Assembly: GCA_035221665.1 (NCBI GenBank)
Contig: CM069159.1
Span: 32,364,001-32,428,000, forward strand
Direction: 5' to 3'
Source of the DNA: Okamejei kenojei
Lineage: Eukaryota
Length of the DNA stretch: 64,000 nt
Shown: piece by piece, positions 1 through 64,000 of the stretch
Numbering within the stretch: the first letter of the stretch is position 1
Layout: each line of letters begins with the position of its first letter
The notes under the pieces: generated by a model
What the model was told of the DNA's origin: nothing
The model's input: the letters and a program-made list of their open reading frames with translations, nothing else
The model's database searches: none
Made by a program: the position numbers and the translations under genes

Positions 1-1210
1 CTGCTTGCTGTCCCTCTGGTACTCCTCCATTTTCAATTTTTTTGCCTAACAGTGGTGCAATATGCTTTGTTTTCATGTTTATTTACCTGTGTTGATCACT
101 GTGCTTTCTTTCTCTTGTTAATATCTGCGTCATTTACCAAAAAAAAGTGTACGGCCATTTCTTTTAAAGCAAGTTAGATTTTATGGTTTTTATTTCTCAG
201 TCAAGTAGAACCTGTTATGTTACTTTAAGATATGAATTAAATGAACTGTGTTAAAAGGAAATTGTCAAAATAGATGATTTTGTTATATTTGAATTGTAAC
301 TTGCACCTTTGTTAAAGTATTTTACCCTTTTTATGGCATTGTAATTGTGACTTGTTTCCTTGTGCCAGGTGAAACTTGTTAATGTTAACCCTTTGAAATA
401 TCACAGTGCGTATTATGTTTCTATGTCTTTTTTTATATATAAGACACCTAGAGCCTGCCAAAAAAAAAAAAAGACCAGGTTTTGGGCCACTTTCTGAACT
501 CTAAAAATGTATCAGAAAAAATAAATTTAGATTGAAAGATTTATCTGCTTCCAAAAGCATAAGAAGCGGGACTTTGAAAGGAATTTGCACGAATGGATAG
601 AGAGACTACAGCTAACCGAGTCAAGCAGTGTTGAACTGTGATTTTAGTAATCATGGTTTTTTTTTAAAACAAAAAATGTAGCTTAGGACAGAGATTTTTT
701 AGACCTAATTGAAAATTAAAATATCAACCATTTATCTGCTTCTAAACTACATATCTGTCCAACTTTTGTCATTTGTAAATTTTTTTTGTTACATTTATTT
801 GATGAAAAAATGTAAAAAACTTGATATTCAGCTGTTTAACGGGAAGGTACCAAGAAAACACTGAAAGCTTTTATTGTATGTATCTTTTCTTTGTTTACAT
901 GACACTGTACTTATGGGAGAGTCAACTGCCAATCCAAGGAAAAAAATAAGAACAGAAATGCAGTGCCATCTCTCATCTGTAACACATTTTTAATGTTGCT
1001 TTGTATTGTAGTAATCAATACGCAGTATATGTTGAATGTATATTAATATACTTTGCTATTTCTGTTTCGGAAATGTTGAAAGTACTTTTTTCTTGTTTAT
1101 GTTGGACAAAAGTTTCAGTGATCTAGTACACTGTGTGGGTCACTTGCAACTAGTAATTTAGTTGAAAAGTGGGATCATGACAAATAAAACCTATGTAATT
1201 TGACTTGACA
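1..1210 (+). other. Probable AT-rich 3' UTR end of an unidentified upstream gene
   Basis: Repeat-free U-rich sequence with many TGTA motifs, AATAAA at 1183-1188 followed by a T/GT-rich tract; no coding exon visible in the window. Confidence 0.4.
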
Positions 1211-4200
1211 ATTGTTATTATTTCATTAGATTATCATCAACATTGTTTTTTGAGTTTATAATCACATTACACATATATCATAATGCATTCATGTTATTTC
1301 TCGTACAAGTACACTGGGCCAAAATATGTTACTTGTTCTTAGCTTGTCTAATTGTGTTTTGGCACTGGGACACACATGTGATAGTTAATGATAAAAGTCT
1401 GTCCACACATTAAAGCATTTGACACTCTGTCTGAGATGTTAGTGGTCCAATTTGCAATATGTTATGTCCATTTATATTAATCCACAATATTAGATTAAAA
1501 ATTTGAAACGTATCCAAACCACAAATGCTTGCGATAGCTTGAGCGTTTTGTTGCCATGACATTTTTTTTCATCAGTATGTATTTAAATGTTCCTGGACCA
1601 AGGAAGAGCTTGACATAGAATACCCTAGAACACCGAAGTCTGAAACACTTACACAATCTCTTGTAACTTGTTTCCTTTCCCCTCCATTTTAGCTCCTTCA
1701 TTATTCTGTGAAGTTTCAAGTTGGTCTAATTTATTATGCCATTGTCAGATTAGACTGTGCAGATTTAAAATACAATTATTAGGTGTAAGTATCTGCATAC
1801 AAGGAAGAGACAGTAAATGTAACAAATATAGTCATCCATATTCCATTAAATATCCCGAAGTCTGTTATGGGTTTCAAGTTATTAACCCTGCTATTTTTTT
1901 TCTACTCTATGTTGGGGTTTTGTATTCTCTGTGTGATTGCACGGTTTCCTTCAGGTGCTTCAGTTTCCTCCCACACCTCATGGACGTGTAGATTTGTGGG
2001 TTAAGTGGCCACTACAAATCATGGGTGAATTAAAGAAGAAAGTTGATGAGAATGTGGGGAGAAGAACAATTGGAGTAAGTATAAATGGGTTCTTGATTGT
2101 CAGCAAGGACTTGGTGGCAGAACAACCTGTTTGCATGCGGTAAGCTTCCAAGACTTAAAAAAAACTTCAACCATGAACCCGAATTTTGTGTGGATGTATA
2201 ATAATGTTGAATTGGATTTAAACAGTTATTAGAATGAATGATATCAGTTGTGAGACATGCAATTGTTTTCCATGTTTAAAGCTTAAATATGGTCACATTT
2301 AACAGTGCCCACTTCCATATTATTAGATTATTTGTCCAGCATTTAGTACTGTATGGACAGAAATGTTGAGAAGACCAAAACTATTGTTTGAGATCTTTTC
2401 AGAAACCCTGTTCCCTTACTTTTATCTTTAGCCTTAAGCTTTGACCAAAGTGTCAGTCACTGAGACGACCCATGTTGGACTCTGTGAAATCTCTTAGCTA
2501 CAACATTACCTCAAGTCATCTGCTATTGAAACTCTCCGCCATGGCACTGTAACCTTGAGTGTTCTGATGCATTTCTGGTGGCCTCATCTCATCTGCCCTA
2601 TATTTTAAGGTGTATTATCGAGAAAAAGAAATATAGTCATGGATGAGTCCAGTATTGCATCATACTTGCTTCATAATGTCCATAAATGCTTTGATCAGAG
2701 AATTTTTTTTCACATAGTCTCAACCCGAAACGTCACCTATTCCTTCGCTCCAGAGATGGTGCCTCACCCACTGAGTAGTGAATTTCGCCACATTTTTGTC
2801 TACCTTCACTTATCGTACTGCCTTCCAAATTCATCCACCAAATTCCATTGATTTCTTTGGTAAAGTTAGCATTGATTTTAATTCTTGAAAAATACTTTGA
2901 CCAGTGCCATCAAATTAAAAATGCATAAAGTATATTTAAATTTTAAGAAACATATGGAGGCATTGTATGAAGGCAAATCTTTCTCATTTTTCTTTGTTTT
3001 GTGATGTTAAAGGTAGTAGGAGGAACAAATTATAATTATTTTACTGGCAATAGAAATGAAAGTAGAAAGCATAACAAATAACTGCCTACTTTTTAAATTG
3101 GGTTTCGAATAATCTCGGCGAAACCACATTTATTGACCTTTTTTTACTCTTGAAAAGTTAAGGTGATATGCTATCCTGAATGAGTGCTAACTATAGTTCC
3201 TAAATCACTTAAGACATTGAAAGTTTTAGAATGAGCAAATGACAAAGTAGTGATCACATCCCTTCAAGATGCCGGTGAGTTAGTCAGCTTATAAGTTTCC
3301 AGCTCATAGACATAGTGAATCCATTCATAAAATTTGTAATGGTGAAATTGATCTTGCAAATATGTTTGGGTTGTGAGTTCTATATTAGAGACATACCTTG
3401 TTAATACTTGGCTATAGATCAAATAGTCCTGTGTATTTTCATACCTCGTGCCTTCTGATATACCCTCCACCCAACTGCCTTTCCGTTGCAAACCCAGCTG
3501 CAGAATCTTTGCTCTGGGTTCTACTGGTCTCATTCCCGTGAAAATGGACCTCTCACTGGTCAATCTTTTACTCATTATTAACTTGACTGAGATCATAAAA
3601 ACAACAAAGTGCCGGAGGAACAGGCAGGAAGGAATGGACACGCAAAGTTTCAGGTGATTGGAGTAGAGAAGAGAATACAGGAACTTCTCTCTCCTACTTT
3701 CTCCCCTCTTTCTCTAGCTTTCTCTCCCTACTCCAGTTAGTCTGCAACTGTGTACTTTGATGAAAATATGACTATGAACCCATGGTTCTAGACCTTTGAC
3801 ATGGCCTGTCCATTCCCTCCTCGGATGCTGCCTGACCAGATTAGATCCTCCAGCACTTTGTATTTTTTGCTACAAGATTCCAGCATCTGCCATCTCCTGT
3901 GTCGTCTTAACTGAGAACATTCCTGAAATGGAAGTGTGGTCAGATCTGTTTGGAAAATGAAATTGTAGGAATTGCCACTCAACATTGATGTTTCCCAAAG
4001 CTAAAACAGGACTGCACTGCAGAGTATTTGTAATCTTGTAACAGATTATGTAAAAATCTTTGTACAAAATCTTGAATGTTTTTCATGCATTTTGATATGG
4101 ATTAGATAATTGTGTGTAAGAGATTTTTAATTTGACATGTCAATTGTCAGGGCTTGCAAGAATCGTGTTCATAATCCTTTATGCAGCCACTTGTACTGTA

Positions 4201-5456
4201 GATATATGCTGTGCTTGGTCATGGGTGTTGCGTGTTGTAGTTTTAGGATTTCTTCAAAAAGAAAACTTGTTTGCATGATGCAAGATTGTTAAGGATAGAA
4301 AATGCTTGCTCCCCACAAAGTGTGCTGTTAATGAGAGTTTGTGGCAAAATTCTTGAATGTGGAGAAGGCGTTCCTAACAAAACGCCCAATGTCAAGTCAT
4401 GTGTTTTGATCTGGTCATAGATGTCCTAATGTGGCTGTATGTCCTAATCCATTTTTCTATGATCATGGGTATTTGAAAATAAAAGCTGGTTTTCAATAAC
4501 AAAAATGCCGAATTATTTAAATAAACTGGAACAAAAAGACTGAAGGTGATTTATAGAAAACTGTGTTTCAAATGTTCAAAGATGACCAGACTTTATTAGA
4601 TCTTTTAAAGGTAGTTCTATACAATTGACAAGGTTGAAAATTACTGCGGTATCTAATCTTGTCCTGTACAGATTGATAATTGTTCTTAAACTGCTGATTC
4701 GACATGTTGGTTAATAACTGAGAGAAGTAGCAGACTGATTGCAGTGTTATAATAATGCCAAATATAAGTGCCCGTAAAATAAAAGTCAGTAATACGAACG
4801 CAGTGAACTTGGTGCACCATTCTCACTCCTCAGCTCAGGAAGCTAATTGCACTCTGCAGCAAATTTTGATACTGATTTTGCAACATAAAGCCTGATGCTC
4901 ATGCAGAGTGGATAATAAGGTACAATGAAACACGGTGACACATAAGGCCAGCAGTAACACAATACACTCTGCTATCAGTGTTTCAGAAACGGGTGGCTGT
5001 ATCCGCTACTATAGACTGTATACAGTCCAATATTAATTTCCAGAGTTTTTTTGCATTTGTTTAAATGTCTATTGTTGGTAATTGCCTTGGAGTAATTATA
5101 TGATCATTAATGGAAGGGTGTTGGAGCTTAAGGATGTGATGATTTGTTTGCCTTTATTTAAGGTTAATGATTCAGTCCCTGAATTTCCTTGGGGCTTCTA
5201 CTGCACTCATGCCACAAATCAACAGACCAGTCGAAACCTTACTGAATGGACGAGGACTTCTTGCGGGAGTGTTCCATTTGTCTTGAAATATGATTTTGTT
5301 GCATGGTACTTGGAAGGTAAATAACAGCAAGGTGTTGGCGTTAACAGCAGGAATATGGAGTGCAACTGCTTGGAGTCAGAATCAGCAAGTCCAGTGGGCT
5401 AAATGAGTTGTGGTCTATATGACTGAAGGTGGACCTTTAGGATCCATTCCATGAGT

Positions 5457-5663
5457 GGCCTTCACTGAACCCTTCAAGCACAAATCTGAGAGTCTTTGGG
5501 AATTGGAACCCATTCTCAGTCAGCAAAGAAAGGACGATTTGGAGAACACCAGGCATTATTTTTGGCAGCAGTGATGTACTTGTAATAACTCGTTCCTACC
5601 TTGAAAATGGGTGCCAATCCCCCCAAACTCTCATATTTGTGCTTGAAGGGTTCAGTGAAGGCC
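5457..5663. repeat. Long imperfect inverted repeat (hairpin or MITE-like)
   Basis: 5457-5518 (ggccttcactgaacccttcaagcacaaat...) is the reverse complement of 5602-5663 with few mismatches; spacer ~83 bp. Confidence 0.85.
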
Positions 5664-5919
5664 GCTAGGTTACCTTCCCATTGATCTTGCATTCTAGCAT
5701 GCTCAGTACTGTAAGGCATGAGTGGATGAGCTTGGTTTCCTCGTTGGATCACTTTTTCCAGGGTCATTTGTCTTCACGAATCTGAGGCAGCTGGTCAATG
5801 TACAACCACATTTTATGCGGCATTGCATTGACTCATTATGGATTAGACAATATCTTTCCAAATAGGACCCAGGCAAATTAATAGCTTTTGATGAGATCAA
5901 CAAGGAAAACAAAATCTTC

Positions 5920-5920
<1 letters not shown>

Positions 5921-5952
<32 letters not shown>
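5921..5952. repeat. (AAT)n microsatellite
   Basis: Direct reading. Confidence 0.95.
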
Positions 5953-5954
<2 letters not shown>

Positions 5955-8059
5955 ATACGTTTATTGGCCTCTCTCTGGGTTCCTTTCTCTAATTAATATT
6001 GATAACTATTGATGAATTTTCTGAAAGATTAGCCGTGATGTCTTGCAGGTTAAATATACCTTTGTATACATGGGTTCTAACTGTGAAGAAGCACGAGGAT
6101 GCACACAATCCATCTTGATATAATTGTGGGAAGAAATAAACAATTAATAGAAATGTTAGCATGGCTGTGACAAGTGAAATAGCTGAGATAATGCAGAGAA
6201 ATACAGTTAAAAGAACCCAATACCATTCTGATAGGAGGAAAATCATTAAGCATCATCTCTTGAAATGACCCTTCATGTGGTCAGTTGATCATTACCCTAC
6301 TATGGTGTTTGTTGGAAGTTGAGAACTCTGGCCATTGATCCCTGTACTTCCACATAAGTAAAGGTTTATAGTTCTCTTCTTTATCAGATGAGATAACTAC
6401 TGAATGATATATACTGGATTGGAATCTAGGCAAAGAGGCAAAGTACAGCAACAAGCAACTTGAATGGATATAGGTGAAAGATAATTGATTTCTCGAGTCA
6501 CAATCCTTTGACTTTTTATATGTTAGAAATTTTAAGATAATATGCTTGAGAATAATATTGACAAAGTAGTTAAGTGTCCCATTATAGAAACGTTGCTTAT
6601 ATTTTTAGTTATGTTGTTAAAGTATTTTATTTTGCAAAAATGTCTACTGAAAATCAAATTTCAGCTAGAATTGTTCACGACCTGTACTATGAGATGTGAA
6701 AATCTTTGTTTTAAAACTATTTTATGATTTGAATTTAGTTAATCTAAAGGACTTTGGGGAGGGAGGTTATTTTTGTTGAATATACTCAGATTATATGGCA
6801 TAAGATTGATGGCCAAGTGTCCTACTGGTCTATTTATTTTGTGAATCTCCTGGTTTTTTTTCACCAATAAGGAGATTGAACTAGTGAACTCATACAATAC
6901 ATTTTGCTTGGTTTAAGGATTTTATATTTCACTTGATTCATTTGATGCGCTCTTAGAAGGTAAACTTGTAATTCAAGTTAACACTTGAGGAAATGCTGCA
7001 ATTTCATTCAGAGGTGTTGGCCTTGAATTATTAAACCAAAAGCCATGTTGTTCTAGTAGTTGTTAGTAATAGTAGTAGACATGTAATCTGTTATTCTACT
7101 TTGCAGGTACTATTGCAATGTTTAAGAAACATTCAGATAGGTACATGGATAGGATAGGCTTAGAGGGATGCAGGACAAACTACAACTCCTCCCCCTCTGT
7201 CATGGGGTAGGTAGACTGAGATCAAGTTTCAACCCCCCACCCCAATCTTTGCACATCCCCAATCCTTTCCACTCGTCACTTTAACCTCTTGTTCCATGTA
7301 TTTTGTGTTTTTATGACTGCTGGCAGATTAATTTCCCTCCTGGGATAAATAAAGTTCTATCGGATTGTATATTGGCCAAATACAGGCAGATGGGACTAGT
7401 GTCAATGGGGCATGTTGGTCAGTGTGGGCAAGTTGGGCTGAAGGGCCTGTTTCCATGCTCTAGGACTGGAGTGAAGCATATGGGTCTTGTGGCACCTTTA
7501 GAATTGTCTCAAGCAATTGATCATTCGTGTCCATACAGTTTAAGAGAGTTTACAGTCGTATTTGCATGTACAGCATGTTCAGCGTGATTAATTTTACAAA
7601 AAACATTTTGAGACGTTCCTGCGAGTTTTGATAATACTCCTCCTCATTGTTGAGACTTAGTCTTGCTTTTTAAAAGGATTTTTTCTTGTGAGTGAGCAGT
7701 GCAAGATAAAGTGAAAACTTGTTTTAGGCTAATTATTGAATAAAAGTAATTCAGAAAAAAATCCTAGTTATGATCAAGATTCACTTTCATATAATTTGTG
7801 AGACCCCAAAAGATGTTTTAAAAAAAAATCAAACTTCTAGGTGAGGTGATGTTGTTTTTTCATGAAATGTATTGAATGTTCTTCTTGAGTATGGCGTGCA
7901 CAGCCTAAAGTTGTAGATCAACTTGTTCTATTTGATCTAATTGTCTGTGCACGACGGGTTGATTGCATTAATCAAAACAAGCTGGACCATGTAAAGGTTG
8001 CAATCTTCCACCCCATTAAACACTCTGGAAACTAGCTATTAAAATCCTGACCAAGTTTA

Positions 8060-8367
8060 AGGGCCTGTCCCACTGTACGAGGTAATTCAAGAGTTCTCCC
8101 GAGTTTCCCCTGATTCAAACTCGGAGAATTACGGTAATAGCCGTTCGTAGACACTCGGGGCTCTCGTGGACATTTTTCAACATGTTGAAAAAACTTCACG
8201 AGCTTAGCGCGTTTCCCGAGTACCTGCCGTTAGCTTTACGAGCCGCTAAGAGACGTCCACGAGCTCTGACGTACCCGCTACGTACATTCTACGTGCTTAC
8301 CATGAGTTTGATTTTTTTTTTAACTCGGGAGAACTCTTGGGTAAACTCATATAGTGGGACAGGCCCT
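8060..8367. mobile_element. PIF/Harbinger-type MITE
   Basis: TIR agggcctgtcccact...agtgggacaggccct, flanked by TTA on both sides; related copy at 60989-61308. Confidence 0.85.
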
Positions 8368-8547
8368 TTAAAGTTATTTTTCTGTTAATGGTATGATCAA
8401 GGAGCAATTTACTATCAATGAAAAATCGACTATTTTTTTTCTTACTCCTCTTGCCCTCCTTTCTTTCACGTATTAATATTAACAATCATATCTCATAGAA
8501 TGTTATTTCCGAGTCTGGGTGTTTTCTGTTGGAAGGATATTTAGACT

Positions 8548-8845
8548 TTACTTTAGACTTTAGAGATACAGTGTGGAAACAAGCCATTGAGTCTGTGCTG
8601 ACGAGTGATCACCCCATATACTTGCACTATTCCTAACACTGGGGATAATTTACAATTTACAGAAGCCAATTAACCTACAAACCTGTATGTCTTTGAAGTG
8701 TGGGAGGAAACCAGAGCACGTGGAGAAAATCCACACGGTCACAGAGAGAGAACATACAAACTCTGTACAGACTGCACCCGTAATTGTGATCAAACCCAGG
8801 TCTCTGGCGCTGTGAGGCATTTACTCTACCACTGCATCACTGTGC
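8548..8845 (-). mobile_element. tRNA-derived SINE (HE1/V-SINE-like)
   Basis: Reverse complement of the tRNA-like head, V-SINE-like core (ggtttcctcccaca) and ctaaa-type tail shared by many copies in the window. Confidence 0.75.
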
Positions 8846-9371
8846 TACAATTTGGCGGCTTTACTTTGGTCTGAATTTCCCTATCCTAAACCAATACCTA
8901 CAAAAAGCAGAATTCTGCTGATGTTGCAAATCTAAAATGTTTAGATAATTGTTCTGGAAATGCACAATGAGTCATGGAAGAATATATAAAAAGAAGTCAG
9001 GTTGTATGTCAGTGACCTCTCATCACAGGTGATGAACTATCACCTGAAAATGTTAGCTCTGTTTCTCTGCAAATACTTCAAGACACGCTGGGCATATTTC
9101 TAGCATTGTCATTTTTAATAAATAGTCACTAGTTAAGATGCGGAGTGACAAATCTTATTTTCCCCCCCAGCCTAGCAAGAGATGCTGAAGGAAATTACAT
9201 TGAAACCTGAAACTTTTCTCGAACACCAGGCAACACATAACTGAGCTTGCACTAATAGAACTAATTCAATCCTTTTGTCCTTCATAAGCCTGCAGAGACT
9301 GAGTGTGTAATCTTGTTGATATGACAAAAATGTTCCATTCAGAAATTCTAAATGATTTTATTTCTTTACAG

Positions 9372-9412
9372 TGTCTAAGCCAACAGCCATCATGAAGGCA
9401 GCATAACTACAG
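9372..9412 (+). pseudogene. Candidate signal-peptide exon of the ApoA-IV-like gene, apparently internally deleted (ATG AAG GCA GCA TAA)
   Basis: Acceptor tttctttacag, Kozak-like ccatcATG, MKAA start typical of ApoA proteins, ends ...actacag|gtgacc like other apo signal exons, but only 21 coding nt and an in-frame stop (expected ~43 nt, phase 1). Confidence 0.5.
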
Positions 9413-10616
9413 GTGACCAGAACTGGGTACAGATTATAGATTTTGATTTAAATTAAACATGCTGAAAGGTTTTGATGGCATGAAGAAATCTATAACCTTG
9501 TTATCAGCACTCCTTTTTATCTACTCTACTACAGTATCTGTATTCAAGTGTATTATTTGGTGGCCAACAGAATAAGGTAATACATATTTTTATTGCTTTT
9601 ATTCACTTTGTTATTAAAAATAGTTTTTCAACAAGCTGATTCAAAAGTAAATTCAATTCAAATGCAGAATCTTGTGCACCACCAGACTGAGAAACATTCT
9701 TCTTTCAATTTGTTACCATAGAGGGTGCTGTCTGATGTGGATATTAAATTGAACAAGGTTCTGCACTCCATATACTAAAGTATTTGATGATCCATACAAA
9801 CTGATATGTCTGATCTGTTTCGGGATGGTGTATTGACAATAATAAAACCTAAACCTTGAACTTTTGGACTCTAAGTGGATAATTATCTTTGAATTTGGAG
9901 TGAGGTCTCCACCTCAGTCTACTCCCTTGCGGTCTCCACCTGGAGCACCTTTTTCATTTCACTCATGTCAGCATCATTTCAATCTACTACGCAGCACAAT
10001 TAAGAACTACCTCACCGTAAGTTTACGTTCTCCCTTGTGAGATTTCTATATGCAATTGGCCTTTGTAAATTACCCTTAATGTGTCGGGAGTGGATAAGAA
10101 AGTGGGATAACATAGAGCTAGGTGAACAGGTGATCAGTGGCCAGGCTCGGACTCAGTGGGCCGAAGGGCTTGTTTACGTGCTGTATCTTTCAATCAATTC
10201 AATAAAAAATCCAATTGAAAATTTATGATGAAAGGGAAGGGAAAAGATCCTAACCTATACAACATTTACCATTCAATCAACCTCATTGCCCTTGCAGTTT
10301 GTGGAATATGTAAATTGACTCCCTTGTTCCCAGCGTTACAACAGCTGCTACACTTGAAACATTCTCTATCATCTGTAAAGCACTCTGGAACACATGGATG
10401 TTGCCAATCTTTGGATGGTCTTCCAAAAATATTTTATAAATGCTCAAAACATCAGACATCTGGTGAAAATGGGATAAAAGAGTATATTTGAAAAAAAATA
10501 TATTAAATCTAAATTAGTTATATGAATATACATTAAATATAAATAAAAATAAAATATTGTTGTGACCTTGTTTAGTATTTACCAGTGCACCCTTTATGTC
10601 ATTTTCCTTCGTACAG

Positions 10617-10767
10617 AAACTCATAGTGCAGTCTTGAGGAAAGATAACCTGCAAACCAATTGGGGTAGAGATAGAGGTTCGCTGCATAACCACCTCAACC
10701 AAATGAGTGACACAGCTAGAGATGCCTTTGAACAGATAAATAACTCTAAGATCGGCAAGCAGCTTAA
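10617..10767 (+). CDS. apoa4: Apolipoprotein A-IV/A-I-like, internal coding exon (phase 1-2)
   Basis: Acceptor ttccttcgtacag, donor aa|gtaagt; translates (E)THSAVLRKD...ARDAFEQINNSKIGKQL, matching the ApoA exon-3 end (...GKQLN). Confidence 0.8.
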
Positions 10768-11737
10768 GTAAGTGCTGATATTCCATCAAATCATTTGGTT
10801 ATTTCATAAAATAACAATGAAGATAAAAAGTGGAGGTTTTTCTACTGAATATACACACAAAGTGCTGTCGTAACTCAGCGGGTCAGGCAACATCGCTGGA
10901 GATAAAGGATGGGTGAAATTTCTGGTTGGGACCAGAAGAAGAGTCCCAACCCGAAATGTCGGCCATCGTTTTTCTCCAGAGATGCTGCCTGACCCGATGT
11001 TACTTTGGATCTATCTTCGGTATAATCCAACATCTGCAGTTCCTTTCTACACAGAGGTTATTCTACTGTTCAGTGAGATCCTACCAGATCTGTGACCTGA
11101 CTACATGTCCTGTCTTTTTCTCAACCTTGGAGATCAAAGATTTAAAATTAATTATTGACTGAGCGATTGCTGTTTTCTGGATTACCATTGCCCTTTGTTC
11201 ATGGAAATGTTTCCCAACTTAATATGTTCTGTAATTTATAGACTTTGCACTTTGCCCGAGAATCTCCAATCAGCATGTCATCGTGTTATGTTGGTTCTCT
11301 TTACTCTAAACCTGTTTAGTTTAGAGATACAGCGTGGAAATAGGCCATTTGGCCTACCGAGTCCGTGCCGACCTTGTACACTAACACTATCTACATGCAC
11401 CAGTGACAATTTATTATTTAACCAAGCCAATTAGCCTACAAACCTGTATGTCTTACATGATGTATTTTTATTAATGTAAAGTATAGTACTGCAATGGTAT
11501 TGATTCTTCAGCCCACAACATCCGTACCAAACATGAGGCCTGGTTAAACTAATTTCATCTGCCAGAACATGATTCATATCCCTCATTATCCATGTGCCTA
11601 TCCAAAAGCCTCTTAAAAAGCACTATTGTATCTACTTCTACCACTACCCGAGATAGCGCATTCCATGCACCCAGCATTCTCTGTGTGAAAAAAACATTCT
11701 CTGCATATCTAACCGTTAATCTTTGTTTCCTATGTAG

Positions 11738-12272
11738 CCTCAGGATTTCAGAGAACTTGGGGAATCTCGGTGTCTATGTGGCGGAGCTGCAGAAGATAGT
11801 AATTCCTCTATCGGATGATATTCATGAAAGATTCCAGACAGACAGCGCAAAGCTCGAGGAGAAGTTTCGGGAGGGCTTGAAAGAGTTCAAAGCTAAAGTC
11901 CTTCAGTACACTGAAGGTCTCCACAACAAAGTCAGCCATAATGTTGACGAGTACTGTATCATGCTAGGTCCTCTAGCTGACAATCTTAAAGAGAATGCCA
12001 AGGGATTCCAGCAAAAGTTGACCCCGTTAGCTGAAGAGCTTCAGGAGAAGATGAGGACCAACATTGAAGACTTTAACAAGAATGCAAGCCCATATGCTAA
12101 ATCAGTTCATGAGATGGTCAACCAGCAACTGGAAACCTTGCAACAGAATACTTCTCCTTACACCAGGAAATTCAAAGAACTGTTCTATGAATGCTTTCAA
12201 CATTTGAGAGTGAGATTCACCCATTTATCCCCAGACATGCAGGAGTGTCTCACTCACAAGTTGAAAACTTAG
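11738..12272 (+). CDS. apoa4: Apolipoprotein A-IV/A-I-like, last coding exon (amphipathic 22-mer repeats)
   Basis: Acceptor tttcctatgtag; (N)LRISENLGNLGVYVAELQKIVIPLSDDIHERFQTDSAKL... aligns by eye with ApoA-IV; Pro-punctuated repeats (LGPLA, LTPLA, ASPYA, TSPYT); in frame with the previous exon. Confidence 0.85.
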
Positions 12273-12884
12273 AAAGCAGTTCAATATCTTGATGGAATGC
12301 ATTTTGTCAAAAGTTTAGTTAAAGACAGATGAAAAATGCGAGTAACTAAAATGGTTCTTTAGGTCAACTGCTTTTGGTCTTGCATCACTTCCCTTCCAAT
12401 GTTTACATTAATACAATGATGTAGATTTTATTTATTCAATGAAACAAGAAACAGAAGTACTGTCTTAACAAACCTGTACCTATCCTTTTAAGAAAAATGT
12501 AACATGGAATGTTCATATTTCTATGAAAGCTGTTGTCACAAAGAACATTTCCATTGGCTATTACTAACTATCTGGGTGTTGGAGGAATGATGTTATAAAT
12601 ATGCCATGACTTTAAAAAGTCCACAATTATAGATTACCATATGATGGCCAACCTGAACACTCTTTGCCATTTGATTTACAGCCCCATTAATGTGATTTAA
12701 TGCACATAATAAAGTTGAAGAGGGGGTTTCAGTAGCTTTGCTTAACTGCAGACTTCATCGACAATTATCCGCAACATGTTCATGTGGATATCATTTCATC
12801 TGAACTCAACTGATCAATACTCGGTATCTGCTTATCCCACTTTATCCACTTGCAATCAGAAACAGGAATGTTTTATACTGTGAT

Positions 12885-13112
12885 GGACACAAAGTGCTGG
12901 AGTAACTCAGCAGGTCAGGCAGCATCTCTGAAGGAAAAGGATGGGTGACGTTTCGGGTCGAAACCATTTCTCCAGATACCTTCCCTAGATTTCCACCGAA
13001 AATGTCAGCCATCCTATATCTCCAGAGATGCTGCCTGACACGCTGAGTTACTCCAGCAATTTGTGTCCATGTTGCAGGCCATAATGTCGGTATAGACCAG
13101 CATCTGCAGTTC
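12885..13112. mobile_element. Short palindromic Penelope-like terminal repeat (inverted pair)
   Basis: ctggagtaactcagcaggtcaggcagcatctct followed by its inverted copy and a cagcatctgcagttc tail; family recurs ~20 times in the window. Confidence 0.6.
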
Positions 13113-13144
13113 CTCCCTATTCAAGTTTATACAATGAACTTTGA

Positions 13145-13415
13145 GGCACAGCGGTGCAGCTGGTAGAGCTGCTGCCTCACAGGGATCCAGGTTCGATCAT
13201 GACCTTGGTTGCTGTCTGTACGGAGTTTTCATGTTCTCCCTGCGACCACATGGGTTTTCTCCAGGTGTTCCAGTTTCCACCCACGTCCCGAAGACATGTG
13301 GGATTGTAGGTTAATTGGCCTGAAAATGGGATAATATCGAACCCGTGTGAACAAGTGATAGATGGTTGGTGTGGACCTGGTGGGCCGAAGGCCTTTTTCC
13401 GTGCAGTACCTTTGA
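13145..13415 (+). mobile_element. tRNA-derived SINE (HE1/V-SINE-like)
   Basis: ggcacagcggtgcagctggtagagc...ggttcgatc A/B-box head; paralogous copy at ~27237-27510. Confidence 0.75.
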
Positions 13416-15704
13416 AATGAACGGAACTAAATATATAACAGGAGGAAGAGAGAAAACCGGGAACTGCAGACCATTAGCGCGACATAATTGGGAAGGGAAA
13501 ATAAAACGTTCAGAGGGTATTAACTGGATTAGACAAAGTCAGAGTGGATTTATGAAAGATGTAGAGTGTGTTTTAATTTTGATAGACTAGGAAATGTTGC
13601 GGTACAAAGAGACCTGGCTGTCCTTGTACGCCAGTCACAGAAAGCCAGCACGCAGGAGGAGAAGGCAAGAAGAGGTCAATGAGTACGTTTGCCATCATTG
13701 CCAAATGTTGTGAGGCGAAGGGCAAGAATGACGAAGGACAATTTGGAGAAGCTAATTAACCGACAAACTGGAGCACCCGGAGAAAACCCACGTGGTCACA
13801 GGAAGAACGTACAAACTCCTTGCAGACAGCACAAGTGGTCACGATCGAACCCGGGTCTCTGGCGCTATACCACCCTGCCACCATTTGGTACGCTTTGTTT
13901 CTATTCACTGATTTTAAAATGTAGCAAAATAGTTTAAAAGAGGTACCTTCATAACCCTAGCTTTATTTTTACAAATGAAATTTCAAATATTAATAGAGAT
14001 CTGCTTTTCTTTGTAGCCCTTTCTCATGAACACAAGGGCATGTGTTTTTTTTTTATCATTTGCAAAATTGTTGCCAGTATTGATTTTAGTGCAGTTGCAT
14101 GTTATATTGACCATGATGTAAGAGTTTGTATTGGAACCGTTCCCTCGATCTCGTGCTTGGAAGGGTTGAGGATCAGGGACACGTGGCTGAAGACATTTTG
14201 GTGGGTGTAAGGTCCAGCAGTGGGGAGAAGTCAATTGCAAGGCAGAAACAAGGTGGAGGCCGGCACACAACGCAAAATCCAGAAACCTCAGGAGCACATA
14301 TGTCAGCCTGGAATCACGGAGGGACCAGTGTTTGGCTGAAAATCCTGCTAAACCTCTTTGTCAGTCACACCCACAGGAGACAAAGATCACGGTGAATAGA
14401 AGTTAGCATTTGAGCAGGAAGCAGAGAGAAAGGGAGCGGGTTTATGTTATAGGTAGACAGAAATGCTGGAGAAACTCAGCGGGTGAGGCAGCATCTATGG
14501 AGCGAAGGAAATGGGCAACGTTTCGGGTCGAAACCCTTCTTCAGACTTTGACCCAAAATGTTGCCTATTTCCTTCGCTCCACCTCACCCGCTGAGTTTCT
14601 CCAGCATTTTTGTCTACCTTTGATTTTCCAGCATCTGCAGTTAAACCTTAAACAAGGGTTTATGTTATAGTCCAGTGTTTAGAAATTGGACTATAATTCT
14701 TGGTGGGCAGAAAGTTTCTATTGACATTTGCCTCAGCAGCATTCTGCAGCACCCGGTATGTTCTTTACACTAATAATGGTGATTTTATTGAATGGGACCA
14801 ACCACTGGTTTCACATGGGTTCTATGAAGATGACTCCTGGGGTGATGTGGAAGATGGGAATATTTGCCAGTTCAGTTCCACACAAACACTGCATCCTTAA
14901 ATTAGATTATTGGTGATGATAGAATTCAATTACTGGCCTTCAGTGAAGCAAGGTGATGTCTCCTCTGTCACATCCAGTAAATCCAGGACCTTGGTTTGGG
15001 GCCAGACTACATTCAATATCCAATCATCCCTTGAATTGTGTCCCTTTCATCAGTTGGCCAAACGAAGAACGAAGGCAACAGAGAGATGGGGAGGATCCCA
15101 CCTTGTCAACTCTTGATGGCTGCCAGTAAGGATAAGTATAGATGGGTCTGGAAAAGATCAGTACTGGAGCAAGAAACCTTGGTTGGGTTGATTTTTAAGT
15201 AATTGAGGAGTGAGGGCTGGCGAATGAGGTTGAGATTCACAAGCGCTGATGTGACCCAGTCAGATCCATTGATGGAAAAATCAAATGAGATGCTCTCAGT
15301 TGTGCTCCAGCACCCACCTTACTAACGCTCATTTCCCAACATGCAGGTGAGACCATAGACTCTTTGAGGGTCTTTCAAGGGGAATGTCTCGTCAGAGAGG
15401 ATGATGGCATTAGTTGTGAACTAGAGTATGGAGACTGGAGATGTGGCAACAGTTGTACTCAAGTCTAGGAATGGATCTTAGGTGTATCCGAGTACTGGAA
15501 CATTCAAGATAAAATTGAGACACAGAATGACCACCTCACTGCTACAAACGTGCTTTGACCTGTTGTGTGTGTGTTCCACAAGCCCAGAGATTAGAACATG
15601 ACCAGGTATTTTACAAAGTAGGGTTTAGTCAAAATTGACATTTATTCCTTGCTTACATTACTTGGCAAATTGTAAAATCAGGTGGGGGAATTCAACTGTG
15701 TAGG

Positions 15705-15920
15705 AAGGAACTGCAGATGCTGGTTTAAACCAAAGATAGACAAAAAAAAGCTGGAGTAAGTCAGCGGGTCAGACAGCATCTCTGGTGAGAAGGAATGGGT
15801 GACGTTTCGGGTCAAGACCTTTCTTCAGACTGAAGAAGGGTCTCGATCCGAAACGTCACCTATTCCTTTTTTTCCCAGATACGCTGCCTGAGCCGCTGAG
15901 TTACGCCAACTTTTTGTGTC
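15705..15920. mobile_element. Inverted Penelope-like repeat pair with hammerhead cores on both strands
   Basis: CTGAAGA-agggtctcgatcc-GAAA-cgtc at 15830-15857 and mirror core on the minus strand at ~15801-15830. Confidence 0.6.
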
Positions 15921-15960
15921 AATTTCCAGCCAATATTTGCTGGACACAAACACTGAAAGA

Positions 15961-16115
15961 TGTTTATCCTTGACTCCAGCCTGACGCACGTTAGGAAAGA
16001 TGGAATTTGCACTGGTTGGCCATCTCTTATCAGATGTGGGAGATAATGTCCAGCTATTAAACAGCTGGGATCTGAGCCCCACACACAAGACCAACAGAGA
16101 GTCAATAGCAAGCAG
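15961..16115 (+). promoter_or_regulatory. Putative promoter plus non-coding exon 1 of small apo-like gene copy 1
   Basis: FoxA-like TGTTTAT (15961), CRE-like TGACGCA (15982), paired GATA sites (cttatca 16026, agataa 16041), TATTAAA (16055), strong donor cag|gtaaga at 16115; conserved upstream of all three copies. Confidence 0.6.
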
Positions 16116-16677
16116 GTAAGAGGGATTTTTTCTACTTCAGGCCGCACGGGAACGAAGACTGGTAAAGTAGGAACTTTTTGATATTTCTGATATTCAGGAT
16201 ATTTCTCAAACTGAGTGCACTGGGTGTCACCAGGTCACATTGACTGGGGCACACTGGGACCAGTCCCAGCCAAGGTCGAGTCGGTTAGACCAAGTGGGTG
16301 CAATGATAAGGACTCTTCTAACATCGTCAACACCTCTGAGAAAGATAGAGAACACACAGAGGTTTTCCATTCCTGGCTGTTGTAAAGATCCCGAGGTCTG
16401 AATGTGATAAGTTTGCAGATCCTGAAGCTAATGGTGAGGACACTGCGAAGGCACAGTGGCACAGCGACTGCCTTTCAGCCCCCGACGTGTAAGGTTGTAT
16501 GTTAACCCTAATGTTTGGGTGATTGTAGGGATCAGGTGACTACTGGTGTACCTGTCCTGTATGGAGTTTTGTACGCTTCTCCCTGTGACTAATGATGAAG
16601 GACGTAGGAAGTAGGAAGATTTTTCAAAGCTTCAATGTGTTGAGAATCAATATTGGATAAGTTAAAAGATGAGTGGT

Positions 16678-18215
16678 GAACTCTGGTGCATTCAAAGAAA
16701 CAGAACTACCAGACTTGCGAATCAACTATAACATCAATACCTAAAAAGGGCAAAGGTCTAGAGGCTCCGGTAGAGCCATTGCATTATTAAATACAATCAG
16801 CAAAAACATTAGCAAGAAGATTAAGTTACGGTAAATAAACCCGATGTCGACATTCATCTAATAATTTGTTTTTTTAACATAATGTAAGACAGAAAAAGAA
16901 GACATCGATTATTTCATTGGATGCAGAAAAGCATTCGATCAAGTGAAATGGGAATATTCTTTTTAAAGTATTACAAAAAAGATGATAATTTTTTTATGGG
17001 TCCCCGAAATTTCAAATTCCAGGGCAATGATGTGTGCCCTTGGTGATAGAGCTTTAGCGTTAGCAGAAAATATAAGAATTCCACGGACTACAATTGATGG
17101 ATGTACTATTATACACTAGAGAGGTTTATGGTTCCTTCTCAGGATATAGAATATAAATTGAATAAAAGTAATTTGCCAACACATCTTTTAAAATACCCAT
17201 TGCTACAGATAGGACTAGAAAATATAATTCTTTATTTAATGCAAAATTATCTGCCATTACTTACTACAAGCGTCGATATTTTCTGTACCGATGTCCTAAC
17301 AGGCTGCCATTTAAATGAATTTTTCTTCCCACAAATTCTGTTCTTATTTCAATCAATATACATACCTAAAATCTCAAAAAACTTGACGTATTTTACAAAT
17401 TTCGCATGGGACTATAAATCAAATAGAATAAAAAAAAACATTCATGTAAAAACCCATGTACTTCCCTGGGCAGTGAACATTAAATAAAATGTTGTTAGAA
17501 GTACTCCTTTTAACATAGGAATGACCCTTCCTCAATAAAAATGAAAAAACTAAGAGAAACCGATGATCCACAGCACTATATGAATCTGGAGGCTATCGCT
17601 TCTTTCAATAAGCCATCCTATTGACAAAAACTCCTACCTACCATTTAATACAATTTGAAAGTAACTAATATTTTAGAATTTGCAAAAAGATGAAAAAATA
17701 TTCACAAGATTATCTGACGTTGGATTGAATAGACAGCTAGAATTGGTAAATTTACCTTCTACCAAGAATGGCTATAGAAATCCCTAAGGACTCACCTGTA
17801 ACACCCCCGATTCAATTTAAAATACATAGGTATCTCTGTTCCTCAGTTCAACTACCCTTGGAAATGAGACTTGTTCTAGCAGGGCACAATTCTTTAAGAT
17901 ATGATCGTTCTTTCATTGATTTATTACGCAACATAACCCTTGGAAAGTAACTTGGTGGGGGGTGCTAACGTTACGAATTTGGCCACATTACCTTTCTTTT
18001 CTGTTTAGTTCTATCTTTTTTGCAATTTCTTCTGATGATTTTCGGGGAAAGTCTTATTTATCTAATTGTCAATCAAAGGCTGGCCTACCATCACTACTAT
18101 CCTCAAGTTTTAACCAAAAAAAAAAGTTGTACATGAAAGTATTATGTTATATATGATTATTAGGAATTGCTTTTAATAAAAATATTTAAAAAATATAATA
18201 AAAAAAAATTATATT
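16678..18215 (+). mobile_element. Degraded/collapsed L1-like LINE fragment in intron 1 of copy 1
   Basis: RT motif remnant gatgcagaaaagcattcgatcaagtgaaatgg (DAEKAFD.V.W), A-rich tail at 18175-18210; absent at the orthologous site in copy 3 (~46970-47010). Confidence 0.7.
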
Positions 18216-19660
18216 ATTGAACCCAAGGAAGGGAAAAAATGGGTTTTGTCTTCAAATTACTCGCGCTTGACTCTCCAGAAATAAACTTCAAGATTTAAAT
18301 CTCAACCTTTTTGGTAATGAATTGTGTGCTCAGTGAACGGTAATGTTTCTATCTGTTGATTTCTGCAGCCTTTACAGAGAGTTGGGGACCTGACACATCA
18401 TGAAGATATTCACTGTTGCTTTGGTGCTCTTGCTGGTTACAGGTACAGAAGACAAACTCTTCAAACTAACCGAAACACAATCATGAAAATGCACACGGAA
18501 AAATGTGAACGTACTAAATCGCCAGTATTGATTGCCCTCATTGACTTTCAATTTGTAGCATCTATTGATGAAGGGAGCAGTTTAGATTAGTTTAGAGATA
18601 CAGCGCGGAAACAGGGCCTTCAGCCCACCTTGTCCGCACCGACCAGCGATCCCCGCACATTAATACTATCCTACATACATCAGGGACAATTTTACATTGG
18701 TACCAAGCCAATTAACAATTGGTGGCACATCAAGGTGAGGGGGGCAGGTAACTGCTCATCTGATGGTGAGAGAGAGATCAAGTATTGCCTGAGCAACAGG
18801 AAGAACTACCTTGTTTTTTTCAAAACCTCCTTGGTCTTCTTCACAACCTCCTTGTTCTTCTTCAGAACAGGGGCAAGAGACCTTCCGTACCCACCTGAAG
18901 ACACAAGGTTTTTCTTCTCTTCCAAAAGACTATAGTAATGTTTCTCCTGGAGCCTGGATTCTCAGTGTCTGCTGGGACCACCTTTGAGGGATTTGGGAAA
19001 GGTGTTCAGAACATTTCCAAGTGATCTGGAAACTTGTTGCTTTCTTTGTTGCCATACTTCCCGCACCGAGGCCCATAGTAAGGCCAAGGATATTTGTTTT
19101 TATATTTGGGATCAAACATTTCAGCTTACTTAAGTTGCATAGCAGCAGAGTGCTAAGACTTTTCAAGGTTTCAGATTCATTGAATTTACTTGTTTAAATG
19201 GTTTGGTTTAAATGTTTGATCGACATCCTTGGCCTTATTTGGAGTTTCTGGTTAAACTATTGCCGGGAGGTGAAATTTACGCAAGCCGGGAGGAAGGGCG
19301 ATCTCTCGACGAAAAGCGGCAGAGTTGGAGTCACTGCACTTGTCGAGACGAGAGGTGGCGCTGTAGCCGTGGCAGCGCGAGAGTTTCCCGTTACATGCAC
19401 GCGGAGCTGTGACATGATTTCCCGACATAGTAAAAATGCTATTACAAAATGTGTCATAAAAGTGATGTCTCGGTGACAAATTGTCACGTTGGCTCTTCGA
19501 CCAATCGCTGGAGGATAAATGTTTGATCCCGAATATAATAAATGCTATTTACAAAATGTCGTCACTTTGTTCAGTACATCTCCGTGCAACATTCTAAAAA
19601 GTATGAAATTATATCAATCAGTGAGCTCTCTCCGATAAACCTTGTTGCCATTTGGTCGAA

Positions 19661-19975
19661 TAATAGACAATAGACAATAGGTGCAGGAGTAGGCTGCTCG
19701 GCCCTTCAAGCCAGCACCGCCATTCAATGTGATCCTGGCTGATCATCCATACTCAGTACCCCGTTCCTGCTTCTCCCCATATCCCCTGACTACGCTATCT
19801 TCAAGAGCCCTATCTAGCTCTCCCTTGAAAGTTTCCAGAGAACCGGCCTGCACCGCCCTCTGAGGCAGAGAATTCTACAGACTCACAACTCTCTGTGTGA
19901 AAAAGTGTTTCCTCATCTCAGTTCTAAATGGCTTACCCCTTATTTTTAAACGGTGGCCCCTGGTTCTGGACTCTA
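19661..19975 (-). mobile_element. CR1-type LINE 3' end
   Basis: (aatagac)n tail and CR1 3' UTR; same insertion in copies 2 (38706-39020) and 3 (48013-48325). Confidence 0.8.
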
Positions 19976-20504
19976 TCACAATATGACCTGATCACAAATG
20001 TTGTTTAATAGCACATTTTCTTAAAGGTTTTTGTGAGGTTGGATGTGGAGAAACTAAGGCCAAGGATGAGAGTTCAAAAATAAGGGGTTGCACAAGATAC
20101 AAGTTACAAGATACATTTACTTGTCACATGTGCCAGATGGCACAGTGAATTGAATCACCATACAGCCATACACTAAAATAAAGAACACAACACAAGATAG
20201 ATTTAAACATAAACCATGACTGTGATTAGCATCCGACGTCGGGCTGGAGGACAACCTGCTGGACCTGCCAACGGCCGCTTTCCGCAACTTATTCCGCGGG
20301 TGTTGTTGATGTCAATCCGGGCCCAATCCGAGCTTAGGCATCGCCCGCACCGGGTGAAAGTTGTACAACTCTGGTTTTCCCCGAGGTGAGGCTGGTAGGC
20401 CGGAGGTGGGGGCGAGGGGAGTCGCGCCCGCCGCCAGGAAGCGATCTAAGGCCTAAATAAAAAAAGAAGTGAAGGATGAGTTTCAAAGCGCCCTGTGGCA
20501 AGTG

Positions 20505-20912
20505 AAGGTTGTCCAGTGAAGCCAGAGAGTGGAATGAAATGGAAGTTTACAAAATCATGAGAGGAATAGATCGGGTAGATGCACAGTCTCTTGCACAGAG
20601 TAGGGCAATCGAGGACCAGAGGACATAGGTTCAAGGTGAAGGGGAAAAGATTTAATAGGAATCCAAGGAGTAACTTTTTCACACAAAGGATGGTGGGTGT
20701 ACGGAACAAGCTGTCGGAGGAGGTAGTAGAGGCTGGGACTATCCCATCGTTTAAAAGACAGTTGGACAGGTACATGGATAGGACAGGTTTGGAGGGATAG
20801 GGACCAAGCACAGGTAAGTGGGACGAGTGTAGCTGGGACATTGTTGGCCGGTATGGGCAAGTTGGGCCGAAGGGCCTGTTTCCACACTGTATCACACTAT
20901 GACTCTATGACT
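20505..20912 (+). mobile_element. CR1-type LINE 3' fragment
   Basis: TRGHRFKV...FFTQRMVG C-terminal ORF2 motif and (tatgactc)n tail; paralog at 39160-39566. Confidence 0.8.
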
Positions 20913-21268
20913 CCAGGAGGAGCGATATCTTCTCTCAGTGCCCTGAGTCACACTTGCGCAAAGGATGATGGGTATTTAGAGTTATTGAGTATTTTTAAGG
21001 TAACAATTCCTGCATAAAAGTTGTGAAAAGTTATCTAGGAGGCTGTGAAGGCTTTGGAGAAGGTGCAGAAGAGGTTTAACAGAAGACGGACACAAAATGC
21101 TGGAGTAACTCAGCGGGTGAGGCAGCTTCTGTGAGAAGGAATTGGCGACGTTTTGGGTCGAGGCCCATCCTGGATTAGAGAGTAATCTAATGAGGAGAGT
21201 TTGGACAAACATGGATTGGTTTCTCTGGATCTACGGAGACTGAGGGGAGCTGATAAAATTATATCAAA

Positions 21269-22252
21269 CTAGATCAAGTGGGACCCATTGGGTCTCGTTC
21301 CCCTCAATGCTTGGGGGGGGGGNNNNNNNNNNNNNNNNNNNNNNNNNNNNNNNNNNNNNNNNNNNNNNNNNNNNNNNNNNNNNNNNNNNNNNNNNNNNNN
21401 NNNNNNNNNNNNNNNNNNNNNNNNNNNNNNNNNNNNNNNNNNNNNNNNNNNNNNNNNNNNNNNNNNNNNNNNNNNNNNNNNNNNNNNNNNNNNNNNNNNN
21501 NNNNNNNNNNNNNNNNNNNNNNNNNNNNNNNNNNNNNNNNNNNNNNNNNNNNNNNNNNNNNNNNNNNNNNNNNNNNNNNNNNNNNNNNNNNNNNNNNNNN
21601 NNNNNNNNNNNNNNNNNNACACTNNNNNNNNNNNNNNNNNNNNNNNNNNNNNNNNNNNNNNNNNNNNNNNNNNNNNNNNNNNNNNNNNNNNNNNNNNNNN
21701 NNNNNNNNNNNNNNNNNNNNNNNNNNNNNNNNNNNNNNNNNNNNNNNNNNNNNNACACAAACACCCCCCTAACCACACACACNNNNNNNNNNNNNNNNNN
21801 NNNNNNNNNNNNNNNNNNNNNNNNNNNNNNNNNNNNNNNNNNNNNNNNNNNNNNNNNNNNNNNNNNNNNNNNNNNNNNNNNNNNNNNNNNNNNNNNNNNN
21901 NNNNNNNNNNNNNNNNNNNNNNNNNNNNNNNNNNNNNNNNNNNNNNNNNNNNNNNNNNNNNNNNNNNNNNNNNNNNNNNNNNNNNNCACACACAACACAC
22001 ACTAACCCCCCTACCACACGCACACACACACACTACACACACACCACCACCCCCCCCACACGCAGACACACACACTAACCATCCCCCCACACACACACAC
22101 ACACGCACACACACACCACCCCCCTCCACATACACACGCACACACACAGACCACTCCCCCACGCACACACACACTAACCAACACACAAACCACACACACA
22201 CACACACACACACACTAACCACTCCCCCCCCACCACACACACACACACACAC
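21269..22252 (-). repeat. (CA)n/cacactaaccac minisatellite with assembly gaps, bounded by a Helitron-like 3' end
   Basis: CTAG at 21269 next to the hairpin gacccattgggtc; N runs; CA-rich repeats. Confidence 0.7.
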
Positions 22253-22778
22253 AGGAGGGGCAAAGATTAAAGGGGCAAGGTCTTTACACAGAGTGGTGTG
22301 TGTCTGCAATGCACTGCCAAGGGTGATTGTGGGAGATATTATTATAATTATTGTTATTATTATTGATATGATAATGATGTTTAAGAGGCTTTTAGGCACA
22401 TGAACAAATGTGCAGGAACCGCAGGGATAGGCAGAGGAGATTAGTTGAACTTGGCATCCTGTTCAAAGCACACATTTTGGTACACGTGACAATGAACTAA
22501 ACTGAACTGAACTGGGGAACCGCAGGCTGTGGCAAGACTATTTTGGGGCCCTATCATGTGCAAATTATGACCACTATTTAAACAAAGAGTGCACTTCAAA
22601 AATATTCTATTTATTGATTTTCAAGTTCCTTGGGATATCCTACAGCTGTGAAAGATGATAACGATATACATTGCTTAATGTATAAGAAGTGACTTTCAGG
22701 GTCAAATTGTTAGAGGAATTCAGACTGGTTGAGAATCAAGAAGGGTTTGTATAGAGCCTAAACACTGGTTTGAATGGG

Positions 22779-23085
22779 CGGCACGGTGGCGCAGCAGTAG
22801 AGTTGCTGCTTTACAGCACCAGAGACCCAGGTTCGATCCTGACTACGGATCCTGTACGTACTTTGTACGTGCTCCCCGTGACCTGCGTGGGTTGTCTCTG
22901 GGTGCTCTGGTTTCATCCCACATTCCAAAAACGTACAGGTCTTTGTCTTTTTATTTAAGATGCTTGGTCGATTTAATTGCAAATCGTCCCTAGTGGGTGG
23001 GGGATAGTATTAGTGTACTGGGATCGCTGGGTAGCGCGGTGGGCCGAAGGGCCTGTTTCCATGCTGTATAACTCAACTAAACTAA
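22779..23085 (+). mobile_element. tRNA-derived SINE in the last intron
   Basis: ggcacggtggcgcagcagtagag...ggttcgatcc head and actaa tail; also at 42048-42354 and 49168-49475. Confidence 0.8.
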
Positions 23086-24160
23086 GGCGTGCTCGTGTGT
23101 CCTTTCTTAATGCTTACCTCATTGTATTTTAACCCTCTGAAGAAGGAAGCTGACAAGGCGTGACAACCTGGCATTGATTGGAGAGCTTTCGATTGATGCG
23201 TGATACTGCTTTAAGCTTTGGCACAAGAACTGAAGCAAGAGTTCTACATTGCTCAATACATTAGTAACAAGCTTGATATGCTCCAATCGATATTAACTAC
23301 TGTTGGTGAAGACCTGCATGAAGAACTTGGCAGTGAAGCCTACGCCAAAATACATGATCAGCTGGTGTCAATCCACAAAAACATTAAACAGTACCGCCAC
23401 CAGAATGAGACCCGGCACCACCACCTTTAACCACACAATCGCGGGCAACACCGAGAAAATTGAAGAATGGCCGAGGAGAGATGCTCTTTACGGAGACCCT
23501 ACGAGAAATATACGAGCTGCTGTTGTTGATGAACTGTTTCTCCACACGGTTTGCTGCCGTCTTTAATGTAGCAAACTGAATTGCTGATTTGATTTGAATT
23601 TCAATTTTTATAAAGTATATTTGGTTATAAAGGGCAATGAAATTCTTATGTTCAGGAAGGAACTGCAGATGCTGGTTTACACCGAAGGTAGACACAAAAA
23701 GCTGGAGTAACTCAGCGGGTCAGGCAACATCTCTGGAGAGCAGGGATGGGGGACGTTTTGGGTTGAGACCCTTCTTCAGACATTATGCCTTGTAGAACTT
23801 TATTTTAATTGAAAATTACTATTAAACAATGCGTCTTTGATCTAAATCTCTCTGTATTGTCTTTTCCATATTTCATCAATTCAAAATTAATTTTCATTAA
23901 AAATGTTACTAATGATGGTTCAGCTTCGACTGCGGGTGGGAGATTGCGACCTTCACGTGGTCCGCCCTGTTTCAACTACTGCAATCAACTCGACGTGCAC
24001 AAACAAGATCAAATAGAACAAGTTGACCTACAACTTTAGGCTGTGCTCGCCATACGCAAGGAGAAGATCCTACTGCGATCTAGGTGCAATTCCCAATTTA
24101 GTTCACGCCTGATAAAAATGTTTTGAAGGTGGATTTGCTTTCAGATCTCCCTAGTTTGTG

Positions 24161-24900
24161 CGGCACGGTGGTGTAGCGGTAGAGTTGCTGCCTTACCGCA
24201 CTGGCAGCGCCAGAGACTGGGTTCGATCCCGAGCTGTCTGCACGGAGTTTGCATGTTTGCCCCGTGACCGCATGGGATTTCCGTGAGATCTTTGCTTTCC
24301 TCCCCCACTCCAAAGTACAGGTTTGTAGGTTAATTGGCTTGGGAGAATTGTAAATTGGCCCTAGTGTGTGTAGGATGGTGTTAATGTGCGGGGATCGCTG
24401 GTCATAGTGGACAGGGTGGGCGGAAGGGCCTGTTTATACGCTGTACCTCTAATCGAAACTAAACTAATCTATTCAGACTGCTGCTGAGCTGGGTAAACCT
24501 GTACGTCTTTGGAGTGTGGGAAGCAACCGAAGATCTCGGAGAAAACCCACCCAATTCACGGGGAGAAGATACAAACTCCGTACAGACAGCACCCGCAGTC
24601 AGGATTGAACCCTGGTCTCTGCCGCTGCAAGCGCTGTAAGGCAGCAACTCTACCCCAGTGCCACCGTGTGGACTGTCAGCAAGGAGTCTGTACATTTTCC
24701 CTGTGACCGTGTGGGTTTTCTCCGGGTGCTCTGGTTTCATCCCACACTCCAAAGACGTTCAGGTTTGTGGGCTAATTGGCTTTGGTAAAATTGTCCCTCG
24801 TATGTGTAGGATAGTGTTAGTGTGGGGGGTCACTGGTCGGCACGGACTCGGTGGGCTGAAGGGCCTAATACAGCGCTGTATCTCTAAACGAAAAACTAAA
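24161..24900. mobile_element. Cluster of SINE copies in both orientations
   Basis: SINE heads/cores at 24161(+), 24493-24668(-) and 24669-24900(+); repeated downstream of each gene copy. Confidence 0.7.
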
Positions 24901-25220
24901 AAGGTTTTAGTCGAGACCCTTCTTCAGATTGAAAAAAAAGTCACGTTGACAAAAAATACGACAGAACATTTCCTGCTCTTGAAATTGAAATTTTACTTTA
25001 GTTTATTGATGTCACGTGTACCAAGGTAAGGTTACAGTGAAAAGCTTTGTACAAGACTTCATGTACAAGCAACTTTTGGATCAGTTGTGAACTAGAGTCT
25101 GGAGATTGGAGGTGTGGCAACAGTTGTACTCAAGTCTAGGAATGGATCTAAGGTGTATCTGAGTCCTGGAACGTTCAAGATAAAATTGAGACACAGAATG
25201 ACCATCTCACTGTTACAAAT

Positions 25221-25391
25221 GAGGAGAAGTTCCGGGAGGGCTTGAAAGAGTTCAAAGCTAAAGTCCTTCAGTACAATGAAGGTCTCCACAACAAAGTCAG
25301 CCATAACGTTGAAGAGTACTGTATCACACTAGGTTCTCTAGCTGACGATCAGAAGGAGAATGCCAAAGGATTCCAGCAAAAGTTGACCCCG
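25221..25391 (+). pseudogene. Duplicated internal fragment of the ApoA-IV-like last exon
   Basis: EEKFREGLKEFKAKVLQYNEGLHNKVSHNVEEYCITLGSLADDQKENAKGFQQKLTP, near-identical to 11856-12026; no acceptor or upstream exons. Confidence 0.9.
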
Positions 25392-25667
25392 TACATAGGG
25401 GGCGCCGTCCTGTATGGTATGGCTGCCCAGCCTTCAGCTGTTTGTTTTTCACACTTTTCTTTATTTTTAGTGAGTTAAATTGTTTTGTTTGGAATCTATT
25501 CTTTTTTATGTGGGGGGTGGGGTGGGGGGGGGAAGGGGGGAAACTACTTTTCCTGGTCCCTACCTGGTCGGAGAGGCAGCTTTTCTCCGGGATGCACTTT
25601 CGACCCGTCCTCGCGGCCTACCAGCAGGCCTGGAGCGACATTTCCTGAGGAGACCGCCCAACAGCAA

Positions 25668-26617
25668 GATGTTCAACATCTCCAAGTTTGCAGATGACAC
25701 GAAGCTGGGGGGCAGTGTTAGCTGTGAGGAGGATGCTAGCAGGCTGCAAGGTGATTTGGTTAGGTTGGGTGAGTGGGCAAATGCATGGCAGATGCAGTAT
25801 AATGTGGATAAATGTGAGGTTCTCCACTTTGGTGGCAAAAACAGGAAAGTAGGCTATTATTTGAATGGTGGCCGATTAGGAAAAGGGGGAGATGCAACGA
25901 GACCTGGGTGTCATGGTACACCAGTCATTGAAAGTAGGCATGCAGGTGCAGCAGGCAGTGAAGAAAGCGAATGGTATGTTCGCATTCATAGAAAAAGGAT
26001 TTGAGTATAGGAGCAGGGAGGTTCTGCTTCGATTGTACAGGGTTTTGGTGAGATCACACCTGGAGTATTGGGTACAGTTTTGGTCTCCAGATCTGAGGAA
26101 AGACATTCTTGCCATAGAGGGAGTACAGAGAAGGTTCACCAGTCTGATTCCTGGGATGTCAGGACTTTCATATGAAGAAAGACTGGATAGACACGGCTTG
26201 TACTCGCTAGAATTTAGAAGATTGAGGGGGGATCTTATAGAAAATTACAAATTTCTTAAGGGGTTGGACAGGCTAGATGCAGGAAGATTGTTCCCAATGT
26301 TGGGAAACTCCAGGACAAGGGGTCACAGTTTAAGGATAAGGGGGAAATCTTTTAGGACCGAGATGACAAAACATTTTTCACACAGAGAGTGGTGAATCTC
26401 TGGCATTCTCTGCCACAGAAGGTAGTTGAGGCCAGTTCATTGGCTATATTTAAGAGGGAGTTAGATGTGGCCCTTATGGCTAAAAGGATCATGGGGTATG
26501 GAGAGAAGGCAGGTACAGGATATCGAGTTGGATGATAAGCCATGATCATATTGAATGATGGTGCAGGCTCGAAGGGCCGAATGGCCTACTCCTGCACGTA
26601 CTTTCTATGTTTCTATG
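25668..26617 (+). mobile_element. 5'-truncated CR1 LINE (RT C-terminus and 3' UTR)
   Basis: SKFADDTKLGG...WQMQYNVDKC, RSHLEYWVQFWSP, TRGHSL motifs; (tttctatg)n tail. Confidence 0.92.
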
Positions 26618-27950
26618 AAAGCTGTTGTCACAAAGAACATTTCCATTGGCTATTACAAACTATCTGGGTGTTGGAGGAATGATGTTATAAATATGCCATG
26701 ACTTTAAAGAGTCCACAATTGTAGATTACCATATGATGGGCATCCTGAACACTCTTTGCCATTTGATTTACAGCCCCATTAATGTGATTTAATGCACATA
26801 ATAAAGTTGAAGAGGGGGTTTCAGTAGCTTTGCTTAACTGCAGACTTCATCGACAATTATCCGCAACATGTTCATGTGGATATCATTTCATCTGAACTCA
26901 ACTGATCAATACTCGGTATCTGCTTATCCCACTTTATCCACTTGCAATCAGAAACAGGAATGTTTTATACTGTTTTGGACACAAAGTGCTGGAGTAACTC
27001 AGCAGGTCAGGCAGCATCTCTGAAGGAAAAGGATGGGTGACGTTTCGGGTCGAAACCATTTCTCCAGATACCTTCCCTAGATTTCCACCGAAAATGTCAG
27101 CCATCCTATATCTCCAGAGATGCTGCCTGACACGCTGAGTTACTCCAGCAATTTGTGTCCATGTTGCAGGCCATAATGTCGGTATAGACCAGCATCTGCA
27201 GTTCCTCCCTATTCAAGTTTATACAATGAACTTTGAGGCACAGCGGTGCAGCTGGTAGAGCTGCTGCCTCACAGGGATCCAGGTGCGATCATGACCTTGG
27301 TTGCTGTCTGTACGGAGTTTTCATGTTCTCCCTGCGACCACATGGGTTTTCTCCAGGTGTTCCGGTTTCCTCCCACGTCCCGAAGACATGTGGGATTGTC
27401 GGTTAATTGGCCTGAAAATGGGATAATTTTGAACCCGTGTGAACAAGTGATAGATGGTTGGTGTGGACTCGGTGGGCCGAAGGCCTTTTTCCGTGCAGTA
27501 CCTTTGAAATGACCGGAACTAACAAAAACAAATGGCGCAGAAATGATAGAGATAACATTTTGGTTCTGTCTACAAGGACGAGAACACAAATAACATCCCA
27601 CAGAAATACTACAGAACCAAAAGACTAATGAAAAGGAAGACAGAAAGGAAATTAGTCTGAATGATAAAAAAGTAACGCTGGATAAAATAATGGGATTGGC
27701 TGTTGGTAAATCCTGGGGCCTGATGATCTACATCCAGGCTATTTAAAGAGAGAAACATAGAAATAGTGGACACATTTGTTATCATCTTTCAAATGTTTAT
27801 AGACTTCCGGTGGCGCTATGGAGGGCTAGAGGATAACGCCAGCCAGCTCCGCGCAAATAACGGGAAAAAAACGGGGATTTACGGACCTACCTGCTGCCTG
27901 CCGTCTCTGCACCGATTGTTGTGAGTGACGTCATCAGGCGCGCGACTAGT

Positions 27951-28815
27951 TATGTCTACAGCACGCAGCCCAACCGAAAAATCGAAAATTCGATCTACCA
28001 GGCTGAGACCGGCAGAAGGCCTGACTGAAGCCTCGGACTCAGGTAGGACCTCATCCCAGGAAGATGTGTCGAAAAGAACAGCGAAAAAAACGGAAGAACT
28101 TAAAACTTTTATTTCACGTGAAATTGCTGGTTTAAAGGAGGAAATAAACCAGATGAACACTGAAATGAAAGAATTACAACTTGAAACTAATTCCAATATT
28201 AATACCAAGGCCAAGAAAATATCGGAAGATTTGAAGAAAGATATCTCAGAAATGATGAGTGAAATGTCAAAGGAGATGAATGATAAGATTGAAAAGGTGA
28301 AAACCAACTTTGAAAAACGGCTGAATCCTGTGGAGAAGGTACTGGATCAACAAAACCTAAGAATCACGGGTATTCCTGAAGGGGGAGAGAAAGATGAAGA
28401 TCCCCGAGAATTTACTGCGAATCTACTGCAAAACGTTTTATCTCTGGAACAAAAGCCTTTATTAGCCCAAGCACACAGAGTGATGAGACGTCAGACAAGA
28501 CCAAATGCCCCCCCAAGACAAATGATAATAACGGTACAATATGACTACGTCCTGGAGGAGATAATGCAAATAACTTCGAGAAACAGAAACCTTGTATTTG
28601 AAGGACACAGGATTAGTATCTACCGAGATTACCCAGCAGAAGTTTCCAGGAAACGAAAAGCATTTAATGAATCTAAAAGTCTCATGAGGGGGATGGAAAA
28701 CTTGAAATATGGCCTGATTTACCCAGCTACTTTAAGAGTTACTTTTAACAAGAATGAATATTTTTTCTCCAATCCTGTGGAAGCACTGGACTTTGACCGG
28801 AAGATTAAGACCTGA
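27951..28815 (+). CDS. L1 ORF1 protein (coiled coil, RRM, CTD; Transposase_22-like)
   Basis: NLRITGIPEG, AHR...PRQMII, ISIYRDYPAEVSRKRKAF, YGLIYPATLRVTF motifs. Confidence 0.85.
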
Positions 28816-29759
28816 GAAGGCCTCATCATCGAATATACTGACTTTCATGGACTTTACAAGAATCTACAAGACTCTGTAAGACTTTATAAGGATTTGCAGG
28901 ACCGGATGGAACTGGATAACGCTGGATGGAAGCTGGAGAAAGATGTGGATCGGAAGACCTCGCATGGATGCTAATAATTAGTACAACTACATTACTAATA
29001 CAAACAACTAATAAACATTAAAATTATACTGTGGTATTTTCACTAATCACTAATTTTACTACTAATATAATAACTAATAAATATTAAAATTATACCGTAT
29101 CACTTTTATTAATTAGAATTAATCATTATTACTAATGACTAATGTTCATTTATATTGGAATGATTAGAGACAAATATAGAGCTGGATTTCATTTGTCCCC
29201 TTTGGAGATTTTTCTTTTACACCAGTAATTTTCATTTTTATTTCTTGTTTTCCTTTCTTTTCGTGTGTTTTTTTTTATAATTAGATTTTCAAATAAGTTT
29301 TAAATATATGTATTTTCACATTTTCGATTATTATAAACTGAATATTTCTTTTTCTTTTTTTTTTCTTTTTTTCAATTTAATACATATCATTATGGAATAA
29401 CAATTCCAAAAAACCAGGGAGCTGGTTAAGTTAGTAACATCAACTACGGAAGTCGGTAGATGGTTAGCCATGCTAGTATGGCTAGCACTAACTACAATAA
29501 TACTAGATGTAGTTTTTTCTTCCTTTGTGCACTATACTAACCTCTTAATCTACCCTCTCTTCTTTTCTTTTATAAACTATTATTGTTTTTTTCAGTTTGA
29601 ATGGAGTTATATAATGGATCAAAGGAGATATACACGTGAGAGGCATTCAAGGGACTTAAAATTCATCTATTCGGTGTTCGGGTGTAAGGTCGGGTCTGTC
29701 GGGCTGAGCCATTGGCTCTATTACAGACTCCCATAGACAAAAGATACAAGACTTAAAAA

Positions 29760-32700
29760 TGAATACGGGGAATGAAGGAATAACGTTTTGTAGCTAGAAC
29801 GTTAAAGGTATAAATGAACCAATTAAGAGAGGTAAAGTATTAGCACATTTAAAAGCAATTAAAGCTGATGTAATCTTTATTCAAGAAACTCATTAAAAAA
29901 AAGATGCTGAGCATTGGCTGAAAGCTAAATGGATAGATAAAACGTATCACTCTTCTTTTACACACAAATCAAGAGGTGTAGCAATATTATTTCGTAAAGG
30001 CATTTTATTCAAACATACATCAACTATAGCTGATAACGATGGCAGATACATTATTGTAATAGGAGAATTAAATGCACAAAAAATGATTTTTGTTAATGTG
30101 TATGGACCAAACTTTGATAGTCCATTGTTTTTTAAGAACATATTTAACAATATTCCGGAATTAACACAATATAACCTAATAATTGGAGGAGATTTAAATT
30201 GTACATTAGATCCTTACTTAGACAGATCTACAAGACAAAGGAAAATCAAATCCCATTCCAGTGACTTATTAAATGCATATATGGAAACTACTAATATTAA
30301 AGATGTTTGGAGAGTATAAAATCCCCCCTGGACAGAGAATATCCTTTTATTCGCGGTCATAAAACCTACTCAAAAATAGATTACTTTTTGGTCGATGCCA
30401 AACTTATTTCACTCACTTATAATTCTAAATATCACAATATTATAATTTGAGATCATGCACCCTTAACATTTAAGATTAAAATAAATGTTAAAACAGAAAA
30501 ACGGGGACAATGGAGATTTAATCCACAAATTTTAAAAAACAAAATAACTCAGGAATATATTGCAGAACAGATTAAGACTTTCTTTGAAATAAATGATAAA
30601 CCGGAAATATCTTGTTCCTTGTTATGGGAAACGTTTAAAGCATATCTCCGGGGAATTATGATTTCCTTTCAAGCATTTTATAATAAAAAGAATTGAAGGG
30701 ATCAACAAGAACTGGAAAAGGAGATCAAACAATTAGATACAGAGAATGCAGCTAATCCATCCATAATATTACATAATAAAATTGCAGCACTGAAATATAA
30801 ATTAAATAAAATATATTCAGATCAAGTTGTAAAACTTTATCAACACACTAAACAATTACAGTTTGAATTTGGAGATAAACCTAAAAAATTATTGGCTCGC
30901 CAATTAAGGAAGATGGAGGCAGAAAAAATAATCCACAGGATTAAATCACATAATGGCGAACTTTTAATACGACCTAAAGATATTAATGAGAGATTTCTGC
31001 AATATTATAAAAACTTATCCACTGCTAAAACAACAGAAAGCAAGATAGGAATAGAAGCATTTTTTTAAAAAAAGTAATCTGAAGGGGTTGGACTTACAAA
31101 ACAGAGAATCATTAAATGCTGAAATTTCAGTAAAAGAAATCCAAGAATCTATTAGATCATTAAAAAATGGTAAAACACCGGGACCAGATGGTATTGGCTC
31201 GGAATTTTATAAAATATTTTGTGATCAGATTGTACCACGTCTGAAAACATTATATGAATATATATATACACAGCAGAAACTACCAGAAACGTTAAATGAA
31301 TCTATTATAACACTTATACCTAAAATGAACAAAGATCTGGATGAACCAGGATCATTTAGAGCTATAGCCCTTTTAAATACTGATCAAAAGATATTAACTA
31401 AATATTAGCACAAAGGCTAAGCACAGTTATTAAACGAATAATTCACCCCGATCAAACAGGATTTATACGAAAACGATATTCCTCAAATAACTTGAGACGG
31501 TTATTCAATATTATATATTGGAAAAGAGGTATTAAAAAAGATCTAGTAGTCATTTTCGTTAGATGCAGAGAAAAGCCTTTCAGTCGAATGGTCATATTTG
31601 TTTTCGGTTATTTATGGAAACTTTTAAATTGGGAGAGAAGTTCATACTTGGATCAAATTATTATATACTAACCTAATAGCCAGAATAATAACAAATCAAT
31701 GCAAATCAACTAAATTCAGTTTTATCTCGAGCTGTAGACAAGGTTGCCCCTTTTTATTCCCACTACGTTTGCACTTGCAAATAGAACCGTTAGCTCAGAG
31801 GGTGAGATCACATCCTGAAATATATGGGTACGATACTAGAGATACTAAAAATAAAATTTCCCTATACGCGGATGATGTATTACTTTATATCACAAACCAG
31901 AAATTAGTACCAAAATTTGTTAAAATTAATCACTGAATTCGGATCTTTTCAGGATATAGTATCAATAGTGGAATAAAAGTGAACATGCCAATTAACGATA
32001 AATAACTTACCAACATATACAACAATTCCTTTTTAAAGATAACAAACTAAAAAATAAATATCTTGGAATTATGTAAACAAAAAGATATGCTTCTTTATTT
32101 TAAATCGTAACTTCCACTATTATTGAAATAAATAAATAAGAACATTATTTATGGGAAAACTCTAACCCCATTTCAATGTTTAGGTAAAATTTAATGTAAT
32201 AAAATTGATTTTTCCCTCCTCCCACAAATATTATATTTTTTTTTTTTCCAATTAATTCCGATATAACTGTCCTAACAATTTCTTAAGAAGGTGGACTCCC
32301 CAGTTACTACCCTATTATATTTGGGTATTTATAAGAGCCATAGAATAAATAAAAACATCTTATGTCAATTTAAAAATAAATTGAGGTTTTAGCATACCAA
32401 ACTTTTTTTATGTTTTATTTACTGGGCAGGTTAATATTAAAAATATGAAATTTTGGTTAGAAGAGACAGATAAACCAACCAATTTGGTTAAAAATGGAAA
32501 AAAAGAAGACTGTTCTCCTTTTGAAAATCAGTTCAATAATATTTGCTAATAGTAATTTAGATAAGAAAACTATAGTTGAAAATTACCCCGGATAATAGAA
32601 AGTGGAATACGTATTTGGGAAACAAATAAAAGGAAAACATTAAATCTGAAATCTATTCCACTAGCCCATTACCATTGTAAATAATATATAACATTTAAAC

Positions 32701-33585
32701 CTTCAATGATGGATATAAAGGCTTGTTTACAATGGAAATAAAAATAAGGGAAATTATCAAGATGGGCGATTCTCTTCAAGGAAAACTCTTTCCTTTCATT
32801 TCAAGGAATTACAACAAATTTATGGATTACATTCCAAAGATTATTTTAGATATCTACAAAATTAGAGACTATGGTAAAAGCGAAACACACAGGATCTTAG
32901 AAATAGAAGACAGAGGATTTTAGATGGAATGTCTAATTAAACATCCGACACAGAAAAATGATTTTCATATAGTATATATAAAATCATATTGGAATATGAT
33001 TCCCATCCAATCATGGGAAAACGGAATTAGGTCAACATTATAAGACCAGAACGTTTGCGGATGAAAGTTTACAAACACATCACATTGCTCGTTAAATGCT
33101 AGACACTCTCTTATACAGTTTAAAATTATTACATAGACTGCATTAATCAAAATCCAAAACTACATAAACATCTTTCCAAAAAGTATCTGCCATATGTGAT
33201 AAATGTCAGCACTTAGAAGCTAATTGGACACACTCATTTAAAATTGTGTTAAAAATTACAAAATTTTGGATAGAAATATTTAGGTAATTTCGAATGTTGT
33301 TAATATGAATTCTGATCTCCTGAACTATCAAAGTTAATAATATTAGGAATACTGGGAAACAGATCAATTAATAAACAAACGAAATCAAAGAATTTTATTG
33401 ATTATGGTTTAATATGGAAAAAAAATTAAATATTAAAATTCTGGAAAAGGTCCTACTATCCCCACAGCCAAAATGTGGAATACAGAAATGTCGGAGAACT
33501 CCATCTGGAAAGATTGAGGCTTGTCCTTAATGGGACAGGTTGGATCTTTTCAGAGGGATAGGTACTCCATATATGAATATTTAAA
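29760..33585 (+). pseudogene. L1 ORF2 (endonuclease and RT), multiple stops and frameshifts
   Basis: S*NVKG, IQETH, NVYGPN, IGGDLN, DVWR, KTPGPDG, FRAIALLNTDQKIL, YADD fragments. Confidence 0.88.
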
Positions 33586-36500
33586 GGTCAAAATGGCTCA
33601 GTGCGGAGGCTTTGAATGAGGCTTGAATAATGGATGGATGTAGAATTACTATAAAAAAATATCAAATGGTTATATCTCCGACGAAGGGATAATTGTTTAA
33701 ATACATTCATTTCCTTACTTTCTATATTATTTTTCTCTATCTTTTCCTACTTTATAAAAAATTAAAAATAATGTATAGATACATAAAGTCTTAAATATTA
33801 ATATTAATAATATTATGAATGTCTGTAAGAAGTACTTTTTATTAATATGTATTTACAACTAATAAAAAATATTTATCAAATGTTTATAGATTATGGAATA
33901 TTTGCTGCTGATTGGAAGGTGGTAAATTAATAACAGGAGGGAGAGAGAAAACCGGGAACTGCAGACCATTAGCGCGACATAATTAGGAAGGGAAAATAAA
34001 ATGTGCAGAGGGTATTAACAGGATTAGACAAAGTCAGGTTGGATTTATGAAAGATGAATTACAGTATGTTTGACAAACTAGCGAAGTCTTTGGGGATGTA
34101 ACAGAAGAGATAACGGTGAAGGAGTGGATATGCTACATGTGGATTTCCAGAAGGCCTTTGCTTGTGTCCCATGTAAGAGATTAGTGTGCAAAAGTAAAGC
34201 ACATGGGATTGGGAGTGTGGGGGGGGGGGGGGGGAGAGGTGGGGAATTTGGAGCACAGGTACCCCTTTGGTAAAAAAATGTAGGTATGTTTTAATTTTGT
34301 TTAGACCTTGGGAAAATGTTGCGGGTACAAATTGAACCTGGCTGTTTTGTACGCCAGCCACTGAACTGCCAGCCAGCCACAGGAGGGGAAAGGCAAGAAG
34401 AGCGTCAATGAGTACGTTTGCCATCATTGCAAATATGTTGTGAGGCACGGGCAAGAATGACGAGGGGACAATTTGGAAGAAGGCTATAAACCCCCCAAAA
34501 CTGGAGCCCCGGAGAAAACCCACGTGGTCACAAGGAAGAACGTACACACTCCTAGCAGGGACTGCACAAGTGGTCACGATCGAACCCGGGTCTCTGGCGC
34601 TAACCACCCTGACACCATTTTGGTACGCTTTTTTCTATTCACTGATTTTAAAATGTAGCGAAATAGTTTAAAAGAGGTACCTTCATAACCCTAGCTTTAT
34701 TTTTACAAATGTAATTTCAAATATTAATAGACATCTGTTTTTCTTCATAGCCCTTTCTATTGAAACAAACGGGCAATGTGTTTTTTTTTTATCATTTGCA
34801 AAATTGTTGCCAATATTGATTTTAGGGCAGTTGCATTTTATATTGACCATGATGTAAGAGTTTGTATTGGAACCGTTCCCTCGATCTCGTGCTTGGTAGG
34901 GTTGAGGATCAGGGACACGTGGCTGGAGACATTTTGGTGGGTGTAAGGTCCAGCAGTGGGGAGAAGTCAATTGCAAGGCAGAAACAAGGTGGAGGCCGGC
35001 ACACAACGCAAAATCCAGAAACCTCAGGAGCACATATGTCAGCCTGGAATCACGGGAAGGAACCAGTGTTTGGCTGAAATCCTGCCAAAGCTCTTTGTCA
35101 GTCACACACCCACAGGAGACAAAAGATCACGGTGAATAGAAGTTAGCATTTGAGCAGGGAAGCAGAGAGGAAAGGGAGCGGGGGTTAGGTTTGAGGTAGA
35201 CAGAAATGCTGGAGAAAACAGCGGGTGAGGCAGCCATTCTATGGAGCGAAGGAAATGGGCAACGTTTCGGGTTCGAAACCCTTTTCAGACTTCGAACACA
35301 AAATGTTCCTTTGCTCACCTCACCCTGCGTGAGTTTTCGTCCCAGCATTTCAGCATTTGTTACAAAGGGTTTTATGTGGACTATAATTCTTGGTAAGCAT
35401 TTCTCAGCAGCATCCGCAGCACCTGGTATGTTCTTTACACTAATAATGGGTGATTTTTATTGAATGGGACCAACCACTGGTTTCACACGGGGTTCTATGA
35501 AGATGACTCCTGGGGTGATGTGAAAGATGAGGAATATTTGCCAGTTCAGTTCCACACAAAAAACTGCATCTTAAATTAGATTATTTGGTGATGATAGAAT
35601 TCAATTACTGGCCTTAAGTGAAGCAAGGTGATGTAGGTGTTGTGTCTCCTCTGTCACATCCAGTAAATTCCAGGGACCTTTGGTTTGGGCCAGACTACAT
35701 TCAATATCCAATCATCCCTTGAATTGTTGTCCCTTTCATCAGTTGGCCAAACGAAGAACGAAGGCAACAGAGGAGATGGGGAGGATCCCACCTTGTCAAC
35801 TCTTGATGGACTGCCAGTAAGGATAAGTATAGATGGGTCTGGAAAAGATCAGTTACTGGAGCAAGAAACCTTGGTTGGGTTGATTTTTAAGTAAATTGAG
35901 GAGTGAGGGCTGGCGAAATGAGGTTGAGATTCACAATGCGCTGATGTGACCCGTCAGATCCATTGATGGAAATAATCAAATGAGATGCTCTCAGTTGTGC
36001 TCCAGCACCCCCCACCTTACTAACGCCTTCATTTCCCAAACATGCAGGTGAGACCAATTAGAATCTTTGAGGGTCTTTCAAGGGGAAATGTCTCGATCAG
36101 AGAGGTTGATGGGCATTAGTTGTGAACTAGAGTATGGGGACTGGAGATGTGGCAACAGTTGTACTCAAGTCTTGGATCTTCGGTGTATCGAGTACTGGAA
36201 TGTTCAAGTAAAAATTGAGACACAGAAATGACCATCTCACTGCTACAAACGTGGCTTTGACCTGTTGTGTGTGTGTTCCACAAGCCCAGGATTAGAACAT
36301 GACCAGGTATTTTACAAAGTAGAGGTTTAGTCAAAATGTGACATTTATTCCTTGCTTACTTACTTGGGCAAAATTGTAAAATAGGTGGGGGAATTCAACT
36401 GTGTAGGAAGGAACTGCAGATGCTGGTTTAAACCAAAGATAGACAAAAAAAAAGGCTGGAGTAAGTCAGGGGTCAGACAGCATCTCTGGTGAGAAGAATG

Positions 36501-36664
36501 GGTGACGTTTCGGGTCAAGACCTTTCTTTCAGACTGAGAAGGGTCTCGATCCGAAACGTCACCTATTCCTTTTTTCCCTAGATACGCTGCCTGAGCCGCT
36601 GAGTTACGCCCAACTTTTTGTGTCAATTTCCAGCATATATTTGCTGGACACAAACACTGAAAGA

Positions 36665-36830
36665 TGTTTATCCTTGACTCCAGCCTGACGGCACGTTAGG
36701 AAAGATGGAATTTGCACTGGTTGGCCATCTCTTATCAGATGTGGGAGATAATGTCCAGCTATGTTTAAAACAGCTGGGATCTGAGCCCCACACCAAGACC
36801 AACAGAGAGTCAATAGCAAGCACGGGGTAG
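36665..36830 (+). promoter_or_regulatory. Promoter/exon 1 paralog for copy 2 (TATA and donor appear corrupted)
   Basis: Homologous to 15961-16115 but with indels (atgtttaaaa; cacggggtagag) in a noisy region. Confidence 0.45.
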
Positions 36831-37913
36831 AGGGATTTTTTTTCTACTTCAGGCCGCACGGGAAGAAGACTGTGTAAAGTAGGAACTTTTTGATATTTCT
36901 GATATTCAGGATATTTCTCAAACTGAGTGCACTGGGTGTCACCAGGTCACATTGACTGGGGCACACTGGGACCAGTCCCAGCCAAGGTCGAGTCGGTTAG
37001 TCCAAGTGGGTGCAATGATAAGGACTCTTCTAACATCGTCAACACCTCTGAGAAAGATAGAGAACACACAGAGGTTTTCCATTCCTGGCTGTTGTAAAGA
37101 TCCCGAGGTCTGAATGTGATAAGTTTGCAGATCCTGAAGCTAATGGTGAGGACACTGCGAAGGCACAGTGGCACAGTGACTGCCTTTCAGCCCCCGACAC
37201 CCCGGTTCAGGTGACTACGGGTGCTGTCTGTATGGAGTTTGTACGTTCTCCCTGTGACCGTGTGGGTTTTATTCAGGTGCTCTCGTTTCCAAAGACGTGC
37301 AAGGTTGTATGTTAATCGGCTTTGGTAAATTAGTGTGTCGTAGTGTGGTGGAGAGAACTAGTGTTTGGGTGATTGTTGGTCAGCACGGACTTTGTGGGCT
37401 GAAGGGTCTGTTTTGCACATGCCGATAGGATGTCCCATCTACACTAGTCCCACCTGCCTGCCTTTGGCCCATATCCCTCTAAACCTTTCCTATCCATGTA
37501 CCTGTCTAAATGTTGTTAAAGTACCTGCCTCAACTACCTCCTCTGGCAGTTCATTCCATAAACCTACCTCCTTTAATGTAAAGAAAGATGCCCTTCTGCT
37601 TTCTAGTAAATGTTCCCCTCTCACCTTAAACCTATGTCCTCTGGTTCCTCAGTTCCCTACCCTGGATAAAAGGCTTTGCATTTACGCTATCTATTCCCCT
37701 AATGATGAAGGACAAAGGCTGGGTTTTTAAAGACAGGTAGTAGGAAGATTGAAGGGAAAGGTTGTCAAATTACTCGCGCTTGTCTCCAGAAATAAACTTC
37801 AAGATTTAAATCTCAACCTTTTTGGTAATGAATTGTGTGCTCAGTGAACGGTAATGTTTCTATCTGTTGATTTCTGCAGCCTTTACAGAGAGTTGAGGAC
37901 CTGACCTACCATC

Positions 37914-37956
37914 ATGAAGATATTCACTGTTGCTTTGGTGCTCTTGCTGGTTACAG
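37914..37956 (+). CDS. Small apolipoprotein-like secreted protein copy 2, signal-peptide exon
   Basis: Acceptor tttctgcag upstream, accatcATG, MKIFTVALVLLLVTG (43 nt, phase 1), donor g|gtacag. Confidence 0.85.
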
Positions 37957-38504
37957 GTACAGAAGACAAACTCTTCAAACTAACCGAAACACAATCATGA
38001 AAATGCACACGGAAAAATGTGAACGTACTAAATCGCCAGTATTGATTGCCCTCATTGACTTTCAATTTGTAGCATCTATTGATGAAGGGAGCAGTTTAGA
38101 TTAGTTTAGAGATACAGCGCGGGAAAACAGGGCCTTCAGCCCACCTTGTCCGCACCGACCAGCGATCCCCGCACATTAATACTATCCTACATACATCAGG
38201 GACAATTTTACATTGGTACCAAGCCAATTAACAATTGGTGGCACATCAAGGTGAGGGGGGCAGGTAACTGCTCATCTGATGGTGAGAGAGAGATCAAGTA
38301 TTGCCTGAGCAACAGGAAGAACTACCTTGTATTTTTTTCAAAACCTCCTTGGTCTTCTTCACAACCTCGTTGTTCTTCTTCAGAACAGGGGCAAGAGACC
38401 TTCCGTACCCACCTGAAGACACAAGGTTTTTCTTCTCTTCCAAAAGACTATAGTAACAGCCTGGATTCTCGTGCCTGTCAGTGTTTTCCAATGTTTCTCC
38501 ATAG

Positions 38505-38658
38505 GATCGCAGGGTGCAGTCATCCCTGCAGATAAGAGTCTGCAGGAAGATTCAACGGAATGGGACACTCCTTTGAGGGATTTGGGAAAGATCGGGGAAG
38601 AAATTGTGGACGTTGCCTGGGACAAATTGTCCAGTTGCACTTTGTTCAGAACATTTGC
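38505..38658 (+). CDS. Small apolipoprotein-like protein copy 2, middle coding exon
   Basis: tttctccatag| GSQGAVIPADKSLQEDSTEWDTPLRDLGKIGEEIVDVAWDKLSSCTLFRTFA |gtaagt; 154 nt, phase 1-2. Confidence 0.85.
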
Positions 38659-39924
38659 GTAAGTATTCAAAGTGATCTGGAACCGACCTTGTTGCCATTT
38701 GGTCTAATAGACAATAGACAATAGGGGCAGGAGTAGGCTGTTCGGCCCTTCAAGCCAGCACCGCCATTCAATGTGATCCTGGCTGATCATCCATACTCAG
38801 TACCCCGTTCCTGCTTCTCCCCATATCCCCTGACTACGCTATCTTCAAGAGCCCTATCTAGCTCTCCCTTGAAAGTTTCCAGAGAACCGGCCTCCACCGC
38901 CCTCTGAGGCAGAGAATTTTACACACTCACAACTCTCTGTGTGAAAAAGTTTTTCCTCATCTCTGTTCTAAATGGCTTACCCCTTATTCTTAAACGGTGG
39001 CCCCTGGTAATGGACTCTGTCACAATATGACCTGACCACAAATGTTGATTAATAGCACTGTTGTATAGATTATTGTGTTAAGTTAATAATTTGATTGAAG
39101 GTTTTTGTGAGGTTGGACGTGGAGAATCTAAGGCCAAGGATGAGTTCAAAAATAATGGGTTGTCCAGTGAAGCCAGAGAGTGGAATGAAATGGAAGTTTA
39201 CAAAATCATGAGAGGAATAGATCGGGTAGATGCACAGAGTCTCTTGCACAGAGTAAGGGAATCGAGGACCAGAGGACATAGGTTCAAGGTGAAGGGGAAA
39301 AGATTTAATATGAATCCAAGGGGTAACTTTTTCACACAAAGGATGGTGGGTGTACGGAACAAGCTGTCGGAGGAGGTAGTAGAGGCTGGGACTATCCCAT
39401 CGTTCAAAAGACAGTTGGACAGGTACATGGATAGGACAGGTTTGGCGGGATAGGGACCAAGCACAGGTAAGTGGGACGAGTGTAGCTGGGACATTGTTGG
39501 CCGGTGTGGGCAAGTTGGGCCGAAGGGCCTGTTTCCACACTGTATCACACTATGACTCTATGACTCCAGGAGGAGCGATATCTTCTCTCAGTGCCCTGAG
39601 TCACACTTGCGCAAAGGATGATGGGTATTTAGAGTTATTGAGTATTTTTAAGGTAACAATTCCTGCATAAAAGTTGTGAAAAGTTATCTAGGAGGCTGTG
39701 AAGGCTTTGGAGAAGGTGCAGAAGAGGTTTAACAGGAGGCTGACACAAAATGTTGGAGAAACTCAGCAGGTGAGGCAGTTTCTATGGAGGGAAGGAATTG
39801 GCGACGTTTCGGGTCGAGGCCCATCCTGGATTAGAGAGTAATTTAATGAGGAGAGCTTGGACAAACATGGATTGGTTTCCCTGGATCTACGGAGGCTGAG
39901 GGGTGCTGATAAAATTATATCAAA

Positions 39925-41474
39925 CTAGATCAAGTGGGACCCATTGGGTCCAGTCCCCTCAATGCTTGGGGGGTGGAAGGAGGCGGCCTGCANNNNNNNN
40001 NNNNNNNNNNNNNNNNNNNNNNNNNNNNNNNNNNNNNNNNNNNNNNNNNNNNNNNNNNNNNNNNNNNNNNNNNNNNNNNNNNNNNNNNNNNNNNNNNNNN
40101 NNNNNNNNNNNNNNNNNNNNNNNNNNNNNNNNNNNNNNNNNCACACACACAACACACTAACACCCCCCCCACCGCCCCCCCACCCACACACACACACACA
40201 CACACACTAAACACACCCCCACCCCCTAACACACACACACACTAACCACACCCCCACACCGCGCACCGCACACACACTAACCACTCCCCACACTAACCAT
40301 CCCTCCCCACACACGCGCACACACACTAACCACCCCCCCCACACACACACACACACACTAACCACCCTAAACACACACACACACACTAACACACCCCACA
40401 CACGCGCACACACACTAACCACCACCACACACGCGCACACACAGGTTTGCACCTCACCTCGTGCACACACACTCGCACACACACACACTAACCACCCCAC
40501 ACACACGCGCACACACACTAACCACCCCCTCACACGGCACACGCACACACACGAGCACACGCGCGCACACACACACACACTAACCACCCACACACACATA
40601 CCCATACTCCCCCCCAACATGCACACACACAACTAACCACTCCCCCCCCACACACACACACCATACACTCCCCCCTACACACACAAATATACACACACAC
40701 TAACCACCCCCCACACGCACACGCACACACACATGCACACACACTAACCACTCCCCCTACACACACGCTCACACACACACACAGACACAGAGACACACAC
40801 ACACACTAACCACTCCCCTACACACACTCTAACCACCCCCCCCCACACACACACACTAACCTCCCCCATGCACACGCAGACACACACACACTAACCACTC
40901 CCCCCACGCCACACACACACTAACCACTCCCCTACACACACACTCTAACCACCCCCCCCACACACACACTAACCACTCCCCTACACACACGCACACACAC
41001 ACACACACTAACACACACACTAACCACACGCACACACACACACTAACCACACACACACTAACACAACACCACACACACACACACTAACCACTCCCCCCCT
41101 ACACACACACACACACACAACCACCACACACACACGCGCACACAACACACACACCACTAACACTCCCCCTACACACTCACACACACTAACCACTCCCCCT
41201 ACACACACAAACCACCACACACATACACGCACACACACCACACACTAACACTCCCCCTACTCACATACACACGCACGCACACACACACTAACCACTCCCC
41301 ACTACACGCACACACATAAACCAACCCCCAGCGGCGCGTGCGCGCGCACACACACTAACCACCCCCCATGCATCACACACACACACAGCACACACACTAA
41401 CCACCCCTCCACATACACACGCACACACGCAGTAACCACCCCCCCACACACACACACACTAACCACTCCCCCCC

Positions 41475-41517
<43 letters not shown>
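39925..41517 (-). repeat. cacactaaccac/(CA)n minisatellite with a Helitron-like CTAG/hairpin end
   Basis: Paralog of 21269-22252; ctagatcaagtgggacccattgggtc. Confidence 0.75.
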
Positions 41518-41520
<3 letters not shown>

Positions 41521-42411
41521 AGGGGCAAAGATTAAAGGGGCAAGGTCTTTACACAGAGTGGTGTGTGTCTGCAATGCACTGCCAAGGGTGATTGTGGGAG
41601 ATATTATTATAATTATTGTTATTATTATTGATATGATAATGATGTTTAAGAGGCTTTTAGGCACATGAACAAATGTGCAGGAACCGCAGGGATAGGCAGA
41701 GGAGATTAGTTGAACTTGGCATCCTGTTCAAAGCACACATTTTGGTACACGTGACAATGAACTAAACTGAACTGAACTGGGGAACCGCAGGCTGTGGCAA
41801 GACTATTTTGGGGCCCTATCATGTGCAAATTATGACCACTATTTAAAACAAAGAGAAATACACTTCAAAAATATTCTATTATTGATTTTCAAGTTCCTTG
41901 GGATATCCTACGGTTGTGAAAGATGATAACGATATAAATTGCTTAATGTATAAGAAGTGACTTTCAGGGTCAAATTGTTAGAGGAATTCAGACTGGTTGA
42001 GAATCAAGAAGGGGTTTGTATAGAGCCTAAACACTGGTTTGAATGGGCGGCACGGTGGCGCAGCAGTAGAGTTGCTGCTTTACAGCACCAGAGACCCAGG
42101 TTCGATCCCGACTACGGATCCTGTACGTACTTTGTACGTGCTCCCCGTGACCTGCGTGGGTTGTCTCTGGGTGCTCTGGTTTCATCCCACATTCCAAAAA
42201 CGTACAGGTCTTTGTCTTTTTATTTAAGATGCTTGGTCGATTAAATTGCAAATCGTCCCTAGTGGGTGAGGGATAGTATTAGTGTACTGGGATCGCTGGG
42301 TAGCGCGGTGGGCCGAAGGGCCTGTTTCCATGCTGTATAACTCAACTAAACTAAGGCGTGCTCGTGTGTCCTTTCTTAATGCTTACCTCATTGTATTTTA
42401 ACCCTCTGAAG

Positions 42412-42691
42412 AAGGAGGCTGACAGGTCCTGGCAATGATTGGAGAACATTTGGATTAATCTTGATACCTTTAAGCGAATGGGCACGAGAACTGAAGCAAG
42501 AGTTCTACATTGCTCAATACATTAGTAACAAGCTTGAAATGCTCCCATCAATATTAACTACTGTTGGTGAAGACCTGCATGAAGAACTTGGCAGTGAAGC
42601 CTACGCCAAAATACATGATCAGCTGGTGTCAATTCACGAAAACATTAAACAGTACCGCCACCAGAATGAGACCCGGCACCACCACCTTTAA
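42412..42691 (+). CDS. Small apolipoprotein-like protein copy 2, last coding exon (158-aa product)
   Basis: Acceptor ccctctgaag; in frame RRLTGPGNDWRTFGLILIPLSEWARELKQEFYIAQY...NETRHHHL*; 43+154+280=477 nt. Confidence 0.8.
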
Positions 42692-45120
42692 CCACACAAT
42701 CGCGGGCAACACCGAGAAAATTGAAGAATGGCCGAGGAGAGATGCTCTTTACGGAGACCCTACGAGAAATATACGAGCTGCTGTTGTTGATGAACTGTTT
42801 CTCCACACGGTTTGCTGCCGTCTTTAATGTAACAAACTGAATTGCTGATTTGATTTGAATTTCAATTTTTATAAAGTATATTTGGTATAAAGGGCAATGA
42901 AATTCTTATGTTCAGGAAGGAACTGCAGATGCTGGTTTACACCGAAGGTAGACACAAAAAGCTGGAGTAACTCAGCGGGTCAGGCAACATCTCTGGAGAG
43001 CAGGGATGGGGCACGTTTTGGGTTGAGCCTTCTTCAGACATTATGCCTTGTAGAACTTTATTTTAATTGAAAATTACTATTAAACAATGCGTCTTTGATC
43101 TAAATCTCTCTGTATTGTCTTTTCCATATTTCATCAATTCAAAATTAATTTTCATTAAAAATGTTACTAATGATGGTTCAGCTTCGACTGCGGGTGGGAG
43201 ATTGCGACCTTCACGTGGTCCACCCTGTTTCAACTACTGCAATCAACTCGACGTGCACAAACAAGATCAAATAGAACAAGTTGACCTACAACTTTAGGCT
43301 GTGCACGCCATACGCAAGGAGAAGATCCTACTGCGATCTAGGTGCAATTCCCAATTTAGTTCACGCCTGATAAAAATGTTTTGAAGGTGGATTTGCTTTC
43401 AGATCTCCCTAGTTTGTGCGGCACGGTGGTGTAGCGGTAGAGTTGCTGCCTTACCGCACTGGCAGCGCCAGAGACTGGGTTCGATCCCGAGCTGTCTGCA
43501 CGGAGTTTGCATGTTTGCCCCGTGACCGCATGGGATTTCTGTGAGATCTTCGCTTTCCTCCCCCACTCCAAAGTACAGGTTTGTAGGTTAATTGGCTTGG
43601 GAGAAGTGTAAATTGGCCCTAGTGTGTGTAGGATGGTGTTAATGTGCGGGGATCGCTGGTCATAGTGGACTGTGTGGGCCGAAGGGCCTGTTTATACGCT
43701 GTACCTCTAATCGAAACTAAACTAATCTATTCAGACTGCTGCTGAGCTGGGTAAACCTGTACGTCTTTGGAGTGTGGGAAGCAACCGAAGATCTCGGAGA
43801 AAACCCACGCAAATCACGGGGAGAAGATACAAACTCCGTACAGACAGCACCCGAAGGGCCTGTTTATACGCTGTACCTCTAATCGAAACTAAACTAATCT
43901 ATTCAGACTGCTGCTGAGCTGGGTAATGGAAGTGATGTTGGACACTAGAGCTCTACAGAGGTACATGAATGCTGGAGCTGTGTGGACGGGGCTCAAGGCA
44001 TCGTGCCTAATAACAGGGAACGGCATCAAAAGAAAATGTCGCTGGTGTTGACCCAATGACTTTCTGGGCCGATCAATAAAAACATCAAGCTCGACACAAA
44101 CAGCTCTAGTAACTCATCGCTTCAGGTAGCATCTCTGGAGAAAAGGAATAGGTGATGTCACCGTGGCACAGCTGTAAAGTTGCCGGCCAAGTCCCGGTTC
44201 GATCCTGACTACGGGTGCATTTGATTTAGTTTTAGAGATACAGCATGGAAACAGGCCCAACGGGTCCGCGCCGACCCCCGATCCCCGCACATTAACACCA
44301 TCCTACACACACTAGGGATAATTTACCTACAAATCTCTGGAGTGTGGGAAGCAACCGAAGATCTCGGAGAAAACCCACGCAAATCACGGGGAGAACATAC
44401 AAACTCCGTACAGACAGCACCCGCAGTCAGGATTGAACCCTGGTCTCTGCCGCTGCAAGCGCTGTAAGGCAGCAACTCTACCCCAGTGCCACCATGTGGA
44501 CTGTCAGCAAGGAGTCTGTACATTTTCCCTGTGACCGTGTGGGTTTTCTCCGGGTGCTCTGGTTTCATCCCACACTCCAAAGACGTTCAGATTTGTGGGC
44601 TAATTGGCTTTGGTAAATTTGTCCCTCGTGTGTGTAGGATAGTGTTAGTGTGGGGGATCGCTGGTCGGCACGGACTCGGTGGGCTGAAGGGCCTTTTTCT
44701 GCGCTGTATCTCTAAACAAAAAAATAAAATGGTTTGGTGTTGAGAGGCAACATTTCCAGCTCTTGAAATTGAAATTTTACTTTAGTTTATTGTTGTCACG
44801 TGTACTGAGGTTAGGTTACAGTGAAAAGCTTTGTTTGTACAAGATTTCATGTGCAAGCAACTTTTGGATCAGCTATGAACTAGAGTCTGGAGATTGGAGG
44901 TATGGCAACAGTTGTACTCAAGTCTAGGAATGGATCTTAGGTGTATCCGAGTCCTGGAACGTTCAAGATAAAATTGAGACACAGAATGAAGATCTCACAG
45001 TTACAAACGTGCTTTGACCTTTTGTGTGTGTTCCACAAGCTCAGAGATTAGAACATGACCAGGCATTTTACAAAGTAGGGTTTCCTCAAAATTAACATTT
45101 ATTTCTTGCTTATATTACTT

Positions 45121-45712
45121 AGAAACATAGAAACATAGAAAATAGGTGCAGGAGGAGGCCATTCGGCCCTTCGAGTCAGCACCGCCATTCATTGTGATCA
45201 TGGCTGATCGTCCGCTATCAATAACCCGTGCCTGCCTTCTCCCCATATCCCTTGACTCCACTAGCCCCTAGAGCTCTATCCAACTCTCTCTTAAATCCAT
45301 CCAGTGATTTGGCCTCCACTGCCCTCTGTGGCAGGGAATTCCATAAATTTACAACTCTCTGGGTGAAAAAGTTTTTTCTGACCTCAGTCTTAAATGTCCT
45401 CCCCTTTATTCTAAGACTGTGGCCCCTGTTTCTGGACTCGCCCAACATTGGGAACATTTTTCCTGCATCTAGCTTGTCCAGTGCTTTTATAATTTTATAT
45501 GTTTCTACAAGATCCCCCTCATCCTTCTAAACTCCAGTGAATACAAGCCTAGTCTTTTCAATCTTTCCTCATATGATAGTCCCGCCATCCCAGGGATCAA
45601 TCTCGTGAACCTACGCTGCACTGCCTCAATCACAAGGATGTCCTTCCTCAAATTCGGAGACCGAAACTGTACACAATACTTCAGATGTGGTCTCACCAGA
45701 GCCCTATACAAC
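45121..45712 (-). mobile_element. CR1 LINE 3' fragment
   Basis: [12 protein letters not shown]...RGHSLRIKG...FFTQRVVNLWNSLP; (catagaaa)n tail; unit C only. Confidence 0.9.
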
Positions 45713-46044
45713 TACACATGAATTTGGGATGCAGAACAGCTGGGCTCTGAGCCCCAGACACAAGACTTGGCATACTGTAAAATCAGGTGGGGGAATTCAA
45801 CTGAGTAGGAAGGAACTGCAGATGCTGGTTTAAACCAAAGATAGACAAAAAAAAAGCTGGAGTAAGTCAGCGGGTCAGACAACATCTCTGGAGAGAAGGA
45901 ATGGGTGACGTTTCGGGTCAAGACTTCTTGATCCAAAACGTCACCTGTTCCATTTTTTCCAGAAACGCTGCCTGAGCCGCTGAGTTACGCCAACTTTTTG
46001 TGTCAATTTCCCGCTACTGTTTGCTGGACACAAACACTGAAAGA

Positions 46045-46199
46045 TGTTTATCCTTGACTCTAGCCTGACGCACGTTAGGAAAGATGGAATTTGCACTGGT
46101 TGGCCATCTCTTATCAGATGTGGGAGATAACGTCCAGCTATTAAACAGCTGGGATCTGAGCCCCACACACAAGACTGACAGAGAGTCAATAGCAAGCAG
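46045..46199 (+). promoter_or_regulatory. Putative promoter plus non-coding exon 1 of copy 3
   Basis: TGTTTAT, TGACGCA, two GATA sites, TATTAAA 46139-46145, donor cag|gtaaga at 46199. Confidence 0.6.
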
Positions 46200-47207
46200 G
46201 TAAGAGGGATTTTTTCTACTCTGCGCGGGAAGAAGACTGGTAAAGTAGGAACTTTTTGTTCAGTGATATTTCTGGTATTCAGCACCCGAAATGTCCTGAT
46301 TACCAGAATATTTCTCAAAATGAGTGTGCTGGGTGTCACCAGGTCACATTGACTGGGGCACACTGGGACCAGTCCCAGACAAGGTAGTCGGTTAGTCCAA
46401 GTAGGTGCAATGATAAGGACTCTTCTAACATCGTCAACACCTCTGAGAAAGATAGAGAACACACAGAGGTTTTCCATTCCTGGCTGTTGTAAAGATCCCG
46501 GGGTCTGAATGTGATAAGTTTGCAGATCCTGAAGCTAATGGTGAGGACACTGCGAATGCACAGTGGCACAGCGACTGCCTTTCAGCCCCCGACACCCCGG
46601 TTCAGGTGACTACGGGTGCTGTCTGTACGGAGTTTGTACGTTCTCCCTGTGACCGTGTGGGTTTTTTCCTGGTGCTCCGGTTTCCTCCCACACTCCAAAG
46701 ACGTGCAAGGTTGTATGTTAATTAGCTTCGGTAAATTGTCGCTTGTGTGGAGGATGGAACTAGTGTTTGGGTGATTGTTGGGCAGCACGGACTCCGTGGG
46801 CTGAAGGGTCTGTTTTGCACATGCCGATAGGATGTCCCATCTACACTAGTCCCACCTGCCTGCCTTTGTCCCATATCCCTCTAAACCTTTCCTATCCATG
46901 TACCTGTCTAAATGTTGTTAAAGCTTCAATGTGTTGAGAAACCAATATTGGATAAGTTAAAAGATGAGTGGTAAAGAGAACATTAAAAATGATAATATGA
47001 GGAAATGAACCCAAGGAAAGTGGAAAAAATGGTTTATTGTTTGTCCAAGTCTTCGAGCATCGCTAATTACTCGCGCTTGTCTCCAGAAATAAACTTCAAG
47101 ATTTAAATCTCAACCTCTTTGGTAATGAATTGTGTGCTCAGTGAACGGTAATGTTTCTATCTGTTGATTTCTGCAGCCTTTACAGAGAGTTGGGGACCTG
47201 ACACATC

Positions 47208-47250
47208 ATGAAGATATTCACTGTTGCTTTGGTGCTCTTGCTGGTTACAG
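47208..47250 (+). CDS. Small apolipoprotein-like protein copy 3, signal-peptide exon
   Basis: MKIFTVALVLLLVTG, identical to copies 1 and 2. Confidence 0.85.
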
Positions 47251-47798
47251 GTACAGAAGACAAACTCTTCAAACTAACCGAAACACAATCATGAAAATGC
47301 TCACGGAAAAATGTGAACGTACTAAATCGCCAGTATTGATTGCCCTCATTGACTTGCAATTTGTAGCATCTATTGATGAAGGGAGCAGTTTAGTTCAGTT
47401 TAGAGATACAGCGCGGAAACAGGGCCTTCAGCCCACCTTGTGCGCACCGACCAGCGATCCCCGCACATTAATACTATCCTACATACATCAGGGACAATTT
47501 TACATTGGTACCAAGCCAATTAACCATTGGTGACACATCAAGGTGAGGGGGGCAGGTAACTGCTCATCTGATGGTGAGAGAGAGATATATCAAGTATTGC
47601 CTGAGCAACAGGAAGAACTGCATTGTTTTTTTCAGAACCTTGTTGGTCTTCTTCACAACCTCGTTGTTCTTCTTCAGAACAGGGGCAAGAGACCTTCCGT
47701 ACCCACCTGAAGACACAAGGTTTTTCTTCTCTTCCAAAAGACTATAGTAACAGCCTGGATTCTCGTGCCTCTCAGTGTTTTCCAATGTTTCTCCATAG

Positions 47799-47952
47799 GA
47801 TCGCAGGGTGCAGCCATCCCTGCAGATAAGAGTCTGCAGGAAGATTCAACGAGATGGGACACTCCTTTGAGGGATTTGGAAAAGATCGGGGAAGAAATTG
47901 TGGACGTTGCCTGGGACAAATTGTTCAGTTACACTTTGTTCAGAACATTTGC
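47799..47952 (+). CDS. Small apolipoprotein-like protein copy 3, middle coding exon
   Basis: GSQGAAIPADKSLQEDSTRWDTPLRDLEKIGEEIVDVAWDKLFSYTLFRTFA with canonical AG/GT. Confidence 0.85.
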
Positions 47953-48500
47953 GTAAGTATTCAAAGTGATCTGGAACTTGTTGCTTTAACCTACCTTGTT
48001 GCCATCTGGTCTAATAGACAATAGACAATAGGTGCAGGAGTAGGCTGCTCGGCCCTTCAAGCCAGCACCGCCATTCAATGTGATCCTGGCTGATCATCCA
48101 TACTCAGTACCCCGTTCCTGCTTCTCCCCATATCCCCTGACTACGCTATCTTCAAGAGCCCTATCTAGCTCTCCCTTGAAAGTTTCCAGAGAACCTGCCT
48201 CCAGCGCCCTCTGAGGCAGAGAATTCTACACACTCACAACTCTCTGTGTGAAAAAGTTTCCTCATCTCAGTTCTAAATGGCTTACCCCTTATTCTTAAAC
48301 TGTGGCCCCTGGTTCTGGACTCTGTCACAATATGACCTGACCACAAATGTTGTTTAATAGCACTGATGTATAGATTATTGTTATCCCACACACATCAGGG
48401 ACAATTTTACATTGGTACCAAGCCAATTAACCATTGGTGACACATCAAGGTGTGGGGGGCAGGTAACTGCTAATCTGATGGTGGGGGGTGGGGGGGGGAA

Positions 48501-48900
48501 GAGAGAGAGAGATCGAGATCGAGAGAGAGAGATCGAGAGAGAGAGAGATCGAGAGAGAGAGAGAGAATCGAGAGAGAGAGAATCGANNNNNNNNNNNNNN
48601 NNNNNNNNNNNNNNNNNNNNNNNNNNNNNNNNNNNNNNNNNNNNNNNNNNNNNNNNNNNNNNNNNNNNNNNNNNNNNNNNNNNNNNNNNNNNNNNNNNNN
48701 NNNNNNNNNNNNNNNNNNNNNNNNNNNNNNNNNNNNNNNNNNNNNNNNNNNNNNNNNNNNNNNNNNNNNNNNNNNNNNNNNNNNNNNNNNNNNNNNNNNN
48801 NNNNNNNNNNNNNNNNNNNNNNNNNNNNNNNNNNNNNNNNNNNNNNNNNNNNNNNNNNNNNNNNNNNNNNNNNNNNNNNNNNNNNNNNNNNNNNNNNNNN
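48501..48900. repeat. (GA)n/GAGAGATC microsatellite plus assembly gap
   Basis: Direct reading. Confidence 0.9.
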
Positions 48901-49532
48901 CAGGAAGAACTGCAGGCTGTGGCACGACTATTTTGGGGCCCTATCAAGTGCAAATTGTGACCACTTTTTAAACAAAGAGTACACTTCAAAAATATTCTAT
49001 TTATTGATTTTCAAGTTCCTTGGGATATCCTACGGTTGTGAAAGATGATAATGATATACATTGCTTAATGTATAAGAAGTGACTTTCAGGGTCAAACTTT
49101 TAGAGGAATTCAGACTGGTTGAGAATCAAGAAGGGTTTGTATAGAGCCTAAACACTGGTTTGAATGGGCGGCACGGTGGCGCAGCAGTAGAGTTGCTGCT
49201 TTACAGCACCAGAGACCCAGGTTCGATCCTGACTACAGATCCTGTACGTACTTTGTACGTGCTCCCCGTGACCTGCGTGGGTTGTCTCTGGGTGCTCTGG
49301 TTTCATCCCACATTCCAAAAACGTACAGGTCTTTGTCTTTTTATTTAAGATGCTTGGTCGATTTAATTGCAAATCGTCCCTAGTGGGTGGGGGATAGTAT
49401 TAGTGTACTGAGATCGCTAGTTGGTGCAGTGGGCCGAAGGGCCTGTTTCCATGCTGTATAACTCAACTAAACTAAGGCGTGCTCGTGTGTCCTTTCTTAA
49501 TGTTTACCTCATTGTCTTTTAACCCTCTGAAG

Positions 49533-49818
49533 AACGAAGCTGACAAGGCGTGACAACCATTGGACACAATTGGCCTTTCGCTTGATGCGTGATATATCTG
49601 CTTTGGCAGATGAGCTGACGTCGCAAGAGTTCTTCATTGCGCAATACATTAGTAACAAGTATGAAATGCTCCAATCGATATTAACTACTGTTGGTGAAGA
49701 CCTGCATGAAGAACTTGGCAGTGAAGCCTACGCCAAAATACATGATCAGCTGGTGTCAATCCACGAAAACATTAAACAGTACCGCCACCAGAATGAGACC
49801 CGGCACCACCACCTTTAA
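49533..49818 (+). CDS. Small apolipoprotein-like protein copy 3, last coding exon (160-aa product)
   Basis: ccctctgaag| TKLTRRDNHWTQLAFRLMRDISALADELTSQEFFIAQY...NETRHHHL*; 43+154+286=483 nt. Confidence 0.8.
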
Positions 49819-50271
49819 CCACCCAATCGCGGGCAACACCGAGAAAATTGAAGAATGGCCGAGGAGAGATGCTCTTTACGGAGACCCTACGAGAAATATA
49901 CGAGCTGCTGTTGTTGATGAACTGTTTCTCCACACGGTTTGCTGTCGTCTTTAATGTAGCAAATTGAATTGCAGATTTGATTTGAATTTCAATTTTTATA
50001 AAGTACTAGACTAAGTGGGACCCAGAATCACACGGGAGGGCTGGTCACCCAATGCAATATTTCGCCTCTCCACCAATTCCAATATTGCTGGCCAGTGGGT
50101 GGGGGGGGGGGGTCACTTTGACCCACAACACACCAGTCCCTTTGACCCACATCACACATCTGGAGCACTAGTATGTGTGTTGTGGGTCAAAGGGACTGGT
50201 TTCCAGAGGGCTAGTATGGGCATTGTGGGCCGAATGGATTCTTGGGCTGGGAGCTCAGTCACTCTGGCCAG

Positions 50272-50542
50272 GCAGCATTTTAGAACCAATAGAGACACTT
50301 TTTGCAAGCATTTTAGAACCAATAGAGACACTCTTTCTGCAACCATTTTAGAACCAATAGAGACACCTTTTGCAACCATTTTGGAACCAATAGAGACACT
50401 TTTTGCAACCATTTTAGAACCAATAGAGACAATATTTGCAAACATTTTAGAACCAATAGAGACACTTTTTGCAAGCATTTTAGAACCAATAGACGCGTTC
50501 TGCAAGCATTTTTAGTTCCAATAGACACTTTCTGCAAGCATT
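50272..50542. repeat. 33-bp minisatellite (ttttagaaccaatagagacactttttgcaa.ca) inside the Helitron
   Basis: About 8 tandem units read directly. Confidence 0.9.
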
Positions 50543-50615
50543 TATTGAAGCACATTAAGGGCACTCACAGTTGAGTAGACATGTGTTCAGCTTCCTCCAT
50601 CTTGCAGAAACTGAG

Positions 50616-51189
50616 TGTTACGACTCCCGAATGCAGGTACTTCAGAGCTGTGTAAGATAGTCAAAAACCAGGCTCAAGTTCAAGAAAATAGTATTTTATT
50701 TTGTTAAAACCCAAACCTGATTTCAAACAACCCAGTCAAGGACAAGAATAAACTAATAAACAAAGATAACAGTGCTCCAGCCAGCCTCGCAATGGGCCGT
50801 CGAACTAGCGTCTCTAACCTGCCTAAATAGAAATAACCCTGAAACAAAATACACGAAAACCCTCAGGTCAGTCCTTATCCGTCCCAATTCAATATTAATT
50901 GACAAATGTAGGTAATAATACACAAAGTTCTATGCCATGTGGCCAGGCCTCCTGCAGTTCCAACCACAGTCTGTTCATGACTCAAGATCGTCGAAGAGAG
51001 GGAGAGTTCTGGGAGACTCCTGGTATTTAAGCTTTCGATGAGTCACCCGTCACCTGACGCAGCTTGGCCAATCGGGTACAGGAGCCCTTAACCCCTTGAT
51101 TCCTGACTCCCAGCCACAGGGCCTGCACTCAGGAGAGAAACAAAAGAGTTAAGTACATAGCATTCACCGGGGGGGGGAAGTACCTAACA
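50616..51189 (-). mobile_element. Solo LTR nested in the Helitron
   Basis: TGTTA...TAACA termini with 5-bp TSD ctgag; minus-strand AATAAA near 50695. Confidence 0.75.
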
Positions 51190-52679
51190 CTGAGTGAGGC
51201 ACACCACTTCCTGGTTTTATAGTCCCTCCCCCAGCAGAAAGAATGGTGATTTTTAAAAAAACATTAATATCTCTCTGATTTTTCATCGATGGGAAACATC
51301 CTCTGGTCCAGTAAGGCGGGGGGGGGGGGGGGGGTCTCTGAGTGAGCTGGTCAAAAATGACGGCCATAGGTGGCGGCGTTCTTTCGGAAATGACACCACA
51401 GTGAGCCAAAAGCGGTGAAGATCAGACTTTTAGTAAAACATAGATATTTGGTATTAAGGGCAATTAAATTCTTATGTGCAGGAAGGAATCGCAGATGCTG
51501 GTTTACACCGAAGGTAGACACAAAAAGCTGGAGTAACTCAGCGGGTCAGGCAACATCTCTGGAGAGCAGGGATAGGGGAAGCTTTGGGTTGAGACCCTTC
51601 TTCAGACATTATGCCTTGTAGAACTTTATTTTAATTGAAAATTACTATTAAACAATGCTTCTTTAATCTAAATCTCTCTGTATTGTCTTTTCCATATTTC
51701 ATCAATTCAAAATTAATTTTAATTAAAAATCTTACTAATGATGGTTCAGCTTCGACTGCGGGTGGGAGATTGCGACCTTCACGTGGTCCACCCTGTTTCA
51801 ACTACTGCAATCAACTCGACCTTAACCTTCAACTTTAGGCTGTGCATGCCATGCACAAGTAGAAGATCCTACTGCGATCTAGGTGCAATTCCCAATTTAG
51901 TTCACGCCTGATAAAATGTTTTGAAGGTGGATTTGGTTTCAGATCTCCCTAGTTTGTGCGGCACGGTGGTGTAGCGGTAGAGTTGCTGCCTTACCGCACT
52001 GGCAGCGCCAGAGACTGGGTTCCATCCCGAGCTGTCTGCACGGAGTTTGCATGTTCGCCCCATGACCGCATGGGTCCGTGCCGACCCCCGATCCCCGCAC
52101 ATTAACACCATCCTACACACACTAGGGCCAATTTACCTACAAACCTGTATATCTTTGGAGTGTGGGAAGCAACCAAAGATCTCGGAGAAAACCCACGCAA
52201 ATCACGGGGAGAACATACAAACTCCGTAAAGACAGCACCCCGTAGTCCGAATTGAACCCTGGTCTCTGCCGCTGCAAGTGCTGTAAGGCAGCAACTCTAC
52301 CCCAGCGCCACCGTGTGGACTGTCAGCAGGGAGTCTGTACATTTTCCCTGTGACCGTGTGGGTTTTCTCCGGGTGCTCTGGTTTCATCCCACACTCCAAA
52401 GACGTTCAGGTTTGTGGGCTAATTGGCTTTGGTAAAATTGTCCCTCGTATGTGTAGGATAGTGTTAGTGTGGGGGGTCACTGGTCGGCACGGACTCGGTG
52501 GGCTGAAGGGCCTATTTCAGCGCTGTATCTGTAAACGAAAAAGGTTTCTGGTTGAGACCCTTTTTCAGACGGAAAAAGCCCCGTCATGTTGACAAAAAAT
52601 ACGAAAGACAACATTTCCTGCTCTCGAAATTGAAATTTTACTTTAGTTTTTTATTCTCACGTGCACTGAGGCAAGGTTA

Positions 52680-53986
52680 TAGGCTGTGGGCCGAGCATCA
52701 AAAATGTGTCTAGAAATACATTTACGTGACCCACGTCTCGGAACTACGTGACATTTTGCTCAGATTTAGATGAAATATAATTGAGAAGGAAGTCATAACT
52801 CGTCAGTGCCAAAAGTTGCACATTAATTAATTAAACTAATTAGAAAATGAGATCGGAAAAGTAAGCGCCATCTAGTGTCCAATGCCCATATTTATGACTT
52901 GTGAATATGACTGTAATCATATGTAATTATGTATAATTGTATTCTATAAAAATAATATAATGAATATAATTGTGAGGTTTTTTTTAATGAACTGCCGCAG
53001 AGGTCCTCCTGAATCAGCCAAATTAATAGGTCAGGGCAGTTCTTCTGGGTTCCCCCGTTTACTGAACCCCACTGACTGCCTATGTGCAGAGTGGGGGTCA
53101 CGGCCATAGTGGGACTGGGTCAGTGCCAGGCTGGGGAAGGCTACGGCAGGAAAATACCTAACCCTAACTCGCCCCCCCTCCCAGAGCTGCCCAGGGCTGG
53201 AGCTGGAGCCGCTTAGGGACTGGCTGCGGGCTCCGTACTGTGGCCGTGCAGCACATCCATCTCGGCCAGCATGCCCCACTGGTGGTGGCGATGGAGGGGG
53301 GGCAGCACTGCCTTGCACAACGCCCGGGCCGCCTTCAGCACCCAGATAGCTCCGGCTCCGTCAGACCGCCCGCTCGCTTGCTGCAACACCGGCCGGCCGA
53401 CTGACAACCCGACCGACTCCTCACAGTAACCGGAGGCCCGGCCCAACATTCACCTCCCGGTGGAGGCCTGGCCCAACGCTCACCACCGACGGCCCGACCA
53501 ATAGATTGACAGACAGACAGACTGACAGACTGACAAACAGACTGACCCGAATCCTAACCCTAGCTCTACATTTGTTATTTATCATTTTTATTTACCAGTA
53601 CACATTATAGCATTATAAAGATAAAGATAAATCAAATGAAAAAATCAAAAACAAAATGATCAGCAAGTTCAGCATTATCTTTATCCTTGGAAACCTTGTT
53701 GTAATGAGGAGGCAGCCATGATCCCAGCGTCCTCGCTGCCTAGCGACCATAAAACAAAGCGCGGCCAGTTTGCGTCTGACCTCAATGTCAAACGTGCATT
53801 GATTGGGCAATTACTACTCAGAAAAATTGAGGTTTTGCTCATATTTCTTAAAAATGTGCAGGTTTTGGTCTTGACGAGTTCCAGGTATGATTTGTATAAT
53901 ATTTTTAGACAATATGTTAAAAATTCAGGTAGTTCTGTGAGTTGGGTCACGAAACTAAACAAAAACGCTCCTCGGCCCACAGCCTG
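52680..53986. mobile_element. PIF/Harbinger-type non-autonomous DNA transposon
   Basis: TIR aggctgtgggccgag / ctcggcccacagcct, TTA TSD; empty site ggTTAcagtgaaaag at ~25030 and ~44815. Confidence 0.85.
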
Positions 53987-54376
53987 TTACAGCGAAAAGC
54001 TTTTTTTTTGTACAAGATTTCATGTACAAGCTATGTTTTATTCTCTTGCTATATTGATGATGATAATTAGGTGGTTATGAGAGAATTTCTAATGTGGGTC
54101 AAGAAAAAAATGTAATTCATTTTGATAATAAAATGGTATTGGTGAGTGGGAGTTGCTGTATATGTTTGAAGGCTCTTTGCTGTTTGCAGAACCCTAACAA
54201 TATATCATTAAATATTTTGTCATTGATCAGGCTGAACAGCCTTGTGGACTGTTTTCCGCAGCTGGAGTAGTCACAGGGTCAGGGATTCGATTACCACCAA
54301 CATATTGTGCAGATAGTTATTTACTGTAAGACTTGCGATACACAACCTTGCTACTTCTTCTTCTTCCGTCTCCTTA

Positions 54377-54831
54377 AGGGCCTGTACCACCAGCTTGCGA
54401 CTGCATGCGGCTAGTGCGACCTAACGTGGTCGCTTGAGCCGTACGGCCTCGCGGGGCCGGTCCCACTTTGATCGCCGGAGCCGTGAGCGGGGCTGGACCC
54501 GACATCGCGCAGGGCTCCGAAAAACTGACACTGTCCAAAAATCCCGCGCGCCAACAGCTTGTCGGCCCACAGCTGCTTTGATGTTGTACGCAGCGTCTTG
54601 ACGGCGTACGCCTAGCTCGTGGCGTTGCGTGATGACGTCACCGCCCGACGCCGTGCGACGTAAAAATTCAGTCGGCCCGCTTCCTGCCCAGCTGATTGGT
54701 GAGTATGATGTCGGGACCAGCCCGGCACAACTCCATACGCCTCCGTGGTTCGAAGTGGAACCGGCCCCACGAGGCCGTACGCCTCAAGCGACCACGTTTG
54801 GTTGCGCTAGACGCATGGTGGCACAGGCCCT
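54377..54831. mobile_element. Harbinger-type MITE with ~110-bp TIRs
   Basis: agggcctgt...acaggccct termini (same as the 8060 family), long internal inverted symmetry, tta/tca flanks. Confidence 0.8.
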
Positions 54832-55168
54832 TCATGCTACATAGCGGCTCGCCACTGCTGTACACATCGTAGCGCTCTAGGAGTGTTCAGTGCAAGGCCT
54901 GCAGTAGCACATGGATTATCCAGCAATGGGCACTGCAGTAGGTGTTGGATTGTCTGGGTCTGTGTGTGCCACAGTCCAGTTGTTGTACCCTCCATGTAGC
55001 CTCATTTGTGCATTGTCACCCTTGACCGCCCGACCCCGGTTCGCAGTCAGCTGAGACGTGTCCAGTTCAGCCGGTGTTGATCAGCGTCTGGTGGTAAGCG
55101 CTTCTGTAAACTCCCTTGTCATTGTTATCAGAATCTAGCAAGAGTTTAGCATTTTCTGCTCCATTATT

Positions 55169-55723
55169 ATTTTATTTTTTTACACGTTCAAAGAATGCCT
55201 ATATTGGCGTGTTACAAACAAAGTTATCAAATTAAAATATTAACATTTTTATCAACAATACATTCGACCTCCCGCGGTGATCAGCGTTCACAGAAGGCCT
55301 CCAGAGTCCCCGTGGACACCGCGCGTTCCCTCTCTAGGGACATGCAGGCACGGACGTAATCCTGGAAAAGGGGCGTGCAGCCGACCGCTGTGCGGACCAG
55401 CGAATGGCCATCTTGGCCAGGCCCAGGAGCAGACCGACAGGGAGATCCCCTCCTCCCTCCCGACCCTCCCCCCTCTGTACCGGGTGCCCAAAAATCAATA
55501 GCCTCGGACTAGAGTGGAGCCAAATCTTGAGGAGCAGCCCCTTCAGATACTCGAATAGGGGCTGCAACCTCACACACTCCATGTAGACATGGAACACGGT
55601 CTCATCTTCGCCGCAGAAGTGACAAGTGGCGGACGAGTCCGTGAACCGGCTCAAGTACCTGTTACAGGCCACGGCTTTGTGCAACACTCTCCACCCCAGG
55701 TCCCCGATGTAAAGGGGGAGGAC
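55169..55723 (-). mobile_element. 5'-truncated Tx1-type (L1 clade) LINE 3' end
   Basis: CHFCGEDETVFHVYMEC zinc finger (zf-RVT-like); T-rich tail at 55169; 14-bp TSD tctgctccattatt. Confidence 0.85.
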
Positions 55724-56614
55724 TCTGCTCCATTATTGGGACTTTTAGTTCTCCGTGCCCCAAAGAGATAGAGCGAGCAAACATGCTGACCATCAGCAAC
55801 CCATTTGCTCTGATGAATTTAGTTTAGTTTGGTCTCTTGTCCCATGTACCAAGATAGAGTGAAAAGCTTTTTGTTAATATTAATTTTAATGTGCCCCACA
55901 TTGTATCAACGTCCCCCAGATTCTACCACTCACCTACCGCCAGAGACCCAGGTTCGATCGTGACTATGCATGCTGTCTGTACGGAAGCTGTACGATTTCC
56001 CTGTGCCCACGTGGGTTTTGTCTGGGTGCCCTGGTTCCACCCCACATACCAAAGACGTAGGTTAATTGGAGATGATAGTGTTAGTGTGCGGGTAGACTAG
56101 TATCGCTGGTTGGCACCTACAAGGTGTGCCCAAGGCCCTGTTTCCCGCGTTACATCTCTAAATGAAATCCCACCACAGGGATAATCTGCAGCGGCCAATT
56201 GACCCACCGGCCGGCACGTCTTTGGGAAGTGGGAAGAAGCCCGATCACCCAGAGGAACCGCGCCCTGGCGTACACAAGCCCCAGACAGACAACAGCAAAG
56301 GTCAGGGTTGAACATGGATTACTATGTGGCCGTGGGATCCACCAACTGTACCCTGCACCCTAAATAACACAGTGGACGTCTACGCCAGTTGTGCACCCAT
56401 CCCTGATTACGCCACCAAACGGAATAGGTTGGGGGGGCTCCTCCAGCCATATGTTTGTTTTTCTTCAAGACAGCAAGGTGATTGGAATACCCTACCAGCC
56501 AGCATCAGCGATCTCCAAAGCATCACCACATACAAAGATGCTATTCCAAAAGCAGCTCCATCTCGACCAGCATGTCCACCACTATCATAGTGCTGTGTGA
56601 TGCTCTACCTGGAG

Positions 56615-57220
56615 CAGGGGTGGGGAACCTGCGGCCTTAAGGCCGCATGCGTCCTTCTAGGCCATTAAGTGCGGCCTTTTGAATGAATCCAAATTTTGTA
56701 GAACAAATCCTTTTATTTTTATTTACGAAGGAACTGCAGATGCTGGAAAATCGAAGGGAGACGAAAATGCTGGAGAAACTCAGCGCGTGAGGCAGCATCT
56801 ACGGAGCGAAGGAAGTAAGCGACGTTTCGGGTCGAGACCCTTCGTCAGGTCTGATGAAGGGTCTCGACCCAAAACGTCGCCTATTTCCTTCGCTCCATTG
56901 GTGCTGCCTCACGCGCTGAGTTTCTCAAGCATTTCTGTCTACCTTTTATTTTTATTAATATGTTTTTGTTCGTCTTTTATTATTTTAATTTTAATCTTAA
57001 AATGAACGTATTTAAAATACCAAAGAGTAAAAGAAGATTCAACTAAATAATCCTCCCCGACTGACGGCCACAATTAAAACATTAGTAAGTCATGATGGAT
57101 ATTTTAACAAAATAATGTACATTTTCAAGTATAACTAATTGAAGTTTTTTTGGATGCGGCCTTATTAGATTACAGCTAGCTTAATGCGGCATTCCGACCT
57201 GAAAAGGGTCCGCACCCCTG
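56615..57220. mobile_element. hAT (Charlie-like) MITE with nested Penelope-like repeat
   Basis: caggggtg...cacccctg TIRs, tgcggcc subterminal motifs, 8-bp flanks acctggag/aactagag. Confidence 0.8.
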
Positions 57221-58129
57221 AACTAGAGCTTTTCAGCGTACTACATCCAGATCCAGTTCCAGATCCAGAACAGGTTGATGCCCATTTTGCAAATCCTACT
57301 GCGAGACCTACTATCCAGGCCAGCAAACTGTCCGTTGTTCAACCATCAATAGCATTTAACACCTCATCTGCAGTAAAATCTTTTACGTGAATACCATTGT
57401 TAGCCTGAAATAAACGTGGGCTTAATATGTTCATATAAGCTTTATTATTCTGAATGGTAAAACAAGATTTGAACTACTTCTCCAGTCCTGTGGGACAACC
57501 CAGCTCTGCAGGCATCTCCTGCCCTGTGGGAACCTGGATCCTAGACACTGTTCTTCATTGCAACCTGTCCAAGTACTCAGTGGCGGCACCTTAGGGAAGA
57601 TGTTGAGACACTGACCTCGACAAATTGCCTTGTTCATGTCATCGGGGAAGAATTAGGCCATTTGGCCCATCAACTCCACCATTGAATCACAGCTGATCCA
57701 CTTTTCCTCTCAACCCCATTCTCTTGCCTTCTCCCCACAACCCTTGACTTCCAACGAATTCCACAGATTCACCACCCACTGACCAAAGAAAATCCTCCTC
57801 ATCCCCTTTCACAAGGTACGTCCTTTTATTCCGAGATTTTAATTGTTCCTCTCGGGTCCGTTCCCACATCTTCCAGGAGAGGGCAGCATCTCCATTTTGC
57901 TGAAGACTAGACGCAAAATGCTGGTGTAACTCAGTGGGACAGGCAGCATCTCTGGAGAAAAGGAATGGGTGACGTTTCTCGACCCGAAACACCACCCATT
58001 CCTTCTCTCCAGAGATGCTGCCTGCCCCGCTGAGTTACTCCAGCTTTTTGTGTCTAACTTCGGTTTAAACCAGCATCCTTCCCACACATCTCCATTTTGC
58101 TACCTTGTGCGGACAAACAAACAGCTGGG

Positions 58130-58303
58130 GACTATATTTAAGAGGGAGTTAGATGTGGCCCTTGTGGCTAAAGGGATCGGGGGGTATGGAGAGAAGGCAG
58201 GTACAGGATACTGAGTTGGATGATCAGCCATGATCATATTGAATGGCTCGAAGGGCCGAATGGCCTACTCCTGCACCTATTTTCAATGTTTCTATGTTTC
58301 TAT
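58130..58303 (+). mobile_element. CR1 3' end fragment
   Basis: Matches 26444-26617; tttctatg tail. Confidence 0.8.
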
Positions 58304-59476
58304 GACTGCAGCTGGAAAAGATTTTCACTCTGAAGAAATATCCCAACCTGGAACTTCGTCTGTGAATTTTCCTCCACAGATGCTGCCTGGCCCAATGAGT
58401 CTCTACTCTCTCCGAGTCTCTAATGATTTTTTTAATCCATATGTCCTTGTGTGGACCCTGAAAGACCAAGTCAACAAACTTTAGTAGAAACATGGAACTA
58501 CAGTTAGATTCCTGATTAGTGCGGGTGTCAGGGGTTAAGGGGAGAAGGCAGGAGAATGGGGTTTGAGGGAAAGATATGATTGAATGGCGGAGTAGCCATG
58601 AGGGGCCAAATGGCCTAATTCTGATCCTATCACTTATGAATTTAAGAACTGCAGATGCTGGTTTACCAAGGAAAGACACAAAGTGCTGGAGTATCTCAGC
58701 AGGTCAGGCAGTGGATAGGAGATGATTCGGCTTGAGTGATCAGAACCGACCCTTGTTCTCCAGAGAAGCTGCCTGACCCGCCGAGTTACTCCAGCACTTT
58801 GTGCCTTTTTTTCAACAAGCTTTAGACCAGCCACAAAATAAAGACAATATCCAACAGAGGGGGTAGTTGAAGCAGGTACTATGGCAACATTTAAGAAACA
58901 TTTGGGTAAGTACATGGATAGGATAGGTTTGGAGGGATATAGGGAAAATGCGGGCATGTGGGACTAGTGCAGAAGAGGCATGTTGGTAGATATGGGAAGG
59001 TTGGGCTGAAGGGCCTGTTTCTACGCTGTATGACTCTAAGCCTCAGTGGTGGAGAATTCACGAGCCCCCCAGTGAAGAAACCCCAGTCAGTGTTAAATGC
59101 CTTACCCGCTCCCATGGGTCCTGAACCCCCACCCAGGGGAACATTCTCCCTCCACGTAGCCTGCCAACCCCTGTCATAGATGTCAGTGAGATTCCCTCTT
59201 GTTGCTCCATATCCAATGAACGGGCGGCATGATGGTGCAGCGGTAGAGTTGCTGCGTTACAGCGCCGGAGACCCGGGTTCGATTCTGACTACTGGTGTTG
59301 TCTGTACGGAGTGTGTATCTTTTCCCTGTGACAGCATGGGTTTTCTCCTGGTGCTTGCCACACTCTGAAGATGTTAATTATGGCATCGGTAAAAATAGTA
59401 AATTGTCCCTGGTGTGTAGGATAATGTTAGTGTGCGGGGATCGCCAGTCGGCGTGGACTCGGTGGGGCAACAGGAC

Positions 59477-59760
59477 AATAGACAATAGGTGCAGGAGTAG
59501 GCCATTCGGCCCTTCGAGCCAGCACCGCCATTCAATGTGATCATGGCTGATCATCCCCAATCAGTACCCCGTTCCTGCCTTCTCCACATATCCCCTGACT
59601 CCGCTATTTTTATGAGCCCTATCTAGCTCTCTCTTGAAAGCTTCCAGAGAACCTGCCTCCACCGCCCTCTGAGACAGAGAATTCCACAGCCTCACCACTC
59701 TCTGTGAGAAAAAGTGTTTCCTCGTCTCAGTTCTAAATGGCTTTCTCCTTATTCTTAAAT
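59477..59760 (-). mobile_element. CR1 3' end nested in a SINE (59224-59800)
   Basis: caatagacaatagg tail; HFFSQRVVRLWNSL on the minus strand. Confidence 0.8.
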
Positions 59761-60479
59761 AGGGCCTGTTTCCGTGCTGTATCTCCAAACTAAACTAAAC
59801 TAAACAAAGTATCCAGTCGTCTCTTGTACGACAGATCCATCCATCACGGAATCCGTCTGGTGAACCTTTGTTGCAAAGATACACACAAAATGCTGGAATA
59901 ACTCAGTGGGACAGGCAGTAGTGGGTCTGGAGAGAAGGAGTGGGTGCATTCAGTTCAGTTCAGTTTTATTTGTCATATGTAGGTTAACACAGGGGCAACG
60001 GTACAATGAAATGTGTTTGACAAGACAACGGGTCACCTCAGCAATGATATTACAAATAAGGTTAAAAAAAAAGATAAGATAAAAGTGACATTGGTAGATA
60101 AAAGATAATAATAAATAAAATAATCCACATATATGATGCGTTTATGAGTTCAGAAGCCTGATGGCATGATGATAAAAACTGTTCTTAAGTCTAGTGGTAG
60201 ATGCAACCACGCTCCTGTATCATCTGCCGGACCGTATCAAGGAGAACAGTCTGCGTGCTGGGTGGCTAAAACTCACTTCATGGTAAATAAATCTTCTCTT
60301 GGTAGGTGACAGACACGTGTGTGACATCAATGGAGTTAATGCCCTCACTCCCACTCCCAAAACCTCACTCCACAAAGCTCAGCATTCAACATGTCCTCTC
60401 AGCTGCTTGTTTGCTTTTAGTAACCAGTGTTCAAGGACAACCAGAGTCCTTCCTGAGTCAGCATCACCATTTAAATCAA

Positions 60480-60880
60480 ATAGACACATAGAAAGTAGGT
60501 GCAGGAGGAGGCCATTTGGCCCTTCGATCCAGCACCGCCATTCATTGTGATCATGGCTGATCATCCACAATCAGTACCCCATTCCTGCCTTCTCCCCATA
60601 TCCCTTGATTCCGCTAGCCCCTAGAGCTCTATCTAACTCTCTTTTAAATTAATCCAGTGAATCAGCCTCTACTGCCTTTTGTGGCAGAGAATTCCACAAA
60701 TTCACAACTCTCTGGGTGAAAACGTTTTTTTCTCATCTCAGTTTTAAATGGCCTCCCCTTTATTCTTAGACTGTGGCCCCCTGGCCCTGGACTCCTCCAA
60801 CATTGGGAACATTTTTCCTGCATCTAGCTTGTCCAGTCCTTTTATAATTTTATACGTTTCTATAAGATGCCCCTCGTCCT
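60480..60880 (-). mobile_element. CR1 3' fragment
   Basis: Similar to 45121-45530. Confidence 0.8.
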
Positions 60881-60988
60881 TCTTCGAGGATGACTTGCCA
60901 ATTTTGCCTCATGTACATGATAATAATAAACTTAAACTTGTCTTTGAACTTTAGCCAAATCTGCTTTTAACTCTTCAACAAGCACTTA

Positions 60989-61308
60989 AACCCCTGTCCC
61001 ACGGTACGAGTTCATTCCAAGAGCTCTCCCGAGTTTGCCCTGATTCGAACTCGGAGATTTACGGTAATGGCCACTCGTCAGTACTCGGGGCTCTCGTGGA
61101 CATTTTTCAACATGTTGAAAAATCTTCACGAGTCTTCCCGTGCTTACCTGCCGTTAGCGAGTCTTCCCGAGTACCTGCCGTTAGCGCTAAGAGACGTCCC
61201 CGAGCTCCGACGTACCCGCTACGTTCATTCTCCGTGCTTACCACGAGTTTGATTTCTTTTAAACTCGGGAGAGCTCTTGGAATGAACTCGCACCGTGGGA
61301 CAGGACTA
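60989..61308. mobile_element. Harbinger-type MITE (same family as 8060-8367)
   Basis: cctgtcccacggt...accgtgggacagg TIRs, TTA flanks, shared internal sequence. Confidence 0.8.
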
Positions 61309-61869
61309 TTAGTTTAGTTTAAGGTAGACGAAAATGCTGGAGAAACTCTGCGGGTGAGGCAGCATCTATGGAGCGAAGGAAATAGGCGACGTTTTGGGTC
61401 GAAACCCTTCTTCAGACTTAGCTTAGTTTTAGTTTAGAGATATAGTGCGGAAACAGGCCCTTCGGTCCGTGCCGACTAGTGATTCCCACACACTAACACC
61501 ATCCTGTCTGCACACACTAGGGACGATTTGTACTTATACCAAACCAATTAAACCGCACGTCTTTGGAGTGTGGGAGGATTCCGAAGATCTTGGCGTTAAC
61601 CTACGTTGTCAGGGGGAGAATGTACAAACTCCATACGGACAGCGCCCATAGTCAGGATCCTACCCTGGTCTCGGCGCTGTAAGGCAGCAACTCTACCACT
61701 GCGCCAATGTGCCACTTTATTCTAATTTGCTTAGTTTGGAGATATAGCGTGGGAACAGACCTTCGGCTCATTGAGTCCACTGCCATCATCGATCACATGT
61801 TCGTTCACGCTAGATCTATGTTATTCCACTTTCTCATCATATCATCATCTCATTATATCATCTATAACT

Positions 61870-62370
61870 TTGGGCAGCATGTTATTGGAAAGATGTAGGA
61901 AAGCTGGAAAGGGGACAGAGAGGATTTATGAGGATGTTGCCAGGTCTAGACGGCCTGGTCTATCGGGAAAGGTTGAGTATGCTGGCTCTCTATTCCTTGG
62001 AGGGCAGGAAGATGAGGGGTGATCTTGTAGAGGTGTATAAGATTATGAGAAGAATACATCGGGTAGATGCTCAGAGTAGGTGAATCAGGGACCAGAGGAC
62101 ATGGGTTTAAGGTGAAAGGGAAAAGATTTAATAAGAATCTGAGGGGTAACTTTTTCAAGCAAAAGGATGGTGGGTGTATGGAACAATCTGCCAGAGGAGG
62201 TAGTTGAGGCTGGGACTATCCCAATGTTTAAGAAACAGTTAGACAGGAACATGGATAGGACAGGTTAGGAGGGATATGGGCCAAACGGAGGCAGGTGGGA
62301 CTAGTGTAGCAGGGACATGTTGGCCAGTGTGGGCAAGTTGGGCCGAAGGGCCTGTTTCCCCACTGTATTA
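61870..62370 (+). mobile_element. CR1-type LINE 3' fragment
   Basis: Similar to 20505-20912. Confidence 0.75.
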
Positions 62371-62885
62371 CTTCCACACCTCTATTTCTTCCTTCACAGA
62401 TCAGCTTCTAATAACAGTTGATCCAGTTTTTGGCCATTTGCTCTGATATTTCCTCAAGGGGTTTAATGTCAAACCTTTGTTTGATAACCCGTCTGTTTAG
62501 CTACATTTGCCGCAGCATAAATTTAAATTGTCATTGTTATTAAGTAGGTCGTTCCTTAAAGGCATAAAAAAAGTAACAGCGTGTGCCTGGGTTTACTCAA
62601 TAGCCGTTTCATTGTTCCCATCAAAACAAGCATGTCGGCGATGCGGTAAAGGTTATTTATCCATGGGGCATGATACCAAAGTGATGTATTTACAATCTTT
62701 GAACAAAGATCTCATTACAATTGTTGTGAAAGTCCCTGTTACAATGTATTTGGTATTTGTTGTTTCAAAGCTCACAAAGGCTTCACAATGTTACAACAAT
62801 GTTTCTTAACTGGAATATTTATGGAAGTTAAACCTGTATGTTTCTTGCTGTCTTTGGAGAAAATTAAACTGAAATTGTTAGCGGG

Positions 62886-63160
62886 GCAAGGGCGCAGCGG
62901 TAGAGTTGCATCCTGACAGTGCCAGAGTCCCGGGTTCGATCCTGACTACAGGTGCTGTTTGTACGGAGTTTGTATGTTCTCCCCGTGACCTGAGTGGGTT
63001 TTCTCCGGGATCTCCGGATTCATCCCACACTCCAAAGACGTGCAGGTTTGTAGATTAATTGGCTTGGTATAATTGTAAATTGTCCCTAGTGTGTGTAGGA
63101 TGGTGTTAATGTGCTATTAACACATGCTGTTCGGGCCTGTTTCTGCGCTGTTCCTCACAA
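62886..63160 (+). mobile_element. tRNA-derived SINE
   Basis: gcgcagcggtagagttg...ggttcgatcc head and V-SINE-like core. Confidence 0.75.
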
Positions 63161-63448
63161 ACAAAAAAAAACTAGAAGACAGCGCACAGATTTTTTTGTA
63201 ACCTAATCACTGGTTGAACAAGTGATAATTAACTACATTGTTTTCTTGGGAAGTGAGTTAAAGAGTCAATGGTGTTTAATAATCATGTGTACAATAGAAC
63301 AATGACATTCCGACTTGCTGCAGCTTCTTCTTATCGAGTCCACACACAAGATTAGAAATTGTTCAGCCAGAGCTGAACACACGTCTCGGCATCTGCACAC
63401 AATGGTGCCTTGTCGTGTGTTCAGCTTCTTGTGTGCGGTGGTGGAAAG

Positions 63449-63839
63449 CAAAGATCCTATAGCAAGCAAGATAGGCCACTCCTGCTAAATGCAACGGGCT
63501 GACATGTAGTACGCAACGGAGCGGAACGTGGGCCTTTTTTCATCCATTTCATCCATTTCACCCGACCCGACCCGACCCGACCCGACTCGCAGTGTAATCA
63601 ATGTTGCAGGGGAACAGTTTGTTTTAATAAATTAAAATTCTGAAAATGAAGAGAAGATTTTTACCAAATAACTTTTATTTTTTCACGAGGATGTCTCCGC
63701 ACTATTATCGTATCGGATCTTTGGTGCGTAGACGGAAGCCGGTTACGGAAATGGGGCCGAAAATTCCCCATGAATCTGCCCATGACCGGACTACGTTTTT
63801 TTCGTCGAGTGGACTATCTTGCTCGCTGTAGGATCTTTG
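63449..63839. mobile_element. MITE with ~30-bp TIRs and 8-bp TSD (P-element- or hAT-like)
   Basis: caaagatcctatagcaagcaagatag / ctatcttgctcgctgtaggatctttg; perfect TSD gtggaaag; internal (CCCGA)n. Confidence 0.85.
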
Positions 63840-64000
63840 GTGGAAAGATTGGTGGAAACAGGGCCGCGATCGACGTGAACGCTCTTTCCTTGACCCCACT
63901 TGCTGCAGCTGAACAGACAGCTCAGCAGCAGCAGCGTCCATCTATAGAGCCACACGTCCCCAGGCTTGAAACAGGAGAATGATCCTGGGGGTGAGTGGGC

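Follow-up and report, generated by a model that had tools for sequence, protein, structure and literature searches.

What kind of gene stands three times in a row beside an apolipoprotein gene in a skate genome, and what might its product do? We analysed a window of 64,000 nucleotides of Okamejei kenojei DNA, in which the feature at 18400..49818 consists of three side-by-side copies of a skate gene, here named C. A first-pass annotation had described it as a tandem family of small secreted proteins of no recognisable class. On balance, we favour the reading that copies 2 and 3 arose by recent tandem duplication of a gene derived from ApoA-IV/A-I and shortened by frameshift, and that their likely products are small, secreted, helical proteins with affinity for lipoprotein and membrane surfaces.

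Two open copies and a pseudogene

The window holds two open copies of gene C and one pseudogene, all on the plus strand. Each open copy has a signal exon (43 nt, phase 1), a middle exon (154 nt, phase 1-2) and a long last exon that runs to the stop codon. In copy 2 these lie at 37914..37956, 38505..38658 and 42412..42691, and in copy 3 at 47208..47250, 47799..47952 and 49533..49818. As initially proposed, splicing yields open frames of 158 aa in copy 2 and 160 aa in copy 3, both ending in NETRHHHL. GT donors and AG acceptors are present at all four internal junctions. The predicted mature protein of copy 3 has 142 aa, a mass of 16.7 kDa and a pI of 5.4.

Copy 1 retains an intact 43-nt signal-peptide exon (18400..18442), identical to those of copies 2 and 3. 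Its exon 2 survives as remnants at about 18964..19017, located by pairwise alignment with copy-2 exon 2, with several deletions and the acceptor lost; tblastn recovers only eight of its residues. Its last exon (23143..23430) has stops in all three frames, and the 3′ part is 96-97% identical to copies 2 and 3. With most of exon 2 missing and exon 3 closed in every frame, copy 1 is a pseudogene, and the three-exon gene originally read in all three copies holds for two of them. The duplicated blocks that contain the copies are 91-98% identical. When the whole genome was searched at the protein level with exon 3, four of six candidates matched, namely copies 1 to 3 and a paralog, gene D.

Support for gene status, which the first annotation had tied to spliced transcripts, comes from a contig of public run X1 that joins exon 2 to exon 3 exactly, in a run whose RNA label was guessed by a tool and whose source species is coded and may differ from that of the window. 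All 30 of the 30 letters joined to exon 3 in this contig equal the last 30 nt of copy-2 exon 2, and the contig's match to copy 3 starts exactly at 49533.

The neighbouring gene A (9392..12272, plus strand) is of ApoA-IV/A-I type. Its last exon (11738-12272) matches PF01442 at E 4.4e-31 and human ApoA-IV at E 9.3e-29, and like the exon at 10617-10767 it is open. The ApoA-IV-like neighbour noted at first inspection is therefore real in its last exon, but the gene looks broken in its first coding exon (9392-9426), which has 35 nt and a stop at codon 5. A second, partial copy of the gene A last exon lies between copies 1 and 2 (25220..25392, plus strand).

Descent and truncation of gene C

Gene D, a family profile and the SIK3 locus together establish, at the level of sequence comparison, that gene C descends from ApoA-IV/A-I stock; to call it a protein of no recognisable class was thus an overstatement. 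Gene D, 14 kb beyond the window, encodes a 211-aa paralog with the same layout, checked in this genome's own gene, and an exon 2 that is also 154 nt long. In a search within the region, gene C matches it at E 1.5e-11, and 55 of 160 residues of copy 3 are identical (34%). Gene D itself has a weak Pfam apolipoprotein match (PF01442, E 8.6e-6), and its best PDB sequence matches are human ApoA-IV and ApoA-I. Human exchangeable apolipoprotein genes have exon phases like those of gene C, and the layout recurs in neighbours D, E and A, in keeping with the resemblance first noticed. The same general layout is given for exchangeable apolipoprotein genes in a section of PMC6854765.

The family profile (A6, 21 rows) matches human ApoA-IV at E 8.9e-12. 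The best stretch places profile positions 48-186 on ApoA-IV residues 27-165, spanning the part retained in gene C, with the middle-exon region, where exchangeable apolipoprotein genes have their common 33-codon block of three 11-mers, aligned to residue 27 onward. Gene C is thus linked to a named member indirectly, through gene D and the profile. Matches to ApoA-I are weaker (E 2e-4 to 0.09). PF01442 is matched at E ≤ 0.01 by 11 of the 21 alignment rows, and no relative attains its curated cut-off of 90 bits, the best reaching 36.5 (single-gene model). Gene C proteins, searched as four C exons and one full-length protein from Rhinoraja, gave no apolipoprotein Pfam match, including ApoA-II and ApoC, and PF04711 was matched by one D ortholog only (E 0.048). 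For the Amblyraja D ortholog, the top three clusters by ESM Atlas features are ApoA-I at 0.90, with 191-193 shared features. Profile against profile, the similarity to ApoA-IV-type exons of this genome was weak (probability 29%, E 6e-4). The first annotation was right that proline-punctuated 22-mers are absent: copy 3 has proline only at mature positions 4 and 19, and autocorrelation at lag 22 is 0.05 in gene C versus 0.38 in gene A (at lag 11, 0.09 in copy 3).

Position tells the same history. A kinase exon upstream of the cluster is identical to human SIK3 at 34 of 41 positions, which puts the gene C cluster downstream of SIK3, as is the human APOA cluster; the human order appears in part of PMC6549162 as BUD13-ZNF259-APOA5-APOA1-SIK3. 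Genes A, D and E, which match PF01442, stand in tandem at this locus. A second ApoA cluster on the same contig is flanked by ZPR1, and clear, separate ApoA-IV-type genes lie at C29:23.97-23.99 Mb. An origin from the ApoE/ApoC cluster was rejected: CLPTM1 maps to C41 and C2, and C29 gave no Porin_3 (TOMM40-family) match. The scan for flanking genes covered 136 of 314 non-repeat ORFs of at least 75 aa, so that small genes may be missed.

The wider family comprises shark and skate proteins. Six shark genera have relatives of 194-231 aa, for the most part labelled 'uncharacterized'. Of 13 profile matches 12 are named, all of them elasmobranch and nine 'uncharacterized' or 'hypothetical'; the profile search found no named full-length ortholog among known apolipoproteins. 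These results agree with the lineage-specific cartilaginous-fish offshoot that had been suggested. D-type members include Amblyraja LOC116991403, Leucoraja LOC129712293 and Heterodontus XP_067910118.1 ('apolipoprotein A-IV-like'), together with unnamed proteins in Cetorhinus, Scyliorhinus, Chiloscyllium and Pristiophorus. They share with gene C the signal peptide, an N-terminal motif and a conserved core, at 33-39% identity to copy 3, but retain some 50 or more extra C-terminal residues and evolve more slowly. Long relatives carry three to six N-glycosylation sequons each (13 of 13 rows), and gene C one or two.

The closest relative is Rhinoraja longicauda LOC144608743 (XP_078282909.1, 'uncharacterized protein'), with 160 aa, 52% identity to copy 3 and a short His-bearing end. 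Compared with copy 3, it lacks eight residues where exons 2 and 3 meet, has a doubled tail motif and two sequons, and is more acidic. We built a tree of 22 rows, midpoint-rooted and with no named bony-vertebrate sequence, in which a Leucoraja fusion model and a minus-strand gene were left out and a Pristiophorus fusion model was split in two. The Rhinoraja ortholog groups with copies 2 and 3 (support 100/100), C may be sister to skate D (79/75), and a clade of 16 rows joins C and D (96/99). By this clade membership and its core motifs, gene C belongs to the unnamed elasmobranch D-type subfamily. An ESM Atlas search with copy-3 exon 3 gave no usable match.

Alignment with gene D demonstrates why the copies are short: a net +1 frameshift placed the stop early, so that the last ~50 residues were lost. 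The former C-terminus can still be read out of frame within the 3′ UTR, at 42687..42827 in copy 2 (46 open codons) and 49814..49954 in copy 3, both on the plus strand. Against the gene D C-terminus these remnants score 66 and 60, respectively (0 of 5000 shuffles in each case). The Rhinoraja ortholog has the same short end. The sequon and His-rich tail described earlier are present in copies 2 and 3. That both are pure frameshift products was rejected, as the sequon column is occupied in seven of ten long relatives. Aligned at the DNA level with gene D alone, the extra base falls before the Asn of the tail sequon, whereas scoring against ten long relatives prefers a shift after the sequon (+6.6 vs -6.2), in a model with two indels rather than one. 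The tail sequon is probably ancestral, with novelty limited to the stop and the final His residues. The His-rich tail itself is labile, to judge from one X1 variant that terminates directly after the tail Asn and a Leucoraja database model that continues 13 residues beyond the gene C tail end.

Proposed surface binding and its alternatives

A hydrophobic N-terminal stretch of 18 residues is seen in gene C and would serve as a cleaved signal peptide, the protein being secreted, probably from liver or gut. Mean hydrophobic moments are 0.34-0.35 in copies 2 and 3, versus 0.22 in shuffles (0 and 1 of 1000), and 0.31 in the Rhinoraja protein (0 of 500), with a periodicity peak at 95-105 degrees (about 100). 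Such amphipathic helices would insert into the phospholipids at the surface of plasma lipoproteins. With its C-terminal helices lost, the gene C protein may bind more weakly or more exchangeably than D. The locus itself would turn over by birth and death, which would account for the state of copy 1 and gene A and for the rapid evolution of gene C. AlphaFold models of the Amblyraja D ortholog and Rhinoraja C are all-helical, but add little at a mean pLDDT of 47. Amphipathic periodicity is, in general, widespread among helical proteins. A nurse shark plasma protein, Seq1466 (146 aa, uncharacterized), was considered as a member of the same family and rejected, since the relevant part of PMC9207270 assigns it invertebrate homologs, unlike the gene C family.

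The main rival to a lipid-surface-binding role is an immune one. Gene C might face pathogens, binding LPS, LTA and other lipids of bacteria or the membranes of parasites, in plasma or in mucus, with the hypervariable start of exon 3 as a contact site under diversifying selection; we think this unlikely. The rate of evolution in gene C is roughly double that in D (path length in the tree to the Rhinoraja ortholog 0.89 vs 0.45; mature identity 45-47% vs 66%). One coding segment of 80-90 nt is hypervariable (42412..42493 in copy 2, 49533..49620 in copy 3, plus strand): here indels in copy 2 shift and then restore the frame relative to copy 3, and the two copies differ by 24 substitutions in 75 aligned nt (32%) plus gaps, against 2.3-3.2% in introns. 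Both forms occur in run X1. Among the changes listed, 21 of 23 changed codons in run X5 and seven of seven in X1 are non-synonymous, and fish and lamprey apolipoproteins are described as antibacterial in parts of two papers (PMC7431520, PMC3666997). However, the X5 excess does not depart significantly from neutrality (binomial p 0.14; changes listed), and positive selection was not detected. Antimicrobial helices are cationic, unlike the acidic gene C protein (net charge -8; -16 in Rhinoraja). Further, this segment is scrambled in pseudogene copy 1 too, a pattern compatible with a mutation hotspot.

Alternatively, copies 2 and 3 could be transcribed but decaying duplicates under relaxed selection, their open frames survivors without an important function. 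Between them no purifying selection was detected (pN 0.033, about equal to pS at 0.037, over 130 codons), copy 1 is broken and gene A looks so, the Leucoraja database model (P0021) combines an A-type exon with a C-type tail in one fusion, and the stop comes earlier in one X1 variant. Nor did word-seeded protein searches that started from exon 3 of copy 3 yield a close Rajidae ortholog (no match for one candidate at 51-165 aa and 48 at 166-2000 aa), but these blanks carry little weight, because the 160-aa Rhinoraja ortholog exists and was missed. That ortholog is open and keeps its signal peptide and amphipathic pattern at only 52% identity, and so much change without a disabling mutation would make a pseudogene unlikely. 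Given that the indels of the hypervariable segment bring copies 2 and 3 back into frame, and that no indel was seen in the exon-3 contigs of all four runs compared, we regard decay as quite doubtful. An assembly artefact, in which haplotypes of one polymorphic gene were placed in tandem, is highly improbable. The region is repeat-rich, and in introns and UTR the difference between copies 1 and 2 is only 0.2-1.2%, but there are three versions where two haplotypes would give two, copy 3 is 2-3% different from both others, the duplicated blocks carry different insertions, and several sequence types cover the same stretch in run X1. We retain surface binding as the preferred role. At low confidence, we also speculate on an undescribed, N-glycosylated elasmobranch subfamily beside SIK3, whose truncated skate member would be a diversifying, pathogen-facing lipid binder with its contact segment recast, from one tandem copy to another, by indels that shift the frame and restore it, while the canonical SIK3-adjacent ApoA decays.

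A branch of the exchangeable apolipoproteins

Among named proteins, ApoA-IV (human 9hx4, 3s84; PF01442) is the best profile match, collinear from the N-terminal block, and amphipathic helices are common to both. ApoA-IV has 396 aa with proline-punctuated 22-mers, which the short gene C protein lacks, and this genome's separate ApoA-IV-type exons form a clade of their own with gene A, apart from C and D (100/99, midpoint-rooted). ApoA-IV has also lost its first intron, according to part of PMC6854765, whereas gene C has a likely splice acceptor just 5′ of its ATG. ApoA-I shares the SIK3-adjacent position and supplies the top ESM Atlas clusters for D, but its profile match is weaker, and gene C is much shorter and without 22-mer repeats. 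The 43-nt signal exon and signal-end motif are presumably as in ApoA-I.

Teleost Apo-14/ApoA-II and type IV antifreeze protein resemble gene C in size and in their helical, secreted character. Gene C owes its small size to the truncation of a D-type gene, and the Pfam searches with its exons and the Rhinoraja protein gave no ApoA-II or ApoC match; Apo-14 is identified as the ApoA-II ortholog in a portion of PMC3666997. Gene C is a variant within the exchangeable apolipoproteins and defines no new protein class.

The shark-and-skate branch to which gene C belongs is mostly 'uncharacterized' in databases. With at least three further gene types at the skate locus (C, D and E), and D- and E-type relatives in six shark genera, the earlier count was too low. 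Gene C offers a rare coding segment rewritten by compensating frameshifts, and its comparison with D provides a dated natural truncation through which one may ask what the C-terminal helices do. In skate plasma, albumin was not detected and lipoproteins have been suggested for fatty-acid transport, as stated in a passage of PMC9617420 (its reference 32). The proteins of genes C, D and E are testable candidates for fatty-acid carriers in skate plasma.

Copies 1-3 and matching sequencing runs

The first-pass annotation treated the three tandem apolipoprotein-like genes at window 18400-49818 (copies 1-3, together gene C; the gene letters used here are our own) as a family of three. The exons proposed for copies 2 and 3 hold up, splicing across canonical GT-AG junctions into open frames of 158 and 160 amino acids, but copy 1 is a pseudogene: its signal exon is kept, exon 2 is reduced to short remnants, and the last exon, exon 3, has stops in all three frames. 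Gene C is therefore a real family, with two copies open and the third a pseudogene. All three are embedded in blocks that have been duplicated and share 91-98% identity. The duplications are recent, given the small divergence of introns and UTRs: 0.2-1.2% for copy 1 against copy 2, and 2.2-3.2% for copy 3 against the other two. Exon 3 as a genome-wide query gave four matches from six candidates, namely copies 1-3 and one diverged gene past the window end; exon 2 found only copies 2 and 3.

Exon 2 of copy 1 (window 18925-19050) was lost in several short deletions that are distinct from one another; a small piece there is duplicated, and about 600 nt unique to copy 1 adjoin the site. A degenerate LINE-like element (window 27925-31936), with a duplicated block beside it, separates copies 1 and 2; from their motifs, we take its frames to be coiled-coil ORF1-like, endonuclease-like and RT-like. 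A 33-nt tandem repeat of eight copies with 89% matches (window 50274-50543) lies just downstream of copy 3.

Parts of the stretch occur in nine of ten public sequencing runs, and four (X1, X3, X4 and X5, their sequences being contigs) were compared on exon 3, none having indels in the coding part. The match of one X1 contig begins exactly at acceptor 49533, and the 30 letters before it agree with the end of copy-2 exon 2 at 30/30, with copy 3 at 28/30 and with the intron at 8/30. This contig is a spliced form. Run X1 also contains the copy-2 type of hypervariable segment (28/30). X3 matched 161 nt of copy 3 with zero differences, and X4, the sole run on record as RNA, covered 156 nt with one difference. 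In X5, the most distant run compared, the letters before window 49603 resemble an intron end with acceptor, so that organism may lack the hypervariable first part of exon 3 or have it elsewhere.

Neighbouring genes and a second ApoA cluster

Cluster genes were surveyed across 200 kb either side of the window. On the same strand as the copies lie gene D (G000:C29:32441731-32446519, C29 being the contig carrying the window; 211 aa from coding exons 46, 154 and 436 nt long) and gene E (L008, C29:32458172-32461427; first two coding exons of 43 and 127 nt; 207 aa), both weakly matched by PF01442 (E 8.6e-6 and 2.5e-6, respectively). Exon 3 of D is 78% identical to Amblyraja, and the closest database relatives of D are skates, which suggests that the window itself comes from a skate. 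Gene E is diverged and apolipoprotein-like, with four sequons and relatives in Heptranchias and Pristiophorus; in Pristiophorus, D and E are joined in the database model as a single protein of 420 aa.

The ApoA-IV-like neighbour reported earlier is confirmed in gene A (window 9392-12272), whose last exon is clearly ApoA-IV-type. Its first coding exon, of 35 nt, has a stop at codon 5, although exons 2 and 3 are open. Gene A is the ApoA-IV/A-I-type gene nearest SIK3, the position of APOA1 in humans, and among the 150 of 2034 candidates scored in the PF01442 search, none besides it looked clearly like ApoA-I. Loss of ApoA-I in this skate could explain the broken gene, as could a mistake in the assembly.

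Upstream of the cluster, a kinase exon is identical to human SIK3 at 34/41 positions, and the assignment rests on this identity, since SIK1 and SIK2 are absent among the matches listed. POU2AF-family exons lie downstream. A second ApoA cluster lies beside ZPR1 at C29:23.96-24.0 Mb. In humans, according to PMC6549162, ZPR1 (ZNF259), APOA5, APOA1 and SIK3 form one block. With ZPR1 beside one cluster and SIK3 beside the other, the two look like halves of that human block, presumably parted by rearrangement.

The ZPR1 side (C29:23.94-24.07 Mb, loci L065-L081) and the SIK3 side (C29:32.32-32.46 Mb) share one contig, with 8.4 Mb between them, and both have ApoA-family genes of their own. Those on the ZPR1 side include three near-identical ApoA-IV-type tandem genes (L071-L074, C29:23.967-23.993 Mb), the second and third with apparently frameshifted last exons. 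Two identical 49-nt signal-peptide-like exons (C29:24020970, L077; 24065039, L081) and a diverged PF01442-matching exon on the minus strand (C29:24000866-24001477, L075) possibly mark further small apolipoprotein genes.

Family placement and truncation

The C proteins alone match no apolipoprotein model, which is why they had been left unnamed. The suggestion that they form no recognisable class must nevertheless be set aside, as C falls within the ApoA-IV/A-I stock, being neither ApoA-I nor ApoA-IV proper. C aligns with D over its whole length (55/160 residues identical), and the alignment extends to sequence before the ATG. A 21-row family profile matched human ApoA-IV with E 8.9e-12, the two running collinearly from the N-terminal block, and in the ESM Atlas the clusters nearest the Amblyraja D ortholog were ApoA-I (0.90). 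Comparing profile with profile gave a weak match to the ApoA-IV-type exons of this genome (29%, E 6e-4). A 22-row tree, midpoint-rooted and without bony-vertebrate rows, placed copies 2 and 3 and the 160-aa Rhinoraja ortholog LOC144608743 in a 100/100 clade inside a 16-row D-type group, itself parted from E-type and ApoA-IV-type rows at 96/99.

Searching 1.84 billion representatives with a profile gave 13 proteins. Names exist for twelve, directly or via a cluster member, and each of the twelve comes from an elasmobranch (Rhinoraja, Leucoraja, Pristiophorus, Heterodontus, Cetorhinus, Scyliorhinus, Chiloscyllium and Heptranchias), with 'apolipoprotein A-IV-like' as the label of three; the other nine are 'uncharacterized' or 'hypothetical'. 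Classical ApoA-IV was not among the 13, so this elasmobranch-only list is no proof of absence in chimaeras and bony fish. In full-text literature lacking most subscription journals, no title or abstract opening concerned an elasmobranch D-type subfamily, and the locus name LOC116991403 occurred in 0 papers. We conclude that C is a truncated, fast-evolving skate variant, and that the elasmobranch branch to which it belongs is a nameless offshoot of the ApoA-IV/A-I stock.

Read one base on, the 3′ UTRs of copies 1-3 align with the D C-terminus (scores 66, 66 and 60; 0/5000 shuffles for each copy; other two frames at chance), in a frame open for 46 codons. The net +1 shift falls in a stretch of 28 nt that precedes the stop. 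Aligning the DNA with that of D places it before the Asn; protein scoring against ten long relatives places it after the sequon, which 7/10 have at that site. Because the Rhinoraja ortholog has the same type of end and the Leucoraja database model P0021 the same shifted frame, the truncation predates the recent copies. The tail itself is unstable: a variant in X1 stops just past the Asn, Leucoraja reads on and the Rhinoraja motif is doubled. A function that depends on the His residues, for example metal binding, is therefore unlikely.

Evolutionary rate and likely function

C has evolved about twice as fast as D (tree path to the Rhinoraja ortholog 0.89 versus 0.45; mature identity 45-47% versus 66%). 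Copies 2 and 3 show pN 0.033 and pS 0.037 over 130 in-register codons. Within the first 80-90 nt of exon 3, the two are separated by 24 substitutions among 75 aligned bases, an alignment-dependent count, and by indels that throw the reading frame off and then bring it back. Changes in X5 are non-synonymous in 21 of 23 changed codons, an excess not significant against neutrality (p 0.14), and neither purifying nor positive selection on C is supported at codon level in these two comparisons.

Assuming an 18-residue signal peptide, mature copies 2 and 3 have 140-142 residues, 16-17 kDa and pI 5.3-5.4. The AlphaFold models are all-helical, with low confidence. C has lost the 22-mer signal; the hydrophobic moment (0.34-0.35) is level with D and gene A and above shuffles. 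Each of 13 long D-type rows has 3-6 sequons, whereas two 190-aa ApoA-IV-type stretches have zero.

The argument for function is drawn from the Rhinoraja ortholog, which is open, amphipathic and signal-bearing at 52% identity. Copy 1 has decayed, and we consider it improbable that C as a whole consists of decaying duplicates. That the triplication is an assembly artefact is more improbable still. A role as a pathogen-facing lipid binder is unlikely, if slightly less so than decay. Exchangeable apolipoproteins generally bind lipoprotein surfaces reversibly through amphipathic helices. By analogy, the C protein is probably secreted, and its amphipathic helices would bind lipoprotein surfaces in the same reversible manner.

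Follow-up and report, generated by a model that had tools for sequence, protein, structure and literature searches.

The window, that is, the whole 64-kb stretch of DNA analyzed, contains three tandem copies (1, 2, and 3) of a spliced gene that is a shortened relative of apolipoprotein A-IV (apoA-IV). In copies 2 and 3, the coding sequence is divided among three exons (43, 154, and 280/286 nt) with GT-AG boundaries. The intron phases are 1 and 2, and both frames are open, giving products of 158 residues (copy 2) and 160 residues (copy 3). A signal peptide was called by eye, and the product is probably secreted. The features of the locus are as follows.

11733..12272, + strand: last exon of a neighboring gene with an apoA-I/A-IV/E domain (PF01442, E 4.7e-31, over the cut-off).
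18400..23430, + strand: copy 1, with an intact first coding exon and a garbled exon 3 (about 18935-19030).
37914..37956, + strand: copy 2 first coding exon, signal-peptide-like, with a GT donor; it aligns with the N terminus of the parent proteins.
38505..38658, + strand: copy 2 exon 3; its last 30 bases are a spliced loose end in run X6.
42412..42691, + strand: copy 2 last coding exon, with an open frame (158-residue total product).
42412..42499, + strand: variable patch type 2, the first 29 codons of copy 2 exon 4; both ends are in run X1, and the last 30 bases (28 identical) are in run X6.
46139..46199, + strand: TATA-like box and non-coding first exon predicted for copy 3 from the sequence.
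47208..47250, + strand: copy 3 first coding exon; all 14 whole codons are the same as in copy 2.
47799..47952, + strand: copy 3 exon 3; 6 differences from copy 2, 6/6 amino acid changing.
49533..49818, + strand: copy 3 last coding exon, with an open frame (160-residue total product) and a histidine-rich tail.
49533..49623, + strand: variable patch type 3, the first 30 codons of copy 3 exon 4; exact in run X1.
49805..49924, + strand: remnant of the parent's C-terminal coding region in another frame, mostly 3' UTR (35-37% identity across 40 residues in tblastn with P0007 as the query, and a DNA alignment with the parent).

A GTAAGA donor at 46200 directly follows the putative non-coding first exon of copy 3, and the same C-terminal remnant is also present at 42678-42797 and 23417-23536. 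Copy 2 exon 4 is joined to the first exons of copy 3 by unbroken sequence. A stretch of N interrupts intron 3 in every copy, and much of the DNA preceding copies 1 and 2 shows 3-10 gap openings for every 100 alignment columns. The gene ending at 11733..12272 is similar to the N-terminal portion of Leucoraja XP_055516447, "apolipoprotein A-IV-like", and ZPR1 and other apolipoprotein genes are found on the same contig, 8.4 Mb away. An upstream ORF, which may resemble the end of SIK3, gave only low scores in the ESM Atlas.

Exchangeable apolipoprotein genes have a short signal-peptide exon, a second coding exon, and a long last exon, with intron phases 1 and 2. The skate short gene is like apoA-I, apoA-IV, and apoE (PF01442) in its exon layout, intron phases, amphipathic helices, and PF01442-gene neighbor. 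Unlike them, it has lost the C-terminal repeats by frameshift, has gained a histidine-rich tail, occurs as tandem copies with one hypervariable helix, and has no PF01442 match (exons 3 and 4 of copies 2 and 3 scanned one by one). Other Pfam matches to the short-gene exons were not credible (best: CEP44, E 0.013; CAAP1, 0.08). The apolipoprotein scaffold proposed in the preliminary description is supported by the family profile, composed mostly of parent rows, which matches apoA-IV at E 4e-12, apoA-I at 3e-4, and apoE at 4e-3, and by a match of parent exon 4 to PF01442 at E 8e-6 that lies below the curated cut-off (26 bits against 90).

The parent lineage comprises batoid proteins of 210-229 residues (XP_032905913, XP_055516569, XP_078282798, and XP_062894298), to which the short protein is 30-50% identical; the local parent gene encodes 210 residues and lies 28-33 kb beyond copy 3. 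The parent models are labeled automatically as "apolipoprotein E-like / uncharacterized", whereas the profile favors apoA-IV. Alignment shows the short gene to be descended from this neighboring 210-residue gene via a C-terminal frameshift. The shortening frameshift is old, being present also in Rhinoraja and Leucoraja models. An exhaustive protein search identified Rhinoraja LOC144608743 (XP_078282909, 160 residues) as the counterpart of the short gene in a different skate (49% identity, E 4e-19), ending in a similar type of tail. When exon 4 was the query in word-based protein searches, no relative emerged at 51-165 or 166-2000 residues; these blanks carry little weight because the exhaustive search recovered a relative that they had missed. 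The exhaustive search also returned two more matches (P0020 and P0021; over 2,000 residues) at E 7e-5 and 7e-4. A pseudogene family was rejected in view of the open frames, the splicing, and the 160-residue counterpart in another genus. No description of the gene was found in the literature, as covered by titles and abstract openings, with most subscription journals outside that coverage.

The first codons of exon 4 form a patch that differs strikingly between copies 2 and 3. The translations given in the preliminary description for the two segments of about 30 amino acids, from 42413 and 49534, were reproduced exactly, and the net 6-nt, frame-keeping difference was borne out (patches of 88 nt in copy 2 and 94 nt in copy 3). 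The type 3 patch has the length of the matching segment in the parent gene, and the frames of both types stay open despite two codon indels. When codon-aligned, 31/87 bases differ where exon 4 begins, and two codons are gapped in addition; a plain base alignment has 23/86 mismatches and 8 gap openings. Mismatch in eight other compared segments is 0.9-3.9% (patch versus rest, Fisher p 7e-15). The segments had been called barely alignable, which holds for the protein (9/28 identical) but not for the DNA, where 56/87 bases (64%) match codon by codon; the patches are therefore homologous, diverged segments. A foreign cassette was rejected on account of that alignability and because lower-bound searches of this genome gave no donor. 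The divergence peak is narrow and has shoulders, with 15 mismatches in the 210 near flanking bases versus 18/798 farther away (p 0.0015), and variation reaches codon 48. Across alignment columns 67-96, the two types match each other at 9/28 residues and the Rhinoraja protein at 9/30 and 6/28, compared with 22/36 in columns 115-150. In five pairwise comparisons of the parent gene, 18-23/30 residues are retained in columns 67-96. From these alignments, fast change is specific to the patch segment of the short paralog, the parent not being hypervariable there.

Public sequencing runs contain both patch types. In DNA run X1, which may come from the sample used for the assembly, one contig matches copy 3 at 49478-49691 with 0 differences, and loose ends agree with the copy 2 patch over its first 9 and its last 15 bases; the middle of that patch could not be placed on the window from X1. 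Run X6, from another sample and another study under the same species label, has both types plus a third variant. It also has an exon 3-4 joint, with exon 3 spliced to the type 3 patch at 49533, and a stop-codon variant seven residues before the protein end. Both patch types are present in RNA data. Two samples under one species label are at least three amino acid changes apart, and run X6 and species C share three amino acid changes that X1 and the assembly lack. Run X9 has a type 3 patch with 7 changes, and run X8 has contigs over 49604-49764 and 49868-50000, which reach only the last 20 bases of the patch. No type 2 contig was found for species C; variants merge within contigs and a filter omits some of them, so contigs of this kind cannot prove absence. 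Assembly error, named beforehand as grounds for rejecting the finding, is refuted for copies 2 and 3, because type 3 is exact and both type 2 ends are present in X1, and both types are in X6.

Copy 1 was considered separately. Its exon 4 has a frameshifted 96-nt patch, longer than type 2 and type 3, that alternates between the two types with five switches, and no contig with this mosaic was found in run X1 (a filtered contig set). It is probably a consensus artifact over a type 2 copy. Copy 1 was set aside as an improbable real donor or intermediate on the same grounds: five switches in 96 nt, excess length, and absence from the filtered X1 contigs.

Mapped onto a structure model, the patch is a single predicted amphipathic helix (residues 7-29 in type 3). 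The models are all-helical, with weak pLDDT values of 57 and 70. Hydrophobic moments of the patch helix are 0.54 and 0.47, compared with 0.42-0.51 in the parent, and the Rhinoraja patch helix is less amphipathic (0.27). Changes on the hydrophobic face are more conservative than the others (mean BLOSUM 3.0 vs -0.2, p 0.027), and the predicted pattern is that the hydrophobic face is retained and the polar face varies. Such face conservation is expected in any amphipathic helix. Foldseek and VIA-align searches for the apoE/apoA-I helix-bundle fold gave generic helical matches alone (model pLDDT 57), and P0018 had only low-scoring matches in the ESM Atlas.

The localized diversifying selection proposed initially gains some ground from codon-level comparisons. 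Differences in the patch fall 7/14/10 at first, second, and third codon positions, and dN (0.53) exceeds dS (0.34), but the resulting dN/dS of about 1.6 is not significant: the 95% interval for pN-pS is -0.14 to 0.30, and 17% of bootstraps are at or below zero. Pooled variants number 16 nonsynonymous (N) to 3 synonymous (S), p 0.44. Between species C and copy 3, 7/7 patch changes alter amino acids, a result expected by itself 16% of the time (69 N and 21 S sites). Over codons 1-48, a segment picked after the data had been seen, the same comparison gives 11 amino acid changes in 115 sites versus 9-11 in 295 non-coding and synonymous sites (3-4%; p 0.010-0.027), a neutral yardstick that is mostly 3' UTR and possibly constrained; codons 49-94 have 2 changes versus the 11 in codons 1-48 (p 0.023). 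Taken over the whole of exon 4, the species C excess does not reach significance (p 0.13). In the remainder of the coding sequence beyond the patch, copies 2 and 3 are separated by 10 N and 3 S changes, a near-neutral ratio that fits relaxed constraint. Selection on the patch is suggested, not proven, by these sequence comparisons.

The patch is also older than its surroundings. Its dS exceeds the divergence of the flanks about tenfold: 20 synonymous sites carry 5.5 differences (pS interval 0.10-0.49) where the flanks predict <1, and one serine codon differs at all three positions. The types would thus be far older than the flanks, so conversion or import would also have acted. An old neutral patch within younger flanks had been proposed as the contrary case, which the high patch dS bears out in part. 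In 392 flank sites, copy 2 and copy 3 differ from each other at 14, and the distances to species C are 15 and 19 differences, so paralog flanks do not clearly resemble each other more than ortholog flanks do. Private changes over these sites number 9 in copy 2, 5 in copy 3, and 10 in species C, about equidistant and star-like. The exon 4 tree gives type 2 a branch of 0.33 and type 3 none, with weak node support (85/69). Exchange from another paralog, as first envisaged, found no backing, in that lower-bound searches revealed no donor in this genome, and the parent is too distant (4/28 residues). Full homogenization, read from X1's single 3' contig, was dropped because contigs merge variants and the flanks are star-like.

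We give an even chance to the following explanation: the locus holds two old, very different versions of the exon 4 helix, likely driven apart by selection on the outward face. The hydrophobic face of the helices of the secreted protein would bind lipid, and the polar face of the patch helix would meet a changing partner. The likeliest candidate is the surface of a microbe or parasite, in line with proposals for fish apoA-I/A-II; a host receptor or lipase is less likely. The type 2 segment would be much older than its flanks, conversion having either replaced the sequence around it in an older duplicate or copied it into a younger one, and selection would have kept the patch difference while conversion acted. 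A divergence peak with shoulders in converted duplicates, a published mark of a selected site (PMC3924837), was counted for selection.

A tentative alternative, which we judge doubtful, is an old, loosely constrained island: the helix would need amphipathicity alone and drift near-neutrally until divergence and indels blocked conversion and the flanks were overwritten. The patch dS, a dN/dS not significantly above 1, the near-neutral ratio outside the patch, and the X6 stop-codon variant are all in keeping with this, and indels and divergence are known to halt conversion, according to the part of PMC3924837 that treats it. Loose constraint fails to predict, however, the amino acid excess between orthologous type 3 segments (p 0.01-0.03), the prominence of second positions, or the changes between samples with the same label, and the parent gene shows no such looseness in columns 67-96. 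A one-off import of a tract of about 90-150 bases into a young duplicate, from a lost diverged paralog or another skate lineage, needs no lasting selection and would explain why the flanks date only to about the time of the split from species C, with the patch roughly tenfold older, and why no type 2 was seen in species C contigs. It is unlikely: lower-bound searches of this genome gave no donor, type 2 is no closer than type 3 to the Rhinoraja protein, and fast change within type 3 is left unexplained.

We consider it distinctly unlikely that copy 2, as a recent duplicate, acquired about 28 changes and two codon deletions in a burst of positive selection with no conversion. Star-like flanks, the long type 2 branch, and synonymous counts that fall mostly in codons with several changes are what such a burst would leave, but the synonymous excess over the flank prediction and the fully different serine codon speak against it, and the tree node is weak. 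An assembly artifact, or two alleles of one locus placed in tandem, is highly improbable. The error-like stretches upstream of copies 1 and 2, the garbled copy 1, and the N in each intron 3 would suit it; against it stand the presence of both types in contigs of two samples, the unbroken link between copies 2 and 3, and X1 contig depths (type 2, 64-106; type 3, 38) that fit about two type 2 units per type 3 unit, depth being a weak measure. Even if the types were alleles, the divergence would be real.

The closest precedent for the selection reading comes from primate LW/MW opsins, for which section 3.2 of PMC3924837, a paper that also cites RHD/RHCE, describes near-identical tandem paralogs with a narrow coding divergence peak under conversion. 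The skate locus shares the narrow coding peak amid low flank divergence. In the opsins, according to the same section, introns show greater similarity between paralogs than between orthologs, and each type can be followed through several species, whereas in the skate the greater likeness of paralog flanks is weak and type 2 was seen under one species label. Among fish, antibacterial effects of carp apolipoproteins in vitro are cited in PMC3666997. The skate protein is like teleost apoA-I and apoA-II (apo-14 kDa) in being a small amphipathic apolipoprotein, but it is not orthologous to them as far as tested, and the literature search found no report of a hypervariable helix in either. By analogy with MHC or resistance genes, an apoA-IV-derived carrier may have become a polymorphic innate-defense protein, highly expressed and multi-copy, with an exposed helix under selection, reshuffled by conversion, and with variants kept across species; we regard this broader scenario as rather unlikely.

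The truncated apoA-IV-related member is the skate lineage's own variant of a known family. Two proteins alike but for 30 residues, with nearly all change between copies on one helix face, amount to a natural swap experiment. If the types do not differ in microbial killing or binding, the locus would be a clean, conversion-resistant neutral island that mimics selection. If they do, it would represent an apolipoprotein scaffold under arms-race evolution and would test fish apolipoproteins as immune effectors.

Self-comparison of the window identified three tandem units (copies 1–3), each carrying a short gene related to apoA-IV, with products of 158 residues in copy 2 and 160 residues in copy 3. 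From the sequence, each unit also has a putative non-coding first exon upstream of the coding exons. Its donor is disrupted in copy 2 compared with copies 1 and 3 (window 36735–36850), in a small-gap-rich stretch where the disruption may be assembly noise.

Coding exons of each unit, the patch in exon 4 and the distant paralog
First coding exon: 43 nt, signal-peptide-like
Second coding exon: 154 nt
Last coding exon (exon 4): 280 nt (copy 2) or 286 nt (copy 3)
42412..42499: first ~30 codons of exon 4 (the patch), copy 2, type 2
49533..49623: patch, copy 3, type 3
77.7–82.5 kb, window-relative: distant paralog (parent gene)

In eight segments outside the patch, 0.9%–3.9% of aligned bases differ between copies 2 and 3, compared with 23 of 86 bases plus 8 gap openings within it (p = 7e-15 vs. 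the other segments). The nearest 210 flanking bases form shoulders with 15 mismatches, vs. 18 in 798 further out. Both differing peptides of the preliminary description are present as described, but "barely alignable" does not apply to the DNA: codon-aligned, with two single-codon gaps set for maximal identity, the types match at 56/87 bases and are therefore homologous. A divergence peak within near-identical duplicates is a known, modelled pattern (PMC3924837, section 3.2).

Four public runs were compared over window 49478–50000, using contigs throughout (15 of 26 pieces listed). X1, a DNA run that may be the assembled sample itself, contained the copy 3 patch with zero differences (depth 38), and carried the initial 9 and final 15 bases of the copy 2 patch on two contigs that run out of the region (depths 106 and 64). 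X6, counted as RNA evidence, is filed under the same species label but derives from a different sample and study; one contig joins the exon 3 end directly to 49533, so splicing does occur at the predicted acceptor. In addition, one loose end matches the copy 2 patch end at 28/30 bases, and a further variant has 9 differences in 49597–49677. The type 3 patch in X6 follows a copy-2-type exon 3 end; this means either that the copies exchange exons or that the assembly mispairs them across N stretches. None of the sampled sequence words was present in X21, a second sample of that study, a weak hint at tissue-restricted expression. In X9, a DNA run from species C, one contig spans the region; it has a type 3 patch and shows 24 differences, 22 of them listed. 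Because both types occur in public contigs, assembly error is rejected for the copy 2 and 3 patches, an artefact is extremely improbable, and the original observation is confirmed, with independent support.

Copy 1 is another matter. Its patch is 96 nt, out of frame and built of short blocks alternating 3-2-3-2-3-2; its exon 3 is garbled, small gaps abound nearby, and no such mosaic contig was among the pieces listed from X1. It is likely a consensus artefact over a second type 2 copy. Homologous upstream blocks (13555–16486 vs. 34274–37198) also show frequent small gaps, with as many as 10 openings in 100 columns, suggesting low consensus quality in the duplicated region.

Genome DNA and protein searches found at least three copies and one distant paralog, the parent, whose last exon is 58%–78% identical to 193–229-residue proteins of Amblyraja, Leucoraja, Rhinoraja and Mobula annotated "uncharacterized" or "apolipoprotein E-like"; these relatives place the organism among the skates. 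The short copies align with residues 1–150 of the parent. A 40-residue piece of the parent's C-terminal part can still be read, in a different frame, from their 3′ UTR, so the short gene was born by duplication and frameshift. An exhaustive search returned a 160-residue Rhinoraja short-form relative (49% identity, E = 4e-19), together with a Leucoraja model whose histidine-rich tail end is similar; these sequences point to an old origin for the short form. The tail created by the frameshift is rich in histidine and carries an N-x-T/S sequon in all three genera (window 49781–49818; database proteins P0018 and P0019). This may be a newly gained feature for glycosylation or metal binding, and a stop variant at 49795 in X6 removes it. 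P0019 (Leucoraja XP_055516447) looks chimeric, fusing the apoA-IV-like exon with the terminal part of the last exon of the short gene; in Leucoraja, therefore, this gene may be disrupted or wrongly annotated. A profile built from 18 rows, mostly parent proteins alongside short ones, matched apoA-IV best (E = 4e-12), with the patch columns near the apoA-IV N terminus. The short protein descends from an exchangeable apolipoprotein and would work like one, yet a Pfam scan gave it no direct membership. Databases hold this truncated skate member as an uncharacterised model only, and literature searched mainly by title and abstract yielded no description of it.

A PF01442 gene lies directly upstream of the copies, and ZPR1 with further apolipoprotein genes lies 8.4 Mb off on the same contig; the cluster appears split in two. 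ZPR1 and at least three PF01442 genes occupy 23.96–24.0 Mb (region 23.94–24.0), and the present group 32.37–32.45 Mb. Between copies 1 and 2 are a duplicated apoA-IV-like last-exon fragment (window 25182–25383), which places the start of the duplication unit within the neighbouring apolipoprotein gene, and 916 bases downstream (26607–27522) that are 98% identical to 12515–13430; beyond them lies a LINE-like element whose frames are broken (~27.9–32 kb). A 310-codon glutamine/histidine-rich open frame 7–8 kb upstream of the window (L048:2077–3006) may resemble the end of SIK3, a likeness for which an Atlas search gave no confirmation. A GC-rich tandem repeat at contig positions ~32309200–32310600 (L053) is open in several frames on both strands.

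The original interpretation is partly supported, and diversifying selection is suggested: between types, dN is 0.53 and dS 0.34 (ratio 1.6; 1.6–1.8 over the five best gap placements), but the bootstrap interval of pN−pS includes zero. Differences per codon position are 7/14/10. The changes separating copies 2 and 3 beyond the patch, 10 nonsynonymous and 3 synonymous, are near neutral; a loosely constrained neutral island is a minority reading, at half the weight of selection. Patch dS is ~10x flank divergence, and the types therefore split long before their flanks, unless almost every synonymous count was carried along in codons hit more than once; we consider a recent burst improbable, and a one-off import only slightly less so. 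Protein identity in the patch columns is 9/28 between types and 9/30 and 6/28 to Rhinoraja, with 22/36 in later exon 4; parent proteins keep 18–23 of 30 residues in the patch columns. A simple conversion story is opposed by the 9, 5 and 10 private changes of copy 2, copy 3 and species C in 392 sites outside the patch, and by the absence of type 2 among the contig pieces listed for species C. All 7 base differences between the type 3 patches of species C and copy 3 change amino acids. Over codons 1–48, a region picked after the data were seen, 11 amino-acid-changing bases in 115 sites compare with 9–11 among 295 sites that are non-coding or synonymous (p = 0.010–0.027; whole exon, p = 0.13). 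Three species C changes also occur in X6 and are absent from X1 and the assembly, a distribution consistent with polymorphism shared between species, a recent change on the allele that was assembled or a mislabelled sample.

Mapped onto predicted structures, as had been suggested, the patch forms a short loop and one helix (residues 7–29) in two weak models (pLDDT 57, Rhinoraja protein; 70, copy 3 exon 4); fold searches returned nothing informative. Both patch versions are amphipathic. Of the helix positions, the 8 lying no more than 70 degrees from the hydrophobic axis change conservatively (mean BLOSUM 3.0), whereas the other 11 change radically (mean −0.2; p = 0.027), and 4 of 5 within-type changes in the helix lie off the hydrophobic face. 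W10, A25 and L28 are common to the patch and Rhinoraja.

Our leading explanation, held with about even confidence, is selection for difference at the polar face, with conversion or import explaining why the flanks are younger than the patch they surround. Judging by homology and exon layout, the product would be a secreted exchangeable apolipoprotein that binds lipid via conserved hydrophobic faces, while the polar face of one helix would change far faster than the rest, both within and between copies. An MHC-like polymorphic defence apolipoprotein seems rather unlikely. If selection acts, our first guess at the partner would be a microbe or parasite, because carp apoA-I/A-II are reported to be antibacterial in vitro (as cited in PMC3666997); a host receptor, lipase or yolk role would be alternative guesses.
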